NCBI GenBank assembly: GCA_028720205.1
Contig: JAQYLE010000065.1
Span: forward strand, 127 to 64,126
DNA length: 64,000 nucleotides
Direction: 5' to 3'
DNA from: Clostridia bacterium
GTDB lineage: Bacteria > Bacillota > Clostridia > Christensenellales > Borkfalkiaceae
A model generated the notes under the pieces. It had not been told where the DNA came from and did not search any database. It was given only the letters and a program-made list of their open reading frames with translations. Shown here piece after piece: positions 1 through 64,000 of the stretch. Position numbers and translations under genes: made by a program. How positions within the stretch are numbered: the stretch's first letter is position 1; every line of letters starts with the position of its first letter.

Positions 1-173
1 TTCGCCTCTTCTCCCCGCTTCCGCGGCTCGCTTCGGCTCTTTAAAGAAAAAACTTTCTCTATTTGCTATGCAGTTGTCAATCTTCTTCTCTAAGAACGGA
101 TTCCGCCGACCACAGCCGTAGAATGTTCCGTTCGCCCCGCTGAAAAAATACTTCTTCAGGCGACAGCCTATAC

Positions 174-202
174 ATAATATCACTTATGAAAGGTAAAGTC
201 AA
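174..202 (-). promoter_or_regulatory. Candidate SigA-type promoter firing leftwards out of the window
   Basis: Minus strand reads TTGACT (202-197), 17-nt spacer, TGaTATTAT (182-174). The A/T-tract block at about 215-270 lies where an UP element would sit. No SD-led ORF lies between the promoter and position 1. Confidence 0.4.
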
Positions 203-303
203 GCGTTTTTTTAAAAAATTTAAAAAAAAATCGATTTTTTTCAATTTTTTTCCGCTTTTATATTTTTGCACTTCCATAAGTCGGGTAAATTAAAGCGCTT
301 GCC

Positions 304-346
304 GAAAAACAGGCGGTTTCGGAATAAAAAACTTTCCGAAGCCGCC
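304..346 (-). terminator. Intrinsic terminator downstream of rubrerythrin
   Basis: 12-bp stem (312-323 / 335-346, one mismatch) with an 11-nt loop, followed on the minus strand by TGTTTTT. It lies about 125 nt past the rbr stop. Confidence 0.5.
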
Positions 347-413
347 CGAATCGACGCCTGAATTGCGTTCGCATGCGTACATAATATAATATATGCTTTT
401 TATTACAATTATT

Positions 414-443
414 ATACGCTTTTTACGGATACGCTTTTTACGG
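414..443. repeat. Perfect 15-bp tandem duplication (ATACGCTTTTTACGG x2)
   Basis: Read directly: 414-428 is identical to 429-443. It lies between the rbr stop and its terminator. Confidence 0.95.
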
Positions 444-469
444 TTTTGAAATTTACCAAAGCGGCGTAA

Positions 470-1006
470 TCAATAGTTTTCGGCAACCACTTCGAAATAA
501 CTCTGCGGATGCGCGCAGGTCGGGCAGATCTGAGGCGCTTTGGTGCCTACTACGATGTGGCCGCAATTTCTGCATTCCCAAACCTTTACCTCGCTCTTTT
601 CAAAGACTTTCGCCGTTTCTACGTTTTTCAGAAGCGCTTTGTATCTTTCTTCGTGATGTTTTTCAATCGCCGCCACCAGACGGAATTTCGCCGCAAGCAC
701 CGTAAACCCTTCTTCTTCCGCGGTTTTGGCGAAATCTTCGTACATATCCGTCCATTCGTAGTTTTCGCCTTCCGCCGCCGCCGCAAGGTTCGCCGCGGTA
801 TCGCCGATGCCGTCCAGTTCTTTCAGCCACATTTTCGCGTGCTCTTTTTCGTTATCCGCGGTTTTTAAGAAAAGCGCCGCGATCTGTTCGTATCCTTCTT
901 TCTTCGCTACCGAAGAAAAATACGTATACTTGTTTCTCGCCTGCGATTCGCCCGCAAAAGCCGCCTGCAAATTCTTTTCCGTTTTTGTTCCTGCATACTT
1001 ATTCAT
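470..1006 (-). CDS. rbr: Rubrerythrin
   Basis: 178 aa. Ferritin-like diiron domain ([26 protein letters not shown]) plus a C-terminal rubredoxin CxxC...CxxC (CRNCGH, CPTCAH). SD GGGAGG lies before the ATG. Confidence 0.92.
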
Positions 1007-1051
1007 AATATACCTCCCGATTGATTTTTATTTTTTTTCGTTCAATCGTAT

Positions 1052-1438
1052 TTAACTTTTACACGCCGAAACTTCTTCGGCTTTATCTTTACATTTTTTG
1101 CAAAGATAAAACAGTTTTAAGTCGTAAGACTCCACTTTTACGCCCGCCTGCCTTGAAAATTCCGCAAGATAGTCGTCCAGCATTACGTCGCTGATCGCAC
1201 CGCACTTTTCGCACACGAGATGATCGTGCCGCAGCATTTTATCGTATCTGTCCGGCTGCCCGTCCATGGGAATTTTACGCACCAGCCCTTCCGCATACAA
1301 CTTATTTAAGGAATTGTACACCGTGGCAAGCGACATTTTCTCGCCGCCTGAAGCCAGTTTCGCGTACATTTCCTCCGCTGTTAAATGTTCGGTGGAGGCA
1401 GATACCAATTTTAAAATTCGTTCTGCGTTCGCCGTCAT
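1052..1438 (-). CDS. Fur-family transcriptional regulator, PerR-like
   Basis: 128 aa. Winged-helix N-terminus (SLATVYNSLNKL), HDHLVCEKCG and LCKKCK Cys pairs. It sits 45 nt upstream of rbr with a Per/Fur-type box on its own promoter. Confidence 0.85.
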   Translation of the reverse strand: MTANAERILKLVSASTEHLTAEEMYAKLASGGEKMSLATVYNSLNKLYAEGLVRKIPMDGQPDRYDKMLRHDHLVCEKCGAISDVMLDDYLAEFSRQAGVKVESYDLKLFYLCKKCKDKAEEVSACKS

Positions 1439-1532
1439 CTTTTTTTCTCTCCTTCTTTTTTTATTCTACCGCGTGTTTTTTTCGCCGTATTTTTCGCTTC
1501 CCCGACGCCTTCCGTCGCCGACGAAATTTATC

Positions 1533-1547
1533 TTAGAATTATTCTAA
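1533..1547. promoter_or_regulatory. Perfect 7-1-7 inverted repeat TTAGAAT-T-ATTCTAA (Fur/PerR-box architecture)
   Basis: Exact palindrome read from the sequence. It has the same 7-1-7 geometry as Bacillus Per/Fur boxes (TTATAATnATTATAA) and overlaps the -10 of the promoter below. Confidence 0.6.
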
Positions 1548-1569
1548 TCGGAAAATGAAATTTTGTCAA
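1541..1569 (-). promoter_or_regulatory. SigA-type promoter of the perR-like/rbr unit
   Basis: Minus strand: TTGACA (1569-1564), 17-nt spacer, TAGAAT (1546-1541), about 100 nt upstream of ATG 1438. Confidence 0.55.
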
Positions 1570-1709
1570 GCGAATTTCGGGTATTTTCATAAAAAATTTT
1601 TCGAAGCGAAAAAAACGGGAACAAAAACACGCAGAATAAGCGCGAAAAACCGCAAAAACGCCGCGTAGCGCGGCGTTTAAAAATTTAAAAACGAATAAAT
1701 AACGTTCCG

Positions 1710-2357
1710 TTACAGTTTAAAACATTTCTGCACGTCTTTATACGAGCCGAGCACCAACAGATGCGTTCCTTCTTCTATCGGCGAATCGAAAGATACCGAA
1801 AGCGACATTTTTCCGTTGATTTTAAACGCCAGAATATTTACGTTAAAACGCTTTCTGATATCGATTTGCCCCACGGTTTTCCCTATCCAGGAGGCGGGAG
1901 GAATCACTTCGAAAATTCCGGATTCGTCGCCGAGTTCGATATAGTCGCTTAAATTATCGGACGCGTAACGTATCGCCGTCCAGTACGCGAGTTGGCGTTC
2001 GGGATACACAACGTTATCCGCGCCGTTGCGTTCCAGAAATTTGCCCTGTACGTCGTTGCACGCGCGGGAAACCACTTTTTTCGCGCCGAATTCTTTTAAC
2101 AGCGAGGTAACTTCGAGGGAAGACTGGAAATCGTCGCCGATCGCCACGATGCACAAATCGAAACGGGGCACGTCCAGCGAGCGCAAAAACTCCGTACGCG
2201 TGCAATCCCCGATGCGCGCGTCGGTAACGTACGGCATAGCGTCGTTAATACGCTCTTCGTTTTCGTCTACCGCAAGCACTTCGTGATTGAGTTCCTGCAA
2301 CTTTTTCGCCGTATTCAGCCCGAATCTGCCAAGACCGATTAACAATACGTTTTTCAT
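1710..2357 (-). CDS. trkA: Trk/Ktr K+ uptake system, NAD-binding peripheral subunit (TrkA/KtrA family)
   Basis: 216 aa from ATG 2357 (SD GGGAGAAAG). Rossmann motif GLGRFG, with TrkA-N plus TrkA-C organisation. The longer ORF-track start at 2423 lacks an SD. Confidence 0.85.
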   Translation of the reverse strand: MKNVLLIGLGRFGLNTAKKLQELNHEVLAVDENEERINDAMPYVTDARIGDCTRTEFLRSLDVPRFDLCIVAIGDDFQSSLEVTSLLKEFGAKKVVSRACNDVQGKFLERNGADNVVYPERQLAYWTAIRYASDNLSDYIELGDESGIFEVIPPASWIGKTVGQIDIRKRFNVNILAFKINGKMSLSVSFDSPIEEGTHLLVLGSYKDVQKCFKL

Positions 2358-2488
2358 GATTCTTTCTCCCGAAATTTTACGTTTCTCTTTGTCGGCAAAA
2401 GCGTACGCCGCAAGCGGGCGCAAATTTGTTATACGTTTGTTATACGTTCGTTCGTAAAAACGTTTTCACCCGCGCATAGCGCCGCTTT

Positions 2489-3847
2489 TCAGCCCACCGC
2501 TATTATTCCCACGGGCAAACGCCCGTCTTCCGTTCTGCGCCCGAACAGCATCGCCGTAAGCAAAGTGAGACCGCCTACGCGCCCGAAATACATTAAAAGC
2601 ATCAATATAATATGAGAAAAGACGCCGAGCGAAGCGGTAATTCCCGTGGTAAGCCCCACGGTGGCGATGGCGGAAGCCGATTCGAACAGACAATCGATAA
2701 CGGGCAACCCTTCCGTAGCCGAAATGACGACGCCGCTGAGAAAAAACAACAGCACGTATAAAAACGCGATAGCCGCCGCGCTTTTCACCGTTTCGTCCTC
2801 GATTCTTCTGCCGAAGCAGCGTACTTCTTTGCGCTTCCTGAATACGGATACGGCAGAGAGCAGCAACACCGCCAACGTGGTGATTTTCATACCGCCCGCG
2901 GTGGAACCGGAAGAACCGCCGGTAAGCATTAAAAGAATGGTTACCGCAAGCCCCGCCTCGCTCATTTCAGAATAATCCACGGTATTGAACCCCGCCGTAC
3001 GCGGAGTAATCGACTGAAACAGCGACGCCCATACCCTTTCGCCGCCCGTAAGCGTTTCTTTCCATGCCTCCGAAGAGAATTCCGCAAAATAAAAATACAG
3101 CGAAGGCACAAGCACCAGAGCAGCCGTGAACGCAAGAACCGTCTTGCTTTGTATACCGTAACGTTTTATATGCCATTTATTGCGCGCAACGTCTTCCCAG
3201 ACGGAAAATCCGAGACCGCCGCACAAGATCAGAAGGCAAAACGTAATATTCAGCATAGGCGAACCCACGAAACTCGTCATCGAAGAAAATTGTCCCGTTT
3301 CCGCGCCCATTAAATCGAACCCCGCGTTGCAATACGCCGATACGGCGTGAAAAAACGAATACCATATCCCTTTCCACGCGCCGAATCTGCCGCAAAATAC
3401 GGGGAGCAGCGCCACCGTGCCCGCGCCTTCCGTGATAAACGCTACGGATAAAATAAATTTCGCGCAACGCCATGCGTCTTTACCGCTTTCGGCGGAAACG
3501 GATTCCAGCATAGACGTCTGCCCGGAAAGGCGCAATTTTCTGCCCGTCGCCACAACGAACGTTACCGCCAGCGTCATTACGCCCACGCCCCCGATCTGTA
3601 TGAGCAGCAATATTACCGCGTGGCCGAACCCCGAAAAAAACGTAGCGGTATCGCGCACCACCAGCCCCGTTACGCAAACCGCGGAAGTGGAAGTGAACAG
3701 CGCGTCGAGAAACGGCATGCTTTCGCCGCTCTTCGTTGAAAAGGGCAACATTAAAAGCAAGCCGCCGATTAAAATCGTCGCCGCGTACCCTAAAATAATG
3801 ATCTGCGACGACGTCAGACGTTTTTTTATTCTGATTTTAGCGCTCAT
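2489..3847 (-). CDS. trkH: Trk/Ktr K+ uptake system, membrane subunit (TrkH/KtrB family)
   Basis: 452 aa, polytopic. Four pore-loop glycine motifs (CVTGL, NAGFD, RTAGFN, ATVGLT). It lies directly upstream of trkA. Confidence 0.85.
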   Translation of the reverse strand: MSAKIRIKKRLTSSQIIILGYAATILIGGLLLMLPFSTKSGESMPFLDALFTSTSAVCVTGLVVRDTATFFSGFGHAVILLLIQIGGVGVMTLAVTFVVATGRKLRLSGQTSMLESVSAESGKDAWRCAKFILSVAFITEGAGTVALLPVFCGRFGAWKGIWYSFFHAVSAYCNAGFDLMGAETGQFSSMTSFVGSPMLNITFCLLILCGGLGFSVWEDVARNKWHIKRYGIQSKTVLAFTAALVLVPSLYFYFAEFSSEAWKETLTGGERVWASLFQSITPRTAGFNTVDYSEMSEAGLAVTILLMLTGGSSGSTAGGMKITTLAVLLLSAVSVFRKRKEVRCFGRRIEDETVKSAAAIAFLYVLLFFLSGVVISATEGLPVIDCLFESASAIATVGLTTGITASLGVFSHIILMLLMYFGRVGGLTLLTAMLFGRRTEDGRLPVGIIAVG

Positions 3848-4079
3848 CGTATCTTACATTATAACGGCGAGCGGCAAAAAGTCAAGCGTTTTCGCCTCTT
3901 GGAAAAATTTTACGGAATTTTTTCCGTTTTTCTCTTTTTACGTTTTTGTTCTTTTGTGAGATGAAACGAAAAAAGCGAAACGGTAATCCGTCCGCCTCGC
4001 TTTTTTCTTTCCCCCCGGTTATCCCCGTTTTTTCAGCCGCCCGCAGCGCGCCGTAGCGCCGAACGCGTCGAAATCCTTT

Positions 4080-4823
4080 TCAGCCGATATTGCCCATGCC
4101 CATACTTTCCGAAAGCGCCGCCGTCTCCTGCCGCGCCTGCCCTTTCGCGCCTTCGCCGCGGAAGGCGTATAAATCGAATTCCGTTTCGATATCGAAGTCC
4201 TCCGCGTTATCGAACGCGGCGAGTTTGGAAATGGAAACCTCGTACGCCGTCATGGTTTTCACTTCGGTTTCGCTTAATTTTTTCTGATATTCGCGGCTTT
4301 GGATGCGCCCGGAAATCGCCACTTTTTCGCCCACGGCAAGATTTTTTACGAACCGCGCGTTACGCCCCCAGGCAATACAGGGAATATAATCCGATTTGTT
4401 ATACGCGCGGTTTACCGCGATTAAAACGTCCGCAATCTCGCGGTTGAACGGCGTGGTGCGGTAGACGGGCGGCTTACAGATATAACCGCTGAGCAGAATT
4501 CCGTTGGGGTTTTTCCCCTCCGTATCGTCCACTATCTCCCTTATGAAAACCGTCAGCATCAGGCGGGATTTGCCGTTTTCCAGTTTATTGTAACTGCGGA
4601 ATTGCCCCGTAGCGGCAATCACCGAACCCTTTTTTAAATCGTGCACGGCAATCAGCCGCTCGCTTACCGTAACGGGCAGAATATCCGCCTGCCCGGAAAG
4701 GCGCATCACGCGCAGATAGAATTCGTAAAATCCCTCCCCGTACACTTCGTGAGAAAACGTTCCGTCCGAAACGATTTCGCCCATCACGTACACTTTGTTG
4801 TTTTTTTCCGCCGCGTAGTTCAT
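4080..4823 (-). CDS. Putative single-stranded DNA-binding protein with tandem OB folds
   Basis: 247 aa. Two OB-like halves (KVYVMGEIV...FSHEVYGEGFYEF...RLSG; ILLSGYICK...). There is no canonical acidic DDDIPF tail, so the family assignment is tentative. Confidence 0.5.
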   Translation of the reverse strand: MNYAAEKNNKVYVMGEIVSDGTFSHEVYGEGFYEFYLRVMRLSGQADILPVTVSERLIAVHDLKKGSVIAATGQFRSYNKLENGKSRLMLTVFIREIVDDTEGKNPNGILLSGYICKPPVYRTTPFNREIADVLIAVNRAYNKSDYIPCIAWGRNARFVKNLAVGEKVAISGRIQSREYQKKLSETEVKTMTAYEVSISKLAAFDNAEDFDIETEFDLYAFRGEGAKGQARQETAALSESMGMGNIG

Positions 4824-4887
4824 TGTGTTTTACCCTCCGTTTTTCTTTTTTGTTTTTTTATTTCGCGGGCGTCAGCCCGTCGATTTT

Positions 4888-5667
4888 TCAAACGCCGCTT
4901 TTTCCTAAGAAAATCTGCCGCCCGTCGCTTTGAATCGCGTAATTTTCGCGGTAGATGAGTTCGCCGATCGGCACGAATTCGTACCCCTTGTTTTTCAGCG
5001 TGGCTAAAATAACGGGCAGCGCCTCCGCCGTATGCAGACCGTTGTTGTGGCAAAGAATAATCGAACCGCTCTTTACGCCGTTAACCACCCTTGTCGCCAT
5101 CTCCGTAGCGGAAAGATTTTTCCAGTCGAGAGAATCCACGTCCCACTGAACGGTGAATAAATTCATCTCTTTCGCCGTATCGATTAAAAGATCGTCGTAA
5201 TCGCCGTAGGGCGGGCGGAACAGTTCCGTTTTTTTGCCCGTGAGGCGTTCGATGGCGGCGGAGGAGGTAGAAAGTTCGCTTTCTATCTGCTCTTTCGAAA
5301 AGGTGCTCATTTTGGGGTGCGTTCGGCTGTGCGTGCCTATTTCGTGCCCCTTTGCCGCTATTTTTTTAACGTAATCCGGGTACTTTTCCACCCAGAACTG
5401 CACCGCGAAAAACGTGCTTTTCACATCGTATTCGTCCATGATTCGCAACAGTTCGTCGGTGTATTCCACGCCCCAGGCGCAATCGAAGGAAATCGATATC
5501 TTTTTATCCTCGCGCTCCACCGAATAAATAGGCAGCGAACGCTTTTTAGCCACCGCCGCAATCACCGAGGGCGCCGCCGCGTTCACCGCAAACACCGCCG
5601 CCAGCAAAACGGCGGCCGCCGCAAATGCGAATATCGTTTTTTTTCTGGCCAGACATATTATTTTCAT
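4888..5667 (-). CDS. Polysaccharide deacetylase (NodB homology domain), signal-anchored
   Basis: 259 aa. Hydrophobic N-terminus and NodB-type blocks (ISFDCAWG, GHEIGTHSRTHP, LFRPPYG, ILCHN). Confidence 0.8.
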   Translation of the reverse strand: MKIICLARKKTIFAFAAAAVLLAAVFAVNAAAPSVIAAVAKKRSLPIYSVEREDKKISISFDCAWGVEYTDELLRIMDEYDVKSTFFAVQFWVEKYPDYVKKIAAKGHEIGTHSRTHPKMSTFSKEQIESELSTSSAAIERLTGKKTELFRPPYGDYDDLLIDTAKEMNLFTVQWDVDSLDWKNLSATEMATRVVNGVKSGSIILCHNNGLHTAEALPVILATLKNKGYEFVPIGELIYRENYAIQSDGRQIFLGKSGV

Positions 5668-5898
5668 GCCGTTCCCCCGTTTTGCGCTTTTATTTTATCG
5701 TTTTTTTCCGCTCGAAATTTCCGCTTTTCGCGCTTATTTTAAAAAGTTTTGTCGAAAACGCTTTTTCGTGTTGTTTCACGCCGCGCCGTTCAATCGCCCT
5801 TTTTGCTATTGTATTCTTTCCGCCGCGCGATTATTCTTTTTTTCGTCGCTTTTTCTTCCTCGTTCGCAAGCGGCAAAAAATCAAACGTATCTAAAACG

Positions 5899-5927
5899 TT
5901 GACATTCCTTTAACATTGTGATACAAT
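5899..5927 (+). promoter_or_regulatory. SigA-type promoter of the ABC exporter operon
   Basis: TTGACA (5899-5904), 17-nt spacer, TGaTACAAT (5919-5927). Confidence 0.5.
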
Positions 5928-5956
5928 GCAAAGCAGAAAAAAAGCGGAGGCACGGC

Positions 5957-6763
5957 ATGACGGAAAACGAACAACTTATTTCCGACGGCGAAATCGCCAT
6001 GCGCGCGGAAAACCTGACAAAGACGTTTCGACTTTCGGCGAAACAGCAAAAGCGTGAAAAAACGCAGAACAAAACGAAGGTGGCGGTAAACGGACTTTCG
6101 TTTACCGTGAAAAAGGGGGAAATTTACGGATTGCTCGGCCCCAACGGCGCGGGGAAAACCACTACTTTGCGCATTTTGTCCACATTGATAAAACCGGATA
6201 GCGGCGACGCGTACGTCAACGGATACAGCGTAACCAAACAAGCGGAAAAAGTGCGCGGCGGAATCGGATTTTTAACCAGCGAATTGAAACCGGACGAATT
6301 CTTCACGTCTTCGTATCTGTTCGATTTTTTCGCCGATCTTTACGGCATGAACGAACAAAAGCGCAACGAACGCAAGCAGATGTTGTTTGAACGTTTCGGT
6401 ATCGATCGCTTTTCCGAAACGAAGATATCGGATCTTTCCACGGGCATGAAGCAAAAAGTTTCCATTGCCATTTCTCTGGTGCACGACCCGGATTTTATCA
6501 TCTTCGACGAGCCGACGAACGGGCTGGACGTTTTAACGGCGAAAACGGTAACGGATTTTCTGCTGGAAATGAAAAACAACGGCAAAACGGTGCTCTTATC
6601 CACGCATATCTTTTCGCTGGTGGAAAAAATATGCGACCGCGCGGGCATTATCATCGACGGAAAAATGGCGCGGGAAGGCGAAGTGAAAACGCTGACGAAA
6701 GAAAAGAATTTAGAGGAAGTTTTCTTTGATTTATACGCTTCGTTGAAGGGGGAAGAACGGTGA
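5957..6763 (+). CDS. ABC transporter ATP-binding protein (NatA/ABC-2 type)
   Basis: Start taken at ATG 5957 (SD GCGGAGG). Walker A GPNGAGKT, signature LSTGMKQK, Walker B IIFDEP. Confidence 0.9.
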   Translation: MTENEQLISDGEIAMRAENLTKTFRLSAKQQKREKTQNKTKVAVNGLSFTVKKGEIYGLLGPNGAGKTTTLRILSTLIKPDSGDAYVNGYSVTKQAEKVRGGIGFLTSELKPDEFFTSSYLFDFFADLYGMNEQKRNERKQMLFERFGIDRFSETKISDLSTGMKQKVSIAISLVHDPDFIIFDEPTNGLDVLTAKTVTDFLLEMKNNGKTVLLSTHIFSLVEKICDRAGIIIDGKMAREGEVKTLTKEKNLEEVFFDLYASLKGEER

Positions 6764-7914
6764 AAACGATACTTACCATTATCAAAAAAGAATTTTTCCG
6801 CGTATTTAAAGACAGGCGGCTGTTACTTTCGCTGATTCTGCCGGGCGTTCTGATTTATTGCATTTATTCGGTGATGGGCGACGCGATAGGCAATCTTTCC
6901 CAACCCGACGAAACGCAGACGTACAAGGTGGCCGTAATTGATCTGCCCGATTCGTTTCAAACAACGTTTTCCTCCGCCCCCAACGTAAGCGTTCAGGCGC
7001 AGGAAAACAACGAGGAAGCCGTGGAACAGGCCAAAAAACAGATCAACGAGGGTTCGCTGGATTTACTTCTCGTGTTTCCCGCAGAATTTAACGAAGATAC
7101 GCTTTCCTCCGCGCCGCAACAGATAACGGCATATTATTCCGAGGCGGAAAAAAATTCGGCGGCGGCGTTCTCCGTCGTATCCGCCCTGCTGTCGCAAAAG
7201 CAACAGATAACTTCCAACTTCGCGCTGATTCCCGCGGACGTCGCTACCGAAAAGGATATGTCCGGCATGCTGCTTTCGATGGTGGCGCCCCTGCTGTGTA
7301 TCGTGTTCCTGCTTGCGGGCTGCATGTCGCTCGTGCCGGAATCCATCGCAGGGGAAAAAGAACGCGGCGCGTTCGCCACAATGCTGGTTACGCCCGTCAA
7401 GCGCAGGGCAATCGCCTTTGGAAAAATCGTGGCCCTTTCCGCCGTATCGCTGATTTCGGGCGTGTGTTCGTTTACGGGATTGGCGTTATCCCTGCCCAAA
7501 ATGCTGCAAAGCGACGAAACGGGCGTATCGCTTTCCGTATCGTCGTACGGGGTTACCGATTATCTTATGCTGTTTCTGATAATAATAAGCACGGTGCTTG
7601 TCATCGTGGGGCTGATGTCCGTTCTTTCCACGCTGGCTAAAAGCGTAAAAGAGGCGAACAGTTACGTGGGGCCTTTAATGCTTGTTGTGATGGTGGCGAC
7701 GATGGCGAATATGTTCCTCGGCGAAAAAATCGGCGCGTGGGCGTATTTTATCCCCGTGTTCAACTCCGTTAAAGCGATGGGAGACGTATTCGCGTTTACT
7801 TACGCGCCGTGGAAAATTCTCGCCACGATTTTTTCAAATCTGGCGGTAGCCGCCGCCCTCTCGTTTGCCCTCGCAAAAATGTTCGACAGCGAAAAAATCA
7901 TTTCCGGCACCTGA
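6760..7914 (+). CDS. ABC-2 family permease (NatB-like)
   Basis: 384 aa. GTG start overlaps the upstream stop (GTGA). One N-terminal TM, a large loop, then a cluster of C-terminal TMs. Confidence 0.8.
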   Translation: MKTILTIIKKEFFRVFKDRRLLLSLILPGVLIYCIYSVMGDAIGNLSQPDETQTYKVAVIDLPDSFQTTFSSAPNVSVQAQENNEEAVEQAKKQINEGSLDLLLVFPAEFNEDTLSSAPQQITAYYSEAEKNSAAAFSVVSALLSQKQQITSNFALIPADVATEKDMSGMLLSMVAPLLCIVFLLAGCMSLVPESIAGEKERGAFATMLVTPVKRRAIAFGKIVALSAVSLISGVCSFTGLALSLPKMLQSDETGVSLSVSSYGVTDYLMLFLIIISTVLVIVGLMSVLSTLAKSVKEANSYVGPLMLVVMVATMANMFLGEKIGAWAYFIPVFNSVKAMGDVFAFTYAPWKILATIFSNLAVAAALSFALAKMFDSEKIISGT

Positions 7915-8082
7915 AAATATAACGCGACGCGTTAAAAAAAACAAACTTGCGTTTTTTGCCGCGGATAACCGTTTCGGTTAATTTTGTCATATGCTGTTAT
8001 AGAGGAAAACTACGTTTTCGGCGGAATGAAGGAAACGAAAAATTTTTCCGCGGCGTTTTTTACGGCATTTTACGCCAAAAGT

Positions 8083-8111
8083 TTGACATTTGATTTTTTC
8101 CCTGTTATAAT
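8083..8111 (+). promoter_or_regulatory. SigA-type promoter of the mgtE leader
   Basis: TTGACA (8083-8088), 17-nt spacer, TGtTATAAT (8103-8111), about 327 nt upstream of the mgtE ATG. Confidence 0.55.
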
Positions 8112-8117
8112 GTAAAT

Positions 8118-8141
8118 ACAGCAGAAAAAACAGCAGAAAAA
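8118..8141. repeat. Perfect 12-bp tandem duplication (ACAGCAGAAAAA x2) at the predicted transcription start
   Basis: 8118-8129 is identical to 8130-8141, read directly. Confidence 0.95.
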
Positions 8142-8214
8142 GCGCGCGAAAAAAAACGTCTTTTTCCGTTTAAAAATCCGAAAACAAGAAAAAATTTATA
8201 AGGAGGAACGAGCC

Positions 8215-8298
8215 ATGGACGACCGAAGTAGAGGCGACGATAAACCCGGACTATCTTGTTGCGGCTCGCGCCCTTCTTACGAAACGCGAAACTCGTAA
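8215..8298 (+). CDS. Candidate 27-codon leader ORF in the mgtE 5' leader (MDDRSRGDDKPGLSCCGSRPSYETRNS)
   Basis: Very strong SD (AAGGAGGA, 7-nt spacer) before ATG 8215, with TAA at 8296-8298. It is too short for the ORF track and I have no homology evidence. Confidence 0.3.
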   Translation: MDDRSRGDDKPGLSCCGSRPSYETRNS

Positions 8299-8437
8299 CG
8301 CACCGTATTCCCGCGGAAAAAGCCAATCGCCATAGCGCGGCGCGGTTTTTTTCCGTGCGCGGAAAACGCGTTGAGCCGTTTAAAAATTTTCCGTAGACTC
8401 GCCGCCTTTCTTTACGCCTTTGCGCAAAATAAGAAAG

Positions 8438-10111
8438 ATGGAAGAAAAACAATTTAAAGAACTTCTTAAACAAGAAGATTACGAAGGCGCGGCGGAATGC
8501 GCCCTGAAAGCGGGAGCGGAAGAATTCGCCAGACTTTTGCCTTCCGTTTCCGATCGGCAGTTACAACCCTTGTGCCGCGCGCTGGACAGCGAACTTCTGG
8601 CGCAGACGCTGGTACTGTTGGACGCGTCGCTCCAAAGTAAAATCATCTCCGTATTACGCGACGACGAGTTGCAGGAGGTAATGGACGGCGTTTCGGTAGA
8701 CGACACCGTGGAAATGATCGGCGACATGCCCGATACGCTGGTTCGCAGAATCGCCGAAAAAGAAGAAATCGTCCGCTTGTTTGAAGAGCGGCGTTTTTCC
8801 GTGCTGAAACCCCTGCTTTCCTCGATGAACGCCACCGACGTCGCGGCAGTATTCGAAGAGGTGGAAGAAGAAGATCTGCCCGTTCTGTTCCGCATTCTGC
8901 CAAAAGATCTGGCGGCGGATACGTTCGTGGAAATGGATAAGGACACCCGCGAAAAACTGCTGCACAAATTAAACGACATAGAAGTCAAAGCCGTTATGGA
9001 CGAACTGTTCCTCGACGATACGGTAGACGTCATCGAGGAAATGCCCGCCAACGTGGTGAAGCGTCTCTTATCCATCAGCGACAAAGAAACGCGCGCCTAT
9101 ATCAACGAAATTTTAAAGTATCCCAAAGACAGCGCGGGCAGCATCATGACGATAGAATACGTCTCCCTGCGCCCCGAAATGACGGTGGAAGAGGCGTTTT
9201 CGCGCATACGTAAAACGGCTATCGACAAGGAAACGATTTATACCTGCTACGTTACCGACGCGGCAAACAAATTGCTCGGCTGCGTATCGGCAAAAACGCT
9301 GATGATCTCTTCCCCCGCTACAAAAGTCGCCGAAATTATGGACGAAAACGTAATTTACGCGCATACGGAAGACGACAGAGAAGACGTGGCGCGCAAAATC
9401 TCCAACTACGGTTTCCTTGCCATTCCCGTGGTGGATAACGAACGGCGATTGGTAGGTATCGTCACCGTAGACGACGCCATGGACGTCATTCAGGAGGAAA
9501 ACACCGAAGATATCTCCAAAATGGCAGCCATAACGCCCACGGGCACGCAATATCTGAAAACGAGCGTATGGCAGATCTGGAAAAACCGCATTCCGTGGCT
9601 GTTGGTGCTGATGATCAGCGCAACGTTTACGGGGTTTATATTAAATACGTACGAGTCGCGGCTTTCGGCTATATCCTCCGTGCTGTTCGCCTGCGTACCC
9701 ATGATGATGGATACGGGCGGCAACGCCGGTTCGCAAGCGTCCGTCACCGTCATTCGTTCCCTCGCCTTAGGCGAACTGAAAACAAGCGACGTACTCAAAG
9801 TAATCTGGAAAGAATTCCGCGCGTCCGTGCTTCTGGGGCTTACGCTGGGCGTCGCCTGCTTTTGCAAACTCATACTCATCGATAATCTGCTGTTCGGCTT
9901 TAACGGATATACGCCGCTTCGATGCGCCGTGGTATCTTTTTCGCTGGTGCTCACCGTAATCGTGGCGAAACTTGTAGGCTGTACGCTTCCGTTGCTCGCG
10001 AAAAAATGCAAACTCGACCCCGCCGTGGTGGCAAGTCCGTTTATCACCACTATCGTCGACGCCATCTCGCTGATTTTGTATTGCAACCTCTCGGTAGCGA
10101 TTTTAGCCTGA
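8438..10111 (+). CDS. mgtE: Magnesium transporter MgtE
   Basis: MgtE N-domain, a CBS pair (IMDENVIYA..., FLAIPVVDNERRLVGIVTVDD) and a TM domain with MMMDTGGNAGSQ. ATG 8438 is preferred over the TTG at 8420. Confidence 0.9.
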   Translation: MEEKQFKELLKQEDYEGAAECALKAGAEEFARLLPSVSDRQLQPLCRALDSELLAQTLVLLDASLQSKIISVLRDDELQEVMDGVSVDDTVEMIGDMPDTLVRRIAEKEEIVRLFEERRFSVLKPLLSSMNATDVAAVFEEVEEEDLPVLFRILPKDLAADTFVEMDKDTREKLLHKLNDIEVKAVMDELFLDDTVDVIEEMPANVVKRLLSISDKETRAYINEILKYPKDSAGSIMTIEYVSLRPEMTVEEAFSRIRKTAIDKETIYTCYVTDAANKLLGCVSAKTLMISSPATKVAEIMDENVIYAHTEDDREDVARKISNYGFLAIPVVDNERRLVGIVTVDDAMDVIQEENTEDISKMAAITPTGTQYLKTSVWQIWKNRIPWLLVLMISATFTGFILNTYESRLSAISSVLFACVPMMMDTGGNAGSQASVTVIRSLALGELKTSDVLKVIWKEFRASVLLGLTLGVACFCKLILIDNLLFGFNGYTPLRCAVVSFSLVLTVIVAKLVGCTLPLLAKKCKLDPAVVASPFITTIVDAISLILYCNLSVAILA

Positions 10112-10247
10112 ATTTACGCCTTTTTTCAAGGCGCAAGAAAACTTTGCCTCGTCTTTTTTCCCGCTGACGTTTTTCGTTCCGCCGGAAATTTTTTTCCGAC
10201 TTTTTCTGCGTTTTTTTGTCGAAATTTTTAAACGATATTCAAAAATC

Positions 10248-10276
10248 TTGACAAAACAACCGGTTTGTGTTATAAA
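10248..10276 (+). promoter_or_regulatory. SigA-type promoter
   Basis: TTGACA (10248-10253), 17-nt spacer, TGtTATAAA (10268-10276). Confidence 0.5.
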
Positions 10277-10343
10277 TAATTAAGCAATAAAAAACACCGA
10301 CGCGGCGTAGAAAAGCGCGTTGCCGACCTCCGCAAAAAACGGT

Positions 10344-10375
10344 ATTGCCGCATTGTTGCATTGTCGCATTGCCGC
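10344..10375 (+). repeat. Four tandem 8-mers ATTGNNGC (ATTGCCGC ATTGTTGC ATTGTCGC ATTGCCGC) in a 5' leader
   Basis: Read directly. It lies between the promoter at 10248 and the ATG at 10492. Confidence 0.9.
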
Positions 10376-10491
10376 CGCTTTGCAAGAAGGGTAAACGTGT
10401 TGATGGGGCAGAGCGACGTAGAGGCTCGCGGAATGTTCGAAGACGACGCCACTTTTAAAAACGGAGAAAATCAAGGGGAAGTAAACGGAAA

Positions 10492-11502
10492 ATGAGCGGC
10501 AAACGTCCGATGTGTAAAAGCGGTTCAATCACTTATAACAAACGCTACGTTTTATCGCGGCGCGCCCTTATTTTCTGGACGCTGTTTATCGGAACAGGCG
10601 CGCTGTGGGGCTCGCTTTGCATGCTGATCGATCCCTCGGGAAAAATTCTGCGTATGGACGGCATGCTCCCCTACTTTCAGGTGCTGCCGTTTGCCGAAAC
10701 GCTTTTTCGCGATTATATTTTTTCGGGCATTGCCCTGCTTATCGTAAACGGACTGACCAATCTTACCGCGGCGTTTCTGCTGTTCAGGCGCAAAAAGGCG
10801 GGCGAACTCCTCGGCGGCGCGTTCGGCGTTACGCTGATGCTTTGGATTGTGATACAATTTATTATTTTTCCGTTTAATTTTTTGTCTACGGCGTATTTTA
10901 TCTTCGGGGCGTTGCAAAGCCTTACGGGCGCGCTTTGCCTTATCGGCAGAGCGCAAAGCGAATTTGCCGCCGCCCTGAAAGAAAAAATCGAAAATAACGG
11001 ATACGGTCGCGTCGGCTTAAACGGAAAAAAACTCGTCGTGTATTTTTCGCGCAAGGGTTACGTAAAAAAAATCGCATACGATCTGGCTAACGCAAGCGGC
11101 GCCGATATTTTCGCTCTTTCGGTAAACGAGCGCACGAAGGGCAACGCGGGCTTCTGGTGGTGCGGCAGATACGGTATGTTGCGCCGCCCTATGGAAATTT
11201 CCGCCTTACCCGAAAATCTCGGCTTTTACGACGAAGTTACCGTATGTTTCCCCGTGTGGGTCTTCGGTATCTGCGCGCCCGTAAAAGATTTCCTCATCAA
11301 GGCAAAAGGGCAAGTGCGCGCCGTACGGTACGCGGCGGTGCATTTTATGAACGCCTCTTTTCGCTCGCTTGCCGACGAAGCGGATTCGTTAATCGGCTTA
11401 AAACGCCTTTCGTTCCAATCGTACCGCTGTCGGTTTGGCAAAATAAAAAACGTTACGCCCGCGCCCGTCGCAACGCCCGGCGAAAATCCCGATAAGAACT
11501 AA
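10492..11502 (+). CDS. Membrane protein with C-terminal flavodoxin-like domain
   Basis: 336 aa. About four hydrophobic helices in the first ~160 aa, then an alpha/beta segment starting KKLVVYFSRKGYVKKIAYDLA, typical of flavodoxin-family proteins. Confidence 0.65.
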   Translation: MSGKRPMCKSGSITYNKRYVLSRRALIFWTLFIGTGALWGSLCMLIDPSGKILRMDGMLPYFQVLPFAETLFRDYIFSGIALLIVNGLTNLTAAFLLFRRKKAGELLGGAFGVTLMLWIVIQFIIFPFNFLSTAYFIFGALQSLTGALCLIGRAQSEFAAALKEKIENNGYGRVGLNGKKLVVYFSRKGYVKKIAYDLANASGADIFALSVNERTKGNAGFWWCGRYGMLRRPMEISALPENLGFYDEVTVCFPVWVFGICAPVKDFLIKAKGQVRAVRYAAVHFMNASFRSLADEADSLIGLKRLSFQSYRCRFGKIKNVTPAPVATPGENPDKN

Positions 11503-11658
11503 TCTATCATGGAAAAAAAGTACAACGGCATTGATGTCCGCATTTGTGCGCGCGTTTCACGCGGAAAACGAATCCCACTCTTCGTCGGTAAGCAGAGAAC
11601 GCGCGGCGAAGTCGTTAAATACGGGGCGAACAATACGTTAACCGCCCGCCGCCGATAT

Positions 11659-11682
11659 CGCGATTGTGTTCGCGATTGTGTT
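11659..11682. repeat. Perfect 12-bp tandem duplication (CGCGATTGTGTT x2)
   Basis: 11659-11670 is identical to 11671-11682. Confidence 0.95.
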
Positions 11683-11770
11683 TCGTAGCGCGGCGCCGAC
11701 GCGTTCCGCCACCGCCTGCTTATACCGATACGGCATAAACCGAAATTTTATAAAAAGGAGACTTTTTAGT

Positions 11771-12484
11771 ATGATCAAACCGAACAAACGCATTTTACTT
11801 GTTTCCACGGCGCTGTTTGCGCTGTTTGCGCTGTTCACAGTGCTCGTTGCCACGGTAGACGTAGCCGCGGGCAAGGTTGCGGGCACGAAAATCGGTTTCT
11901 CGCACCTGAATCTTACTTTTTTCGATAAAACTCACCCGAACGGCACGTACAACGCCGCGTTATATACGTTCAGCGACGTTCTTGGTAAAATCGCTCTTCT
12001 GGAAGCGGCGGCGTTTGCGGCGTACGGCGTATGGCAGGCGATTAAGCGCAAAAGTATGAAAAAAGCGGACGCAGATCTTTACGTTCTCGCCGCTACGTAC
12101 GTAATCCTTGCGTTGTTTTACGTTGCTTTCGAATTTATCGTTGTCAATCATCGTCCCGTTCTTTTGGAAGGCGGCGAAGCGGAAGCCTCGTATCCTTCTT
12201 CGCATACTATGCTTGCGTGCACCATATTCGGCACGGGGATTTTTATGCTCTGCCGCAGAATCCGCGGCAACCACGCCAAGGCGTTTAAAATTCTTGCCGC
12301 CGCGGTAAGCGCGGCGCTGGCGCTTGCCACCGTACTCGGCAGGGCTTTCAGCGGCGTGCATTATTTAACGGATATTTTGGGCGGCTTGCTCCTTTCCGCG
12401 GCGATCGTCGCGCTGTTTTCTGCGTTTTTGCCCCCGCAAAACGCCGACGGAACGGAAAACTGCAAAACGGACGCGGCGGAATAA
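11771..12484 (+). CDS. PAP2-family phosphatase (membrane)
   Basis: Start at ATG 11771 (SD AAGGAG). PAP2 motifs are present: ...NHRP, YPSSHT, GRAFSGVHYLTD. The N-terminal TM carries a 9-bp x3 repeat (ALFALFALF, 11810-11836). Confidence 0.8.
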   Translation: MIKPNKRILLVSTALFALFALFTVLVATVDVAAGKVAGTKIGFSHLNLTFFDKTHPNGTYNAALYTFSDVLGKIALLEAAAFAAYGVWQAIKRKSMKKADADLYVLAATYVILALFYVAFEFIVVNHRPVLLEGGEAEASYPSSHTMLACTIFGTGIFMLCRRIRGNHAKAFKILAAAVSAALALATVLGRAFSGVHYLTDILGGLLLSAAIVALFSAFLPPQNADGTENCKTDAAE

Positions 12485-12716
12485 TATCTGATTACCGCGC
12501 AATATTTCATTACCGCGCAATCGCACGCGAAAGAACATATTTTTCGAAAAAAACAAAAAACTTTGTAAAGGAGATAAAGTAAATTATGAAAAAAACGATT
12601 AACGCAACGGAGAGTGCGCGCTGACCGGGAAGTCGGCAAATACCGCCGTTCCTCTCGGAAAATTCGCCTTTCCGGAGAAATTCCGGAACAACAAAAAATT
12701 TTTTAAGAGGAATGTT

Positions 12717-13202
12717 ATGAATACACAAGAATATTTCGGGGCGCATGCGCGCTCCGACGGTTTTATATGCGCCGTATGCGGCGCGGAAGTATCCGACGGT
12801 TTTATATGCGCCGTATGCGGCGCGGAAGTACTTGCGCAAGGCGCGGGTACGAAGCACAGAAACCATTGTCCCCGTTGCCTTTGCAGCGTGCACCTCGACG
12901 ATACGCTTCCGGGCGACAGAGCGGCAAATTGCAACGGCGTAATGCGCCCCGTTGCCGTGCAGGTAAAGAAAAACGGCGAATGGGCGATTATGCACCGCTG
13001 CGAAAAATGCGGCAGGCTTTCCGCCAACCGAATCGCCGCCGACGACGATCCGCTCTCTCTTCTTTCTCTGGCGTTACGGCCGCTTTGTTCCCTGCCCTTT
13101 CCGCCGGAACATATCGCGGCGTATTACCGGGCGGAAGCGGGCTTACCCGCGGTACGTGCGGAAACTGACGCAATCGGGCACGAATCGTCAGGAAAAAAAT
13201 AA
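12717..13202 (+). CDS. RNHCP domain-containing zinc-ribbon protein
   Basis: Literal KHRNHCPRCLCSVHLD motif plus CEKCG. Contains an in-frame 13-aa duplication. Confidence 0.8.
   Translation: MNTQEYFGAHARSDGFICAVCGAEVSDGFICAVCGAEVLAQGAGTKHRNHCPRCLCSVHLDDTLPGDRAANCNGVMRPVAVQVKKNGEWAIMHRCEKCGRLSANRIAADDDPLSLLSLALRPLCSLPFPPEHIAAYYRAEAGLPAVRAETDAIGHESSGKK
12753..12830 (+). repeat. Perfect 39-bp in-frame tandem duplication inside the RNHCP gene
   Basis: 12753-12791 is identical to 12792-12830 and encodes SDGFICAVCGAEV twice, duplicating a CxxC knuckle. Confidence 0.95.
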
Positions 13203-13241
13203 AAATATCCGCTATACTGTATAGTGCACGGAGGAGAGAGC

Positions 13242-14105
13242 ATGAATTACGTTTCCGCCATTCAGCGGGCGATAAATTACGTAGAGGATCACCTTACGGA
13301 AAGACTGACGTTCGACGAGATCGCAAAGCAGGCGTACTTTTCGAGTTTTTCTTTCCAGCGGGCGTTCTCGCTGCTTTGCGGAATATCGCTCGGAGATTAC
13401 ATACGCTTTCGCAGGCTTTCCGTTGCGGGCGAAGAAATCGCGCGTAAAAAGACGAAAGTAATCGACGCGGCGCTGCGTTACGGCTACGAATCGCCCGAAA
13501 GTTTTACGCGCGCGTTCACGGCGTTTCACGGCGTTACGCCGCGCGAAGCGGGAAAAAGCGGAAAAATACGTTCGTTCTCTCCCCTTACCGTAAAACTAAT
13601 CGTAAGCGGAGGCAATTTAATGGAATACTCTATCAAAAAACTCGACGATTTTCAAATCGTCTGCAAAAGAAAGAATTTCAAAAAGCAACAGGAAATCACC
13701 ACGCGCGAAATTTCGTCGTTCTGGCAGGAGTGCGGTAAAAACGGCGTAACGCAACGGCTCATAAACCGCATTCCCGCAAACCCGCGTTTGCAAGGGTTGC
13801 TTGGCGTTTCCTTTTCCGCCGAAGGCGACGGAGCGGAATTCCCCTACGGCTTAGCGGCGGAATATAACGGCGAACCCGTGCCCGAAGGGTTTGAACTGAT
13901 TACCCTGCCTGCGGCGACGTACGCCGTGTTTCCCGTACGGGGAAAAATGCCCGACGCGTTCGTGGAGACGTATACGAAAATCTGCAAGGAATTTTTTCCG
14001 CAGAGCGGCTACGAATACGCAAACGGCGCCGAAATAGAGGTTTACCCCTCAAACGATACTCAAAATCCGGATTATTACTGTGAAATCTGGGTGGCGGTGA
14101 AATAG
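13242..14105 (+). CDS. AraC-family transcriptional regulator with GyrI-like effector-binding domain
   Basis: Start at ATG 13242 (SD GGAGGAG). HTH_AraC region (YESPESFTRAFTAFHGVTPREA) and a C-terminal GyrI-like/Cass2-type half. Confidence 0.85.
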   Translation: MNYVSAIQRAINYVEDHLTERLTFDEIAKQAYFSSFSFQRAFSLLCGISLGDYIRFRRLSVAGEEIARKKTKVIDAALRYGYESPESFTRAFTAFHGVTPREAGKSGKIRSFSPLTVKLIVSGGNLMEYSIKKLDDFQIVCKRKNFKKQQEITTREISSFWQECGKNGVTQRLINRIPANPRLQGLLGVSFSAEGDGAEFPYGLAAEYNGEPVPEGFELITLPAATYAVFPVRGKMPDAFVETYTKICKEFFPQSGYEYANGAEIEVYPSNDTQNPDYYCEIWVAVK

Positions 14106-14195
14106 TTTTTTCGGCGGCGGCAACGGGAACGGAAGATTTTTATTCTCCGTAAAAACTTCGCGATTTTTTCACTTGTTTTTTTGGGCATTTTGCTC

Positions 14196-14228
14196 AGGCG
14201 GAACGCTTGCGTTCCGCCTCTTTTTTTA
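14196..14228 (+). terminator. Intrinsic terminator after the AraC-family gene
   Basis: AGGCGGAACG-CTTG-CGTTCCGCCT perfect 10-bp stem followed by CTTTTTTT. Confidence 0.75.
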
Positions 14229-14290
14229 GTATAATTTTATTATATAAAACAACGTTTTTTACATTTCCATATTTTACGTAAGAGGTTTTT

Positions 14291-15778
14291 ATGAATAAAA
14301 TCGGATTCGACAACGACAAATACCTTTCTTTGCAGACCGAACACATCCGCCGCCGCGTAGACCGATTCGGCGATAAACTTTATCTGGAATTCGGCGGAAA
14401 ATTATTCGACGATTATCACGCTTCCCGCGTTCTGCCGGGATTCGCGCCCGATTCTAAATTACAGATGCTGTTAAAAATGAAAGACGAGGCGGAAATCGTT
14501 ATCGTTATCAATTCCGACGCGATCGAACAGTGCAAAATGCGAGGCGACCTCGGCATCACTTACGATATGGACGTGTTGCGGCTGATCGACGCGTTCCGCG
14601 AAGTGGGGCTTTACGTAGGCAGCGTATGTTTAACGCAGTTTTCCGATCAGAAACTTGCCAAACAGTTCGAACGCACGCTGAAAAAACTCGGCGTAAAAAC
14701 CTATCGCCATTACCCCATCGCCGGCTATCCGTACGACGTGGACGGCATCGTATCAGAAAACGGACTGGGGAAAAACGAATACATAGAAACTTCCCGCCGC
14801 CTGATCGTCGTCACCGCGCCGGGCCCCGGCAGCGGTAAAATGGCTACGTGTATTTCGCAACTTTATCACGACAATAAGCGCGGCGTAAAATCGGGCTATG
14901 CGAAATTCGAAACATTCCCCGTCTGGAATCTTCCCCTCAAACACATGGTTAACGTGGCGTACGAGGCGGCCACAGCCGATCTGAACGACATCAACATGAT
15001 CGATCCGTATCACCTCGAAGCCTACGGAATAAGCACGGTGAATTACAACCGCGACGTGGAGATTTTTCCCGTTTTAAACCGCCTTTTTCAAAAAATTTAC
15101 GGCGAAGAAATATACAAATCTCCCACGGATATGGGCGTGAATATGGCGGGCAACTGCATTATCGACGACGCCGTTTGCGTAGAGGCTTCCCGTCAGGAAA
15201 TCGTACGGCGATACTTCACCGCTCTTGTCGATCGGCGCAACGATAAAGCGGGCGACAACGTTGTGGCGAAACTCGAATTTTTAATGCAGCAGAACGAAAT
15301 TTCCGTTTCGATTCGCAAAGCGGTTGCCGCGGCGCGCGAAAAGGCGGAAAAAACGGGCGAACCCGCCTGCGCCGTCGAACTCAACGACGGCACTATCGTA
15401 ACGGGAAAAACCTCGCGCTTGCTCGGCGCCGTAAGCGCAATGCTTTTAAACGCGTTAAAAACGCTTGCGGGCATCGACGATAAGGTTATGCTGTTATCGC
15501 CCGGACTGATCGAACCCATACAGCGCTTGAAAACCGTACACCTCGGCGGACACAATCCCCGGCTTCATTCCGACGAGATTTTAATCGCGCTTTCCATCTC
15601 CGCGGTAACGAATCCCGTCGCGGCGCTCGCCATGCAATCGCTGTCGCTGTTAAAAGGCGCGGAATGCCACTCCACCGTTATACTTTCTCAGGTGGACGTA
15701 AACGTGCTGAAAAAACTCGGCGTTAATTACACCGCCGACCCGATTTATCAGACGAAAAAACTGTATCACGCCAAATAA
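14291..15778 (+). CDS. DUF1846 / UPF0371 family protein
   Basis: 495 aa. The N-terminus (GFDNDKYLSLQTEHIRRRV...FGGKLFDDYHASRVLPGF) matches my memory of UPF0371 proteins of Firmicutes. Confidence 0.75.
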   Translation: MNKIGFDNDKYLSLQTEHIRRRVDRFGDKLYLEFGGKLFDDYHASRVLPGFAPDSKLQMLLKMKDEAEIVIVINSDAIEQCKMRGDLGITYDMDVLRLIDAFREVGLYVGSVCLTQFSDQKLAKQFERTLKKLGVKTYRHYPIAGYPYDVDGIVSENGLGKNEYIETSRRLIVVTAPGPGSGKMATCISQLYHDNKRGVKSGYAKFETFPVWNLPLKHMVNVAYEAATADLNDINMIDPYHLEAYGISTVNYNRDVEIFPVLNRLFQKIYGEEIYKSPTDMGVNMAGNCIIDDAVCVEASRQEIVRRYFTALVDRRNDKAGDNVVAKLEFLMQQNEISVSIRKAVAAAREKAEKTGEPACAVELNDGTIVTGKTSRLLGAVSAMLLNALKTLAGIDDKVMLLSPGLIEPIQRLKTVHLGGHNPRLHSDEILIALSISAVTNPVAALAMQSLSLLKGAECHSTVILSQVDVNVLKKLGVNYTADPIYQTKKLYHAK

Positions 15779-15819
15779 CGCGCCTTCTCAGTATCTTTTA
15801 AAGATTACGCCGAAAATTC

Positions 15820-15848
15820 TTGACAATGTTCTTCCTATTTGTTATAAT
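15820..15848 (+). promoter_or_regulatory. SigA-type promoter of degV-like gene
   Basis: TTGACA (15820-15825), 17-nt spacer, TGtTATAAT (15840-15848). Confidence 0.5.
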
Positions 15849-15911
15849 TGTAATTGTTTTATATGACAAATTTTTTAAAATCTGCCGTTTTTTTATATTA
15901 AGAGGTTTACG

Positions 15912-16793
15912 ATGAACGATTACGATTATGAGATTGTCACCGACGCATCGGCGGATATATCCGACGCGGCGATACAAAAATATTCTATTAAATTTATTCC
16001 GATGCGCTATACCTTCGGCGACGAAGAAAAGGTATGGTCCGGCACGGGAAGCGAGGAAGAAAAACACCGTTTTTATCTTGCGGAACGTAACGGCGCGGTT
16101 GTAAAGAGCACGCAGATAAATCCGGAAAGTTACCGCGAATTTTTCGAGCCGTACGCAAAAGAGGGAAAAAGTGTTTTATACCTCTGCCTTTCGGGCGGCT
16201 TATCGCAGACGTTCGCTTCTGCCGTTTCGGCGGCGAAAGAACTCGCCGAAGTATATCCGCAAAGCAAAATAATCTGTATCGATTCGCTTTCCGCCACCGT
16301 GGGCTTAGGGCTCTTAACGGAACTTGCGGCAAAAAACCGTGAGAGCGGCATGTCGCCGGAAGAAAACGCCGCGAAAATCGAAAATGTCAAACTCAATCTT
16401 TGTCATTGGTTCACCGTAGACGATCTGGGGTTTTTAAAACGCGGCGGAAGAATTCCCGCAAGTCTTGCCGCCATCGGAAAAATGTTGCACATCAAGCCGA
16501 TCATGCGCATCGGAGAAGACGGGAAACTGGGCGCAATCGGCAAAAAAATCGGTTTGAAGTTTGCCTTTAACGAACTTGCGTCGCTGTATTCGTCGCATTC
16601 CTCCAAAGGCGAAAACGAAGATATACGCATCGTGCACTGCGATTGCCCCGCCTTCGCCGAATCGGTAAAAAAAGCCGTATTGAAAATCAACCCCTCCGCC
16701 AATATAGAAATACAAACGATGTCTCCGATTATCGGCATACACGTGGGGTACGACGTGGTGGGCGTCGTTCACTTCGGAACCCGCACGAAATAA
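15912..16793 (+). CDS. DegV family fatty-acid-binding protein
   Basis: 293 aa. IVTDASADI N-terminus, LSGGLSQTF block, and typical size and layout for DegV. Confidence 0.85.
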   Translation: MNDYDYEIVTDASADISDAAIQKYSIKFIPMRYTFGDEEKVWSGTGSEEEKHRFYLAERNGAVVKSTQINPESYREFFEPYAKEGKSVLYLCLSGGLSQTFASAVSAAKELAEVYPQSKIICIDSLSATVGLGLLTELAAKNRESGMSPEENAAKIENVKLNLCHWFTVDDLGFLKRGGRIPASLAAIGKMLHIKPIMRIGEDGKLGAIGKKIGLKFAFNELASLYSSHSSKGENEDIRIVHCDCPAFAESVKKAVLKINPSANIEIQTMSPIIGIHVGYDVVGVVHFGTRTK

Positions 16794-16925
16794 TTCACGC
16801 CCCGTTATTTTCTATTACGCCCCGCGGATTTCATTCCGAAAACAGCCGTTTCGCGCGGTAAATTTCCGTCTTTGCTTTTCGGGATTACTTTTCACGATTA
16901 CTTAGGAAAAATCGCATAAAAACAG

Positions 16926-16954
16926 TTGACAAAACTTAAAAAAGAGAATATAAT
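16926..16954 (+). promoter_or_regulatory. Consensus SigA promoter of tRNA-Arg
   Basis: TTGACA (16926-16931), 17-nt spacer, TATAAT (16949-16954), 20 nt before the tRNA 5' end. Confidence 0.6.
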
Positions 16955-16974
16955 ATGGAAGCAATTACAGACAT

Positions 16975-17051
16975 GCGCCGTTAGCTCAATTGGATAGAGC
17001 GTTGGTCTACGGAACCAAAGGCTAGGGATTCGAGTTCCTTACGGCGCACCA
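16975..17051 (+). tRNA. tRNA-Arg (anticodon ACG), CCA encoded
   Basis: Cloverleaf folded by hand: acceptor GCGCCGT/ACGGCGC, D stem GCTC/GAGC, anticodon stem TTGGT/ACCAA with loop CTACGGA, T arm AGGGA-TTCGAGT-TCCTT, discriminator A plus CCA. Confidence 0.9.
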
Positions 17052-17127
17052 GAGCGACTAAATCCGAATTATTTGCTGATAACCGGCGAATGGTTCGGAT
17101 TTACTTTAAAAAAAGAGGTGCGGAAAA

Positions 17128-17595
17128 ATGACGGACGAAACAATATGCGGAACGGATTGCGGAATATGCAGTTTAAAGCAGAATTGCGGCGGTTGCGCGG
17201 CGACAGGCGGACGTCCTTTCGGCGGCGAATGTATACTCGCGACGTGCTGCAAAAATAAAGGATACGAGCGTTGCAATGCCTGCTTGGGCAACTTCTGCGG
17301 GCTGAAAAAACAATTAATCGACGAATTCAACGCTCTCGGAATAGCCGACATGAAAAAGGTAACGGATCTTTACCCTCTGAAAGGTTCTTTCGTCAACTTA
17401 GAATATACTCTTGAAAACGGACGGAAAATTAAGTTCTGGGACGATAACAAAATCTGCTTAGGCAATCAGATCGGCAAAGAAAACGGCAACCGTTGTTATG
17501 GTTTAACAGCCGATGAAAATTATCTTTTGGTGTGCGAATACGGCGAGAATTGCGCCGATCCGGAGATAATCGTGTATAAGAAACGAAAAAAATAA
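17128..17595 (+). CDS. Cysteine-rich hypothetical protein (possibly DUF3795-like metal-binding)
   Basis: 155 aa with 13 Cys in the first ~60 aa (CGTDCGICSLKQNCGGC...CCKNKGYERCNACLGNFC). SD GAGGTG precedes the ATG. The family label is tentative. Confidence 0.65.
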   Translation: MTDETICGTDCGICSLKQNCGGCAATGGRPFGGECILATCCKNKGYERCNACLGNFCGLKKQLIDEFNALGIADMKKVTDLYPLKGSFVNLEYTLENGRKIKFWDDNKICLGNQIGKENGNRCYGLTADENYLLVCEYGENCADPEIIVYKKRKK

Positions 17596-17763
17596 CGGCG
17601 CCCCTCCCGCTTTCTTCGGGTTCGTCTGTTTAAAAAGCGGATCAGGAATCTCCGTCTACGAAAAATATACCGGATATTACGATAAAAACGACGCCGTTGT
17701 ATACGACGCCGCTTTTATTATAAAGGAGAATAGAAGAAAAGTGTCAATTTTAAAAGCGTTTCG

Positions 17764-19251
17764 TTACTGAATTTTAACGAAGTCGCTCTTTTGCAGATTT
17801 TCAAAGAGCAAAGTTTCTTCCTTGCCGCTTCTTATCACGGTGATTTCAATGGTATCGCCCGCCCGCGCGTATAAAATCGCGTTCTGGAAATCAGCGCGAA
17901 GATTAACGGTTTTATTGATAATATCCGTACCTTCGCGAATAATTTTCACCGCCGAAATTTCGTCGCCTTCTTTGAATATTCCAACGCCGAGTCCCGTATC
18001 CTCCAACGAGGAAACCGTCAACGTTTCCTTCAGTACAAGTTTATTTTTTCCCTCGTCCCATTCGTTGCGCGGATTACCGGCGAAAAGATTTATGCCGAAA
18101 TAAGGTTTGCTCGCCCAGCCGATTTTTCCCGTATTGCTTGTAGATTCGTGCGAATATATTATGTTTTGCGCTATCGCTTCCACGTCCGCGATCGGCAACG
18201 CATACCCCATATTTTCAATCGCCGTTCCCGAAGACGACGAGGTGGATTTCGCGTTGACTATCCCCACCAGTTCGCCCGCCGCGTTAAACAAGCCGCCGCC
18301 CGAATTGCCGGGGTTGATGGCGGTATCCGTGCGCAACACGTGAAACGCAGTCGTCGTTGATTCGTCGGCGGCGGTCATCGTAATGTATTCCGATTCCACG
18401 GAAACCGCGCCTGCCGAAACGGAAATGCCACTACCGGAAGCGTTGCCTATGGCGTATACTTTTTCGCCCGCCGTCACGCCGTTTTTCGACGTTACCGCCT
18501 GCGTCGCCGTGCTGTTTTTTAATATTTCGCTTCCTTCCACTTTCAATACCGCCACGTCGTACAGCATAGATCCGCCCACGTAACTTGCCGAAACGGCGGT
18601 TCCGGAAGTATCCGTATAGCCGATCTGTTTTCCCGAAGCGTTGGTTTTGGCGGAAAGATAATTTTTACCCACGGCACCGTACAAATACACGAAAATATTG
18701 CTGTTATCCACAAACCCGTTTCCGTTATCGTAAGCCTCGTCCACTAATTCTCCGTTCTGCGCGTATTTATCGTATATAACATGATAATTGGTAAGAATAT
18801 AGGCGTTGCCGCTATCGTTCATCCGGTAAATCACGCCGCTTCCCGCAGAAATACCCCAACTGTACGTAAATCTTCCCCAGTTGTACGATACGTTGCACAA
18901 TCCGCAGTAAATCGATACGGCGGAAGTAAGATTTTTTGCAATCTGCTGCGTGTTGTTGTTTTCGTTATATTCCACTTGCAGATATTCCTGCAAGAAGTCG
19001 TTGAACGATTTGTTTGCGTTCCCGTCTTTTTCTTTCCACGATTCGTAAATATCGTCGATGGTTATGCTTTCGGCGTCTTTTCCATCGGAACCTTTCAACG
19101 AGGCGATCCATTCCGCCTCCGTTCCCTGAAACCCTTGGCTTACCGCGATATCGTACGCCGATTTCGCCTCTAAATTACACGAAGAAAACCCTATCGCCGT
19201 CACTGCGGCAAGTAGCGCGCAAACCGCCGTTTTCAACGTTCTTTTTTTCAT
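17764..19251 (-). CDS. Trypsin-like (S1C/HtrA-like) serine protease lipoprotein with C-terminal PDZ-like region
   Basis: 495 aa. Signal peptide plus lipobox (AIGFSSC). Catalytic blocks TNYHVI, D (YDVAVLKV) and TDTAINPGNSGGGLF. Confidence 0.85.
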   Translation of the reverse strand: MKKRTLKTAVCALLAAVTAIGFSSCNLEAKSAYDIAVSQGFQGTEAEWIASLKGSDGKDAESITIDDIYESWKEKDGNANKSFNDFLQEYLQVEYNENNNTQQIAKNLTSAVSIYCGLCNVSYNWGRFTYSWGISAGSGVIYRMNDSGNAYILTNYHVIYDKYAQNGELVDEAYDNGNGFVDNSNIFVYLYGAVGKNYLSAKTNASGKQIGYTDTSGTAVSASYVGGSMLYDVAVLKVEGSEILKNSTATQAVTSKNGVTAGEKVYAIGNASGSGISVSAGAVSVESEYITMTAADESTTTAFHVLRTDTAINPGNSGGGLFNAAGELVGIVNAKSTSSSSGTAIENMGYALPIADVEAIAQNIIYSHESTSNTGKIGWASKPYFGINLFAGNPRNEWDEGKNKLVLKETLTVSSLEDTGLGVGIFKEGDEISAVKIIREGTDIINKTVNLRADFQNAILYARAGDTIEITVIRSGKEETLLFENLQKSDFVKIQ

Positions 19252-19438
19252 AATCTCTATTCCTCCGATCCGCTGTTTCCGTCTCTTTTTTTTCTATCAA
19301 CAGAGTATTTTATTCTTCATTTCAATATTATACCCGCTTTTTTGCTCGCCGTTTTACGATTTTTTGAAAAGTAGGTGAATTTTTTACGATTTTTCCGAAC
19401 GACGCCCCGTTTTTGCTGTAATCCGGCGCGGCGAAAAA

Positions 19439-19478
19439 CGTACCGCTCTGCCGTTATACGTACCGCTCTGCCGTTATA
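19439..19478. repeat. Perfect 20-bp tandem duplication spanning a stop codon
   Basis: CGTACCGCTCTGCCGTTATA at 19439-19458 is identical to 19459-19478. The second copy contains the TAA of the HD-domain gene (19474-19476). Confidence 0.95.
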
Positions 19479-20091
19479 AATTTTCCAACTCGTCTAAACT
19501 GAGCGAAAACGACGGAACGAATTTTTCAAAAAAGTATTCCACTTCGGGCATGTTTCTCTTGTGCAGGTCCTCTTCGATCGAGGCTTTCGCCTTTAAAAAT
19601 TCCGCGTTGCCGCCGCGTATTTCTTCTAAGCATTTCACATACGCCGAAAGCCTGTCCGCGGCTTTTACGATTTTATATTCCTCGCTCTCTTCATCCGCCA
19701 GAACGTAAGGAGCGATACCGTCGCGGATTTCTTCGGGCAGCGTGGCGGCGATTTTTTCGCACGCAATTTTTTCCAGGTCTTTATACGCGCCGCGTATACC
19801 GCGGTTGTAATATTTCACCGGCGTGGGCAGATCGCCCGTCATCACTTCGGCGGTTTCGTGATACAACGCGTATAAAACCGCTTTGCCCGCGTCCGCCTTG
19901 CCGCCGAACAACTCATTTTTTATCGTAACCAGCGCATGCGTAAAAAGCGCCACGCTCTGGGAATGTTCCATAATGTTTTCGTCCCGCGTGCAGCGCATCA
20001 GTTGCCAGCGGCGGATAAATTTCATTCTGTCTAAATAGGCGTAAAAATCGTAACGCTTTTCTTCCGTTTTACCGTTTTTGTTCTCTTCCAT
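19474..20091 (-). CDS. HD-domain 5'-deoxynucleotidase (YfbR-like)
   Basis: 205 aa. RWQLMRCTRDENIMEHS... and YHETAEVMTGDLPTPVK blocks typical of YfbR-type HD phosphohydrolases. Confidence 0.75.
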   Translation of the reverse strand: MEENKNGKTEEKRYDFYAYLDRMKFIRRWQLMRCTRDENIMEHSQSVALFTHALVTIKNELFGGKADAGKAVLYALYHETAEVMTGDLPTPVKYYNRGIRGAYKDLEKIACEKIAATLPEEIRDGIAPYVLADEESEEYKIVKAADRLSAYVKCLEEIRGGNAEFLKAKASIEEDLHKRNMPEVEYFFEKFVPSFSLSLDELENL

Positions 20092-20211
20092 AGTTTTTTC
20101 CTCCGTTTTGCCCGTTTTTTACCTTTATTTCTTCGTTTAAATTCTCTGTTGCGGCAGCGAATCCGTCGCGTTTTTTATTTTTGTTTTTTTAGGCAAACCG
20201 CCTTATTTTTG

Positions 20212-20240
20212 TTGACAAACGCCGCGCATTCTTCTATAAT
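20212..20240 (+). promoter_or_regulatory. Consensus SigA promoter of the TPP riboswitch-thiT unit
   Basis: TTGACA (20212-20217), 17-nt spacer, TATAAT (20235-20240). Confidence 0.6.
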
Positions 20241-20296
20241 GTTATCGCAAGCCGCAAAGCAATGCTTTTGCCGTGCGGCAGGCGAAATACAATTTC

Positions 20297-20374
20297 ATCC
20301 GTCGTGGGTGCTGTAAAAGGCTGAGATCATACCATTTGAATCGGACGGGATAATCCCCGAACGAAAGAACGATG
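20297..20374 (+). promoter_or_regulatory. TPP (THI-box) riboswitch aptamer
   Basis: GGGTGC...GGCTGAGA...ACC...GAATCGGACGGGATAATCCCCGAACG matches the conserved THI-box core (CUGAGA; ACCUGAUCUGGAUAAUGCCAGCG). It lies upstream of a ThiT-type transporter. Confidence 0.8.
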
Positions 20375-20401
20375 TAAAAACGCTCCGTTATGCTTATTTT
20401 T

Positions 20402-20430
20402 CCGCTCACGTTTCGCGTGCGCGGTTTTTT
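20402..20430 (+). terminator. Riboswitch expression-platform terminator
   Basis: CCGCTCACG-TTTCG-CGTGCGCGG (8 of 9 bp) followed by TTTTTT, 56 nt before the ATG. Confidence 0.65.
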
Positions 20431-20486
20431 ATTGCCGAAGCGCATCAAGTTTTTGCAAAATCCGACGGAAAAGGAGAAAAACTTTT

Positions 20487-21746
20487 ATGTCATCTTTACT
20501 GCTCTCTTCCTATCTTCAGAAGGTATACGACGAAAACGACAAACGTATCGGATACCTTTACGAAGAACTCTGGACGGAATACGCTTCCTCGTTGCTCGGC
20601 AAAGTGTTTCTGTTCTCCGCGTTGTTTTTAGCCGTAGCGCTGATTGTGGTGGGCGTGTTCGTGCGCAAGAAAAAAGCGGAAAACATGCCCGCGTTTTTAA
20701 AAACCGCCGCGACGGTTGCCGTTACGTTCGCTCTTACGGTAATCGTAACGATGCTGGCGATAGGCTTCGGCAAAATCGGCGAAAAAGGCTATATGTCGGA
20801 AAAGCCTATGCTGTTGGTACTCGTTCCGCCGATGATTCTCGCCGCAATCGCCGTGCTCGGCGGCGTCGCAACGTATATTGCGTTCCTGTATTCGAAAAAA
20901 GCGGGAAAAACGGCGCTCAACGTAACGTTCGGCGCGCTTGCCGCCGCCCTTATCGCCGCTTTCGTATGCCTGCTGGTATACTTCAACCGGAACGTGAAAA
21001 ACGACGGCTATTACGATACGGCGGACGGCTCTTACGGCACCGTGAATCAATTGATTTTGTATGTAGCCGCCGCGCTGCTTATTATCGTTGCGCTTGCCGC
21101 CGCGTTTCTTACCGATAAAAACGGAACGTTCTCTTTTAACAGCAAAAGCCTTGCTCTTGCGGGCGTCTGCGTTTCTCTGTCGTTCGCGCTTTCATACATC
21201 AAACTCTGGGATCTGCCCCAAGGCGGCAGCGTAACGCTTGTTTCCCTGCTTCCCGTCATGCTCTTTTCGTACCTTTGCGGCACGAAGAAAGGCGTATTCG
21301 TCGGGCTTGTATACGGATTGTTGCAATCCTTGCAAGATCCGTACATCATTCACCCCGCGCAGTTTTTACTGGACTACCCCGTGGCTTTTGCCATGGCCGG
21401 TCTGGCGGGCGCGTTGAAAAACGTTAAATTGAAATTGCCGCAGATTAAATTCGCGCTCGGCGCGCTGACGGCGGGAATCATGCGCTATATCTCGCACACG
21501 GTTTCCGGCGTGTTCGCGTTCAGCGCGTACGCGATCGACGCGGGTGCGACAAACGCGTTCGTATACAGCGCGGCGTATAATTCATTCGTATTTATCGACG
21601 TGCTGCTCGTGATTGTAGCGGGCGTTCTTCTCTTCTCTTCCAAAGCCTTCGTTGCGGAAACGAAAAAATTCGACGTTCTTTCCCGCCCCGAAAAAACGGC
21701 CGACGGACAGAACGAGGCAGACGCGACGTCCGCGCGGGAAAAATAA
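20487..21746 (+). CDS. thiT: Thiamine transporter ThiT/YuaJ-like domain fused to an N-terminal polytopic extension
   Basis: 419 aa. SD AAGGAG. The C-terminal ~200 aa resemble ECF S-component ThiT (LALAGVCVSLSFALSYIKLWDLPQGGSVTL...). The N-terminal ~200 aa are extra TM helices. Confidence 0.75.
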   Translation: MSSLLLSSYLQKVYDENDKRIGYLYEELWTEYASSLLGKVFLFSALFLAVALIVVGVFVRKKKAENMPAFLKTAATVAVTFALTVIVTMLAIGFGKIGEKGYMSEKPMLLVLVPPMILAAIAVLGGVATYIAFLYSKKAGKTALNVTFGALAAALIAAFVCLLVYFNRNVKNDGYYDTADGSYGTVNQLILYVAAALLIIVALAAAFLTDKNGTFSFNSKSLALAGVCVSLSFALSYIKLWDLPQGGSVTLVSLLPVMLFSYLCGTKKGVFVGLVYGLLQSLQDPYIIHPAQFLLDYPVAFAMAGLAGALKNVKLKLPQIKFALGALTAGIMRYISHTVSGVFAFSAYAIDAGATNAFVYSAAYNSFVFIDVLLVIVAGVLLFSSKAFVAETKKFDVLSRPEKTADGQNEADATSAREK

Positions 21747-21821
21747 AATAAACCGTCGGCGTAAATAAAGTAAGCCGTCGGCGTAGAAACAGCCGTCGTC
21801 CGCTTTCCTTGCGGGCGGCGG

Positions 21822-22322
21822 TTATTCTACGCCGATTTCCGCCAGAACGGCGCCGCTGAGCACGATTTTCTTCGCCGCCGTATCCACGCTTTTCACTACG
21901 CCGCGCACGGCGGGAAAGCGCAATTCCTTCTCGCCGTTTTTCACGGTGTAAACGTCGGATGAAAGCGTCGCCACGTCCGTTAAAACGCCGAGTTTTTCGC
22001 CGCCGTCGGCGTAAACTTCGCAACCGAGAAGGTCCGCGATATAATACGTGCCCTCGTCCAGCGGCGGCACGTCCGCGCGTTCCGCTTCCACGCTTTTTCC
22101 GCGAAGAAGTTCGGCGGCGTTGCGGTCGGGAATGCCGCGAAGCCCTAAATACGCAATTCCCTCCTCGCCCGCACGAAAGGAAAGCACTTTGTATTCCGTT
22201 CCCCCGATAAACACACGCCGAATCTGTTTTAACGGCGTGTTTTCGTCGGTAAACGTCTTTATTTTCAGTTCGCCGCGAATCCCCTGCGGCTTTAATACTT
22301 CGCCCACAACCAGTCTTTCCAT
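21822..22322 (-). CDS. rimM: 16S rRNA processing protein RimM
   Basis: 166 aa. VGEVLKPQGIRGELKIK N-terminus and a PRC-barrel C-terminus. Confidence 0.9.
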   Translation of the reverse strand: MERLVVGEVLKPQGIRGELKIKTFTDENTPLKQIRRVFIGGTEYKVLSFRAGEEGIAYLGLRGIPDRNAAELLRGKSVEAERADVPPLDEGTYYIADLLGCEVYADGGEKLGVLTDVATLSSDVYTVKNGEKELRFPAVRGVVKSVDTAAKKIVLSGAVLAEIGVE

Positions 22323-22536
22323 TTCCGCTTAACTCCCTCTCTTGTTTCTCTCTTGCCCGTTCGGCGCTTTTTTCTCCTCACGCCGTGTCCGCCTGTCCGC
22401 CGTCTGCCCGATTATCGGTTATTTCCGCCTTTTTTATAAGCGGAAAAAGGGCTTTACCTTAACGGAAAGCCTTTTGTAAACGGCGCGCTTTATACAATAC
22501 GGCGGAGCGCAAAAACGCGCTCCGCGCACGAACGCT

Positions 22537-22803
22537 TTATTCTTCGTCGTCCTTATCCGTTTTGTCTCCGCCTTTCTCGCGGATTTCTATCACGTAACGT
22601 TTAGACCCGGCGGGCGTAGCGGCGCGAACGATCGTGCGCATCGCTTTGGCGATCTTGCCCTGCCGGCCGATCACCTTGCCCATATCCGAAGGGGAAAGAG
22701 AAATGCTGACTTCAATCGCGCGATCTTTTTCCGTCACGTCGTAGGAAACGTTTTCCTTATCCTCGGCAAACTGGTCTACGATATATTTAATCAATTCCAG
22801 CAT
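22537..22803 (-). CDS. KH-domain RNA-binding protein (YlqC-type)
   Basis: 88 aa from ATG 22803 (SD AAGGAG). GKVIGRQGKIAKAMRTIV KH motif. Conserved position between rpsP and rimM. Confidence 0.85.
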   Translation of the reverse strand: MLELIKYIVDQFAEDKENVSYDVTEKDRAIEVSISLSPSDMGKVIGRQGKIAKAMRTIVRAATPAGSKRYVIEIREKGGDKTDKDDEE

Positions 22804-22844
22804 AGTACACTCCTTATCCGATTTGCAGAAAATCGCGGGCAAGA

Positions 22845-23141
22845 TTATTTCTTATCGGTCTTCTTGCCTTTGGTTTTGGACGGACTGAGTTTTTCCGATT
22901 TTTCAATCACGCCCGCCTTCACAAGCAGATTTTTCACCGTTTCGGTGGGCTGTACGCCTTTTTTAATCCAATCCTTCGCCTTGTCCGCGTCGATGGTGAG
23001 TTCCACGGGATCTACGGTAGGACGATAATGCCCGACGCATTCGATGTATTCGCCCGTCGCCGCCTTTCTTGCGTCCACAACCACTACGCGGTAGATAGGA
23101 TTTCTCTTATCGCCGAGTCTTACAAGTCTCATTTTTACCAT
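22845..23141 (-). CDS. rpsP: 30S ribosomal protein S16
   Basis: MVKMRLVRLGDKRNPIYRVVVVDARK..., with a Lys-rich C-terminal tail. SD GGAGG. Confidence 0.95.
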   Translation of the reverse strand: MVKMRLVRLGDKRNPIYRVVVVDARKAATGEYIECVGHYRPTVDPVELTIDADKAKDWIKKGVQPTETVKNLLVKAGVIEKSEKLSPSKTKGKKTDKK

Positions 23142-23230
23142 TGTTTTATACCTCCGAAGTATATAAAAATTTTTTTATTTTGTTGAATTTTTATCGGAAT
23201 CGTTATCAAATTCCCGTTGAAACGCGCCTG

Positions 23231-24550
23231 TTAAAAGGGCAGGCGGATACGCCCTTTGTTTCCCCTTAATTGCCGCATCACCTGTTTCGTCTGATCGAAC
23301 TGTTTCAGTAGTTTGTTCACGTCCTGCACGGTAGTGCCGCTGCCTGCGGCAATACGGCGCTTGCGTCTGCTTTCTATAATCGCGGGATTTTCGCGCTCCG
23401 CGGGCGTCATCGATAAAATAATCGCCTTGGTGCGTTCCATCTGCTTTTCGTCGATATCGTCTTCGGAAACTTTCAACTTTCCCGCGCCGGGCAGCATACC
23501 CAGCATCGATTTCGCCCCGCCCATTTTCTGCATCATGGCGAACTGTTCGAGGTAATCGTTCAGCGTAAACGCACCCTCTTTCATTTTCTGCTGCATTTTT
23601 TTGGCGTCCTCTTCGGTAATCGCCTGCTGCGCCTTTTCGATAAGCGAGAGCACGTCGCCCATACCTAAGATACGCGAAGCCATGCGGTCGGGATAAAACG
23701 GTTCCAGATCTTCGCACTTTTCGCCCACGCCGATAAACTTGATGGGCTTTCCCGTCACTTTTTTTACGGAAAGGCATGCGCCGCCGCGCGTATCGCCGTC
23801 CAGTTTGGTTAAAATCACGCCCGTGATATCCAACCGACTATTAAACGTTTCGGCAACGTTCACCGCCTCCTGCCCCGTCATCGCGTCCACTACCAGAAGC
23901 GTTTCGGTTACGTCGATTTCTCTTTTAACGCTTTCGAGTTCCTGCATCAGGGTTTCGTCGATCTGCAATCTTCCCGCGGTATCTAAAATCACGGTGTCGT
24001 ATCCCATCGATCCGGCGTATTCTATCGCCTGTTTCGCGGTTTTTACGGGCGACTGCGTACCTTTTTCAAACACTTCCGCGCCCGCTTTTCCGCCCACTAC
24101 CTGCAACTGCGAAATCGCCGCGGGGCGGTAAATATCTCCGGCGACAAGCAAGGGTTTTTTACCCTGCTTTTTTAAAAGATACGCAAGTTTTCCGCACAGC
24201 GTGGTTTTGCCCGCGCCCTGCAAGCCGCACATCATAATCACCGTAGGCGGCTTGGGCGAAACTTCTAATTTCGCATTCTTTCCGCCCATCAGCGCGATAA
24301 GTTCCTCGTTTACGATTTTTATCACCTGCTGCGCGGGATTCAGCGATTTTAAAATCTCCTGCCCCACGGCTTTTTCCGAAACTTCGGCGATAAACTCCTT
24401 CGCCACTTTCAAATTGACGTCCGCCTCCAACAGCGCCACGCGCACTTCGCGCATCGCTCCGCGAATTTCAAGTTCCGTCAATTTCCCTCGCTTGGTCAGT
24501 TTGGAAAATATGTGATTCAGCCGTTCGGAAAGCGAAGCAAACAATGCCAT
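23231..24550 (-). CDS. ffh: Signal recognition particle protein Ffh
   Basis: 439 aa. G-domain motifs GLQGAGKTT, DTAGR, TKLDGD, and a Met-rich M domain. Confidence 0.95.
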   Translation of the reverse strand: MALFASLSERLNHIFSKLTKRGKLTELEIRGAMREVRVALLEADVNLKVAKEFIAEVSEKAVGQEILKSLNPAQQVIKIVNEELIALMGGKNAKLEVSPKPPTVIMMCGLQGAGKTTLCGKLAYLLKKQGKKPLLVAGDIYRPAAISQLQVVGGKAGAEVFEKGTQSPVKTAKQAIEYAGSMGYDTVILDTAGRLQIDETLMQELESVKREIDVTETLLVVDAMTGQEAVNVAETFNSRLDITGVILTKLDGDTRGGACLSVKKVTGKPIKFIGVGEKCEDLEPFYPDRMASRILGMGDVLSLIEKAQQAITEEDAKKMQQKMKEGAFTLNDYLEQFAMMQKMGGAKSMLGMLPGAGKLKVSEDDIDEKQMERTKAIILSMTPAERENPAIIESRRKRRIAAGSGTTVQDVNKLLKQFDQTKQVMRQLRGNKGRIRLPF

Positions 24551-24640
24551 TTTTCCATAACCTCCTTGCTTTTTTTGTGCCTTTTATCTGCCGCGCGTAT
24601 TTTATCGGCGACGAATATTCGTCGTTTCGTCCCGGCGATA

Positions 24641-24991
24641 TTACTTCTCCGTTTTACCCGATTCGCCGTCAAGCAGCGTTTCGCGCAATTCGCCCGGCAC
24701 GCCCCGCAACGAATTCAATGCGTCTTTCACCCGTCCGCGATAAGCGGCAAACTCCTCCCGGAGCGCAATCAGCGAAAGTTTATCCTCGTACTCTTTCATC
24801 TGCTCGCAGGCGGTACGCAGACAGTCGGATACGCTCTGCCGCGAAATTCCCTTTTCTTCGCCGATTTCGCCCAAAGAGAGGTCGTATTCCAGATACAGCG
24901 AACAGATTTCCCGTTGTTTTTCGGTAAGCAGTTCCCCGTACGTATCGAACAGTTTTGTAAACGCGCCCTCTTTTTCAGTGCGTACGTCCAT
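24641..24991 (-). CDS. ylxM: YlxM/UPF0122 putative DNA-binding protein
   Basis: 116 aa from ATG 24991. HTH LSLGEIGEEKGISRQSVSD. Classical position upstream of ffh. Confidence 0.85.
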   Translation of the reverse strand: MDVRTEKEGAFTKLFDTYGELLTEKQREICSLYLEYDLSLGEIGEEKGISRQSVSDCLRTACEQMKEYEDKLSLIALREEFAAYRGRVKDALNSLRGVPGELRETLLDGESGKTEK

Positions 24992-25111
24992 ACCGCGCCC
25001 CCGTTGCTTTTCGTTGCAGAAACATTTTACCAAAAAAAAACGCGCCCGTCAAGTATTTTTACATGACAAGCGCGTTTTTTTCACGACGTTTATTCGTTTT
25101 ATCTGCTTTTT

Positions 25112-26491
25112 TTAAAATAATTGCAGCACGTCCACTAAAATCGCGAAGGCGAACAGCACGATGATGCCGATAAAATGAATGGTGGCTTCCACTTTGCGGT
25201 TGATGGGTTTTTTGCGTATCCACTCTATGATGCAGAACACGATTTTCGAACCGTCCAGCGCGGGAACGGGCAACAGATTGAATACGGCGAGGTTTACGCC
25301 GATAAACGAGGCGATATTCAAAAAATTCTGCCAGCCGCTCGTCGCCTGCTGAGAAGTGACGCGAATGGTGGTAATCGGCCCGCCCATGCTTTTAATGCCT
25401 ATCTTCCCCGTCAGCAGTTGTCCCAGGGAAGACAGCACCATACCCGCCTCTTTTACGGAATACACAAACGAATCGCCGATCTTTTCCCCCAGCCCCGTTT
25501 TCAACGAAAGGGGCGCAAGCGCATACACGCCCAACGCGCGCACCATATACCCCGTTTTGGTGAGCGAATCGAACTCTTCCGAAGATACGGCAAGAACGAT
25601 ACGCAACGTTTTTTCTACGGGCACGCCGTTTTCCTGCCGAAGCACGGTGATTTCGGCGATATCCCCCGCGTTTTTGCCTTTCAGCGCCGCGAGATAATCT
25701 GTGATCAGATAGGTTTTCCGCCCTTCCACGCGCAGTATGACGTCGCCCGTTTCCAGCGTATCGGCGGCTTTCGCGTCGCCGCCCTCGCCTGACGAAAGCG
25801 GCTGAATCGTATGCGTTACCGCCGCCGTTTCTTCCTCTTCCGGTTTTTCTTTCACCACCGTATACACGGGGCGACCGACGGATAAAAACATTACGAAAAT
25901 TAAAAGCAACCCCAGAAGATAATTCATCACAGCGCCCGCAAGCAGTACGATAATACGCTTCCAGGGCGGCTGGTCGTTGAATTTTATCCCTGTCGGTTCG
26001 GGGTAGTTTTTCTCTTCGCGCGCCTCGCTTTTCTTCGCCTCTACCCCTTCCGTTTTGCCTTCCGAAGCGAAATCTTCCGCCTCTGCCCCTTCCGTTTTTA
26101 CCGCCGCACGGGCGCTTTCGTTTAAAAATATCTCTTTGCCGTCGCCCTCGTTGCCGTTCTTTGCAGCCGCGCCCTTCTTTTCCGCCGCGGCTTGTTCTCC
26201 GTCTTTTTTTTGCCCTTTGTCCTCTTCCGTATCGTCTTCGCCGTCGAACGCGCAGTATCCGCCCAGCGGAATTACCCGTACGGCGAAGAGTTCCCCCGTT
26301 TTTTTACTGCGTTTTTTAAATACCGCCGGACCGAATCCCACGGAAAATTCGTTGATTTTAAAGCCGAGAAGTTTTCCCGCGAAGTAGTGCCCGAATTCGT
26401 GTATGGTCACCATGGCAAGCAGCACCGCCACCGCCGCCAATACGCCGCCGACGTTCTTCATCACGTCGGAAAAAGCAAGAAGCGAATTCAT
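25112..26491 (-). CDS. rseP: RIP metalloprotease RseP/RasP (M50 site-2 protease)
   Basis: HEFGHYFAGK zinc motif, a PDZ-like middle region and LPVPALDGS near the C-terminus. Carries a ~90-aa E/K/G/A-rich insertion after IPLGGYCAFDGEDD. Confidence 0.9.
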   Translation of the reverse strand: MNSLLAFSDVMKNVGGVLAAVAVLLAMVTIHEFGHYFAGKLLGFKINEFSVGFGPAVFKKRSKKTGELFAVRVIPLGGYCAFDGEDDTEEDKGQKKDGEQAAAEKKGAAAKNGNEGDGKEIFLNESARAAVKTEGAEAEDFASEGKTEGVEAKKSEAREEKNYPEPTGIKFNDQPPWKRIIVLLAGAVMNYLLGLLLIFVMFLSVGRPVYTVVKEKPEEEETAAVTHTIQPLSSGEGGDAKAADTLETGDVILRVEGRKTYLITDYLAALKGKNAGDIAEITVLRQENGVPVEKTLRIVLAVSSEEFDSLTKTGYMVRALGVYALAPLSLKTGLGEKIGDSFVYSVKEAGMVLSSLGQLLTGKIGIKSMGGPITTIRVTSQQATSGWQNFLNIASFIGVNLAVFNLLPVPALDGSKIVFCIIEWIRKKPINRKVEATIHFIGIIVLFAFAILVDVLQLF

Positions 26492-26540
26492 CGCGTTTTC
26501 TCCTCCATCAATCGATTTTTTTACTGTGTAAACGGAAAAA

Positions 26541-27692
26541 TTATGCGCGGGAAACGCGCGAAATATACTCTTCCGCTTTCTTCCGCGATAAGGCGTCCGT
26601 TTCTTTCAGAGCCTCGTCGCCGTCTATTTTGCAACGCTTTGTGCCGTCGAGCACGTGCGATAAACAATCGGCAATCTGCAAAAACCCTATTCCGCCGCGC
26701 AAAAACGCGTGCACGGCAACTTCGCCCGCGCCGTTCAGCGCGCAGGGAAAGTTATCGCCCGCCTCTCCCGCCGCAAGCGCAACGGAAAAGCACGGAAATT
26801 TCTCCCGTTCAAGCGGCAGAAACCGCAACGCCCCAAGCCGTTCGAAATCGACGGGTTCGCAGCAGGGCAACCGCTCGGGATAGGTCAGCGCAAGTTGTAT
26901 AGGCAGTTCCATCGAAGGCACGCCGAGTTGCGCCAACACCGCGCCGTCTTCGAATTGCACCATGGAATGTACCACGCTTTCCGGGTGTACCAGCGCGTGA
27001 ATTTTATCGAACGGCGCGCCGTACAAATGGTGCGCTTCGATCACTTCGAACCCCTTGTTTAAAAGAGTGGCGCTGTCTACCGTAATTTTCGCGCCCATCT
27101 TCCAGGTGGGGTGTTTTAAGGCGTCCTCCGCCGTAACGCGGGAAAGTTCCTCGCGCGTTTTGCCGTAAAACGGACCGCCGCTGGCGGTAATGATCAGTTT
27201 TTTAAACGGCGTATCGAAAGAAAACGAAAGCGCCTGCCACAGCGCTGAATGTTCGCTGTCGACGGGGCGGATCGAAACGTTGTGCCGCCGCGCTTCGTTC
27301 ATAAAATATTCGCCGCCGCAAACCAGCGTTTCTTTATTCGCCAGCGCAATGGGCAAGCCGAGCCGCGCCGCCGCCAGAGAATACGAAAGTCCCGCAAAAC
27401 CGCTTGCGGCTATCACGGCGATATCGCACCCGTAAAGCGCACGCAGCGCTTCGCTTTCGCCGCAATAAAACGGCGCGTCTGAAGTAAGCAACACGCGCGT
27501 TTTTTCGCCTTGCGCCTTATCCGCCACGGCGGAAAAACGCGGGCGGTATCTGTTTATCAGCGCGGCAAACGCTTCGCCGCCGCGCCCCGATACGGCGGAG
27601 TACAACGTAAACCTATCCGGGTGTTTATCGATAACGGAAAGCGTCTGCCTGCCTATCGAACCCGTTGCGCCGATCAGTGCTATTTTCAACAT
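26541..27692 (-). CDS. dxr: 1-deoxy-D-xylulose 5-phosphate reductoisomerase
   Basis: LIGATGSIGRQTL NADPH site, VDSEHSA, HPTWKMG blocks. Confidence 0.95.
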   Translation of the reverse strand: MLKIALIGATGSIGRQTLSVIDKHPDRFTLYSAVSGRGGEAFAALINRYRPRFSAVADKAQGEKTRVLLTSDAPFYCGESEALRALYGCDIAVIAASGFAGLSYSLAAARLGLPIALANKETLVCGGEYFMNEARRHNVSIRPVDSEHSALWQALSFSFDTPFKKLIITASGGPFYGKTREELSRVTAEDALKHPTWKMGAKITVDSATLLNKGFEVIEAHHLYGAPFDKIHALVHPESVVHSMVQFEDGAVLAQLGVPSMELPIQLALTYPERLPCCEPVDFERLGALRFLPLEREKFPCFSVALAAGEAGDNFPCALNGAGEVAVHAFLRGGIGFLQIADCLSHVLDGTKRCKIDGDEALKETDALSRKKAEEYISRVSRA

Positions 27693-27723
27693 GCCGTATC
27701 CCCTTTTTTATCTCCGCGCCGTT

Positions 27724-28683
27724 TTACGCCGCGCACGCCGCAATTACAAACGCCGCGTACACCGCCGCCGTGGCGAACAGAGTGCCGTCGATGCGGTCCA
27801 TTACGCCGCCGTGCCCGGGCAGAAGTCTGCCCATATCTTTAATACCCGCTTTGCGCTTTACGCAACTTTCCGCAAGATCGCCGAATTCCGTAGCGGCGGC
27901 GGCGATCAACCCGATCAGAAGATACAGCGGCAGATACAGCGCCATGTTTTCAAAACTCCCCGCCGCGGCGTTGTAGACAAAATACAGAATCGCCGCACCC
28001 GCAAGTCCGCCGACCAGTCCGCCTATGCCCCCGATCACCGTTTTGTTCGGAGAAACGGCAGGCGCCAATTTTTTGGGAAATTTCTTCTTTAAAAATCTGC
28101 CGAACACGTACGCCAGAGAATCGGAAAACGGCGAAATGACAAATACGAACAAAATCGCAAGATCGGAATTGAACGCATGCGCCGCTTCGCCTGCCGCGCC
28201 GAGATGATTGGTAAGACTGAGAAGCACAAGCAGCAAAGTGGGGTAAACCGCCGCAAAAAACGCCATGCCCGTGTTTTCTATTCCCGTTTCTCCGTGGCGC
28301 GCCACCAGAAGCGACAACAGATACAGCGCAAGCAAAAGGAAAGCCGCGGCAGCCGCCTGCACGCCCTGTGCGAAATACTGCTGACACAACGCGCACGCGG
28401 GAATACACGCCGCCGCGAACGCAAACACGCCCGCCGCCTGCGCTTTGGTTACGCGAACGTCTCTGCGAGCCGCCGTTTTTTCTTCTACCGCCGCGCCCTC
28501 CGTTTTTTCGCGCAATTTCGTATTGTCGAACACGCCGAACGCGCGCAACATTTCAAACGTTCCGATCAGCGAAAACAGCCAGATCAATACGTCGAAACAC
28601 AAATCGGAAACGAATATTTTCAACAGGTAAAATATCGCAAGAACGGCTATATAACCCGCCCCCGTAACCAGCCTGACAATCAT
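27724..28683 (-). CDS. cdsA: Phosphatidate cytidylyltransferase
   Basis: Polytopic. Signature SCVKRKAGIKDMGRLLPGHGGVMDRIDG. Confidence 0.9.
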   Translation of the reverse strand: MIVRLVTGAGYIAVLAIFYLLKIFVSDLCFDVLIWLFSLIGTFEMLRAFGVFDNTKLREKTEGAAVEEKTAARRDVRVTKAQAAGVFAFAAACIPACALCQQYFAQGVQAAAAAFLLLALYLLSLLVARHGETGIENTGMAFFAAVYPTLLLVLLSLTNHLGAAGEAAHAFNSDLAILFVFVISPFSDSLAYVFGRFLKKKFPKKLAPAVSPNKTVIGGIGGLVGGLAGAAILYFVYNAAAGSFENMALYLPLYLLIGLIAAAATEFGDLAESCVKRKAGIKDMGRLLPGHGGVMDRIDGTLFATAAVYAAFVIAACAA

Positions 28684-29516
28684 TGAATTTCTCCTTTTTC
28701 TTCGGTACGTTCTTCAAAACCGCGCGCGGACGCGCCGTCCGGTTCTTTCCGCGTTTCTCCCTGCGCCCGTTCCGGCGCCTCGCACTGCTCGTCTGTTTTG
28801 CCGAAACGCCGTTTTCTGCCCGCAAAATCTCTGATTGCCGCGTCGAAATCGCGATTCGAAAAATCGGGGAAAAGTTTATCGGAAAAATACAGTTCCGCAT
28901 ACGCGCTCTGAAACAAGAGAAAGTTTGAAAGCCGCTTTTCTTTGCCCGTACGGATAATCAGATCGGGGTCGGGCAGTCCGCCCGTGTACAGCAAATCCGA
29001 AAAATCTTTTTCGCCGACAAGCCGCCCGTTCTGAACGGCGAGATTTGCCGCCCGTACGATTTCCGCGCGCGCGCCGTAACCGAGCGCCACGTTCACGCCG
29101 CGCTCCGTATACGCCGCCGATTCCTCCTGCGCTTGCCTCAACAACTTCTGCACGTCCTCGGGAAACAGCGAAATATCCCCCAAAACGCGTACGCGCGCCT
29201 CTTTTGCGGCGATTTCGCGCATACACGGCAAAAAGCGGTTGCGTATCAGATCGAACAGTCCGTCGAGTTCTTCCTTCGGCCTTGAAAAGTTCTCCGTGGA
29301 AAGGGCGTAAACGGTAACGTACGGCACGCCGATATCCAACGCGTGGCGCAACAGTCCCATCATTCTCTCCACGCCGAAGCGATGCCCCGCCGAACGGGGA
29401 AGCAGACGTTTTTTCGCCCACCTGCCGTTGCCGTCCATTATAATGCCGATATGGCGCGGCAAACACTCCGCCGCGCCCTCTGAACCGCTATGCTTATTTA
29501 TCTTATTCTTCTTCAT
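28680..29516 (-). CDS. uppS: Isoprenyl transferase (undecaprenyl diphosphate synthase)
   Basis: HIGIIMDGNGRWA, ALSTENFSRP, IRTGKEKRLSNFLLFQSAYAELYF. 4-nt overlap with cdsA. Charged ~40-aa C-terminal tail. Confidence 0.95.
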   Translation of the reverse strand: MKKNKINKHSGSEGAAECLPRHIGIIMDGNGRWAKKRLLPRSAGHRFGVERMMGLLRHALDIGVPYVTVYALSTENFSRPKEELDGLFDLIRNRFLPCMREIAAKEARVRVLGDISLFPEDVQKLLRQAQEESAAYTERGVNVALGYGARAEIVRAANLAVQNGRLVGEKDFSDLLYTGGLPDPDLIIRTGKEKRLSNFLLFQSAYAELYFSDKLFPDFSNRDFDAAIRDFAGRKRRFGKTDEQCEAPERAQGETRKEPDGASARGFEERTEEKGEIQ

Positions 29517-29550
29517 ATCGAAAATAGACCGTTTTCTTATTTTGCAAGGC

Positions 29551-30123
29551 TTATATAGACATTAAATCTTTCTCTTTCGCCGCGATGATCGAATCGAGTT
29601 TCGCCATCGCCGAAGAAACGCTCTTTTCCACTTCCGCTTCGCACCCTGCGTGGTCGTCCTCGGAAAGTTCTTTGGCTGTTTTCATTTTTTTCAAAGCGTC
29701 CATCGCGCTTCTGCGCGCGTTGCGGATTTCCACTTTGGTTTCCTCTCCCATCTTTTTAATCTGCTTTACCAGTTCTTTTCTGCGCTCTTCCGTCATCACG
29801 GGGAACACGATACGTATCACCTTGCCGTCGTTGGTGGGAGTAAGACCCAGATTAGATTGCAGAATCGCCTTTTCCACCGCTTTGAGCAACGATTTATCCC
29901 ACAGGCTGATTTGCAAACAGCGTGCGTCCAGCGCGCTTACGTTGCCCAGTTCCACGAGTTTGCTCATGCCGCCGTACGCTTCCACTTCTATTCTGTCCAG
30001 AATATGCGGATTCGCCCGCCCCGCGCGAATGGCGGAATATTCCTCTTCCAAAGCGGTCACCGCTTTATCCGCGGCATCTTCCAGTTCCAGCATCAATTCT
30101 TCTACTTTTTCGTTTTCAATCAT
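29551..30123 (-). CDS. frr: Ribosome recycling factor
   Basis: 190 aa. IRAGRANPHILDRI and RNARRSAMDALKK blocks. Confidence 0.95.
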   Translation of the reverse strand: MIENEKVEELMLELEDAADKAVTALEEEYSAIRAGRANPHILDRIEVEAYGGMSKLVELGNVSALDARCLQISLWDKSLLKAVEKAILQSNLGLTPTNDGKVIRIVFPVMTEERRKELVKQIKKMGEETKVEIRNARRSAMDALKKMKTAKELSEDDHAGCEAEVEKSVSSAMAKLDSIIAAKEKDLMSI

Positions 30124-30186
30124 ATATGTTCGCCTCCTCTATAATTTTGATATTCTGCGTAACGTATCTTTCGTTGTATTCTCCTC

Positions 30187-30897
30187 TCAGTCCACCGAAA
30201 TCATCGTGCCGAGTTTTTCGCCGCACACGGCGCGGAGAATGGAATCTTTTTCGTTAAGTCCGAACGCCAGCGTAGGCACGCCGTTTTCCATACACATCGT
30301 GGCGGCGGTGAAATCGATGACCTTCAACCCCTGATTCACGATGTCTCCGTAGGTGAGTTTGTCGTACTTCTTCGCATTCGGGTTCTGTTTGGGATCGGAA
30401 TCGTAAATACCGTCTACGTTTTTCGCCATCAGCAATATGTCTGCCGAAATTTCGCACGCCCGAAGCGCCGCCGCCGTATCGGTGGAACAGTACGGATTTC
30501 CCGTGCCGCACGCGAAAATCACCACGCGCCCCTGTTCGAAATGCCTCAACGCCTTGCGCAGAATAAACGGCTCGGCAATGGACACCATGTTCAACGCCGT
30601 CTGCACGCGCACGGGAACGCCGCGCCGTTCGATGGCGTCCATCATGGCAAGCGAATTCATCACGGTGGAAAGCATGCCCATCTGATCGGCAGTCGTTCTC
30701 TCCATCTTTGTGCCCTGTCTGCCGCGCCAGAAATTCCCCCCGCCGATGACGAGACCGATTTCCACGCCCATGTCGTGCACTTTCACTATTTCGTCCACTA
30801 CGCCCGCTATCACTTCCTGATTCAGCCCGAAGCCCTGCTCGCCCGCAAGCGCCTCGCCCGAAAGTTTCAGTAAAATTCTCTTGTATTTAGGTTGCAT
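30187..30897 (-). CDS. pyrH: UMP kinase
   Basis: [39 protein letters not shown]. Confidence 0.95.
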
Positions 30898-30932
30898 AAT
30901 TCCCTCCGTGTAAATTTGGTTCGAAAAAGTAT

Positions 30933-30965
30933 TGCGCCGCCTGTACGATAAGCATCGCGTCGCCG
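30933..30965. repeat. Copy A of a 33-nt repeat (31/33 identical to the queA 3' end)
   Basis: TGCGCCGCCTGTACGATAAGCATCGCGTCGCCG versus 31088-31120. In the queA frame it would read GDAMLIV with CAG in place of the TAG stop. Confidence 0.9.
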
Positions 30966-31087
30966 GATTTTACGTGAAACGTGATTGCTTATCGAAGAGG
31001 CAAGCAGGTCGCGAAGCGCGCGGCTTTGCCGCAGGGAGCGCACATGGGCGTACGCGACCAAGACACAACGCAAGCGCGACAAAGAGA

Positions 31088-31120
31088 TGCGCCGCCTATA
31101 CGATAAGCATAGCGTCGCCG
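31088..31120. repeat. Copy B of the 33-nt repeat (the real queA terminal codons plus stop)
   Basis: TGCGCCGCCTATACGATAAGCATAGCGTCGCCG encodes ...GDAMLIV* on the minus strand. Confidence 0.9.
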
Positions 31121-32160
31121 AAAGAAAAGAACCGGTATTTCTTTTCCACCGCGTACCTATACGTTTTCAATATCTCCTCGCGCCCCGTCAGGCACGCTAC
31201 AAGCATAATCAGAGTGCTTTCGGGCAGGTGAAAGTTGGTGATCAGTCCGTCGACGCACTTCATTTTATAGGGCGGATACAGAAAAATCTGCGTTTCGCCG
31301 CGCGCTTCTTTCACAAAACCGTTTCCGTCGGCAACGGTTTCCAGCGTACGGACGGAAGTGGTCCCCACGGCAATCACCCGCCGCCCCTCTTTTTTCGCGC
31401 GGTTAATCGTTTCCGCCGCCTCTTTCCCTATCTCGTAATATTCGGAATGCATTTTATGATCGGTAATTACCTCTTCGGTAACGGGGCGAAACGTGCCCAG
31501 CCCCACGTGCAGCAGCACTTCGGCGATTTCCACGCCCATATCCCGTATCTTCTGCAGCAATTCTTTGGTAAAGTGCAAACCCGCGGTAGGCGCGGCGGCA
31601 GAGCCGTCCACCCTGCTGTAAACGGTATTATACCGTGTTTTATCGGCAAGTTTTTCGTGAATGTACGGCGGCAGCGGCATGAGTCCCACGCGGCTTAAAA
31701 CGTCCTCGAAAACGCCCTCGTAGCAAAATTCCACAATGCGCTCGCCCGTGGGCGTAACGCCCGTTACGGTGAAGGAAAGTTCTTCGGAAACTTTCATGCA
31801 AACGCCGATTTTTCCCTTTTTTCCGGGGCGCATCAACACTTCCCACGTCTGCGTATTCAGCCGTTTTAAAAGAAGTATCTCCACCTTTCCGCCGTTTTTC
31901 GTTTCGGCGTACATACGTGCGGGAATCACTTTGGTATCGTTCAGCACCAGCACGTCGCCGGGGCGCAGATATTCGGGCAAATCGCGAAACGCTCTGTCCG
32001 TTATCGTTTTATCTTTCAGCGAATACACCAGAAGTCGCGAAGAATCGCGCGGCTCGGCAGGCGTCTGCGCGATGAGTTCTTCGGGCAGATCGTAATAAAA
32101 ATCGCTCTTTTTGTATTCGGTTTTCCGCTCGCCGCTTATAGCGTTCTCGTCCGTATTCAT
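31096..32160 (-). CDS. queA: S-adenosylmethionine:tRNA ribosyltransferase-isomerase
   Basis: FYYDLPEELIAQTPAEPRDSSRLLV, AAPTAGLHFT, VGTTSVRTLE, FFSFGDAMLI. Confidence 0.95.
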   Translation of the reverse strand: MNTDENAISGERKTEYKKSDFYYDLPEELIAQTPAEPRDSSRLLVYSLKDKTITDRAFRDLPEYLRPGDVLVLNDTKVIPARMYAETKNGGKVEILLLKRLNTQTWEVLMRPGKKGKIGVCMKVSEELSFTVTGVTPTGERIVEFCYEGVFEDVLSRVGLMPLPPYIHEKLADKTRYNTVYSRVDGSAAAPTAGLHFTKELLQKIRDMGVEIAEVLLHVGLGTFRPVTEEVITDHKMHSEYYEIGKEAAETINRAKKEGRRVIAVGTTSVRTLETVADGNGFVKEARGETQIFLYPPYKMKCVDGLITNFHLPESTLIMLVACLTGREEILKTYRYAVEKKYRFFSFGDAMLIV

Positions 32161-32172
32161 TTTGCTCCTTGC

Positions 32173-33234
32173 CTATCTGTCGTAATACTCCGCGTCGTCG
32201 AAAAAAGAAAGTTGCGGCTTTTTATTTTCAATCGTTCTGCCCAGGTGCTCGTACGCCGCTTTTAAACATACTCTGCCGCGCGGCGTGCGCGCGATAAATC
32301 CCAGTTGCAACAAATACGGTTCGTATACGTCCTCTATCGTGCCCGCGTCCTCGCCCGTGGTGGCGGCTATGGTATCCAGCCCCGCGGGACCGCCGCCGAA
32401 TTTATCCATCAGCGCCAGCAGAATGCGCCTGTCCGTTTCGTCCAGCCCGAGTTCGTCGATTTCCAGCCGTTTAAGCGCAAATTTCGCGTCGGAAAGCGTA
32501 ACCGAAGAATTGCCCTGCACCAGCGAAAAATCGCGCACGCGTTTTAACAGGCGATTGGCGATACGCGGCGTGCCGCGCGAACGCCGCGCTATCTCGTCGG
32601 CCGCGTCTTCGTCTACGGAAATTTCCAGCGCCCGCGCCGAATTTTTAATGATGGTTTTCAACTCCGCCGGCGTATACATTTCCAGACGGTTGATGATGCC
32701 GAATCTGTCGCGCAGGGGCGAAGCCAGCATGCCCGCTTTGGTTGTGGCGCCGATTAAGGTGAATTTTTTTAACGGAAAACGGATATTCCGCGCCGAAGGA
32801 CCTTTCCCCACAATGATATCCAGCGCAAAATCTTCCATGGCGGAATACAGCGTTTCTTCCACGCTGCGGCTTAAACGGTGAATCTCGTCGATAAACAGCA
32901 CGTCGCCCTCGTTGAGGTTGGTAAGGATCGCGGCAAGATCGCCCGAACGTTCTATCGCGGGGCCGCTGGTCATCTTAATCGCCACGCCCATTTCCGCGGC
33001 GATGATATGCGCCAGCGTGGTTTTGCCTAAGCCCGGCGGACCGTAAAGCAATACGTGATCGAGGGCGTCGCCCCGCCGCCTGGCGGCGGAAATGTACACG
33101 GAAAGGTTTTCTTTCACCTTCTCCTGCCCCACGTACCCTTCCATCGTCTTGGGCCGCAGAACGTTTTCCTCCCCGTCGTATTCCGTTTTGGTGGAAACGA
33201 TTAAGTTTTCGTCGAATTCCTCTTCTTCGTACAT
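32173..33234 (-). CDS. ruvB: Holliday junction branch migration helicase RuvB
   Basis: Walker [10 protein letters not shown], Walker B LFIDEIHR, sensor RTPRGR. Confidence 0.95.
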
Positions 33235-33287
33235 ATCTTCCTCTCAGGTCGACTAAGGTATTTTTACGTCGGCCGCCGCTTTGCGTT

Positions 33288-33899
33288 TTATCCTTGCAGG
33301 GCGCGGCGGATAATCTCTTCCAGTTCTTTCGCGCCGCTTTGTTTCGCGCGCTCTACGGCGCGAACGCTTTCGCTGCGCGTAAAACCGAGGTTCTGCAACG
33401 CGGACACGGCGTCCTCGTCGGCGGCGGACAAGCCGTCCGCCGCGAAAGACGGCAAAGAAAAATCCCCCGAAAATTCGCCGCTCGCGCTCATCACTTCCGC
33501 CGCGGAAATTTTTCCGTGCAATTCCAATACGATTTTTTCCGCCGTTTTTTTGCCCAGGCCTTTCACCGCGGAAAGTTTCTTCACGTCCGCCGTTAAAATT
33601 GCGGTTGCCGCCTCGTCCGCGCTCATTGCGGAAAGCACGGCGATTCCGCTTTTCGGCCCTACGCCCGAAACGGAAGTGAGTTTTAAAAACAGTTCCTTTT
33701 CTTTTGCGGAAGAAAAGCCGTAAAGCGTAGCGCCGTCCTCTTTTAACTGCAACGACGTATACACTTCCAGTTCTCCGCCGCGGCGCGCCAGGGAAAACAC
33801 CCGTGCGGAACAGTACATTTCATACCCCATGCCGTTTACTTCCAATATCAACGTTTCCCCCGCGATATCCAGCACTCTGCCCCGTAAATAAGCAATCAT
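33288..33899 (-). CDS. ruvA: Holliday junction DNA helicase RuvA
   Basis: MIAYLRGRV..., HhH motifs (VSGVGPKSG, VKGLGKKTAEKI) and a C-terminal domain III. Confidence 0.93.
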   Translation of the reverse strand: MIAYLRGRVLDIAGETLILEVNGMGYEMYCSARVFSLARRGGELEVYTSLQLKEDGATLYGFSSAKEKELFLKLTSVSGVGPKSGIAVLSAMSADEAATAILTADVKKLSAVKGLGKKTAEKIVLELHGKISAAEVMSASGEFSGDFSLPSFAADGLSAADEDAVSALQNLGFTRSESVRAVERAKQSGAKELEEIIRRALQG

Positions 33900-34534
33900 T
33901 TTCCGCTCCTTTTATCTTCCGTTTCCGCAGCGAAGTACGTTCCGCTGTCTGACTCTTCGTTCGCCCGCGCGCGATTTTTTATGGTAGAACGGAAATAACT
34001 GCCCGTAACGGCGTTCTTTCCCGCGCCGCGCGTGGAATTTCCCACGGCAAACATTTCGCCGAAGCGGTTGGTGAAGCCGTGACAGAGCGCCACTGCCAAT
34101 GCGTCCGCGGCGTCGTCGGGGCGGGGCACGCTTTTTAAACGGAGCAATGCCGTCACCACTTCCTGCATCTGTTTTTTATCCGCCTTGCCGTATCCCGTCA
34201 CCGCCTGTTTGATCTGCATGGGCGTGTATTCGTACAGCGCGGAGCATTTTTTCACGCACGCAAGCAGCGTAACGCCGCGCGCCTGCGCCACGGCGATACC
34301 CGTGGTGATATTCTTGGTAAAAAACAGTTCTTCAAACGCGATTTCGTCCGGACGATATTTGTCGATGACGGCGTTTACGCCCCGTTCCAGCGCGGCAAGA
34401 CGCACGGGCAACGTTTCGTTCTTCGAAGTGGTAACCACGCCGTAATCGAGCGCGGAAAATATGCCGCGTTCGTCTTTTTTCACCACGCCGAATCCCATGG
34501 TGGCAAGTCCCGGGTCGATACCGAGTATAATCAT
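33896..34534 (-). CDS. ruvC: Crossover junction endodeoxyribonuclease RuvC
   Basis: Start at ATG 34534 (MIILGIDPG). DAADALAVALCH motif. A ~45-aa non-conserved C-terminal tail overlaps the ruvA start by 4 nt. Confidence 0.9.
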   Translation of the reverse strand: MIILGIDPGLATMGFGVVKKDERGIFSALDYGVVTTSKNETLPVRLAALERGVNAVIDKYRPDEIAFEELFFTKNITTGIAVAQARGVTLLACVKKCSALYEYTPMQIKQAVTGYGKADKKQMQEVVTALLRLKSVPRPDDAADALAVALCHGFTNRFGEMFAVGNSTRGAGKNAVTGSYFRSTIKNRARANEESDSGTYFAAETEDKRSGK

Positions 34535-34693
34535 TTGCCGCACCTCGTAAAAAATCGCCAAAACCGCGCCGAACCTCTCGTTTAATTATACCGCAAGGCA
34601 CGCGGCTTGTCAAGTGCTTGTTTCGCGCGAGCGGAAAAAAACTTACCGCGCGGCGTTTTTTCTTATCCTTCCTTGCGTTTTCGCCAAAAAGCG

Positions 34694-34731
34694 CAAAAAA
34701 ACGGAGCGTACGCATCCTTTCGCACTCCGTT
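34694..34731 (-). terminator. Intrinsic terminator after the SGNH hydrolase gene
   Basis: AACGGAG...CTCCGTT stem (34700-34706 / 34725-34731) followed on the minus strand by TTTTTT. Confidence 0.6.
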
Positions 34732-34758
34732 TAACGTTTATCGGATTATTTCACAAAA

Positions 34759-35409
34759 TTACAGCGCCAGAAGAAAGTCGCGCAGTTTGTCCGCGATTTT
34801 CGCCGCGCCCGCGTCCGAAGGGTGCAAGCCGTCCGGCATGTACGTGGTTCTTATAATCTCCACCGCAGGCTGGAATCCGCTCATCTTATACAAATCCAGC
34901 ACGGGCAAGGCGTAGTATTCCGCCACTTCGCGAATCGCTTCCACGTACTTTTTCAAAGGCGCGCAGGGCAAGCCGATTTCGTTCACCGTGGCGTTTTCGC
35001 TTAAACGGTGCAACGGCGTAAGCACCACGACGTCCGCATGCGGGTATTTTTCGATGAGTTTTTTATACAATACGTGCAAAGCGCCGTAAAACGTGTATTC
35101 CGTGCCGTCGGAAAACTGCCCCAAAGGCGCGTCGCCGTGCCCGAAATCGTTTGTGCCGCCGAACACTACCACCACGTCCGCGCAGGGGTCCATCGAATCC
35201 ACGCGGGAGATGAAATCCTCGTCGAACAAGGGATTTGCCGAGGGCTTTTTCTGCCGCGCGATGCGCGTGCCGCTCACGCCGTAATTCAACGAAACGCCGC
35301 CCGTAAGCCGCGCGAACACGTCGGTAAAGCGATTTTCTATCGCGCTCGCCCCCACGCCTTCCGTGATGCTGTCGCCTAAAAACGCCACCGTCTTTCCCGC
35401 TATATCCAT
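34759..35409 (-). CDS. SGNH/GDSL-family hydrolase
   Basis: 216 aa. Block I FLGDSITEG, block III GGTNDF, block V DGLHPS. Confidence 0.85.
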   Translation of the reverse strand: MDIAGKTVAFLGDSITEGVGASAIENRFTDVFARLTGGVSLNYGVSGTRIARQKKPSANPLFDEDFISRVDSMDPCADVVVVFGGTNDFGHGDAPLGQFSDGTEYTFYGALHVLYKKLIEKYPHADVVVLTPLHRLSENATVNEIGLPCAPLKKYVEAIREVAEYYALPVLDLYKMSGFQPAVEIIRTTYMPDGLHPSDAGAAKIADKLRDFLLAL

Positions 35410-35577
35410 ATCAATCGCCTCCCCGCCGCGCCGCCGCGGCGAACCCGCCCCGGCACGCTTTATTTTTTACCCGTTACAGTGTACCATATCGCTCCGCGTT
35501 TGTCAAGAAAATCAACTGAGATTCGTCAAACGTAAAAAAAGTTTGTAAATACGGTAAAAAAGTTGGCGCTATCCACC

Positions 35578-35605
35578 TTGACAAAGCCGAAAAACGTGCT
35601 ATACT
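35578..35605 (+). promoter_or_regulatory. SigA-type promoter
   Basis: TTGACA (35578-35583), 16-nt spacer, TGcTATACT (35597-35605). Confidence 0.5.
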
Positions 35606-35769
35606 GTTCCTGCGACGGGTAGGAAAAGCGCAAAGCGACGGCAAACGGCAAACAAGCGGACGGGGCTTTTTAACGTTATTCGCGCGCTTTCGCGCAAAGT
35701 TTTGCATAAACGGCAAACGGCGACGTTTTCCGTTGGACGTTTCTCAGGTATAAGGAGGTAAAATCGGCC

Positions 35770-35988
35770 ATGAAACTGCAATACTTTTTCAACTATCTGT
35801 CTTACGGCGCGCTCGCCGCGGTTTTTTCGCTGCTGCAAAAGATTTTCGCCGCTTTGAGCAAGAAATGTTCCGCCCTGATGTCGGACGCGGGAGATCTGCT
35901 GGAAAAAGCGCGACAAAAAATCGAAACGCTGAAAGAAAAAAAACGGGCGGCGTTGTCTTACGTTCTGCCCCGCGTTCTTTCAAAGTAA
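35770..35988 (+). CDS. Small hypothetical protein (72 aa; N-terminal hydrophobic helix, C-terminal charged helix)
   Basis: Strong SD AAGGAGG about 10 nt before the ATG, its own promoter about 165 nt upstream, and plausible composition. No family recognised. Confidence 0.45.
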   Translation: MKLQYFFNYLSYGALAAVFSLLQKIFAALSKKCSALMSDAGDLLEKARQKIETLKEKKRAALSYVLPRVLSK

Positions 35989-36121
35989 TCCGAAATAACG
36001 CGTGAAACGGGCGCTTTGCCGATAAGAAGGCGTTTTTGTGAAAAATTAGTTTTCGCAAAAGCGCTTTTCTTGTCTTTTGTCTTTCTCTTTTTCAAGTTAT
36101 TCCGCAACGTTTTAAAAAGCA

Positions 36122-37843
36122 ATGCCTTTGTTTTTGCCCGAAAGCATACTTTTTTGTTTTTTTCCGCATACTCACGACGTGAATACCTTTGAAGATTTCA
36201 AAAACGAGCGCTTCACGGGCGGCGTGCAAAAAAACGCGGAGAGTATAAAACGCATTCTCCCTTCCGAAGACGTACTCGTATACGCGTTTACCACAAACGG
36301 AGGCGTAGCGTGCGCTTTGATTTATGCGGACGGCATGGTGAACAAGCAACTCTTAGGCGACCTTGCCGCGCGCCCGCTTTCCGCGTTGAACGACTCGGCG
36401 CTGACGGCGGAAACGGTGAAAAAAACGGTGCTGTTTCCCGAAATAAAAATTGCGCTTACGCCTGCGGACGCCGCGCGCGAAATTCTGGACGGCAACGCGC
36501 TTTTGCTTTGCGACGGGATTGATAAAGGCGTTATCGTCGGCGCGAAACTCGTGCCCGCGCGCGCCGTTACCGAACCGCAGACTTCCATTGCGATCAAAGG
36601 TCCGCGCGAAGGGTTTATCGAGGACGTTAAATCGAATATGGCGCTGGTAAGAAAGCGCCTGAAAACGGGAAATCTGCGCTTCGAGGCGTTGCGCGTAGGA
36701 AAGCAATCGGATACTTCCGTGGCGCTTTGCTATTTAAGCGGCATAGCCGACGAAAACGTTTTAAACGCCTTGAAAAAGAGGCTGGGCGAAATCAATACCG
36801 ACGTGATTATAGATTCTTCGTATATCGCCGCGTTTATCGCGCCGCGGCGGTATTCCCTGTTTAAGGAGACGGGCACTACCGAAAAACCGGATATTTTCTG
36901 CGCGAAAATCGCCGAGGGGCGCATAGGAATTTTAGTGGACGGATCGCCTATCGCCCTCACCGTGCCCTATCTTCTTGCGGAAGACTTTCAAAGCGCCGAC
37001 GACTATTTTATCTCTCCGTTCGCCGCTACGATCTTTCGTTTCATCAGGTTTTTCGCCGCGGCGATCGCGTTGCTTCTGCCCGCGTTTTACGTGGCTTCGC
37101 AACTTTTTAAAATTCAACTGATTCCGCTGAACCTCACTTTAACCATCGCGGGAAGTATACGCGATCTGCCCCTTTCGCCCTCGCTGGAAATGTTTCTGAT
37201 TCTGCTGGTTCTGGAAATATTGAAAGAGGCGAGCATACGAATGCCCAAATACGTGGGACTCGCCCTTTCCGTGGTGGGCGCGCTTGTTCTGGGCGACACC
37301 GCCGTTTCCGCAGGTTTCGTCTCTTCCCCCGCGATTATCATCGTCGCCTTTTCGGGCATCTGCCTGTACACCGTGCCCGATTTTGTGGAAACGGGCAGCG
37401 TTCTGCGTTGGCTGTTTTTAATCGCCGCAGGCAGCATGGGTCCGTTCGGCGTTGTGCTTTTAATCGCTTTTTTGCTGTATTACCTCATTACCGCCGACGC
37501 GTTCGGCGCGCCGCCTCTCGCGCCGTTCGCTCCGCTGATTAAGCGGGATATGAAAGATTCGCTTTTAAAAGCCGATCCTTATTCTCTTGCCCTTCGCCCC
37601 GCTACGTTTAAACCGAAAAACCGCCGCAGACTTTCCGCTTTACCCTTATCCCGCCCGACGGGCGGCGAAAACGGCGAAGAAAACGGCGGCGGAAACGAGA
37701 AAAGCGACAAACCTACGGGCACGGTGAACGACGCGCAGAAGATTACGGAAAAAATTCAATCGCAAAGTACCGCCCGGAACGATGAAACGGCTCGGAATCA
37801 AACGGGAAAAGGCGACGCGGAACAAGGAGAGAAAATTCGATGA
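36122..37843 (+). CDS. Spore germination protein, GerA (A-subunit) family
   Basis: GerA-family core (TEKPDIFCAKIAEGRIGILVDGSPIALTVPYLLAEDFQSADDYF) and C-terminal TM bundle. The start codon is uncertain (no SD at 36122). ~90-aa low-complexity C-terminal tail. Confidence 0.85.
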   Translation: MPLFLPESILFCFFPHTHDVNTFEDFKNERFTGGVQKNAESIKRILPSEDVLVYAFTTNGGVACALIYADGMVNKQLLGDLAARPLSALNDSALTAETVKKTVLFPEIKIALTPADAAREILDGNALLLCDGIDKGVIVGAKLVPARAVTEPQTSIAIKGPREGFIEDVKSNMALVRKRLKTGNLRFEALRVGKQSDTSVALCYLSGIADENVLNALKKRLGEINTDVIIDSSYIAAFIAPRRYSLFKETGTTEKPDIFCAKIAEGRIGILVDGSPIALTVPYLLAEDFQSADDYFISPFAATIFRFIRFFAAAIALLLPAFYVASQLFKIQLIPLNLTLTIAGSIRDLPLSPSLEMFLILLVLEILKEASIRMPKYVGLALSVVGALVLGDTAVSAGFVSSPAIIIVAFSGICLYTVPDFVETGSVLRWLFLIAAGSMGPFGVVLLIAFLLYYLITADAFGAPPLAPFAPLIKRDMKDSLLKADPYSLALRPATFKPKNRRRLSALPLSRPTGGENGEENGGGNEKSDKPTGTVNDAQKITEKIQSQSTARNDETARNQTGKGDAEQGEKIR

Positions 37844-39219
37844 AAGAAATTTGCACGACGTTGCCGCCGTACGCAAAAGCGGCGGACGGCAAAGGGACAA
37901 GCGCCGACAAACGAGGCGTGGAAAAAAGCGGCGCGAAAAAAGCGTTTACTCCGCTGATTTTACGCCGCCAATTGTGTTTTTTCGCGGCGTTTATTCTGCC
38001 CGTTTCCAAACTTCTGGAAGCGCCCTCGTTGCTGGCTTATTTTTCCAAGGGCGATTTGCTTATTCCCGCTTTTTTGCATTACGTTTTGCAGACGGGTATG
38101 CTCGCGGTGTTGCTCTACGTCTGTTCTAAAAGCGAACGGCCGCTGTACGCGCGGCTGCGCGACGTTTCCGCGCCGCTTGCCCGAACGGTTTATACGTTGC
38201 TGGCGGCGTACTACGTATTTGCCGATTTGTTTCCGCTTTTAGATCTTGAACGGTTCGTTTACACGGCGTTTTTCGATACTCCGCCCGCCGTTTCGGCGTT
38301 TCTGCCCTTTTTTTTGCTTTCGGCGTTTCTATGCACGAAAAACGAAAAAGCCATAGGCAGAAGCGCGGATTTATGTATGCCCGTTTTTCTCTTCGCCTTT
38401 TCCGGACTGATTTTTATGGCGCTGGGCGAAGCGGATTTTACTCAGTTGCTCCCCTTGTTCGGCACAAGCGCAAAATCGGATTTCAAAGCGTTTTATCAAT
38501 CGCTGGTGCATTTTTCCGACGCGCCGCTGATTTTACCGCTGCTGAGTTCGTACAAGTACCAAAAAGGCGACGGCAAAAAAATTACGGCGGCTTATGCGGG
38601 CGGCGGCGGTTTCGTGCTTTTGTTCCTCGCGGTGTTCTACGGCGTGTTCGGTTCTCTCGCCCCGCGGGAAACGTACGCCTTCGATAAAATCGCGCGTTAT
38701 TTCACCGCGCTTGACGTGGTGGGACGTATAGACCTGCTTCTGGTATATATGATTACCGTCGTTTTGCTGTACGCGTACGCTTTGCCGTTGCAACTTTCCG
38801 TGCAGTGCTTAACGCGGGCGTATAAGAAAGACAACGACGCTTCCGGCGCGGACGCCGAAAAAAAACGGTTGATTTTTTCTCTCTCCATCAACGGCGCCCT
38901 TCTTCTCTTCGTGTTCTTTTGCAGTAAATATTACAATTCGCTTTACCGCTTCATCGCCGCCGGAATGTTCTGGATTTTTCCTCTTTTTTCCGTGGGACTC
39001 CCCCTTGCCCTGCTGTTTTTAAAGGGAGATAACGATAACGGAAAAAATAATTCAAAAAGGCATAAGCCGCCGGATTTATCGCCGGATCCGACGAAAGAAA
39101 ACGCCGCGCAGAACGAAAAGCCCGACGACGTTGCGCCTTCCGGTGAAGAAATCCGGGACGAAAAAAAGCCGGGCGCCGCAACAACCGACGACGCGGCGAA
39201 GGAGGCGGGCGCAAAATGA
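37840..39219 (+). CDS. Spore germination protein, GerAB-type permease (B subunit)
   Basis: ATGA overlap with the upstream gene. About 10 TM helices with spore-permease-like spacing. Charged N- and C-terminal extensions. Confidence 0.8.
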   Translation: MKEICTTLPPYAKAADGKGTSADKRGVEKSGAKKAFTPLILRRQLCFFAAFILPVSKLLEAPSLLAYFSKGDLLIPAFLHYVLQTGMLAVLLYVCSKSERPLYARLRDVSAPLARTVYTLLAAYYVFADLFPLLDLERFVYTAFFDTPPAVSAFLPFFLLSAFLCTKNEKAIGRSADLCMPVFLFAFSGLIFMALGEADFTQLLPLFGTSAKSDFKAFYQSLVHFSDAPLILPLLSSYKYQKGDGKKITAAYAGGGGFVLLFLAVFYGVFGSLAPRETYAFDKIARYFTALDVVGRIDLLLVYMITVVLLYAYALPLQLSVQCLTRAYKKDNDASGADAEKKRLIFSLSINGALLLFVFFCSKYYNSLYRFIAAGMFWIFPLFSVGLPLALLFLKGDNDNGKNNSKRHKPPDLSPDPTKENAAQNEKPDDVAPSGEEIRDEKKPGAATTDDAAKEAGAK

Positions 39220-40481
39220 AACTCAATACGGGAAACCGCTATTCTCATCGTATTACTCCGCTTTTGTACGTTATCGGCGTGCTCTTTCTTGCGATTTTGT
39301 TTTTTTCCAACGACTTCGGACTGGTGGATATACAGAAAACGGCGATTATCCTGGCGGTGGGCGTCGATCGGGAGGAAAATTCTTTTGTGGTAACTTCGCA
39401 GATCGCCGTGCCTTCCGCCTCGCCCGATTCGAAAGCCTCCGCCGAGGCGATTCAGGTGGAAACGCGCGGAGAAACGATTGGCGCGGCGATTCAGAAAATC
39501 AACGAAAAAACCGGCTGGTATCCTAAACTGGTATTTTGCAATCTCATTTTATTGGGAAACGGCGCCCTGGAAAAAAACGTGTTCGAATGTCTGGATTTCT
39601 TTTTGCGGAACGATTATATGTCCGACGATTGTTTAGTGTGTTGCTGCGAGGAAAAAGCGGGAAAACTGCTTTCAACGCAGACTTCTATAGAAAAAGTATC
39701 TTCCCTTGCCGTAGTTAAAATTTTATCCGAGCACCCTGCAAAAGCAGGGCTGGCGGCGCCCGTTACCCTGCGTGAATTCGCCGCGGGATATTTCGGCGGC
39801 GGAAGCGGCGTATTGCCCGTTTTAAAGGCTCAGCCGCTTTCCGAGCCGCCCGAACCGAACGGCTCGGGCGAAACCGGCCGCAACAAGGGCGGAGAGGACG
39901 AAAATAACGCGCAACAACAAACAGGCGGCGAAAGCGGGCAGACTTCCGGCGGGCAGAACGGAAACGATACCGAAGAAACGTTTACCGCCGCGGAAACCGC
40001 ATTGTTCAGCGAAGGAATGTACCGCGGCAAACTGACGGAAGAGGAAACGTTTGCCCTGCAATTCGTACGCGACGGCATGCGCCTTGCCGCGTTGAACGTG
40101 GAATACGCCGGCGTGCAATATACCCTGCTGATTAAAAAAGGCAGCGCAAACGTAAAATTTTACGTGGACGAATATGCCGCGCCGCGACTTTACGTTTCGC
40201 TGGAAATGAAAGCGGGGTTACAGGACGCCTCCTCTTCGCAGACGATCAACGAAATCGCCTCCCCCGAAAAATTGAACGAAGCCGTACTTTCTCAGGCAAA
40301 AGAAAAACTGTCGCGCCTTTTAAAATCGACGTTTGAAAAAAGCCGCGCCCTCGGTTGCGACGTGTTCGACGTGAAAAGCCGTCTGCAAAAATACGAGCCG
40401 GCGTATTATTCTGCCTACCGCGATTCCGTGTTGGAACGACTCCTTTTCTATACGGAGACGAAAATTTCCCCCGCGCGATGA
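39216..40481 (+). CDS. Ger(x)C family germination protein (C subunit), no lipobox cysteine
   Basis: ATGA overlap with the B subunit. DIQKTAIILAVGVDREEN start of the Ger(x)C fold and NLILLG block. The N-terminal TM has no Cys. G/E/N/Q-rich insertion. Confidence 0.8.
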   Translation: MKLNTGNRYSHRITPLLYVIGVLFLAILFFSNDFGLVDIQKTAIILAVGVDREENSFVVTSQIAVPSASPDSKASAEAIQVETRGETIGAAIQKINEKTGWYPKLVFCNLILLGNGALEKNVFECLDFFLRNDYMSDDCLVCCCEEKAGKLLSTQTSIEKVSSLAVVKILSEHPAKAGLAAPVTLREFAAGYFGGGSGVLPVLKAQPLSEPPEPNGSGETGRNKGGEDENNAQQQTGGESGQTSGGQNGNDTEETFTAAETALFSEGMYRGKLTEEETFALQFVRDGMRLAALNVEYAGVQYTLLIKKGSANVKFYVDEYAAPRLYVSLEMKAGLQDASSSQTINEIASPEKLNEAVLSQAKEKLSRLLKSTFEKSRALGCDVFDVKSRLQKYEPAYYSAYRDSVLERLLFYTETKISPAR

Positions 40482-40574
40482 ATCCGCGCGCCCCACGTGT
40501 TCGCCTTCCGTCCAAGCAACGTTGTTCCCGACGTAAACGCAAAAAAAATTTTTTAACTTTTTTTTAAAAAACTA

Positions 40575-40602
40575 TTGACAAATGAGAAATATGTGCTATA
40601 AT
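40575..40602 (+). promoter_or_regulatory. Near-consensus extended -10 promoter with no annotated gene downstream
   Basis: TTGACA (40575-40580), 16-nt spacer, TGcTATAAT (40594-40602). It lies in the gap between two convergent genes. Confidence 0.6.
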
Positions 40603-40827
40603 ATAAGCGAAAAGAGAAAAATAACAACACGAATTGTTAAGTCTTTTCAAATTATAGTTGAGGTGGAGACCGATGCACAAGTAAACTTCGCCGCGGGCAA
40701 AACAAATGAAAAAGTCGGGCGGCTTCGTAAAAAAGAGAAAATATGTTTAAGGAGGACAGGATTTTCACGTAACGTAACAACGCAGGCAAAACGAAGAAGT
40801 TTTGCGGAAGGAAAAGGAGGGTAAACT

Positions 40828-40875
40828 ATGATTTTACAAAGAACCGTTCTGTGCGATTACAAGAAAATCGTATAA
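40828..40875 (+). CDS. Micro-ORF 1, 15 codons (MILQRTVLCDYKKIV)
   Basis: SD AAAGGAGGG with a 7-nt spacer before the ATG. The stop TAA overlaps the next SD (TAAGGAGAG). Confidence 0.22.
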   Translation: MILQRTVLCDYKKIV

Positions 40876-40887
40876 GGAGAGACTCCG

Positions 40888-40917
40888 ATGTACCATTTCG
40901 CGAGGGAACTTGAATAA
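40888..40917 (+). CDS. Micro-ORF 2, 9 codons (MYHFARELE)
   Basis: SD AAGGAGAG with a 6-nt spacer before the ATG. Confidence 0.18.
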   Translation: MYHFARELE

Positions 40918-41039
40918 ATCCGTTCCGTATCAGTGCGGCGGTCGGCAAAATGCGCGTCGCGAAAAATAACGCGCGGATTAACGGATTACCGCTTGTTTTA
41001 TAAGCGTTCCCCGAAAACTGAATAACGAAAATTCGTAAA

Positions 41040-41070
41040 CTGCCGGGGCACGAACATACCCGGCAGTTTT
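41040..41070 (+). terminator. Hairpin terminator 1
   Basis: CTGCCGGG (41040-41047) / CCCGGCAG (41059-41066), 11-nt loop, then TTTT. Confidence 0.55.
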
Positions 41071-41084
41071 CCGAATTAATAGAC

Positions 41085-41123
41085 AAAATTCCCGACGAGC
41101 AATACCCGTCGGGAATTTTTTTT
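41085..41123. terminator. Bidirectional intrinsic terminator
   Basis: 11-bp stem AATTCCCGACG / CGTCGGGAATT with a 9-nt loop, T8 on the plus strand and A4 upstream (T4 on the minus strand). It lies 11 nt from the stop of the 1644-aa minus-strand gene. Confidence 0.8.
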
Positions 41124-41133
41124 CATATCGCCG

Positions 41134-44100
41134 TTATTCCGTTTTTTCGGTAATTCCGGCAACGGATTGTTTATCTTCGGAAAGTCGGATAACAAACGTT
41201 TTCCCGCCCGCCGAAACGGTGTAGGCGTTCGTTTCTTCGTCGTACTCGCTTTCCGCAACGAGATAAACGGCGCCGTCCAGGCAGAACAATACGGGCGTTC
41301 CGGAAGAATCCGCCTCTACGTACGTTTCGCCGTCCGCGGCATACAACACCTTCATCGTTTCCGTTTCCACGGTTACGGCGCGGAACGTTGCCAGAATCTC
41401 TTTGTCCTCGCCGATTTCCACGCCCGAATTTTCGGTAAACGTAAGAGTGTAATACACGGAAGAAGTGATTTTTCCGCTATCGTCCGTCGTACGCGAGATA
41501 TAGCGGACGGAGGTTTTGTCGCCCGATATAATCGCTCCGCTGTACGCGATTTCCACGCCGTCTTTACTCAACGATATGCCGCGGAACGTCCCCTGCGACC
41601 ACGAGGGATTATCGGTGGCGACAATGCGTTCCGTTATCACCTTGTACCCGTCCTCCGTTTGCAGCGTTTCGCTTCTGAGCAGAAAATATACGTAATAACC
41701 GTACGTATTGCGGTACGCGGGGTGTTTTCTCAACGCGAAGAACAAACGGTAGGTATATCCGTCCGCCGCCGTGAATCCGGCGCAGTATACGCCGTTGGTA
41801 TCGTCGTATTCGAAGTCGGCTCCGTCAAACGAGATCACGTTGCCTTCCGCGTCGTACATACGCGATCCTTCGCCGAACGAACCGGAAATATAACTCGACG
41901 TTTCTTCTCCTTCTTCATCGTAAACGTAATTCACGGAAACGTAACCGATGTCGTTTTTGTACGAATTGGCGTACGAAGCGCCCATCGTAACGTAATATTT
42001 ATAATAATTATCCAGATACGCGTAAGCGGGCGCGGAGCCGATGCGGCGCAGCGCCGTTACGGTATACGTGCTTAAACTTTCGCCGTAATCGTTTTCGCCG
42101 TTATACGAAATTTCTATATCGAAGCGGTACCCCGATACCGTTACGTACATATGCGTATTGCCGGATTCGTCTTTTTCCCTGGTTACGTAGGCGTTTACGT
42201 TTTTGCCGTTGACCAGCACTTTTGCCTCAACGGTAAATTCATCTTTTCCCGAAGGCGAAAAACTGAGCGTTTCCAGCGCGTGTTTTGTTGCCGACCCGGT
42301 GATAAGCGCCGCAGGGTATTTATTCTTTCCCTCTTCCTCGCGCTTAAACTGAATGGCGAAGCCGTTGTTGGAATAATAGGTCTGCCCGTTATATTCCTTT
42401 ATGTTGTCGAATGCGCCGAAGTTTTCTTCTACAAACCCGTATTCGCTTGCGTCGGGATCGGACGCGTTCTGCCTGTAAATCAGCACGTCGTTGTTAACCA
42501 CGTTGTAATAACAGCGTTCCGTGCCGTTGAATATCGCAAATCCGTACTGCGAGAACAGCAACGAATCCAGTTCTTTGGTGTAATATCCCCTCGCCGTAAA
42601 TTTCACGGGCGTCGCCGTGCCTTTCGCCGTATCGTATTCGTAAATGCACGCGTCTTTGGCGTCGTCGGTAACGAAGTAAAGCAACTTTTCGGTAATCAGC
42701 GTGTATTTGCCCTCCTGTCTGTTCCCGTCCCCGTCCGCTTTCACCGCATTGCCCGCGTTATCCAAAATCAGCACGGACCAATCTTTTTCGTTTACGTACG
42801 TTTTCACGATTTCTTCGTGCACGATCACGAGTTCTCCGTAAACGCTGCTCTCATAGGCGTATTTTTCCGTACCTATTCTGAATTCGCCGCCGTACGTTTC
42901 GTTCGATTTTACGTAAGAATAGGTCACTTTGTCGCCGTCCGTAACGTACGTTCCCTGCCCCGTATAAGTTCTGTTTCCGCTTCCGTCAAGCACAAACACG
43001 GAAAGTTTACCGTACCCGTCGAGTTCGAAAAATTCGTCGAACGAAACCGATCGGTTGTCCGATGTAACGTAAACGCCGTATTCCGCGCCGCGCATCGTAA
43101 ACGAGTAGCCGTTTAAGGTGAAATAACGGTAAGTATCGCCGATTTCCATGCGCACTTCGTTTTCCGAAACAAGCACGTACGCGCCCGTGGAAGAATTGCC
43201 GTCTTCGTCGGTGAATTGCGCGCGGAAAGCAAAGCCGTCCAGCGAAAGCGCGCCGCCCTGCGACGAAACGTAATTGTTATCGTACGCGCCGTCGTATACC
43301 GCAAACGCCATGCCTTTGGAATAAGTAAGGCGGATAAATTCGAACGTTACCGTTCCCGAAGCGAAGCGTAAAATTTCAGCGCCCGATTTCGAAGTTTTCC
43401 CCGTTTTCGTCACCGTGCCGTTACATGCGCCGAGGCTTTCGGAATAGTAAACCGCGCCGCCGTTGCCGTCGGTGGAAAGATATTCCTTTTCCGTTACGGT
43501 GCCGTCCGCGTTATAGCGGTTCGCGCGGTAAGGCGCTTCCGAAAGAGCGGCAAACGTATGCGCGCCGTCGTCGATTGTAAAGTACAGCGTATCCTTCCCC
43601 GCAGTAAAGGTAATTACGTTATCGCTCTGTTTGTAAGAGCCTACCGACGTCGTTCCGCTTGCGGTATATGCCGCCCTGTCGGAAAAGAGCGCCAGCGTAT
43701 CTTCGCCCGAAACGTACGTCGTGCCCGTATACGTCGTTCCCTCTTCCGTTACGTACGAAAACCAATAGGTTACGTTATAAGAGGCGGTAGAAACGGCGGC
43801 GCTGCCCGTACAGAAACGGACGGAAAGCACGCCCGAAACATCTATCGGGTTGGTAAGCACGTCGGCAAGCGAAGCGGCGTCGCCGAACGTTTCCGCCGTG
43901 TAAGTATACAGTTTCGTCGCTTCGTCAAACAAATAACTTCCCTCGGATACAAGCACGAATTCACGGGAGGAAGTATAACCGTACAACTTTGCCCTGCCTT
44001 GCGCCGGATCGTCCGTAACTAAAAGCGGAGCGTAATATACGTTGTCGCCGCCTTTGTAATAATATTCGCCGTACCCCGCCGCCTTTACTTCCATCGTATA

Positions 44101-46068
44101 TACGGTTTCTCCGTCCGCGGCTCCTTCGCCCTCGCCTTCGCCTTCGCCGATGATTCCGCCGGAAGATTGCGTCGATTTCGTTATGAGAAACTTATACGTC
44201 TGTTTTTCCGCTTCCAGCGTTAAAATCGTTCCTCCGAACACGGAAGGCGCCACGGTGTACACTCCGCTTACGTTTACGTTTCCCGCCGTATAAGTTGCCG
44301 AATACATGCCGTCTGCGGTAAGGGTTGCGCCCGCGCCGTTTTCAAACGTGCGGTCGAACTCTTCGTCGTAAAACATATAACACGTTTTTCCGCGGATTTT
44401 CATCAGCCGCGCGGTTCCCGCCGCACCGCCCTCGGCGTTCGTCAGCGTAAGCGTTTCGCCTTCCAGCACGTAATAATAAGTAGCGGTTCCGGTTACGCCG
44501 TTCTGCGTCGTATGATAGGCGGCGGTGCCGAATCCGTTCAGTTCCAGTGAATAATAGTTTTCCAGATAATACGTGAGCGCGCCGTCTTGCACAACGCCTC
44601 TGTAAACGGTACCCATACGGTATTCCTCTTCGTTTCTCACGCGGAATACCGAAGTTTCTATATCCTCGATCACCACTTTTCCAAGCAGAAGAACAAGCGT
44701 TTTTCCCGCAAGATCGCCGCTGTCAAAGGAGGCTATGTACCTGCCGTTTTCGTCCAGGCGGTAAGTGCCGGCGGAAACCGACGAACCCGCCTTGTACCTT
44801 ATGCCGTTGTATTCGTCGAAGTAAATCAACGTGTCCGTCTGCAACCCGTCTCTCACCGTGTACAACGTGCTCTGAACGTTCGCCCTGTCGCCGTCGAAAT
44901 ACGCAAACGAGCCGTCGTCGTTGATTCTCCCCGCCAGCAGAACGTCGTCGCGATCGTCAGTAAAGGTAAACTCTTTGCGCGGAGCGGCGTATTCGCCTTT
45001 AAACAGCAGTCCGCCGCGCGAAAGATACGCCGTAGTTTGGTCGTTTTCGGGCAGATAGATATAATCGTCCCCGCCGAACACGTTGACGTAACCTTTCAGC
45101 CACACGGCGCGAAGCGTGGTGTTTCTCTTCACAACGATCTGATCGGGTGCGGTTTCTTCGCCCGTATTGTACACCGAAATCCCCGTAGAATACGCGGTTC
45201 CGTCGGACGTATCTTTCCAGCCGACGAGCCAATATCCCTTTTTCGTAAAAATATCGCCCGAAGCCGTCAGCGTTTCGCCGTATTTTGCCTCCGCCCTGTA
45301 AATTTCGTCCGCGTCGCCGTCGGGATCATCGGAGCGGAACGCGTAAACGTATTCCTTTCTGTTAAAATACCGTCTGAATATGTTCAGCGTAGTATCCGCG
45401 GAAACGGTAAGCGTTTTCACCGTGTCGGACTTGACGACTTCTTCAAATCCTTCAATCTGGTCGGAAAAGGTAAACGGTTCGTGTACGTACGCGTACCCCT
45501 CAACCGTTTCTTTTTCGTAACCGTCGTCGCCGAGATTCTGTTTGTAAACTTCCGCCGTATACGCCGCCTGATATTTGGCGGTAAGGCTGAGATCGGCGGC
45601 GGGCATCGTCGCCGCGTCGCTTACGGCTTTGTCGCCGTTGAACCACGCGCCGAAACGCAGTCCTTCTTTTTCCGCCGTTACGTTGCGCAACGCCTCGGCG
45701 AGGTTTGCGCCCGCTTTCAGCCATAATTTGCTTTGCGCCGCTATGCCTCCGTCGGCGTTGAGAGTAAGAGCGTACAATTTTTCCCATCTGGCATAGAAAG
45801 TGGCGTTTTTATCCGCCGAAATTTTCGCCACGGCGCCACCTGAAAACGCCGCGTCCGTATACCAGCCCTCGAAACTGTATCCTTCCCTTTCGGGCACGGG
45901 AAGCGTTATTTCCTCCCCTTCCGCCGCTTCGATTCCCGCAATCGAAATTTCGCAATTCGTTTCAAAAACGTATTCGTATTTTTGTGAGGTTGATTTACAA
46001 GAAATCAACGCTGCGGAAATCAAACAACAGAACAAGCCGCTCAGTAGTAATTTTCCGATTTTTTTCAT
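41134..46068 (-). CDS. Giant lipoprotein (1644 aa): N-terminal InlB-B-repeat (Flg_new) modules, then ~1300 aa of unassigned sequence
   Basis: Signal peptide plus lipobox (AALISC). Flg_new-like modules (REGYSFEGWYTD...ATFYARW; GLRFGAWFNG...; KKGYWLVGWKD...TLRAVW). The remainder is Y/T/G-rich and beta-looking, with a (GE)4 tract near aa 640. SD AAGGAG. Confidence 0.85.
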   Translation of the reverse strand: MKKIGKLLLSGLFCCLISAALISCKSTSQKYEYVFETNCEISIAGIEAAEGEEITLPVPEREGYSFEGWYTDAAFSGGAVAKISADKNATFYARWEKLYALTLNADGGIAAQSKLWLKAGANLAEALRNVTAEKEGLRFGAWFNGDKAVSDAATMPAADLSLTAKYQAAYTAEVYKQNLGDDGYEKETVEGYAYVHEPFTFSDQIEGFEEVVKSDTVKTLTVSADTTLNIFRRYFNRKEYVYAFRSDDPDGDADEIYRAEAKYGETLTASGDIFTKKGYWLVGWKDTSDGTAYSTGISVYNTGEETAPDQIVVKRNTTLRAVWLKGYVNVFGGDDYIYLPENDQTTAYLSRGGLLFKGEYAAPRKEFTFTDDRDDVLLAGRINDDGSFAYFDGDRANVQSTLYTVRDGLQTDTLIYFDEYNGIRYKAGSSVSAGTYRLDENGRYIASFDSGDLAGKTLVLLLGKVVIEDIETSVFRVRNEEEYRMGTVYRGVVQDGALTYYLENYYSLELNGFGTAAYHTTQNGVTGTATYYYVLEGETLTLTNAEGGAAGTARLMKIRGKTCYMFYDEEFDRTFENGAGATLTADGMYSATYTAGNVNVSGVYTVAPSVFGGTILTLEAEKQTYKFLITKSTQSSGGIIGEGEGEGEGAADGETVYTMEVKAAGYGEYYYKGGDNVYYAPLLVTDDPAQGRAKLYGYTSSREFVLVSEGSYLFDEATKLYTYTAETFGDAASLADVLTNPIDVSGVLSVRFCTGSAAVSTASYNVTYWFSYVTEEGTTYTGTTYVSGEDTLALFSDRAAYTASGTTSVGSYKQSDNVITFTAGKDTLYFTIDDGAHTFAALSEAPYRANRYNADGTVTEKEYLSTDGNGGAVYYSESLGACNGTVTKTGKTSKSGAEILRFASGTVTFEFIRLTYSKGMAFAVYDGAYDNNYVSSQGGALSLDGFAFRAQFTDEDGNSSTGAYVLVSENEVRMEIGDTYRYFTLNGYSFTMRGAEYGVYVTSDNRSVSFDEFFELDGYGKLSVFVLDGSGNRTYTGQGTYVTDGDKVTYSYVKSNETYGGEFRIGTEKYAYESSVYGELVIVHEEIVKTYVNEKDWSVLILDNAGNAVKADGDGNRQEGKYTLITEKLLYFVTDDAKDACIYEYDTAKGTATPVKFTARGYYTKELDSLLFSQYGFAIFNGTERCYYNVVNNDVLIYRQNASDPDASEYGFVEENFGAFDNIKEYNGQTYYSNNGFAIQFKREEEGKNKYPAALITGSATKHALETLSFSPSGKDEFTVEAKVLVNGKNVNAYVTREKDESGNTHMYVTVSGYRFDIEISYNGENDYGESLSTYTVTALRRIGSAPAYAYLDNYYKYYVTMGASYANSYKNDIGYVSVNYVYDEEGEETSSYISGSFGEGSRMYDAEGNVISFDGADFEYDDTNGVYCAGFTAADGYTYRLFFALRKHPAYRNTYGYYVYFLLRSETLQTEDGYKVITERIVATDNPSWSQGTFRGISLSKDGVEIAYSGAIISGDKTSVRYISRTTDDSGKITSSVYYTLTFTENSGVEIGEDKEILATFRAVTVETETMKVLYAADGETYVEADSSGTPVLFCLDGAVYLVAESEYDEETNAYTVSAGGKTFVIRLSEDKQSVAGITEKTE

Positions 46069-46137
46069 ATCTGTCTCCTTTTCGCAAATCGGCGAAAAAG
46101 CCGTTTTAAAAGCGTTTTTTAGTTCGAAAGTCCTGCG

Positions 46138-48933
46138 CTATTCCGCTTCGGCAACCTTCCATACCGCATAGAGCGTTGTGCCTGCGGGCGCCTTAGTCAA
46201 CTCGTCTTTCGTATACGCGGGTTCGTTTGCCGCGCTATCCGTCGCCCAGCCGACAAATACGTAGCCTTCCCTCGTGGGCGCCGAAACGCCGCCCGTCGCG
46301 TTGGCGTTTGACAACGTATCCTGCGTAACGGTGACGGAAACCACGTACGTTCCGTCCTCCGAAAGCGCGCACCCCCACACCACGGGGCGATACGAAGAAT
46401 TGAATCGGGCGTTCCAGTCGGGCTGTATCTGCGGCGCGGAAGTATAAACCGTCATCGCATTGCAGCCGTAAAAGGCGTGCGAGCCGATTGTTGCGATCCG
46501 TCCGTCCAGAACAAGCGCCGTAACGCCGCTCATTCCCTTAAACGCATAGTTGCCTATCGATTTCACCGAAGCGGGAATCGTAAGAGCGGTGAGATTTTTC
46601 ATCTCGTAAAAAGCGTAATCGCCTATTTCCTCCACCCCGTCCGCTATTACGACGCGTTCTACGTTGGGGCATTTGTAAAACGCCCTGTCGCCTATGATTT
46701 TTAAGGAAGAAGGCACAAAAACGCTTGTCAACGCTTCGCAGTGGGCAAACGAGGAATCGCCGATTTTTTCCACGCCGTCGCCTAAATCGAGCGAGGAAAG
46801 AGCGGCGCATTTGTAAAACGCCCTGCCGCCTACCGTAGAAACCGAATCGGGAAGCGACACGCTCTGTAAAGAAACGTTGTTATAAAAAGCATAGTCGCCT
46901 ACGGTTTTTAAAGATTCGCCGAACGTAACGGAAGAAAGATTAGCGCAATCGTAAAACGCGTAATCTCCTATCGCGCTAACGCTTGTGCCGCCCATATCGA
47001 CGCTTTCCAGCGTAGCGCACTTGTAAAACGCGGATCTGCCTATCGTAAGCAACCGCGTGGGCAGGGTTACGTTGAACAGGGAAGAACAGCCGTAAAACGT
47101 ATAGTCCTCGATATAACGGAGATTTCTGTTTAACGATACCGTGGTTAAATTTACGCAGCCGTAAAACGCGCCGCGCCCTATATACCTCACGTCGTTCAGT
47201 CCGGTAAGACTTTTTACCGTGACGCAATTATAAAACGCGTAATCGGCAATACCCGCCGTATCCGCATTCAGCATCGCGGTGCTCGAACGCATGTTGTTGT
47301 AGCCTACCACCCAATTTCCCGCGTACACGACGCCGGAACTCGTCGGTTTTTTCCACAGCGCCGTGTTCTTAAACGCATACGTGCCTATCGAAGTAACGCT
47401 GTCGGGTATGATGGAACTGCCTGCCAGCGCGCTGTTATCCAATAAAGAACACCCGTAAAAAGCGTACGAGCCTATTTTCTTCAACCCCTCGCCGAACAGA
47501 ATCTGACTTAACACGGGGCAATTGAAGAAAGAATATTCGCCTACGCTTTCCACGCTGTTGTCGTACGTGTTGATTCTGTACAGTACGTTACATTCCGCAA
47601 ACGCATAGTTCCCTATCGCTTTCAGCGACTGCGGCGTTTTTACTTCTATCAGTTTCGGCGCGCCCGCAAACGTATAATCCGCAATGCCGAAAGTATCCGC
47701 GCGCAGGGTATCCACGCCTATTTTTTCAAGATTCTTCAACGTTTCTTCCGTGCAGTATATCAGCCATTTATCGGCGTACACGAACGGTTCGCCTTGCGTC
47801 TTCGCTTCGTTGAAAAACTTCGTGGCGTGAAAAGCATACCCGCCTACGTGCTTTACGGTATCGGGGATAGATACTCCGTCAAGCGCTCCGTCGCCGTAAA
47901 AACAGGCGTAGCCGATATCCGTCAGACCTTCCGGCAACGTCGCTTCGGCAATCCGCGCGCACTCCGAAAAGGCGTATTCGCCCAGCGTTTTCAGTTCGCC
48001 GTTTGCAGAAAACGCAATTTCTTCCAGCGCGGAACACTTATAAAACGCGTTGTTTCCTATGCTTTCCGTTCCCGCCCCGATCGAAACAAAAGAAAGCGAA
48101 GTATCCCCCGTAAACGCGTAGTCGCCTATGCTTATAACGCTATCGGGAACGGTAACGCTTTGCAGCGCGGAACAATCGGAAAAAGCGGAATCGCCTATCG
48201 TTACGATATTATCGCCTATTTCTATTTCCGTCAGCGAACGGCAATAGGCAAACACGTAATTGTTCAGCGCCGTTACGCCCTCGGAGATATTTACGGAAGC
48301 CAGCGAACGGCACGATTGAAACGCCGAAACGCCAAGATAAGTTACGGAATCGGGCATTTCCACGTAAGTCAGTTTAGGGCAATTGTAAAAAGCGTTGTCG
48401 CCGATATAGGTAACGTTGCTTCCTATCGAGATGCCCTCCACGCGGCCGCTTCCCTTAAACGCCGCGTCGGCGATTTTCGTTACGGGTTTTCCACGGTAAG
48501 TTTCTCCTACGATAACGTTTTTCGAAGCGGAACCCACTTTGGTGATTTCGTATTCGGTATTGTTTTTTATGTAGGTATACACGCATCCCGTTTCGTAATC
48601 TTTATGAAACTGAATAGTTTCCGACCATTCGGAATCCTGATGCGTTTTTCCGTCGCCCACGGCTTTTATCGCGATGTCGTAATCCCCTTCCTCCAATTTG
48701 GCGAGGGAATACGAAGCCTTTCTGGAAGTCGTCAGCGTTTCTATGCCGGTTTCCACGTTTCTGATGCTGACGGAATAATGTTTAGCGTTCTCGTCCAGCG
48801 TCCAGGAAAGCGTATTGTTTTCGTCCAGAACGATGCCGTAAGGAGTAGCCAGCATGTTTTTCTTTCCGCATGCCGCGAGAAACGCGCACAGCGAAGCCAA
48901 CAGTATTAAATTAACCCAACGTATCTTCTTCAC
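46138..48933 (-). CDS. BspA-like leucine-rich-repeat (LRR_5) lipoprotein with C-terminal InlB-B-repeat
   Basis: 931 aa. GTG start with SD GGGAGG. Lipobox LAAC. One Fn3-like module (TLSWTLDENAKHYSVSI). About 650 aa of ~23-25-aa repeats (IP.SVT.IG..AF..C..L). C-terminal REGYVFVGWATD...TLYAVW. Confidence 0.88.
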   Translation of the reverse strand: MKKIRWVNLILLASLCAFLAACGKKNMLATPYGIVLDENNTLSWTLDENAKHYSVSIRNVETGIETLTTSRKASYSLAKLEEGDYDIAIKAVGDGKTHQDSEWSETIQFHKDYETGCVYTYIKNNTEYEITKVGSASKNVIVGETYRGKPVTKIADAAFKGSGRVEGISIGSNVTYIGDNAFYNCPKLTYVEMPDSVTYLGVSAFQSCRSLASVNISEGVTALNNYVFAYCRSLTEIEIGDNIVTIGDSAFSDCSALQSVTVPDSVISIGDYAFTGDTSLSFVSIGAGTESIGNNAFYKCSALEEIAFSANGELKTLGEYAFSECARIAEATLPEGLTDIGYACFYGDGALDGVSIPDTVKHVGGYAFHATKFFNEAKTQGEPFVYADKWLIYCTEETLKNLEKIGVDTLRADTFGIADYTFAGAPKLIEVKTPQSLKAIGNYAFAECNVLYRINTYDNSVESVGEYSFFNCPVLSQILFGEGLKKIGSYAFYGCSLLDNSALAGSSIIPDSVTSIGTYAFKNTALWKKPTSSGVVYAGNWVVGYNNMRSSTAMLNADTAGIADYAFYNCVTVKSLTGLNDVRYIGRGAFYGCVNLTTVSLNRNLRYIEDYTFYGCSSLFNVTLPTRLLTIGRSAFYKCATLESVDMGGTSVSAIGDYAFYDCANLSSVTFGESLKTVGDYAFYNNVSLQSVSLPDSVSTVGGRAFYKCAALSSLDLGDGVEKIGDSSFAHCEALTSVFVPSSLKIIGDRAFYKCPNVERVVIADGVEEIGDYAFYEMKNLTALTIPASVKSIGNYAFKGMSGVTALVLDGRIATIGSHAFYGCNAMTVYTSAPQIQPDWNARFNSSYRPVVWGCALSEDGTYVVSVTVTQDTLSNANATGGVSAPTREGYVFVGWATDSAANEPAYTKDELTKAPAGTTLYAVWKVAEAE

Positions 48934-49015
48934 AGCGTCCTCCCGTAACGGTTGAAATGAATGTTCTTCCGTTTTTCGCGCCCGTTTGATTTCGCGCGGG
49001 GCGCGCCCGCGCGCT

Positions 49016-49043
49016 TGTTATTTCTCATTTGTTATTTCTCATT
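49016..49043. repeat. Perfect 14-bp tandem duplication spanning a stop codon
   Basis: TGTTATTTCTCATT at 49016-49029 is identical to 49030-49043. The stop of the 933-aa gene (49032-49034) lies in the second copy. Confidence 0.95.
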
Positions 49044-51833
49044 TTTCCTCTTTTTGTATTCCCGAATCAGTTCGTGCGGCCATTTGAACTTGAATTTGCG
49101 TACGGCGATATCCAGAAGGAACAGCACGATCGCCGTAATCATAAACGCCGTGCGCGGATCGAACGTCCTCGTCAACTCGGTAACGAACCCTTCGAAAATT
49201 TCAATCGGATCGTCAAGGTCCTGAATCACCGAACCTTTGCCGCGTTGCGCCCACAGAGCGAATTGCGCTGAAAGTTCCTTCTCGTCCGTCTCCGCAAAAA
49301 CGTCGTACTCCTTGGAATAGGCGAAGGATTTATACAGTTCCGCGGAATCTTTCAATTCCCCGTTCCCGTCGTATTTTTCCAGCACGATTTTATAAACGCC
49401 TCCCGCTTTTACAACGAAGCAACAGCGGCTGTAATTGTTTTCGGAACCGAACGCAGCGGTAACGAAACAATCGGGTTGTCCGCCGACCGCCTGTATGGCG
49501 GTAACCTCGTTCAGCGAAATTTCCGTTTCGCTTCCGTCCGCCATGTTTATCAACTTTCCGGAAACGTAGCCGCCCTCGTCCAGCGTGGTATACACGTCTA
49601 AACGGTTGGTGTAATTCTGTTCGTCAAGAACAATCGTCATGCTGCTTGGCCGTATATTCTCAATCGGCATCAGATTGTTCACCACGTTTACAATAAACCG
49701 CTCGCCGCTTGTATCGCTCATAAACGAGGCGGACCAGTAACCGCATAGGTCGCACATGAAACTGCCCACCGTGCCTTTGCCGAATTTCCACTGCGCGTAA
49801 ATCGGAACGTTGTACTCCCCTGAAAGAATCAGATCCGCGCCCGTCTTTACTTTCACGCCGAAAAAGCCGTCGAGTTGCACGTTCATTCTCAATCCGCCGT
49901 CTTCCGAAGCGCCGTATTCCACGCCGTTGAACAGCGCCGAAGTCGCGTTGCTTACAACGGGATAAAACGGCTCCATGTTCACGTCTTTGATTTCCGGAAC
50001 GTTCAGATCTTCTCGCATCAACCGCACCAGCGTGGACATGTCGGTTACGGCGTACAGTCGCCCGTGCCCTTTATCCACGGCGGTTTTCATCAACTTCGCG
50101 GCGTCCGAGCCCTCCCCGCTGCCTATCAGCACCACGGAAAAAGTAATTTTATCCATCTGATAATACGTCTCTATCAGATTTTCATACTCCTCCGGTTCCC
50201 CGCTGGGAACGCCGTCGGTGACCAATATGATATGGCGTTTATCGACGTTCTTTTCGGCGCGGAGCATCTCGCCCGCGCCTTCGATCGCCCCGGGAAACAC
50301 CGTGCCGCCGTTCGCCTCGTCGATAGAATCTATCGCGGCAAGGATTTTCGCCTCCTGCGTTCTGCGCGTCAGCGGAAGAACCGTTTTATCCGCGTCGTCC
50401 AGCGTCATCACGCCCACGTAATCGCGTTCGCTCAACGCGTTCAGGCACGATTTCGCGCCTTCGGTTGCCCATTCCAGATACGTTCTTCCCGTAGAGGACT
50501 CCGTAACGCCCATCGAACCGGAATGGTCGATAATCACCACCACCCCTACGGGCGGCGTATACGTTATGGCTTGCACGGGCAGAATCTGCTGATACACGCT
50601 GCCAGCCATATCCGCGCGGTCGTAAGCGTTGGCGTTGCCCTCTTCGTCCTGTCCGCCCACGGTAAGCAGTCCGCCGCCGTAAACGTTCACGTACGAATAC
50701 AGCGTTTCGCTGAATCCTTCGGGCATATCCCTGTTGGCGATATTGTTCAGAATTACCTGATCGTAAGCGCGCAGGTCATCCGTGGTTATTTCCAGAAAAT
50801 CGTCGTCCGTTAAAATGTTTTTCGTTACGACGTTAAAATTCTCTGCGGCAAGAAGTTCTTTCAACGGCTCGCTGTCCGTATCGTTTCTGCCTATAATCAG
50901 CACTTTATCGAAAACTTCAAGATAAAAATACGTAAAATATTCGTCGTTTTTATCCAGCGAACTTCCGTCGGAAACGATTTTAACGCCGAGTTTATGTAAA
51001 CCCTGCGTATTGCACGTATGTTTCAGCATAAACGTCTGCACGCCGCCCGTAATCTGCACGGACTGCGTTGCGGAGCCGTCCGTTACGCCGTTATCGGAAA
51101 GTTCTATCGTCGCCGAGGTGCCTACGTTGCTCCGCACCGTAACGCCCAACATAAATTCTTCGCCGATGCCCACGTGATAATCGGGCACGGTTACGTCCGA
51201 AATTTCCACGTCGTCCTCTCCGTAAGAAGACGGTATATTCGCAACGTCTACCTTAATTCCGCTTGCGGAAACGGAACGGATCACCGAAGCCGCCGTTTTA
51301 TCCGTTTCCTTACCGTCCGTAATCAGCACGATTTTAGCCGATTCCGGGTTTTGAAACAGCGTTTTCGTATACGTCAGGGCGTCCGCCACGTTCGTCGCGC
51401 TCACATCGGGCAGATCCGCGTTTGCGTACGTTTCGTATACGGAATCTACGTCGTCGGTGAGCGGCACGGCGTACTGCTGCGTAAAGCCGAAGGTTACCAC
51501 GCCCACCTTATAGTCGTCGTATCTGCCCTGCCGCAGAACGGTCTGAATAAAGTTATCTCTTTTTTCGGCGGAAAGTTCTTCCGTATCGGATACGTCCACC
51601 AGCAGAATAATCTCGTTTTTTTCGTTGGGTACGGCGTATCTGAACGTGATGCCGGAAAGGATAAAAATACTCAGCGACATCACCGTAAGATGCAGAATCA
51701 CGGAAATAACGCGGTTTCTCGTTCTTCTGTATTTTTTCGCAAGTTTAAAATAGGGAATCAGCGTCAGAACGATTGCGGGAATAAAGCACAACAACCACCA
51801 CGGCCGAGAAAAAACTACTGCAAAATGATTCAT
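49032..51833 (-). CDS. Membrane protein with BatA-type N-terminal double TM, two VWA domains and a C-terminal TM anchor
   Basis: 933 aa. SD AAGGAGGA. N-terminus RPWWLLCFIPAIVLTLIPYF plus a second TM. VWA-1 (LLVDVSDT...LITDGKET), VWA-2 with canonical MIDAS (VIIDHSGSMG...ILVTDGVPSG). C-terminal TM AFMITAIVLFLLDIAV and a KR tail. Confidence 0.85.
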   Translation of the reverse strand: MNHFAVVFSRPWWLLCFIPAIVLTLIPYFKLAKKYRRTRNRVISVILHLTVMSLSIFILSGITFRYAVPNEKNEIILLVDVSDTEELSAEKRDNFIQTVLRQGRYDDYKVGVVTFGFTQQYAVPLTDDVDSVYETYANADLPDVSATNVADALTYTKTLFQNPESAKIVLITDGKETDKTAASVIRSVSASGIKVDVANIPSSYGEDDVEISDVTVPDYHVGIGEEFMLGVTVRSNVGTSATIELSDNGVTDGSATQSVQITGGVQTFMLKHTCNTQGLHKLGVKIVSDGSSLDKNDEYFTYFYLEVFDKVLIIGRNDTDSEPLKELLAAENFNVVTKNILTDDDFLEITTDDLRAYDQVILNNIANRDMPEGFSETLYSYVNVYGGGLLTVGGQDEEGNANAYDRADMAGSVYQQILPVQAITYTPPVGVVVIIDHSGSMGVTESSTGRTYLEWATEGAKSCLNALSERDYVGVMTLDDADKTVLPLTRRTQEAKILAAIDSIDEANGGTVFPGAIEGAGEMLRAEKNVDKRHIILVTDGVPSGEPEEYENLIETYYQMDKITFSVVLIGSGEGSDAAKLMKTAVDKGHGRLYAVTDMSTLVRLMREDLNVPEIKDVNMEPFYPVVSNATSALFNGVEYGASEDGGLRMNVQLDGFFGVKVKTGADLILSGEYNVPIYAQWKFGKGTVGSFMCDLCGYWSASFMSDTSGERFIVNVVNNLMPIENIRPSSMTIVLDEQNYTNRLDVYTTLDEGGYVSGKLINMADGSETEISLNEVTAIQAVGGQPDCFVTAAFGSENNYSRCCFVVKAGGVYKIVLEKYDGNGELKDSAELYKSFAYSKEYDVFAETDEKELSAQFALWAQRGKGSVIQDLDDPIEIFEGFVTELTRTFDPRTAFMITAIVLFLLDIAVRKFKFKWPHELIREYKKRKNEK

Positions 51834-51848
51834 ACGCTCTCGTCCTCC

Positions 51849-53792
51849 TTACATTCCCTCGCGCGATTGCAACCACCACTCGCAAAATTCGAGAACGACC
51901 AGCGCAACGGCAAAACAGAACAACAGATCTTTATAAAAATCTTCCGCAGTCGCTTCGGAATACGGCTCGGCAATGCTGTCCGCAACGGCTTTGATATTGC
52001 TTTCCGCTGCGGGAATTCTTACGTAAATGCTTTCCGTCACCGACTTTCCGAAATACGTCGTCTGATTCAGATCGTACGTTCCGGGCAGCGCCAGAGTCAA
52101 CGTGGCGGGAAATTCGTCGAACGATTGTTCCGCGTTGCCGGAAACGTACAGCGTTTCGCCCCGCGCGTTCAGCGTAACCTTCTCGTTCACTTCAAACGAA
52201 TTGCCCACCACCGTAGGCGGCAGAAAGTAATTTAACAGGTTTCTTATCAACAGCGGAAATTCGGGCAGCAACGCAAGCGAGGAATAATCCAGACCGAACG
52301 ACATTACGCCCACTTTCGTCGCCCCTTCGTCCTTTATCAGAAGTACGGGGCTGTTGTCGCAACTGAGCACTTCTTCGTATCCCGCGTCGTGGCGAATAAT
52401 TTTCACGAAGCGGCTCAGCGTTATTATTTCGGGGTCTATTCCTTTCAATATCTCATGCGGATTTTCTTCCGTAAGAGGAATCTGCTGCCCTCTGTAATCG
52501 TAAGCGTCGCCCACCTGCAAACCGCTGCCTGCGGGCGCGGAATCGGGATCTACCAGCAGCACCACGCCGTCCGTGGGAAGAGATTCGGGCATCTGATGCT
52601 CGAAAATATAAAAATCGTACCCCTCCGTAAGAGGCGCTTCGCCCTGTTTCACTTCGTTGAAAACGATGTCCCACCGGTCGGCGTATCCGGCTTTCAGCAC
52701 CAGAAACGCCGCGTTGAAGAAACTGTTGGGCGCGGAACTTGCATATTGCACTTTCAGCACCTCTTTCTGTCCGCCGTAGATATAAAAATTGTTATCTTCG
52801 GCAAACGAATCGGTTTCGTTTATCGCTATATTCACCACCTGATACGAATAGAGCGCGTCGATGGGATATACGGTAACGTTTTCCGTTTCGTACTCCTCTA
52901 TGCCGCTTTCCTGATTTCGGAAAATAATCCTTTGCACGGTATCCTGGGGGCAGGTAACCAGAGTTTCGTACGAATACACCGCGCCCGTATCGGTTTTATC
53001 GGACGCGTTCGCCCCGCTCACGGTTATATTCAGTTCTATTTCGCTGTTTCTGCCGTAGCAGGCGACTTCCACAAAGAAAGTGTAATAATTTTCCTCCACT
53101 TCGGCGTATGCGTTTAAAATAGCGGCGTTCCATTCGTCCTCGCCGGAAACGTTCATCAGCGTAACCGAAGAGGGAACGTACGAATACGCGTTATCGGTGA
53201 ACAGATAAATTTTAGCGGAAGGATTCTCCGTTAAAACGTCCTCGCACAGCGCAATCGCTCCGTCCACGTCGGAAACGCCGTACGAACAGGCGTTGTCCCG
53301 AACGAGTTTTTTTACGTTATTTATAAGCGTTTCTTTATTTTCCGCCGCCAGGCGTTCCGCCAGAAAATACGGTTCGTCGTTCGCTACCAAAACGGAAACG
53401 ACGCCGTTTTGCGAAAACACCTCGTCCGATAATTCCAGAACGCCGTCCGCCGCCCTTTCAAAGCGCGAATATTCGTCGGTCTGCGCGCGCATGCTTGCGG
53501 AAGAATCGATGATGGCGATCACTTCCCTTACGTCCGACTGCGCTTTTAAAACCTGATTCGGCTTGGAAAGAATCAAAGCGCAGGCGGCGATAATCGCAAT
53601 CTGACAGAATATAATAAGAAAATTCCGTAATTTGCTTGTGGGAATCCTCTTCTTTTTATATTTAAGGCTCAACTTCCATACATACGTACTGGAAATGTAT
53701 TTTTGCTGGAAATTCGGTTTGATGATGTAGATGATAATCAACGCGATAATTCCCAGCAGCCCCAATAATCCTAAGGGAGCCAATAACTTCAT
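51849..53792 (-). CDS. BatA-like protein (aerotolerance-regulator N-terminal double TM plus VWA domain)
   Basis: 647 aa. N-terminus LLAPLGLLGLLGIIALIIIYIIKP plus a second TM. VWA with AIIDSSASM...YLFTDN. ATGA overlap with the DUF58 gene. Confidence 0.82.
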   Translation of the reverse strand: MKLLAPLGLLGLLGIIALIIIYIIKPNFQQKYISSTYVWKLSLKYKKKRIPTSKLRNFLIIFCQIAIIAACALILSKPNQVLKAQSDVREVIAIIDSSASMRAQTDEYSRFERAADGVLELSDEVFSQNGVVSVLVANDEPYFLAERLAAENKETLINNVKKLVRDNACSYGVSDVDGAIALCEDVLTENPSAKIYLFTDNAYSYVPSSVTLMNVSGEDEWNAAILNAYAEVEENYYTFFVEVACYGRNSEIELNITVSGANASDKTDTGAVYSYETLVTCPQDTVQRIIFRNQESGIEEYETENVTVYPIDALYSYQVVNIAINETDSFAEDNNFYIYGGQKEVLKVQYASSAPNSFFNAAFLVLKAGYADRWDIVFNEVKQGEAPLTEGYDFYIFEHQMPESLPTDGVVLLVDPDSAPAGSGLQVGDAYDYRGQQIPLTEENPHEILKGIDPEIITLSRFVKIIRHDAGYEEVLSCDNSPVLLIKDEGATKVGVMSFGLDYSSLALLPEFPLLIRNLLNYFLPPTVVGNSFEVNEKVTLNARGETLYVSGNAEQSFDEFPATLTLALPGTYDLNQTTYFGKSVTESIYVRIPAAESNIKAVADSIAEPYSEATAEDFYKDLLFCFAVALVVLEFCEWWLQSREGM

Positions 53793-54682
53793 GATACAAT
53801 ACCCGTCTTCAGTAATTCGCCGAAGAGCACCCGCTCTATGGCGTTATCGGTACAAACCGTAATATAATCCGCCCCGCGTTTGGCGCAGAACGTTTTAATG
53901 TCGTTTTTAAACTCGTTCAACGCCTCTTCGTAGGCGTTGCGCATGGCGCGCGTTATTTTCAGTTTCATATTTTTCGGATCTTCCGCCGCCTCGGCTTCGG
54001 AGTCGATCAGATTCACCCGCCCGTCGTAGAGCGGGTCGTTTTCTTCGGGCGTCAGAATTTGCAAAAGCAGCACCTGCTGGCGATGATAACGCAGATAATC
54101 CACGGCTTTTTTCCAGTTGCTTTCCGTAAAAAAATCGGAAATAATCACGCTGAGCCCGTCGGCGTTGCCCAGAGTATTGCAATTCGTAATGCAACGCTCG
54201 ATATCCGTTTCGCCTGCAAACCGGATATTGTTAAAATCGCTGACCGCGCGGAAAAACGAATTTTTGCCGATAATCGTGCCGTAGTTGTTCTCCAGGCCCG
54301 TTGCGCGCATAAAATTGAACGATACCTTGTCCATATTGTGCACGCCTAAAAACCCCAGCGCAGCCGCGGCGGCAACCGTGTACGCGCCTTTTGCGGGGTT
54401 GTCCTTGCCCATCGACGCGGAACAATCGACGAAAATCTGAATTTTCATCTGTCTTTCGTCGGTAAACAGTTTCAAAAAGAATTTTTCAAAGCGACTGTAT
54501 AAATTCCAATCGATACGGCGTATATCGTCGCCGAGTTGATATTCCCTGAAATCGGCGAATTCTACGGTTTGCCCGTAAGTGCTCACCAGATGTTTGCCGC
54601 CGAAATAGCCCGCTAAATCGGGCTTTAAATTCAATGCCAGCGTTTCCAGACGGCTGAAAAATTCGTCGTTTAAATAAGTCAT
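53789..54682 (-). CDS. DUF58 domain-containing protein (VWA-like, MoxR partner)
   Basis: 297 aa. EFADFREYQLGDDIRRIDW block typical of DUF58, then IFVDCSASMG MIDAS-like motif. Confidence 0.85.
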   Translation of the reverse strand: MTYLNDEFFSRLETLALNLKPDLAGYFGGKHLVSTYGQTVEFADFREYQLGDDIRRIDWNLYSRFEKFFLKLFTDERQMKIQIFVDCSASMGKDNPAKGAYTVAAAAALGFLGVHNMDKVSFNFMRATGLENNYGTIIGKNSFFRAVSDFNNIRFAGETDIERCITNCNTLGNADGLSVIISDFFTESNWKKAVDYLRYHRQQVLLLQILTPEENDPLYDGRVNLIDSEAEAAEDPKNMKLKITRAMRNAYEEALNEFKNDIKTFCAKRGADYITVCTDNAIERVLFGELLKTGIVS

Positions 54683-54706
54683 CTTCTGCTCCCGCTTCCG
54701 CGCCCG

Positions 54707-55699
54707 TTATTTTTTGTATTTTTTGCTTACCTCGTCCACGATCAGTTTTATCGCGTCGTCGGCAGTCACGCGCTCCGCCACCGCCTCGAAGTTCATCTTG
54801 ATACGGTGCCGCAAAACGGGGAAGGCGAGTTCTTCTATATCGGAATACGATACGTTAAATCTTCCTTTAATCAACGCAAGCACTTTTCCTGCGGAAATCA
54901 GCGCCTGACCCGCACGGGGAGACGCGCCTACGCGGATATATTGCGTAGCGGCTTTGGCGGCGCATTCGCCAACGGGGTGGGTAGCCGCCGTCATAATCAT
55001 GGCGTAACGCAGCACTTCTTCCGCCACGGGAATTTTATTCGCCGTTTCGCGCATTTTTAAAAGTTGTTCGCCCGTGCAGGCGCAATCGGCAACTTCCGCC
55101 ATCGTCTTTTGCGTCATGCTTACAATCTGCATCAGTTCGTCCAGCGAAGGATCGGGCACGATGAGTTTAAACATAAAACGGTCCATCTGCGCTTCGGGCA
55201 GAGGATAGGTGCCGTCCTGCTCGATAGGGTTCTGCGTGGCAAGCACGAAGAACGGCTCGTTGAGTTTTCTCGATACGCCCATTACCGTTACGGTGTGTTC
55301 CTGCATGGCTTCCAGAAGAGCCGACTGCGTTTTGGGCGTGGCGCGGTTGATTTCGTCCGCAAGAATAATATTGCTGAAAATAGGGCCCGGCTGGAATTTA
55401 AACGTGGAATTCCCCTTTTCGTCCTTTACGATGATGTTCGTGCCCGTAACGTCCGCAGGCATTAAATCGGGCGTAAACTGAATACGCGAGAAGGGCAGAT
55501 CGAACACCCTGCCAAGCGAGCGTACCAGACGGGTTTTACCAACCCCCGGCACGCCTTCCAGAAGAACGTTGCCGCCCGCGATCATCGCGATAATCGTACC
55601 GCGCACCACTTCCTGCTGCCCGATGACGTCCCTCGAAACCTGTTCGAAAATGTTTGCGCATTGTTTGCTGAATTGTGCTATATCGTTTTCCGTTACCAT
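54707..55699 (-). CDS. MoxR-family AAA+ ATPase
   Basis: 330 aa. Walker A GVPGVGKT, Walker B ILADEINRATPKTQSALLEAMQE, LATQNPIEQDGTYPLPEAQMDRF, typical of the AAA_3/MoxR family. Confidence 0.93.
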   Translation of the reverse strand: MVTENDIAQFSKQCANIFEQVSRDVIGQQEVVRGTIIAMIAGGNVLLEGVPGVGKTRLVRSLGRVFDLPFSRIQFTPDLMPADVTGTNIIVKDEKGNSTFKFQPGPIFSNIILADEINRATPKTQSALLEAMQEHTVTVMGVSRKLNEPFFVLATQNPIEQDGTYPLPEAQMDRFMFKLIVPDPSLDELMQIVSMTQKTMAEVADCACTGEQLLKMRETANKIPVAEEVLRYAMIMTAATHPVGECAAKAATQYIRVGASPRAGQALISAGKVLALIKGRFNVSYSDIEELAFPVLRHRIKMNFEAVAERVTADDAIKLIVDEVSKKYKK

Positions 55700-55755
55700 T
55701 TTTTTCTACCGTACTTCCTGTAATTATTTTTTTTAGCCGTTGCCGATAACAAGGT

Positions 55756-56799
55756 TTATTTTGCTATCGTCTTAAAATATTCGTTGATAAGTTCTTTTTC
55801 TTCGTCGGAAAGATCGTCGTTTTCGTTCATTCTTTCCAGGGCGTCGTCGTAGGCGTTCTGATACACCTGCCCGCCGTAATACGTTTGGCCGTCGTATACC
55901 TGATTGTGTTCTTCGTACGTGCCGCTTGCGCCTCGGTTGGGGTCGCCCTCGCCGTTTATATCGCTTTCGCCTTCGCCGCCGACCTCCCCGGGCAAATCGC
56001 CGGGTTTGTCGCCCTCCCCGGGCATATCCCCGTTGCCGCCCGCCTCGTCGATAGGCAGAAACACGGCGTAGTACGTAACGCTTGCGCGGATATTGCCGTC
56101 TGCCCTGTACGGATCGTCGGAGCCGTCGGACCAATATACGAAAGCAAATCCGTCCTCGGGCACGGCAAGCACGGGAGAAGCGTCGAATCCTTCTTCAACC
56201 ACCTGAAAAATATCGCCTTCGATCATGCCCTCGCCCATATACACTTCGTACGAAACTTCAAACTGTTTCGCCGGCTGATTATCGATGACTTCGCCGAGCG
56301 TTTCCGAGCCGCTTGCGATCGTTCCGTTGGCGGCAAGCGCGGAGACGGTGGTCATGCCTATGCCGCAGACGGCGGAAAAGACAAGCGCGACAATCATAGG
56401 AACGGACACGGCGATTTTAATGAGTTTTTCGCTGATTCCGTTGGAAGTAAGCGCTTTTATCGTATCCGCGCGTTGCATGGCGGCGATTTCGGAATTTTCC
56501 TTTTCGAGTTCCGTCATGGTAAGCACGCGCTCTTCCAAACCGAGTTTATCGATGCGTGCGGCGGTCTGTTTTGCCGTAGGGCGGAACTTTTTAAAATAGA
56601 AAAGCGCCCCCGCGCCTCCCGCGACGACAACAAAGACGATCGCGCCCGGCCACACCGCTTTCGCGGCAAACATCCACGCGATGAATTCATAGAGAAGTAA
56701 TGCCGAAAAGCCGAAAACCGCCCCGGCGAAAGAGGCTTTGATAACCGCCTCTTTCACTAACTTCGAGCGGTACTTTTTTAATATGTTTTTTAAGTCCAT
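55756..56799 (-). CDS. Membrane protein (3 TM) with InlB-B-repeat-like ectodomain and acidic G/E/D/P-rich tail; N-terminal part reminiscent of DUF4175
   Basis: 347 aa. TM1-TM2 hairpin, AARIDKLGLEERVLTMTELEKEN segment, TM3, then ...VPEDGFAFVYWSDGSDDPYRADGNIRASVTYYAVF and GNGDMPGEGDKPGDLPGEVGGEGE. The DUF4175 label is a recollection, not a search result. Confidence 0.75.
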   Translation of the reverse strand: MDLKNILKKYRSKLVKEAVIKASFAGAVFGFSALLLYEFIAWMFAAKAVWPGAIVFVVVAGGAGALFYFKKFRPTAKQTAARIDKLGLEERVLTMTELEKENSEIAAMQRADTIKALTSNGISEKLIKIAVSVPMIVALVFSAVCGIGMTTVSALAANGTIASGSETLGEVIDNQPAKQFEVSYEVYMGEGMIEGDIFQVVEEGFDASPVLAVPEDGFAFVYWSDGSDDPYRADGNIRASVTYYAVFLPIDEAGGNGDMPGEGDKPGDLPGEVGGEGESDINGEGDPNRGASGTYEEHNQVYDGQTYYGGQVYQNAYDDALERMNENDDLSDEEKELINEYFKTIAK

Positions 56800-56827
56800 A
56801 ACAATCCCTTTTTTTAAGCATAGTACC

Positions 56828-56857
56828 CATTCCGCGGCGGATGCCGCGAAATGGGCA
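56828..56857. other. Intercistronic GC-rich hairpin without U-tract
   Basis: CCCATTCCGCGG-CGGATG-CCGCGAAATGGG (11 of 12 bp) between the giant LRR gene stop (56896) and the next start (56799). Confidence 0.6.
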
Positions 56858-56895
56858 AGATTAGTAATTTGTTCGCTGATTGTTGCTACGGGCGG

Positions 56896-59800
56896 TTATT
56901 CGGTTACCGCCTTATCGTACACAACGGTGATTGTTGCTTTAGTGGCTGTGAGCAAAGGTTTCAACCCGGGAAGCAGATCTTCTTCCGAAGCGTACGGCAC
57001 GTGTACCGTAACCGTGCATCCGGCGAACGCGTTAGCGTTTACCGAAAGAACCGATTCGGGAAGAACGATTTCGGTAAGCGCCGTGCATTTCTGGAATGCG
57101 TTTGCCGGAATCGTGGTAATGCCGTTACCGATCGTCACGCTTTCCAGCGCCGTGCAACCGGAGAACACGCTGCCATTGAACGAGGTGATCGATCCGGGAA
57201 GGTCTATGCTCTTCAATGCCGTGCAATTGTAGAACGCAGAAGCACCGATAGTTTTAAGCGACTTGGAAAGTTGAACGCTTTCCAACTGCTTGCAACCGTA
57301 GAACGCGTAAGAACCGATGTTCGTCACCGTATCGGGGATTACAACGGAAGTGAGCGCGCAGTTGCGGAAAGCATAATTACCGATCGTTTGCAACTCTTCG
57401 CCTAAGGTAACGCTTGCCAGTTTTGTACAACCGTCAAACGCATTCGTACCTATCGTCTTCACCCCTTCCGACAACTCCGCCGAAGTAAGCGAAGTGCAGC
57501 CGTTAAACGCATAGTTTCCTATTGATTTTACGCCCGCGGGGATATTGACGCTTTCCAATGCGGAACAACCTTTAAAGGTGTTGTTAGGGATTTCGGTAAC
57601 GCTGTTCGGAAGAACCACCTTCGTTATCTTCTTGCAATTTTCAAAAGCGTTGCTGTATAACGTAACGCCTTCGGCAAGCACCACTTCGCCTTCAACGAAT
57701 GCAGGGCAGTAAACCAACTGCTCTTCGATAGTGTAGATCCAGCCGTTTTCGCTCTTATACGTAACGTTCGCGGCGTCGATGACGATGTTCGTAAGTTTCG
57801 TGCAACCGGAGAACACGCCTATCCCCAGCGAAGTTACGCTTGCGGGAATTACAACCTTTTCCAAGGCGGTACAACCGCTGAACGCGGAATTATATACCGT
57901 CTTTACCGTATCGGGGAATACGAACGATTCCAACGCCGTGCAGCCCGAGAACGCTTCCTGACCGAAGCCCGTAACGCCTTTCAGCGTAATCGACTTCAAA
58001 GACGTACATCCGGAAAAGCACCATTTGCCAACGTAATCCAGGCTACCTTCAAAAACGATGTCGGAAAGCGCTTTGCAGTTTCTGAATACGTTATTGTTGG
58101 AAGTAGCCGCCGTTCCGTTACCGAGTTTAACGCCTTCGGGAATCACCAGATTATTGAGCGACGTGCAACCTTCAAAAGCCGAAATACCTATGGCTTTCAC
58201 GCTCTTAGGAATTTCCAGCGTTTTTAACTTCGGACAATTCTGAAAAGTAGAACCGGGTATCGCAGTTAGTCCTGCAGACAGGGTTACTTTTTCCAGTTGA
58301 GCACAATCTTTAAACACATATCCGGCAACGGTCACGTAACCGTTTTTGAAAGAATCGCCGCCCAAGGACGTAACGCTGTTCGGGATAACGATTTCTTTCA
58401 GCGAATTACATTTTGAGAATACATACGTGCCGAACGCAGTTACTTCGCCGCTGAACGTTACCGAAGTAAGTTTTGTACAGCCGAAGAACATATAGTTGCC
58501 GAGCGTTGTAAGTCCCTCCGGAATATTGATAGAAGTTAAGCCAACGCAATCTCTGAACAGATACGTGCCCACTTTGGTAAGCGAGGCGGGTAACTGAACG
58601 TTGTTAAGCGCCGAGCAGGAAGAGAATGTGTTGTTTCCAAGAGCGGTCACTCCATCCGGAATTTTTATAGAGGTAAGTTTCGAACATTTTTCAAAAGCAT
58701 TGGCGCCTATTTTTATAAGTTCGCTGTTTTCGCCAAACGTAACGGAGGTTAAACCGGTACAATTCGAAAAGGCGGAATCGCCAATTTCACGCACGCTGGC
58801 GGGGATAGAGACGGAAGTGATTTGCGTTTTGCCGCTGAACACGTACGCGGAAACCGTTTCTACACCGTCCGGAATGATATACTCGCCTTCCGCCGTAGAA
58901 AGAACGTAATACAGTTCTTTGCCGTCCTTGCTCATAAGCGCCGTATCCAGCAATTCTACATTCACGTTTTCGGGAGCGATCGTCAAGGTTTTAATGGAAC
59001 CGCAACCCAGAATCACCGAGGGAATGTTTGTTACCGATTTAGAGAACACAACCGTTTCCAACGCCGTGCAGCCGTTGAAGATTTTGCTGCCCACAGAAAT
59101 TTCCGTTTCCTTTTCGGGGAAGGTGAACGAGGTAAGCGCAACGCACTTTTCAAAAGCCCCGTCGCCGATTTCCTTGATTGCCGTACCCTCTGCAAACGTG
59201 AAGGAAGCCATCTTTGCCGCGTTATAAAACGCGTTATTGCCTACCTTTTCCACCGAAGCGGGCAAAGTAAACGAAGTAAGATTAACGCAACCGTAGAAGG
59301 CGCCTACGCCTATCGTCTTTAACTGCGAACCGGATTCGATGGTAAAGTTCGTAATCGCGCCGCAACCGTAGAACGCCATAGCGTCTATCGTTTCCACCGA
59401 AGCGGGCAAGGTAAACGAAGTAAGTTTCGCCGTGCTCGGGGCATTAGGACTTGTGCTGTAAAACGAATAGAACGCCTCCTGTCCTATTTCGGTAAGTTGA
59501 CTGTTCGGCGCGATATTCACCGTAACAACCTGCGCATAGTAGAACGCTTTATTCTTGATTTCCGTTACCGTAGAAGGAATGTTTACCGTAGTGATACCGT
59601 TGACCACTTCTTCGCGGTAAGGACCTTGCATAATGTCGACGATAGCAAACGCATACGAACCGATCACCGTGGTTCTTTCGGGGAAAGAGATTTCCCCAAG
59701 CGAACGGCACCCTACGAATACGCCGTAAAACGAAGGAGGTCCGCCTTCTTCTCTCCCGTCCGCAATCACCAACGGGTTGGAAGTGTTGCCTTCTTCAAAC

Positions 59801-62800
59801 TCTACTTCGCGGAGCATGGTGCACTTGTAGAACGCCATATTCCCGATGAGCGAAACCGTATTGGGAATATACACCTTGTTCAACGAAGTACAGTTGGCAA
59901 ACAGAGATTCTCCCACTTCGGTAATGCCGCTCGGCAATACCACTTCTTTCAAGCCCGTGCAACCCTCGAACACATTTTTGCCGAAGGCAAAGTTGGTTAC
60001 CGCACCGGCAAATTCCACTTTGGCAATGCCTTTGTTCTGCGCAAACGCGCCGCTTGCCACTTTCGTTACGTCGGCGGGAACGGCAAACACGCCTTTGTTG
60101 CCCGTATTGGCAACGGGGCAATAGAACAAGGTGGCGTTTACGCCGCTTTCGTTTTTCTCGTAAAGCACGCCGTTCACGGAAGCGTATTTCGCGTTTTGCG
60201 CCGCCACGTTCACCGCGCTGAGCGCCGCGCTTCCCGCAAATACGTTTAACGCGCCGTTCGTATCGGTTCCTAAAACCGTTACGCTGGCAGGTACGTTGAA
60301 GGAAACGAGCGAGTTGCAGGAAGCGAACGCCTCGCCGCTTATCGTTTGCACGCCTTCGGGAATATTCACCGTAGCGAGCGCCACGCACCCCTTAAACGCT
60401 GCCGTCGGCACCGTTTCAACCGCGGGAATGCTTACCGTGGCAAGTTTTTCGCAGTCTGCAAACGCGCTTGCGCCGAATTCGCCGACGCGGGCGGGCAAAG
60501 CCATCTGCGTAATCGCCGTTGCCGCAAAAGCATTCGCGCCGATTACAAGATTTTCCTTTCCGCCTTCTTCAAATTCCACCGTAGCAAGATTCTTGCAGTT
60601 TGCAAAGGCGTAGTCGCCTATGGAAACGATATTTTTGCCTATGGTAATCTTAGATAATTTCTTGCCGTAAAATACGTTCGCGCCGATTTCCGTAACGGTT
60701 GCGGGTATTACGTAATCCCCCGTCTGAGAGGAAGGATAATACACTATTCTGGTAACGGCTTTATCGAAGATGACGTTTTCGATAACGGAATAATTCGGGT
60801 TGCCGTCGGCAACGGAAACGTAAGAAAGTTCCGTACCGAACGCGCCGTTAATATCGAGCACGCCGCATTCCGCGCCGATATTGAGTTTTTCAACGTAATA
60901 TACGGGCGTTTTATCCGTAGTGCCGAACGCGGCGTTTTCAAACGTGATATCCGCGCCGCAGTTCACCGTTACTTCCGTAAGGTTCTGGGTATTGCCGAAT
61001 GCGTTTTTGGCAAGCACGGAAAGATTTTCGGGTAAAACGATAGCGGAAAGCGCCGTACAACCGTAAAACGCAGATTCGCCTACGGTAAGTTTTTCGTTAT
61101 ATTTGTCTCCTTCGAATACCGCCGAAGCAAGTTTCGTACAGCCGGAGAACGCCTGCGCGCCGATTTCCGTTACGTATCCGGGTACAACCAGCGCAGTAAG
61201 TTTCGTACAGCCGAAGAACGCTTTATCCGCTACGGAATTAACGCCCGCAGGTATGGTATAAGCGCCCGTTCTTCCAACGGGGCAGAACACGATCTGCGTG
61301 CCGTCTTCGTTGCAAAGCACTCCGTTTTTCGAGGTATACGCGCCGCCCGTGCCGTCTACGTTTACAATGGCAAGCGCCGAGCATTGGGTGAAGATGTTGC
61401 TGTTAAACTCGGTAAGACGCGCGGGAAGATCGATAGAAGTGAGCGCCGTGCAGGATCTGAACGCGTTTTCGTCTATCGTCAGCGCCCCGGCGCTTTCGCC
61501 TTCCGCAGGCGCTTCAAACACCACTTGCGTCAGTTTTCTGCTGTAATAGAATGCGTTGGAGTTAATCGTGGTAACGCTTGCGGGAATCGTAACTTTGGTA
61601 ATCGACGAACTCTTGAAGATAGCCACGGGAAGCGTTTCCACCCCGTCGGGTATGACGACTTCGCCCGATCTGCCCTGCGGGAAGTATTTAAGTTCCACGC
61701 CGTTGTTTACGTTATCGTAAATAAGAATACCGTCTACGGACGTGTACGCGCCCTTGTCGTTGCTGCCCGTTTCGTATACGTTTACGCTGTACAGTTTCGA
61801 ACAACTCAGGAACGCGGTACCCGTTTCAATCAGTTTCACCGTATCGGGAATATTCACCGTTACAAGATTTCTGCAAAGTTGGAAAGCGCTGCCTTCCACG
61901 GTGGTAACGGGCTTGCCGTTGTATTCCGTAGGCACCGTCACTTCGGAAACGAGATCGATCGATTTGCCTTTCGATAACGAATACGCGTTGCCGTTTTCGA
62001 TTTCGTTAAAGGTAAACACCGTTACCCATGCGGCATAGAAAGTTCTGCCGTCTTCGTTGTAATCCCATACGGCAAGGCTGTTTCCTTTTTCGTCGGTATA
62101 TCTCGTGCCTTGCGCGTTAGGTTGCGAATACCAGCCCGCGAACGCCTTTGCAGCGTCGGAATTGGCTACGGGCATCGCAACGGTATAGTCGCGCTTATAC
62201 GTTACCTGCGCCGTCGTGGGGTTGTCGCCCGCGTCCGCGTCGCCGAAATCGAGTTGAACGGTGTAATCCTTGGGAGTCCACGCCGCATACAGCACTATGT
62301 CGGTAGTTTCTGAGAACGCAATATCGCTATACAACGCGCCGTTGTTCGCCGCGCCGCCGGGGAGCGTATACCAACCGGCAAAATCGTACCCTGCGGCTTG
62401 CGTTTCAGGCAGCGTAACGGGGTCGCCCACCGCTTTATACTGCGTTTTCACAGCCGCGCCGCCGCGCGCGTCGAAGATGACGGAATAAGCGTACGCTTCC
62501 ACGCTCGCCCATTTGATTTCGCTGTTGTTTTCGCCGATATAATATACGTCGATTACGTTTACGCCGCTCTTCGTCAACGCCACAGCCGCGCCGAACGCGC
62601 CGTCGGTAACGGTTGTCGCCGCAACGCCGTTCACTTTCACCGCGTATCCCGCGGCGTTCGCAACGGGCTTCCACGTTACCGTACCGTTCGCGTAAGAAGC
62701 CGCGGAAACGCCGTCGCCGTAACTCACCGACAACGCTTCGCTGTATACGGAACTTTCGCTTTCCGTAGCGGCAACGGCTTTCACCGATACCTCGTACGTG

Positions 62801-64000
62801 CCGAAGCCGTTCACGTAGCATTCGTTCGTCAGCGTGAAGGAAACCGTCGTATCTTCCGCGTTCTCAACCGCTACCGTCTTTTCCACGGCGCCCACTTTGA
62901 TTTTATACGCGGTAGCGCCGCTCACGGCGTTCCACGTAACAACGTTATTCAGCACCTTGAAATTCGAAGGCACGGCAATTTTTGTTTTGGTATACGTAAC
63001 GCCTGCCGCTTCGGAAGAATTGTAGCCTTTCGTCTGCGCCGTCACTTCCACGGAAACCGTGCCCGCGGCGTAATTTTTCAACGAATATTTCGTAGCCGCG
63101 CCCACGTTTACAACGTCGGTACCGGTTGCGGTAGTGATTTTAACGATATATTCCGCGGCGTTTTCCACGGCGTTCCACGAAACTTCGTCCGTCGCCGCGT
63201 CTATTTTAAGATTTGTCGCCGCCTGTAACTCTCTGTTTACGGTATAGTAAGCCACGGAAGAAGCATAACCCTTAGCCGCCGCTTCAACGGTGAATTTGAT
63301 TCCGCCCGGCTGCATCGCGCAGTTGGCAAAATTAAAGTATACGGAAGAACCGTTGTCTACGCGGGTATGGGTGTGCCCTTCTTCGCCGCAATCCACCGTA
63401 ACGTAATATTTCTGCGCGTTTTCTACGGGAGCAAACAGCAATACGGAAGGTTCTATCACCTTAAACGAAGTAACGCGCGCAAGCGCTTTGTTTTTATAAT
63501 ACGCCGTCGCGGTATTGCCGTTTACGGTTACTTCCACAACGTAATCGCCCGCCGCCTTCGAGGCAAAATCGTACGCATACGTAGTGCCGCCCACCGTTGC
63601 GGGCGCCGCCGCGCTGCCGTCCGGCGCGGTGATCTTAACCGAATAACTCGCGTTTACGCCCACGGGCGCCCACGTAACGCCTTCCGCGTTTACGGAAACG
63701 GAGGTATATCCGTCCTCCGCCCATACGGCGTAAAAATCCGTATCGGCGGAAAGCGCTTCTCCGCCGTATTTATAGGTGAGTTTCGCCGCCGACTGATAGT
63801 CGCTTACCCACCAGCCGATAAACGTCTTGTCCCCCGCGGGAACGGGCAGATCGAACGCTTTGCCGCCTATCGTCCGCTTGGTTTGCAGCGTTTCCCCGTC
63901 GGAAATAAAGGTAACGGTATATTCGGCGTCGTTCGCGTCGCCTTCGGTAAAGCAGGCGTACAACGTTACGTCCGACGTTACGGGCGCAGCGAAATCGTAG
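56896..64000 (-). CDS. Giant BspA-like LRR surface protein, 5'-truncated by the window edge (at least 2367 codons visible)
   Basis: The frame stays open to position 64000; the ORF-track start at 63963 is an internal TTG within a Flg_new repeat (...VTSDVTLYACF). Three complete Flg_new modules and five Fn3-like modules (W..V..A..Y.VK periodicity). About 1600 aa of LRR_5-type repeats (about 57000-61900). No LPXTG or C-terminal TM. Confidence 0.9.
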   Translation of the reverse strand, partial: YDFAAPVTSDVTLYACFTEGDANDAEYTVTFISDGETLQTKRTIGGKAFDLPVPAGDKTFIGWWVSDYQSAAKLTYKYGGEALSADTDFYAVWAEDGYTSVSVNAEGVTWAPVGVNASYSVKITAPDGSAAAPATVGGTTYAYDFASKAAGDYVVEVTVNGNTATAYYKNKALARVTSFKVIEPSVLLFAPVENAQKYYVTVDCGEEGHTHTRVDNGSSVYFNFANCAMQPGGIKFTVEAAAKGYASSVAYYTVNRELQAATNLKIDAATDEVSWNAVENAAEYIVKITTATGTDVVNVGAATKYSLKNYAAGTVSVEVTAQTKGYNSSEAAGVTYTKTKIAVPSNFKVLNNVVTWNAVSGATAYKIKVGAVEKTVAVENAEDTTVSFTLTNECYVNGFGTYEVSVKAVAATESESSVYSEALSVSYGDGVSAASYANGTVTWKPVANAAGYAVKVNGVAATTVTDGAFGAAVALTKSGVNVIDVYYIGENNSEIKWASVEAYAYSVIFDARGGAAVKTQYKAVGDPVTLPETQAAGYDFAGWYTLPGGAANNGALYSDIAFSETTDIVLYAAWTPKDYTVQLDFGDADAGDNPTTAQVTYKRDYTVAMPVANSDAAKAFAGWYSQPNAQGTRYTDEKGNSLAVWDYNEDGRTFYAAWVTVFTFNEIENGNAYSLSKGKSIDLVSEVTVPTEYNGKPVTTVEGSAFQLCRNLVTVNIPDTVKLIETGTAFLSCSKLYSVNVYETGSNDKGAYTSVDGILIYDNVNNGVELKYFPQGRSGEVVIPDGVETLPVAIFKSSSITKVTIPASVTTINSNAFYYSRKLTQVVFEAPAEGESAGALTIDENAFRSCTALTSIDLPARLTEFNSNIFTQCSALAIVNVDGTGGAYTSKNGVLCNEDGTQIVFCPVGRTGAYTIPAGVNSVADKAFFGCTKLTALVVPGYVTEIGAQAFSGCTKLASAVFEGDKYNEKLTVGESAFYGCTALSAIVLPENLSVLAKNAFGNTQNLTEVTVNCGADITFENAAFGTTDKTPVYYVEKLNIGAECGVLDINGAFGTELSYVSVADGNPNYSVIENVIFDKAVTRIVYYPSSQTGDYVIPATVTEIGANVFYGKKLSKITIGKNIVSIGDYAFANCKNLATVEFEEGGKENLVIGANAFAATAITQMALPARVGEFGASAFADCEKLATVSIPAVETVPTAAFKGCVALATVNIPEGVQTISGEAFASCNSLVSFNVPASVTVLGTDTNGALNVFAGSAALSAVNVAAQNAKYASVNGVLYEKNESGVNATLFYCPVANTGNKGVFAVPADVTKVASGAFAQNKGIAKVEFAGAVTNFAFGKNVFEGCTGLKEVVLPSGITEVGESLFANCTSLNKVYIPNTVSLIGNMAFYKCTMLREVEFEEGNTSNPLVIADGREEGGPPSFYGVFVGCRSLGEISFPERTTVIGSYAFAIVDIMQGPYREEVVNGITTVNIPSTVTEIKNKAFYYAQVVTVNIAPNSQLTEIGQEAFYSFYSTSPNAPSTAKLTSFTLPASVETIDAMAFYGCGAITNFTIESGSQLKTIGVGAFYGCVNLTSFTLPASVEKVGNNAFYNAAKMASFTFAEGTAIKEIGDGAFEKCVALTSFTFPEKETEISVGSKIFNGCTALETVVFSKSVTNIPSVILGCGSIKTLTIAPENVNVELLDTALMSKDGKELYYVLSTAEGEYIIPDGVETVSAYVFSGKTQITSVSIPASVREIGDSAFSNCTGLTSVTFGENSELIKIGANAFEKCSKLTSIKIPDGVTALGNNTFSSCSALNNVQLPASLTKVGTYLFRDCVGLTSINIPEGLTTLGNYMFFGCTKLTSVTFSGEVTAFGTYVFSKCNSLKEIVIPNSVTSLGGDSFKNGYVTVAGYVFKDCAQLEKVTLSAGLTAIPGSTFQNCPKLKTLEIPKSVKAIGISAFEGCTSLNNLVIPEGVKLGNGTAATSNNNVFRNCKALSDIVFEGSLDYVGKWCFSGCTSLKSITLKGVTGFGQEAFSGCTALESFVFPDTVKTVYNSAFSGCTALEKVVIPASVTSLGIGVFSGCTKLTNIVIDAANVTYKSENGWIYTIEEQLVYCPAFVEGEVVLAEGVTLYSNAFENCKKITKVVLPNSVTEIPNNTFKGCSALESVNIPAGVKSIGNYAFNGCTSLTSAELSEGVKTIGTNAFDGCTKLASVTLGEELQTIGNYAFRNCALTSVVIPDTVTNIGSYAFYGCKQLESVQLSKSLKTIGASAFYNCTALKSIDLPGSITSFNGSVFSGCTALESVTIGNGITTIPANAFQKCTALTEIVLPESVLSVNANAFAGCTVTVHVPYASEEDLLPGLKPLLTATKATITVVYDKAVTE

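Follow-up and report, generated by a model that had tools for sequence, protein, structure and literature searches.

Gene content of the cluster

Positions 41134–64000 of the window, that is, of the whole 64,000-nt stretch of DNA analysed here, are filled by eight genes called on the minus strand, denoted G1 to G8 (Table 1). The intergenic distances from G1 to G8, recomputed from the coordinates, are 96, 56, 24, −4, 15, 98 and 69 nt. The plus-strand ORFs of this interval all overlap G1–G8 and look like shadow frames. The original prediction placed all real ORFs on the minus strand, and its coordinates and gaps are identical to ours. The GC content of the cluster (0.48–0.56) is similar to that of the remainder of the window. 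Nothing related to the proteins G1–G8 is encoded in the other 41 kb of the window, and the gap of about 650 nt below the cluster yields one far-sub-threshold Rfam match and no credible small ORF.

Table 1. Genes and RNA hairpins of the cluster (window coordinates)
Feature	Position	Strand	Description
G1	56896 to beyond 63999	−	2367 codons, frame open at the window edge
G2	55756–56799	−	347 aa
G3	54707–55699	−	330 aa
G4	53789–54682	−	297 aa
G5	51849–53792	−	647 aa
G6	49032–51833	−	933 aa
G7	46138–48933	−	931 aa, GTG start
G8	41134–46068	−	1644 aa
Hairpin after the G1 stop	56824–56857	−	15-bp perfect stem, −31.9 kcal/mol, z −4.0, no U tract
Intrinsic terminator at the cluster end	41075–41123	−	16-bp stem, −24.3 kcal/mol, z −4.8, UUUUGU tail

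A Pfam search, suggested together with the original prediction as a check of its domain assignments, matched all of them: LRR_5, AAA_3, DUF58, BatA, VWA and Flg_new. The motifs GVPGVGKT, ILADEINR and VDCSASMG are found in the window and are invariant among the orthologs.

The membrane and ATPase module

The G2 gene encodes a cluster-specific protein with three transmembrane (TM) segments. It contains a conserved cytoplasmic segment, a divergent InlB B-repeat predicted to face outwards, a Gly-rich acidic linker and, at the C terminus, a conserved motif; residues D84, R91, T94 and Q109, situated between TM2 and TM3, are invariant. A Flg_new-type module had been claimed both for G2 and for the three giant proteins. 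Pfam detects it in G1, G7 and G8, but the window copy of G2 has no Pfam match at E ≤ 0.01, the score of Flg_new_2 being E 0.071. Among 48 orthologs of G2, Flg_new_2 is matched in 27 and Flg_new in 10. A candidate link to DUF4175, weakly seen in 6 of the 48, did not recur in 15 orthologs scanned singly and is at most a tentative lead.

The G3 gene encodes a MoxR AAA+ ATPase (AAA_3, E 3e-62, plus AAA_lid_2). It is the most conserved protein of the block, with 74–90% identity among the loci and invariant Walker A and Walker B motifs. G4 is a DUF58 protein (PF01882, E 3e-30), with a DxSxS motif that does not vary across 60 sequences; the stop codon of the gene lies in a 4-nt overlap with the start of G5. 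The DUF58 gene adjoins moxR in the window and in every locus with the canonical order. G3 is predicted to be cytoplasmic, and G4 would be its cytoplasmic VWA-like partner.

G5 matches BatA (PF07584) and VWA_2 (PF13519). Its layout is TM1, a K/R-rich loop, TM2, the ectodomain and a C-terminal TM segment. All 80 sequences compared keep the MIDAS residues, D-x-S-x-S as well as the later D, unchanged. G5 is homologous to the N-terminal region of G6 (hhalign, E 1e-5).

For G6, Pfam reports two VWA domains and a sub-threshold match to GATase1_like. The protein consists of a BatA_N-like TM hairpin, VWA1, a beta-sandwich, an alpha/beta domain, VWA2, a second beta-sandwich, a TM segment and a conserved basic tail. 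In the AF2 model (pLDDT 86.8) the TM hairpin stands at the N terminus and a TM helix at the C terminus. Foldseek finds VWA proteins only, including, on the first VWA, BatB (3ibs, TMt 0.73) and 4jdu; these are matches to single VWA domains, and no homolog of the whole architecture was found by Foldseek. Across 86 sequences there is no variation in either MIDAS set, nor in R36/R39/R41 and R912-K913-F914…W918-H920-E921. Given the modelled layout, the VWA domains of G5 and G6 are likely to face outwards.

The giant lipoproteins

G1 has 15 stretches of LRR_5 (E 3e-294) and Flg_new. Judged from the ortholog P0121, the window edge cuts off some 160 residues at the N terminus, the lipobox among them. 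This ortholog is 86% identical, has a length of 2527 aa, begins with MKKRLKAWVILSLSAVLCAFLGLIGCSKQ and carries the lipobox …LGLIGCSKQ. A motif of this kind is present at the start of 103 out of 120 G1 homologs, and the lengths of the orthologs range from 2488 to 4113 aa. The original prediction saw no C-terminal LPXTG or TM anchor in the visible part of this giant and considered that it might be docked by the membrane platform; the lipobox of the ortholog and of most homologs does not support a need for docking on that ground. Given this lipobox, G1, G7 and G8 are all self-anchored lipoproteins, and hence there is no compulsory need for the VWA proteins, a point that speaks against a platform built by the latter.

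G7 contains six stretches of LRR_5 (E 8e-158), a C-terminal Flg_new and the lipobox LAACGKK. Its orthologs, 906–1058 aa long, occupy the same position in every locus that reaches that far.

G8 has the lipobox LISCKS and an N-terminal array of three Flg_new stretches. A search of 1.84 billion proteins yielded only 271 representatives of the remaining body of about 1300 aa; almost all are 1630–1860 aa long and in the same register. The AF2 model of G8 is all-beta (pLDDT 88.9). A sequence search of the PDB gave no match for the body, and Foldseek against the PDB gave no global match, only local ones with low TM (≤0.11) to beta-propeller and Tc-toxin-like proteins. Judged by the sequence searches, the G8 body is an all-beta family confined to this cluster. 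Since the lengths of G7 and G8 are fixed family-wide and the G8 body occurs in this cluster only, the lipoproteins behave like structural parts rather than variable adhesins.

The Y/G-rich motifs raised the suspicion that the G1 N-terminus and the G8 body share a module other than Flg_new. This candidate was rejected: the hhalign matches of the body are below 10%, and when the G1 N-terminus is compared with G8 the Flg_new parts alone match, with probabilities of 96% and 91%.

Conservation of the cluster

All 88 related loci are colinear, with the order G1-G2-MoxR-DUF58-G5-G6-G7-G8 kept up to the ends of their contigs, and all eight genes are present in 39 of them. The identity of G6 to the window copy is 45–69% in nearly all loci and about 92% in one near-identical relative. 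The flanking genes, unlike the eight-gene block, vary between the loci. The adjacency of the MoxR-DUF58-BatA module and the giants might have been unique to this genome; this objection to the original prediction fails, because the survey of gene neighbourhoods found the same order in all 88 loci. Some single metagenome-assembled genomes (MAGs) hold two complete clusters. The inheritance looks vertical, with housekeeping genes in the flanks.

The hosts are uncultured MAGs from human, ruminant, rabbit and poultry guts. One protein from a MAG that bears the label Candidatus Borkfalkiaceae (Christensenellales) is matched by the window at 100%. The carriers are uncultured, spore-forming gut Clostridia related to Christensenella, presumably with a single membrane.

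The canonical MoxR-DUF58 slot is empty in nine loci; in one sub-lineage the pair has left it. In three of these nine (L003, L006 and L008) the pair is situated directly after G8, so that even when rearranged it stays attached to the cluster, an observation in favour of the eight genes being a unit. At least three of the nine (L001, L002/L088 and L007) have neither MoxR nor DUF58 anywhere in the sequenced part of the cluster. Such loci count against a single apparatus; the ATPase either acts in trans or is not obligatory.

Hairpins and transcription units

The terminator at the cluster end, which the original prediction placed at 41085–41123 and considered the only convincing one, is real, but the strong hairpin after G1 had been overlooked. 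If any perfect stem of 8 bp or more at the same position is counted, the hairpin is present just 3′ of G1 in 27 of 51 relatives, in 12 of them with a U tract, the rate in random windows being 0.9%. Since a strong hairpin follows the G1 stop both in the window and in these relatives, transcription is probably split between G1 and G2–G8, with the hairpin as a probable attenuator or terminator. G1 would then probably be partly expressed alone, and G2–G8 would probably form a single transcript.

Elsewhere in the cluster hairpins are rare: 9 of 84 loci have one after G6 and 9 of 76 after G7. Terminator-like hairpins occur 3′ of G8 in 32 of 65 relatives. The 4-nt overlap of DUF58 and G5 is also seen in L004, L005, L086 and L087, and in L005 G6 and G7 overlap by 4 nt as well.

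About half of the loci thus feature a terminator-like hairpin between G1 and the rest, which counts against the unity of the cluster.

Comparison with known systems

The Bat-type core recognised in the original prediction is supported: MoxR, DUF58 and the BatA_N+VWA protein are shared with the Bat operons (batI of B. fragilis; BB0170–BB0176 of Borrelia; batABD of Leptospira), and G6, as a further membrane protein with VWA domains, is a candidate counterpart of BatB. The first VWA of G6 resembles that of BatB, but the 933-aa double-VWA protein has a different architecture, and its score with the NCBIfam model BatB_Lepto is 20 bits at a cut-off of 350. The Bat operons also contain BatC (TPR), BatD and BatE (SH3/TPR). 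None of these is found by Pfam among the eight proteins; instead, the cluster has, in a fixed order, the Flg_new membrane protein and three giant LRR_5/Flg_new lipoproteins. As the host presumably has a single membrane, the ectodomains would be surface-exposed, whereas in the Bat hosts they are periplasmic. The three-TM layout of G5 and G6 matches that of BB0173, an experimentally mapped BatA homolog with three TM segments and the VWA domain outside the cytoplasm (PMC5700661).

Bat-type operons are widespread, occurring among others in Bacteroidota, spirochetes and rhizobia, and have been linked with virulence, stress tolerance and the integrity of the envelope. Their function is described as still undefined (PMC5700661, PMC3557215), and the aerotolerance phenotype is disputed in Leptospira (PMC3557215).

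LRR_5 repeats make up most of G1 and G7, which thereby resemble the BspA-type adhesins (BspA, LrrA, HupY/LrrG). Both have LRR_5 (PF13306) arrays together with lipoprotein signal peptides; the matches to HupY/LrrG (NF047961) are partial, 256 and 209 bits, below the cut-off of 1250. However, the BspA-type and InlB B-repeat proteins are LPXTG- or GW-anchored, whereas the proteins of this cluster are lipoproteins locked to the MoxR/VWA module, and, unlike the BspA-type adhesins, G1, G7 and G8 keep their length and position over deep divergence. Internalins of the InlB type combine an LRR cap and repeats of their own type, an inter-repeat Ig domain, a B-repeat and a GW or LPXTG anchor; of these, the cluster shares only the Flg_new B-repeat (G1, G7, G8). 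No internalin-type LRR was found in these three proteins: such LRRs as they have belong to LRR_5, and a lipobox serves as anchor.

The operon RL3499–RL3502 of Rhizobium leguminosarum is, by a title cited in PMC5700661, broadly conserved and linked to cell envelope integrity and morphology. Judged from this title and general background, its core is MoxR/DUF58 accompanied by membrane proteins, as here, but it comprises four genes only, without giant LRR or lipoprotein partners.

Full-text searches of the searchable literature found no published account of MoxR-DUF58/VWA with LRR, BspA or clostridial lipoproteins.

Function of the cluster

That the eight genes form one functional unit, as originally suggested, is well supported by comparative sequence data: their order is the same in 88 of 88 loci, while the flanks differ. 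The reading of this unit as a single operon has to be modified, given the position-conserved terminator-like hairpin after G1 and the dispensability of MoxR-DUF58 at its slot.

The explanation that we prefer, tentatively and at somewhat short of even chances, is a conserved cell-surface apparatus in which a Bat-type MoxR/DUF58/VWA membrane platform is partnered with co-encoded LRR_5/Flg_new lipoproteins. The three multi-pass proteins, G2, G5 and G6, would form the platform, with large ectodomains directed outwards: three VWA domains, in each of which the MIDAS is intact, and a single Flg_new-like domain. G1, G7 and G8, tethered in the same membrane as lipoproteins, would be the partners of the MIDAS sites, and the pairing may create a fixed multi-protein LRR_5/Flg_new binding surface. 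The cytoplasmic MoxR and DUF58 proteins could engage G5 and G6 at their invariant basic loops and tail, driving assembly or remodelling of the platform by ATP. The gene content, the domains, the conserved order, the lipoboxes and the conserved MIDAS and ATPase motifs are shown, while we infer the topology, the contacts of the lipoproteins with the VWA domains, what ATP does and what the ligand outside the cell is.

The ligand of the Bat-type VWA/MIDAS domains is an old open question (PMC5700661, PMC3557215), and this lineage offers a handle on it: in at least 88 loci the module is locked to three lipoproteins and one membrane protein, which makes them named and testable candidate partners. The cluster likely encodes a major surface structure of a little-known but prevalent uncultured gut group, relevant to host attachment, antigenicity, and isolation or labelling of these organisms.

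An unlikely alternative to this apparatus is that two independent functions, Bat-like envelope maintenance and ordinary LRR_5/Flg_new adhesins, are adjacent by descent only. The lipoproteins do bring their own anchor, LRR_5 proteins are frequent in the carrier genomes, a hairpin stands between G1 and the remaining genes, and Bat-type modules elsewhere function without LRR proteins (PMC5700661). However, the eight genes and their order are retained down to 45% identity, and the flanks are not; the gaps between G6, G7 and G8 are short, with rare hairpins and, in L005, an overlap; the departed MoxR-DUF58 pair is re-attached at the far end of the same cluster; and the G8 body is restricted to this context.

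We would also give only a small chance to MoxR/DUF58/VWA being, rather than a permanent platform, a transient biogenesis or quality-control chaperone for export and folding of the giants. MoxR ATPases are generally seen as chaperone-like maturation factors paired with VWA proteins, and the clients would be exceptionally large, G1 being about 2500–4100 aa. On the other hand, the VWA domains with invariant MIDAS are placed outside the membrane and the ATPase inside, some clusters have G5/G6 together with the lipoproteins but no MoxR next to them, and the profile searches found no similarity to secretion components.

It is rather improbable, in our estimate, that the cluster encodes an ATP-regulated adhesion device, in which MoxR/DUF58 would switch the outward MIDAS sites via the tails and loops of G5 and G6. 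The switched sites would engage or release the three giant lipoproteins or their host ligands, by analogy with integrin inside-out signalling. Integrin activation may be compared with this cluster in having extracellular MIDAS/VWA domains, short conserved cytoplasmic tails and a cytoplasmic regulator, but the homology is limited to the VWA fold, and the regulator here is an AAA+ ATPase with DUF58. If true, such a device, new in kind for presumably single-membrane gut bacteria, would for the first time give the Bat-type MoxR-VWA operons a concrete mechanism and a set of clients, and it would be a prokaryotic counterpart of integrin inside-out signalling.

Very improbable is an ATP-driven machine for adhesion release or surface motility, with giant "leg" proteins moved or switched by the internal ATPase, similar to integrin inside-out signalling or, as a concept, to the gliding machinery of Mycoplasma mobile. 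It would account for the co-encoding of three giant surface proteins with this ATPase and for the invariant cytoplasmic tails of the VWA ectodomain proteins, and the LRR_5 repeats partially match the Gli349 model (NF045861). However, these matches, 157 and 87 bits at a cut-off of 1750, are at the level of repeats, confined to the repeat region of about 75 residues; no force-transmitting element is evident, and MoxR is missing from some clusters.

Finally, a mobile genomic island or an anti-phage/conflict system of the MoxR-VWA type is effectively refuted: although G3 also matches the bpMoxR model (E 1e-8; 35 bits, against 209 for AAA_3), PADLOC gave generic AAA matches only, the GC content is steady, and the cluster features no integrase, repeats or composition shift, along with vertical-looking inheritance and housekeeping flanks. 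In the MoxR-vWA-beta-propeller ternary conflict systems, bpMoxR is accompanied by a beta-propeller protein that bears effector domains and by a vWA protein of the cytoplasm, whereas the VWA proteins here are membrane proteins with ectodomains.

It also counts against the proposed apparatus that LRR_5 proteins are common in the carrier genomes and have additional copies in some of the flanks, where reading by hand indicates three extra LRR-like ORFs. A ninth gene, encoding an S8-protease-LRR_5 protein, is situated downstream of G8 in 23 of 58 loci.

Conservation of gene order

Uncultured Clostridia of gut and rumen encode hundreds of full-length homologs of G6, the 933-aa protein with two VWA domains, which are about 50% identical to it. 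The eight proteins of the window were compared with all ORFs of 88 related loci (L001–L088): five found by exact-protein look-up, 80 from a one-genome-per-species collection, in which 363 stretches encode a relative, and three more anchored on G1. Within the reach of the contigs, the genes of each of the 88 loci form an unbroken part of one of two orders, G1-G2-G3-G4-G5-G6-G7-G8 (all eight genes present in 39 loci) or G1-G2-G5-G6-G7-G8 (nine loci). The flanking genes vary from locus to locus, downstream examples being GlnA/ANTAR, DapB/DHDPS and an amidohydrolase; in three loci KsgA, polyphosphate kinase or FeoB lies upstream of G1, with a gap of 600–750 nt in two of the three. Since the flanks are not shared, the block begins with G1 and its core ends with G8. 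The adjacency is thus not unique to this genome, and a conserved order between differing flanks provides strong sequence-based evidence for the single functional unit of the original prediction. That the genes are independent neighbours, kept adjacent by descent, seems unlikely.

Genes, domains and surroundings

All eight minus-strand genes were reproduced, at the coordinates originally given, from the ORF list and translations, as were the intergenic gaps of 96, 56, 24, −4, 15, 98 and 69 nt; the G1 frame runs for 2367 codons without a stop as far as the window edge. The Pfam search confirmed the domains claimed for all proteins except G2, the 347-aa membrane protein. The window copy of G2 has no match at E≤0.01 (best Flg_new_2, E 0.071), but Flg_new_2 is matched by 27 and Flg_new by ten of 48 orthologs, hence the proposed sharing of a Flg_new-type module holds for the G2 family, though not for the window copy at this threshold. 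Weak DUF4175 matches occur in six of the 48 orthologs (best E 1e-4) and were not reproduced in any of 15 orthologs scanned one by one. The conserved cytoplasmic motif of G2, FRPT…R.D.LGLEER.LT, has no family assignment.

Cluster proteins, their identity to the window (excluding the near-identical relative L086) and perfect stems (8 bp or longer) in the 100 nt that follow each stop codon
Gene	Pfam domains	Identity, %	Loci with stem	Of these, with U tract
G1	LRR_5 (15 stretches, E 3e-294), Flg_new	25-55	27/51	12
G2		32-65	5/56	1
G3	AAA_3, AAA_lid_2 (MoxR)	74-90		
G4	DUF58	59-74		
G5	BatA, VWA_2	39-72	0/81	0
G6	VWA x2	45-69	9/84	0
G7	LRR_5, Flg_new	36-67	9/76	3
G8	Flg_new (three stretches)	29-55	32/65	15
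Random 100-nt windows			0.9%	

The remaining 41 kb of the window contain no relatives of any of the eight proteins; the genes there serve housekeeping and sporulation, among them GerA/B/C, RuvAB, Dxr and Ffh. A spore-forming host is probable, given the GerA-type operon. A non-coding gap separates the GerC gene from the cluster terminator; downstream of a predicted promoter at 40575-40602 there is no credible ORF and no Rfam family.

Coordinates of features in the window and in related loci
Feature	Sequence	Position	Strand	Properties
GerA/GerB/GerC-type spore germination receptor operon	window	36122-40481	+	convergent to cluster
Non-coding gap	window	40482-41133		650 nt
Predicted sigma-70-type promoter	window	40575-40602	+	perfect TTGACA, 16 nt, TG-TATAAT; aimed toward G8 3' end
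Palindrome in G6-G7 gap	window	48993-49013		GC-only, CGCGCGGG…CCCGCGCG
Hairpin after G1 stop	window	56824-56857	-	15-bp perfect stem, -31.9 kcal/mol, z -4.0, no U tract
MoxR-DUF58 pair	L006	20714-22678		directly 3' of G8
MoxR start	L003	20752-20856		directly after G8
MoxR start	L008	20689-20799		directly after G8
Ninth gene	L001	21714-22802		directly after G8

Transcription units

The intrinsic terminator proposed at the cluster end is real, with a 16-bp stem (−24.3 kcal/mol, z −4.8) and a U-rich tail. The hairpin after G1 is conserved in position, though not in sequence, in L001–L012 and other loci, which suggests that G1 is terminated or attenuated apart from G2–G8. The likely pattern, as read from the sequences, is G1 and G2–G8 as two units, or attenuated read-through after G1. 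Hence the single operon originally proposed likely applies to G2–G8, whereas G1 is likely separate or attenuated. Relatives also show the 4-nt DUF58/G5 overlap and a G5/G6 gap of 12–17 nt. The 98-nt G6–G7 gap contains a palindrome that is probably not a terminator, as the whole gap has no U tract and is no more stably folded than shuffled sequence (z −0.3).

Anchors, topology and conserved residues

The giant G1 had been described as having no C-terminal LPXTG or TM anchor in its visible part. About 160 of its residues lie beyond the window; in P0121, a 2527-aa ortholog with 86% identity, the missing N-terminal part reads MKKRLKAWVILSLSAVLCAFLGLIGCSKQ, and a lipobox-type motif is present in 103 of 120 G1 homologs. 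Hence the seemingly anchorless G1 is a predicted lipoprotein. Lipoboxes are seen in G7 (…LAACGKK) and G8 (…LISCKS).

G5 and G6 are built alike: TM1 is followed by a K/R-rich loop, TM2 and a large domain, and then come a C-terminal TM and a basic tail. Their VWA domains should face outward according to the positive-inside rule. This agrees with the AF2 model of G6 (pLDDT 86.8; helices 11–30, 39–59 and 894–913), with the homology of G5 to G6 over the loop, TM2 and the first VWA domain (hhalign E 1e-5), and with the Borrelia BatA homolog BB0173, for which experimental mapping showed three TM helices and a VWA domain in the periplasm (PMC5700661). MoxR and DUF58, read directly, have no TM segment.

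In the alignment of 86 G6 sequences, two MIDAS sets are invariant (D80, S82, T147, D173 and D436, S438, S440, T511, D540), as are the cytoplasmic residues R36, R39, R41, R912, K913, F914, W918, H920 and E921. Also invariant are DxSxS…D of G5, DxSxS of DUF58, and Walker A and Walker B of MoxR. Thus extracellular metal-dependent ligand binding appears to be under selection, and so does some interaction at the cytoplasmic face, the cytoplasmic partner presumably being DUF58/MoxR.

Partner proteins and possible mechanism

The lipoproteins G7 and G8 are not ordinary adhesins. Their lengths (906–1058 and about 1630–1785 aa) and positions are constant throughout the related loci. Among 1.84 billion protein clusters there are only 271 representatives of the G8 body (residues 445–1644), almost all of them full-length and sharing one register. 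The AF2 model of the body is confident (pLDDT 88.9) and consists wholly of beta structure; no PDB entry matches it globally (TM≤0.11). The G6 model matches VWA-domain proteins only, including BatB 3ibs and 4jdu.

We tentatively favour a model in which G2, G5 and G6 would form a membrane platform, its outward MIDAS sites holding or organising the three co-encoded lipoproteins, which would present a fixed LRR_5/Flg_new binding surface; MoxR/DUF58, acting from the cytoplasm through loops and tails conserved in G5 and G6, would assemble or remodel the platform. A transient role as a biogenesis chaperone is doubtful, on a par with independent neighbours, and an ATP-switched adhesion or motility device is quite improbable. 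A mobile island or defence system is effectively excluded, as there is no composition shift, the order is kept in 88 loci, and PADLOC gives generic AAA matches only.

Comparison with known systems

With MoxR, DUF58 and BatA present, the core is Bat-type, as originally proposed. Unlike Bat operons, however, the cluster has no BatC, BatD or BatE, and G6 departs from a standard BatB. According to two papers on Bat loci, a specific function has not been demonstrated (PMC5700661, PMC3557215). The LRR proteins of the cluster score far below the HupY/LrrG family cut-off and are not internalins. The LRR_5 repeats of G1 (e.g. residues 2120–2196) and of G7 partially match the NCBIfam model of Gli349, the gliding 'leg' protein of Mycoplasma mobile, with 157 and 87 bits, far below the cut-off of 1750, that is, with repeat-level similarity only. 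A full-text literature search found no description of a MoxR/VWA module combined with giant LRR lipoproteins. We regard the cluster as a Bat-type module whose giant lipoprotein partners form a fixed set specific to the lineage.

Rearrangements, additional copies and a ninth gene

In the G6 NJ tree, the window and L086, both of canonical order, fall within a clade otherwise having no MoxR-DUF58 between G2 and G5. The pair directly follows G8 in L006; in L003 and L008 MoxR starts there and the contig ends just beyond. In a sub-lineage near the window, MoxR (with DUF58 in L006) thus appears to have moved from the G2/G5 slot to behind G8. L001 retains a C-terminal remnant of DUF58 in front of G5 (E 0.003), and no MoxR is found in the sequenced cluster of L001, L002/L088 and L007. 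The ATPase pair is thus able to relocate, tending to remain with the cluster on moving, and may act in trans.

Three MAGs, in which mis-binning is possible, contain two clusters each: MAG254 (L078 and L080), Reindeer_2_mag_77 (L072 and L083) and Lapin-021 bin27 (L051 and L070). In MAG254 one cluster lacks MoxR and the other is canonical, a hint that MoxR is able to act in trans. In the G6 tree, a deep clade of paralogs comprises L028, L053, L080 and L083.

A ninth same-strand gene, absent from the window, directly follows G8 in 23 of the 58 loci extending far enough (L001 and 22 others, e.g. L010, L011, L014, L018, L019, L062 and L074). Its product of about 2400 aa, with Peptidase_S8, PA, fn3_5 and LRR_5 domains, resembles cell-envelope proteinases and may serve the cluster optionally, as a processing or accessory factor.
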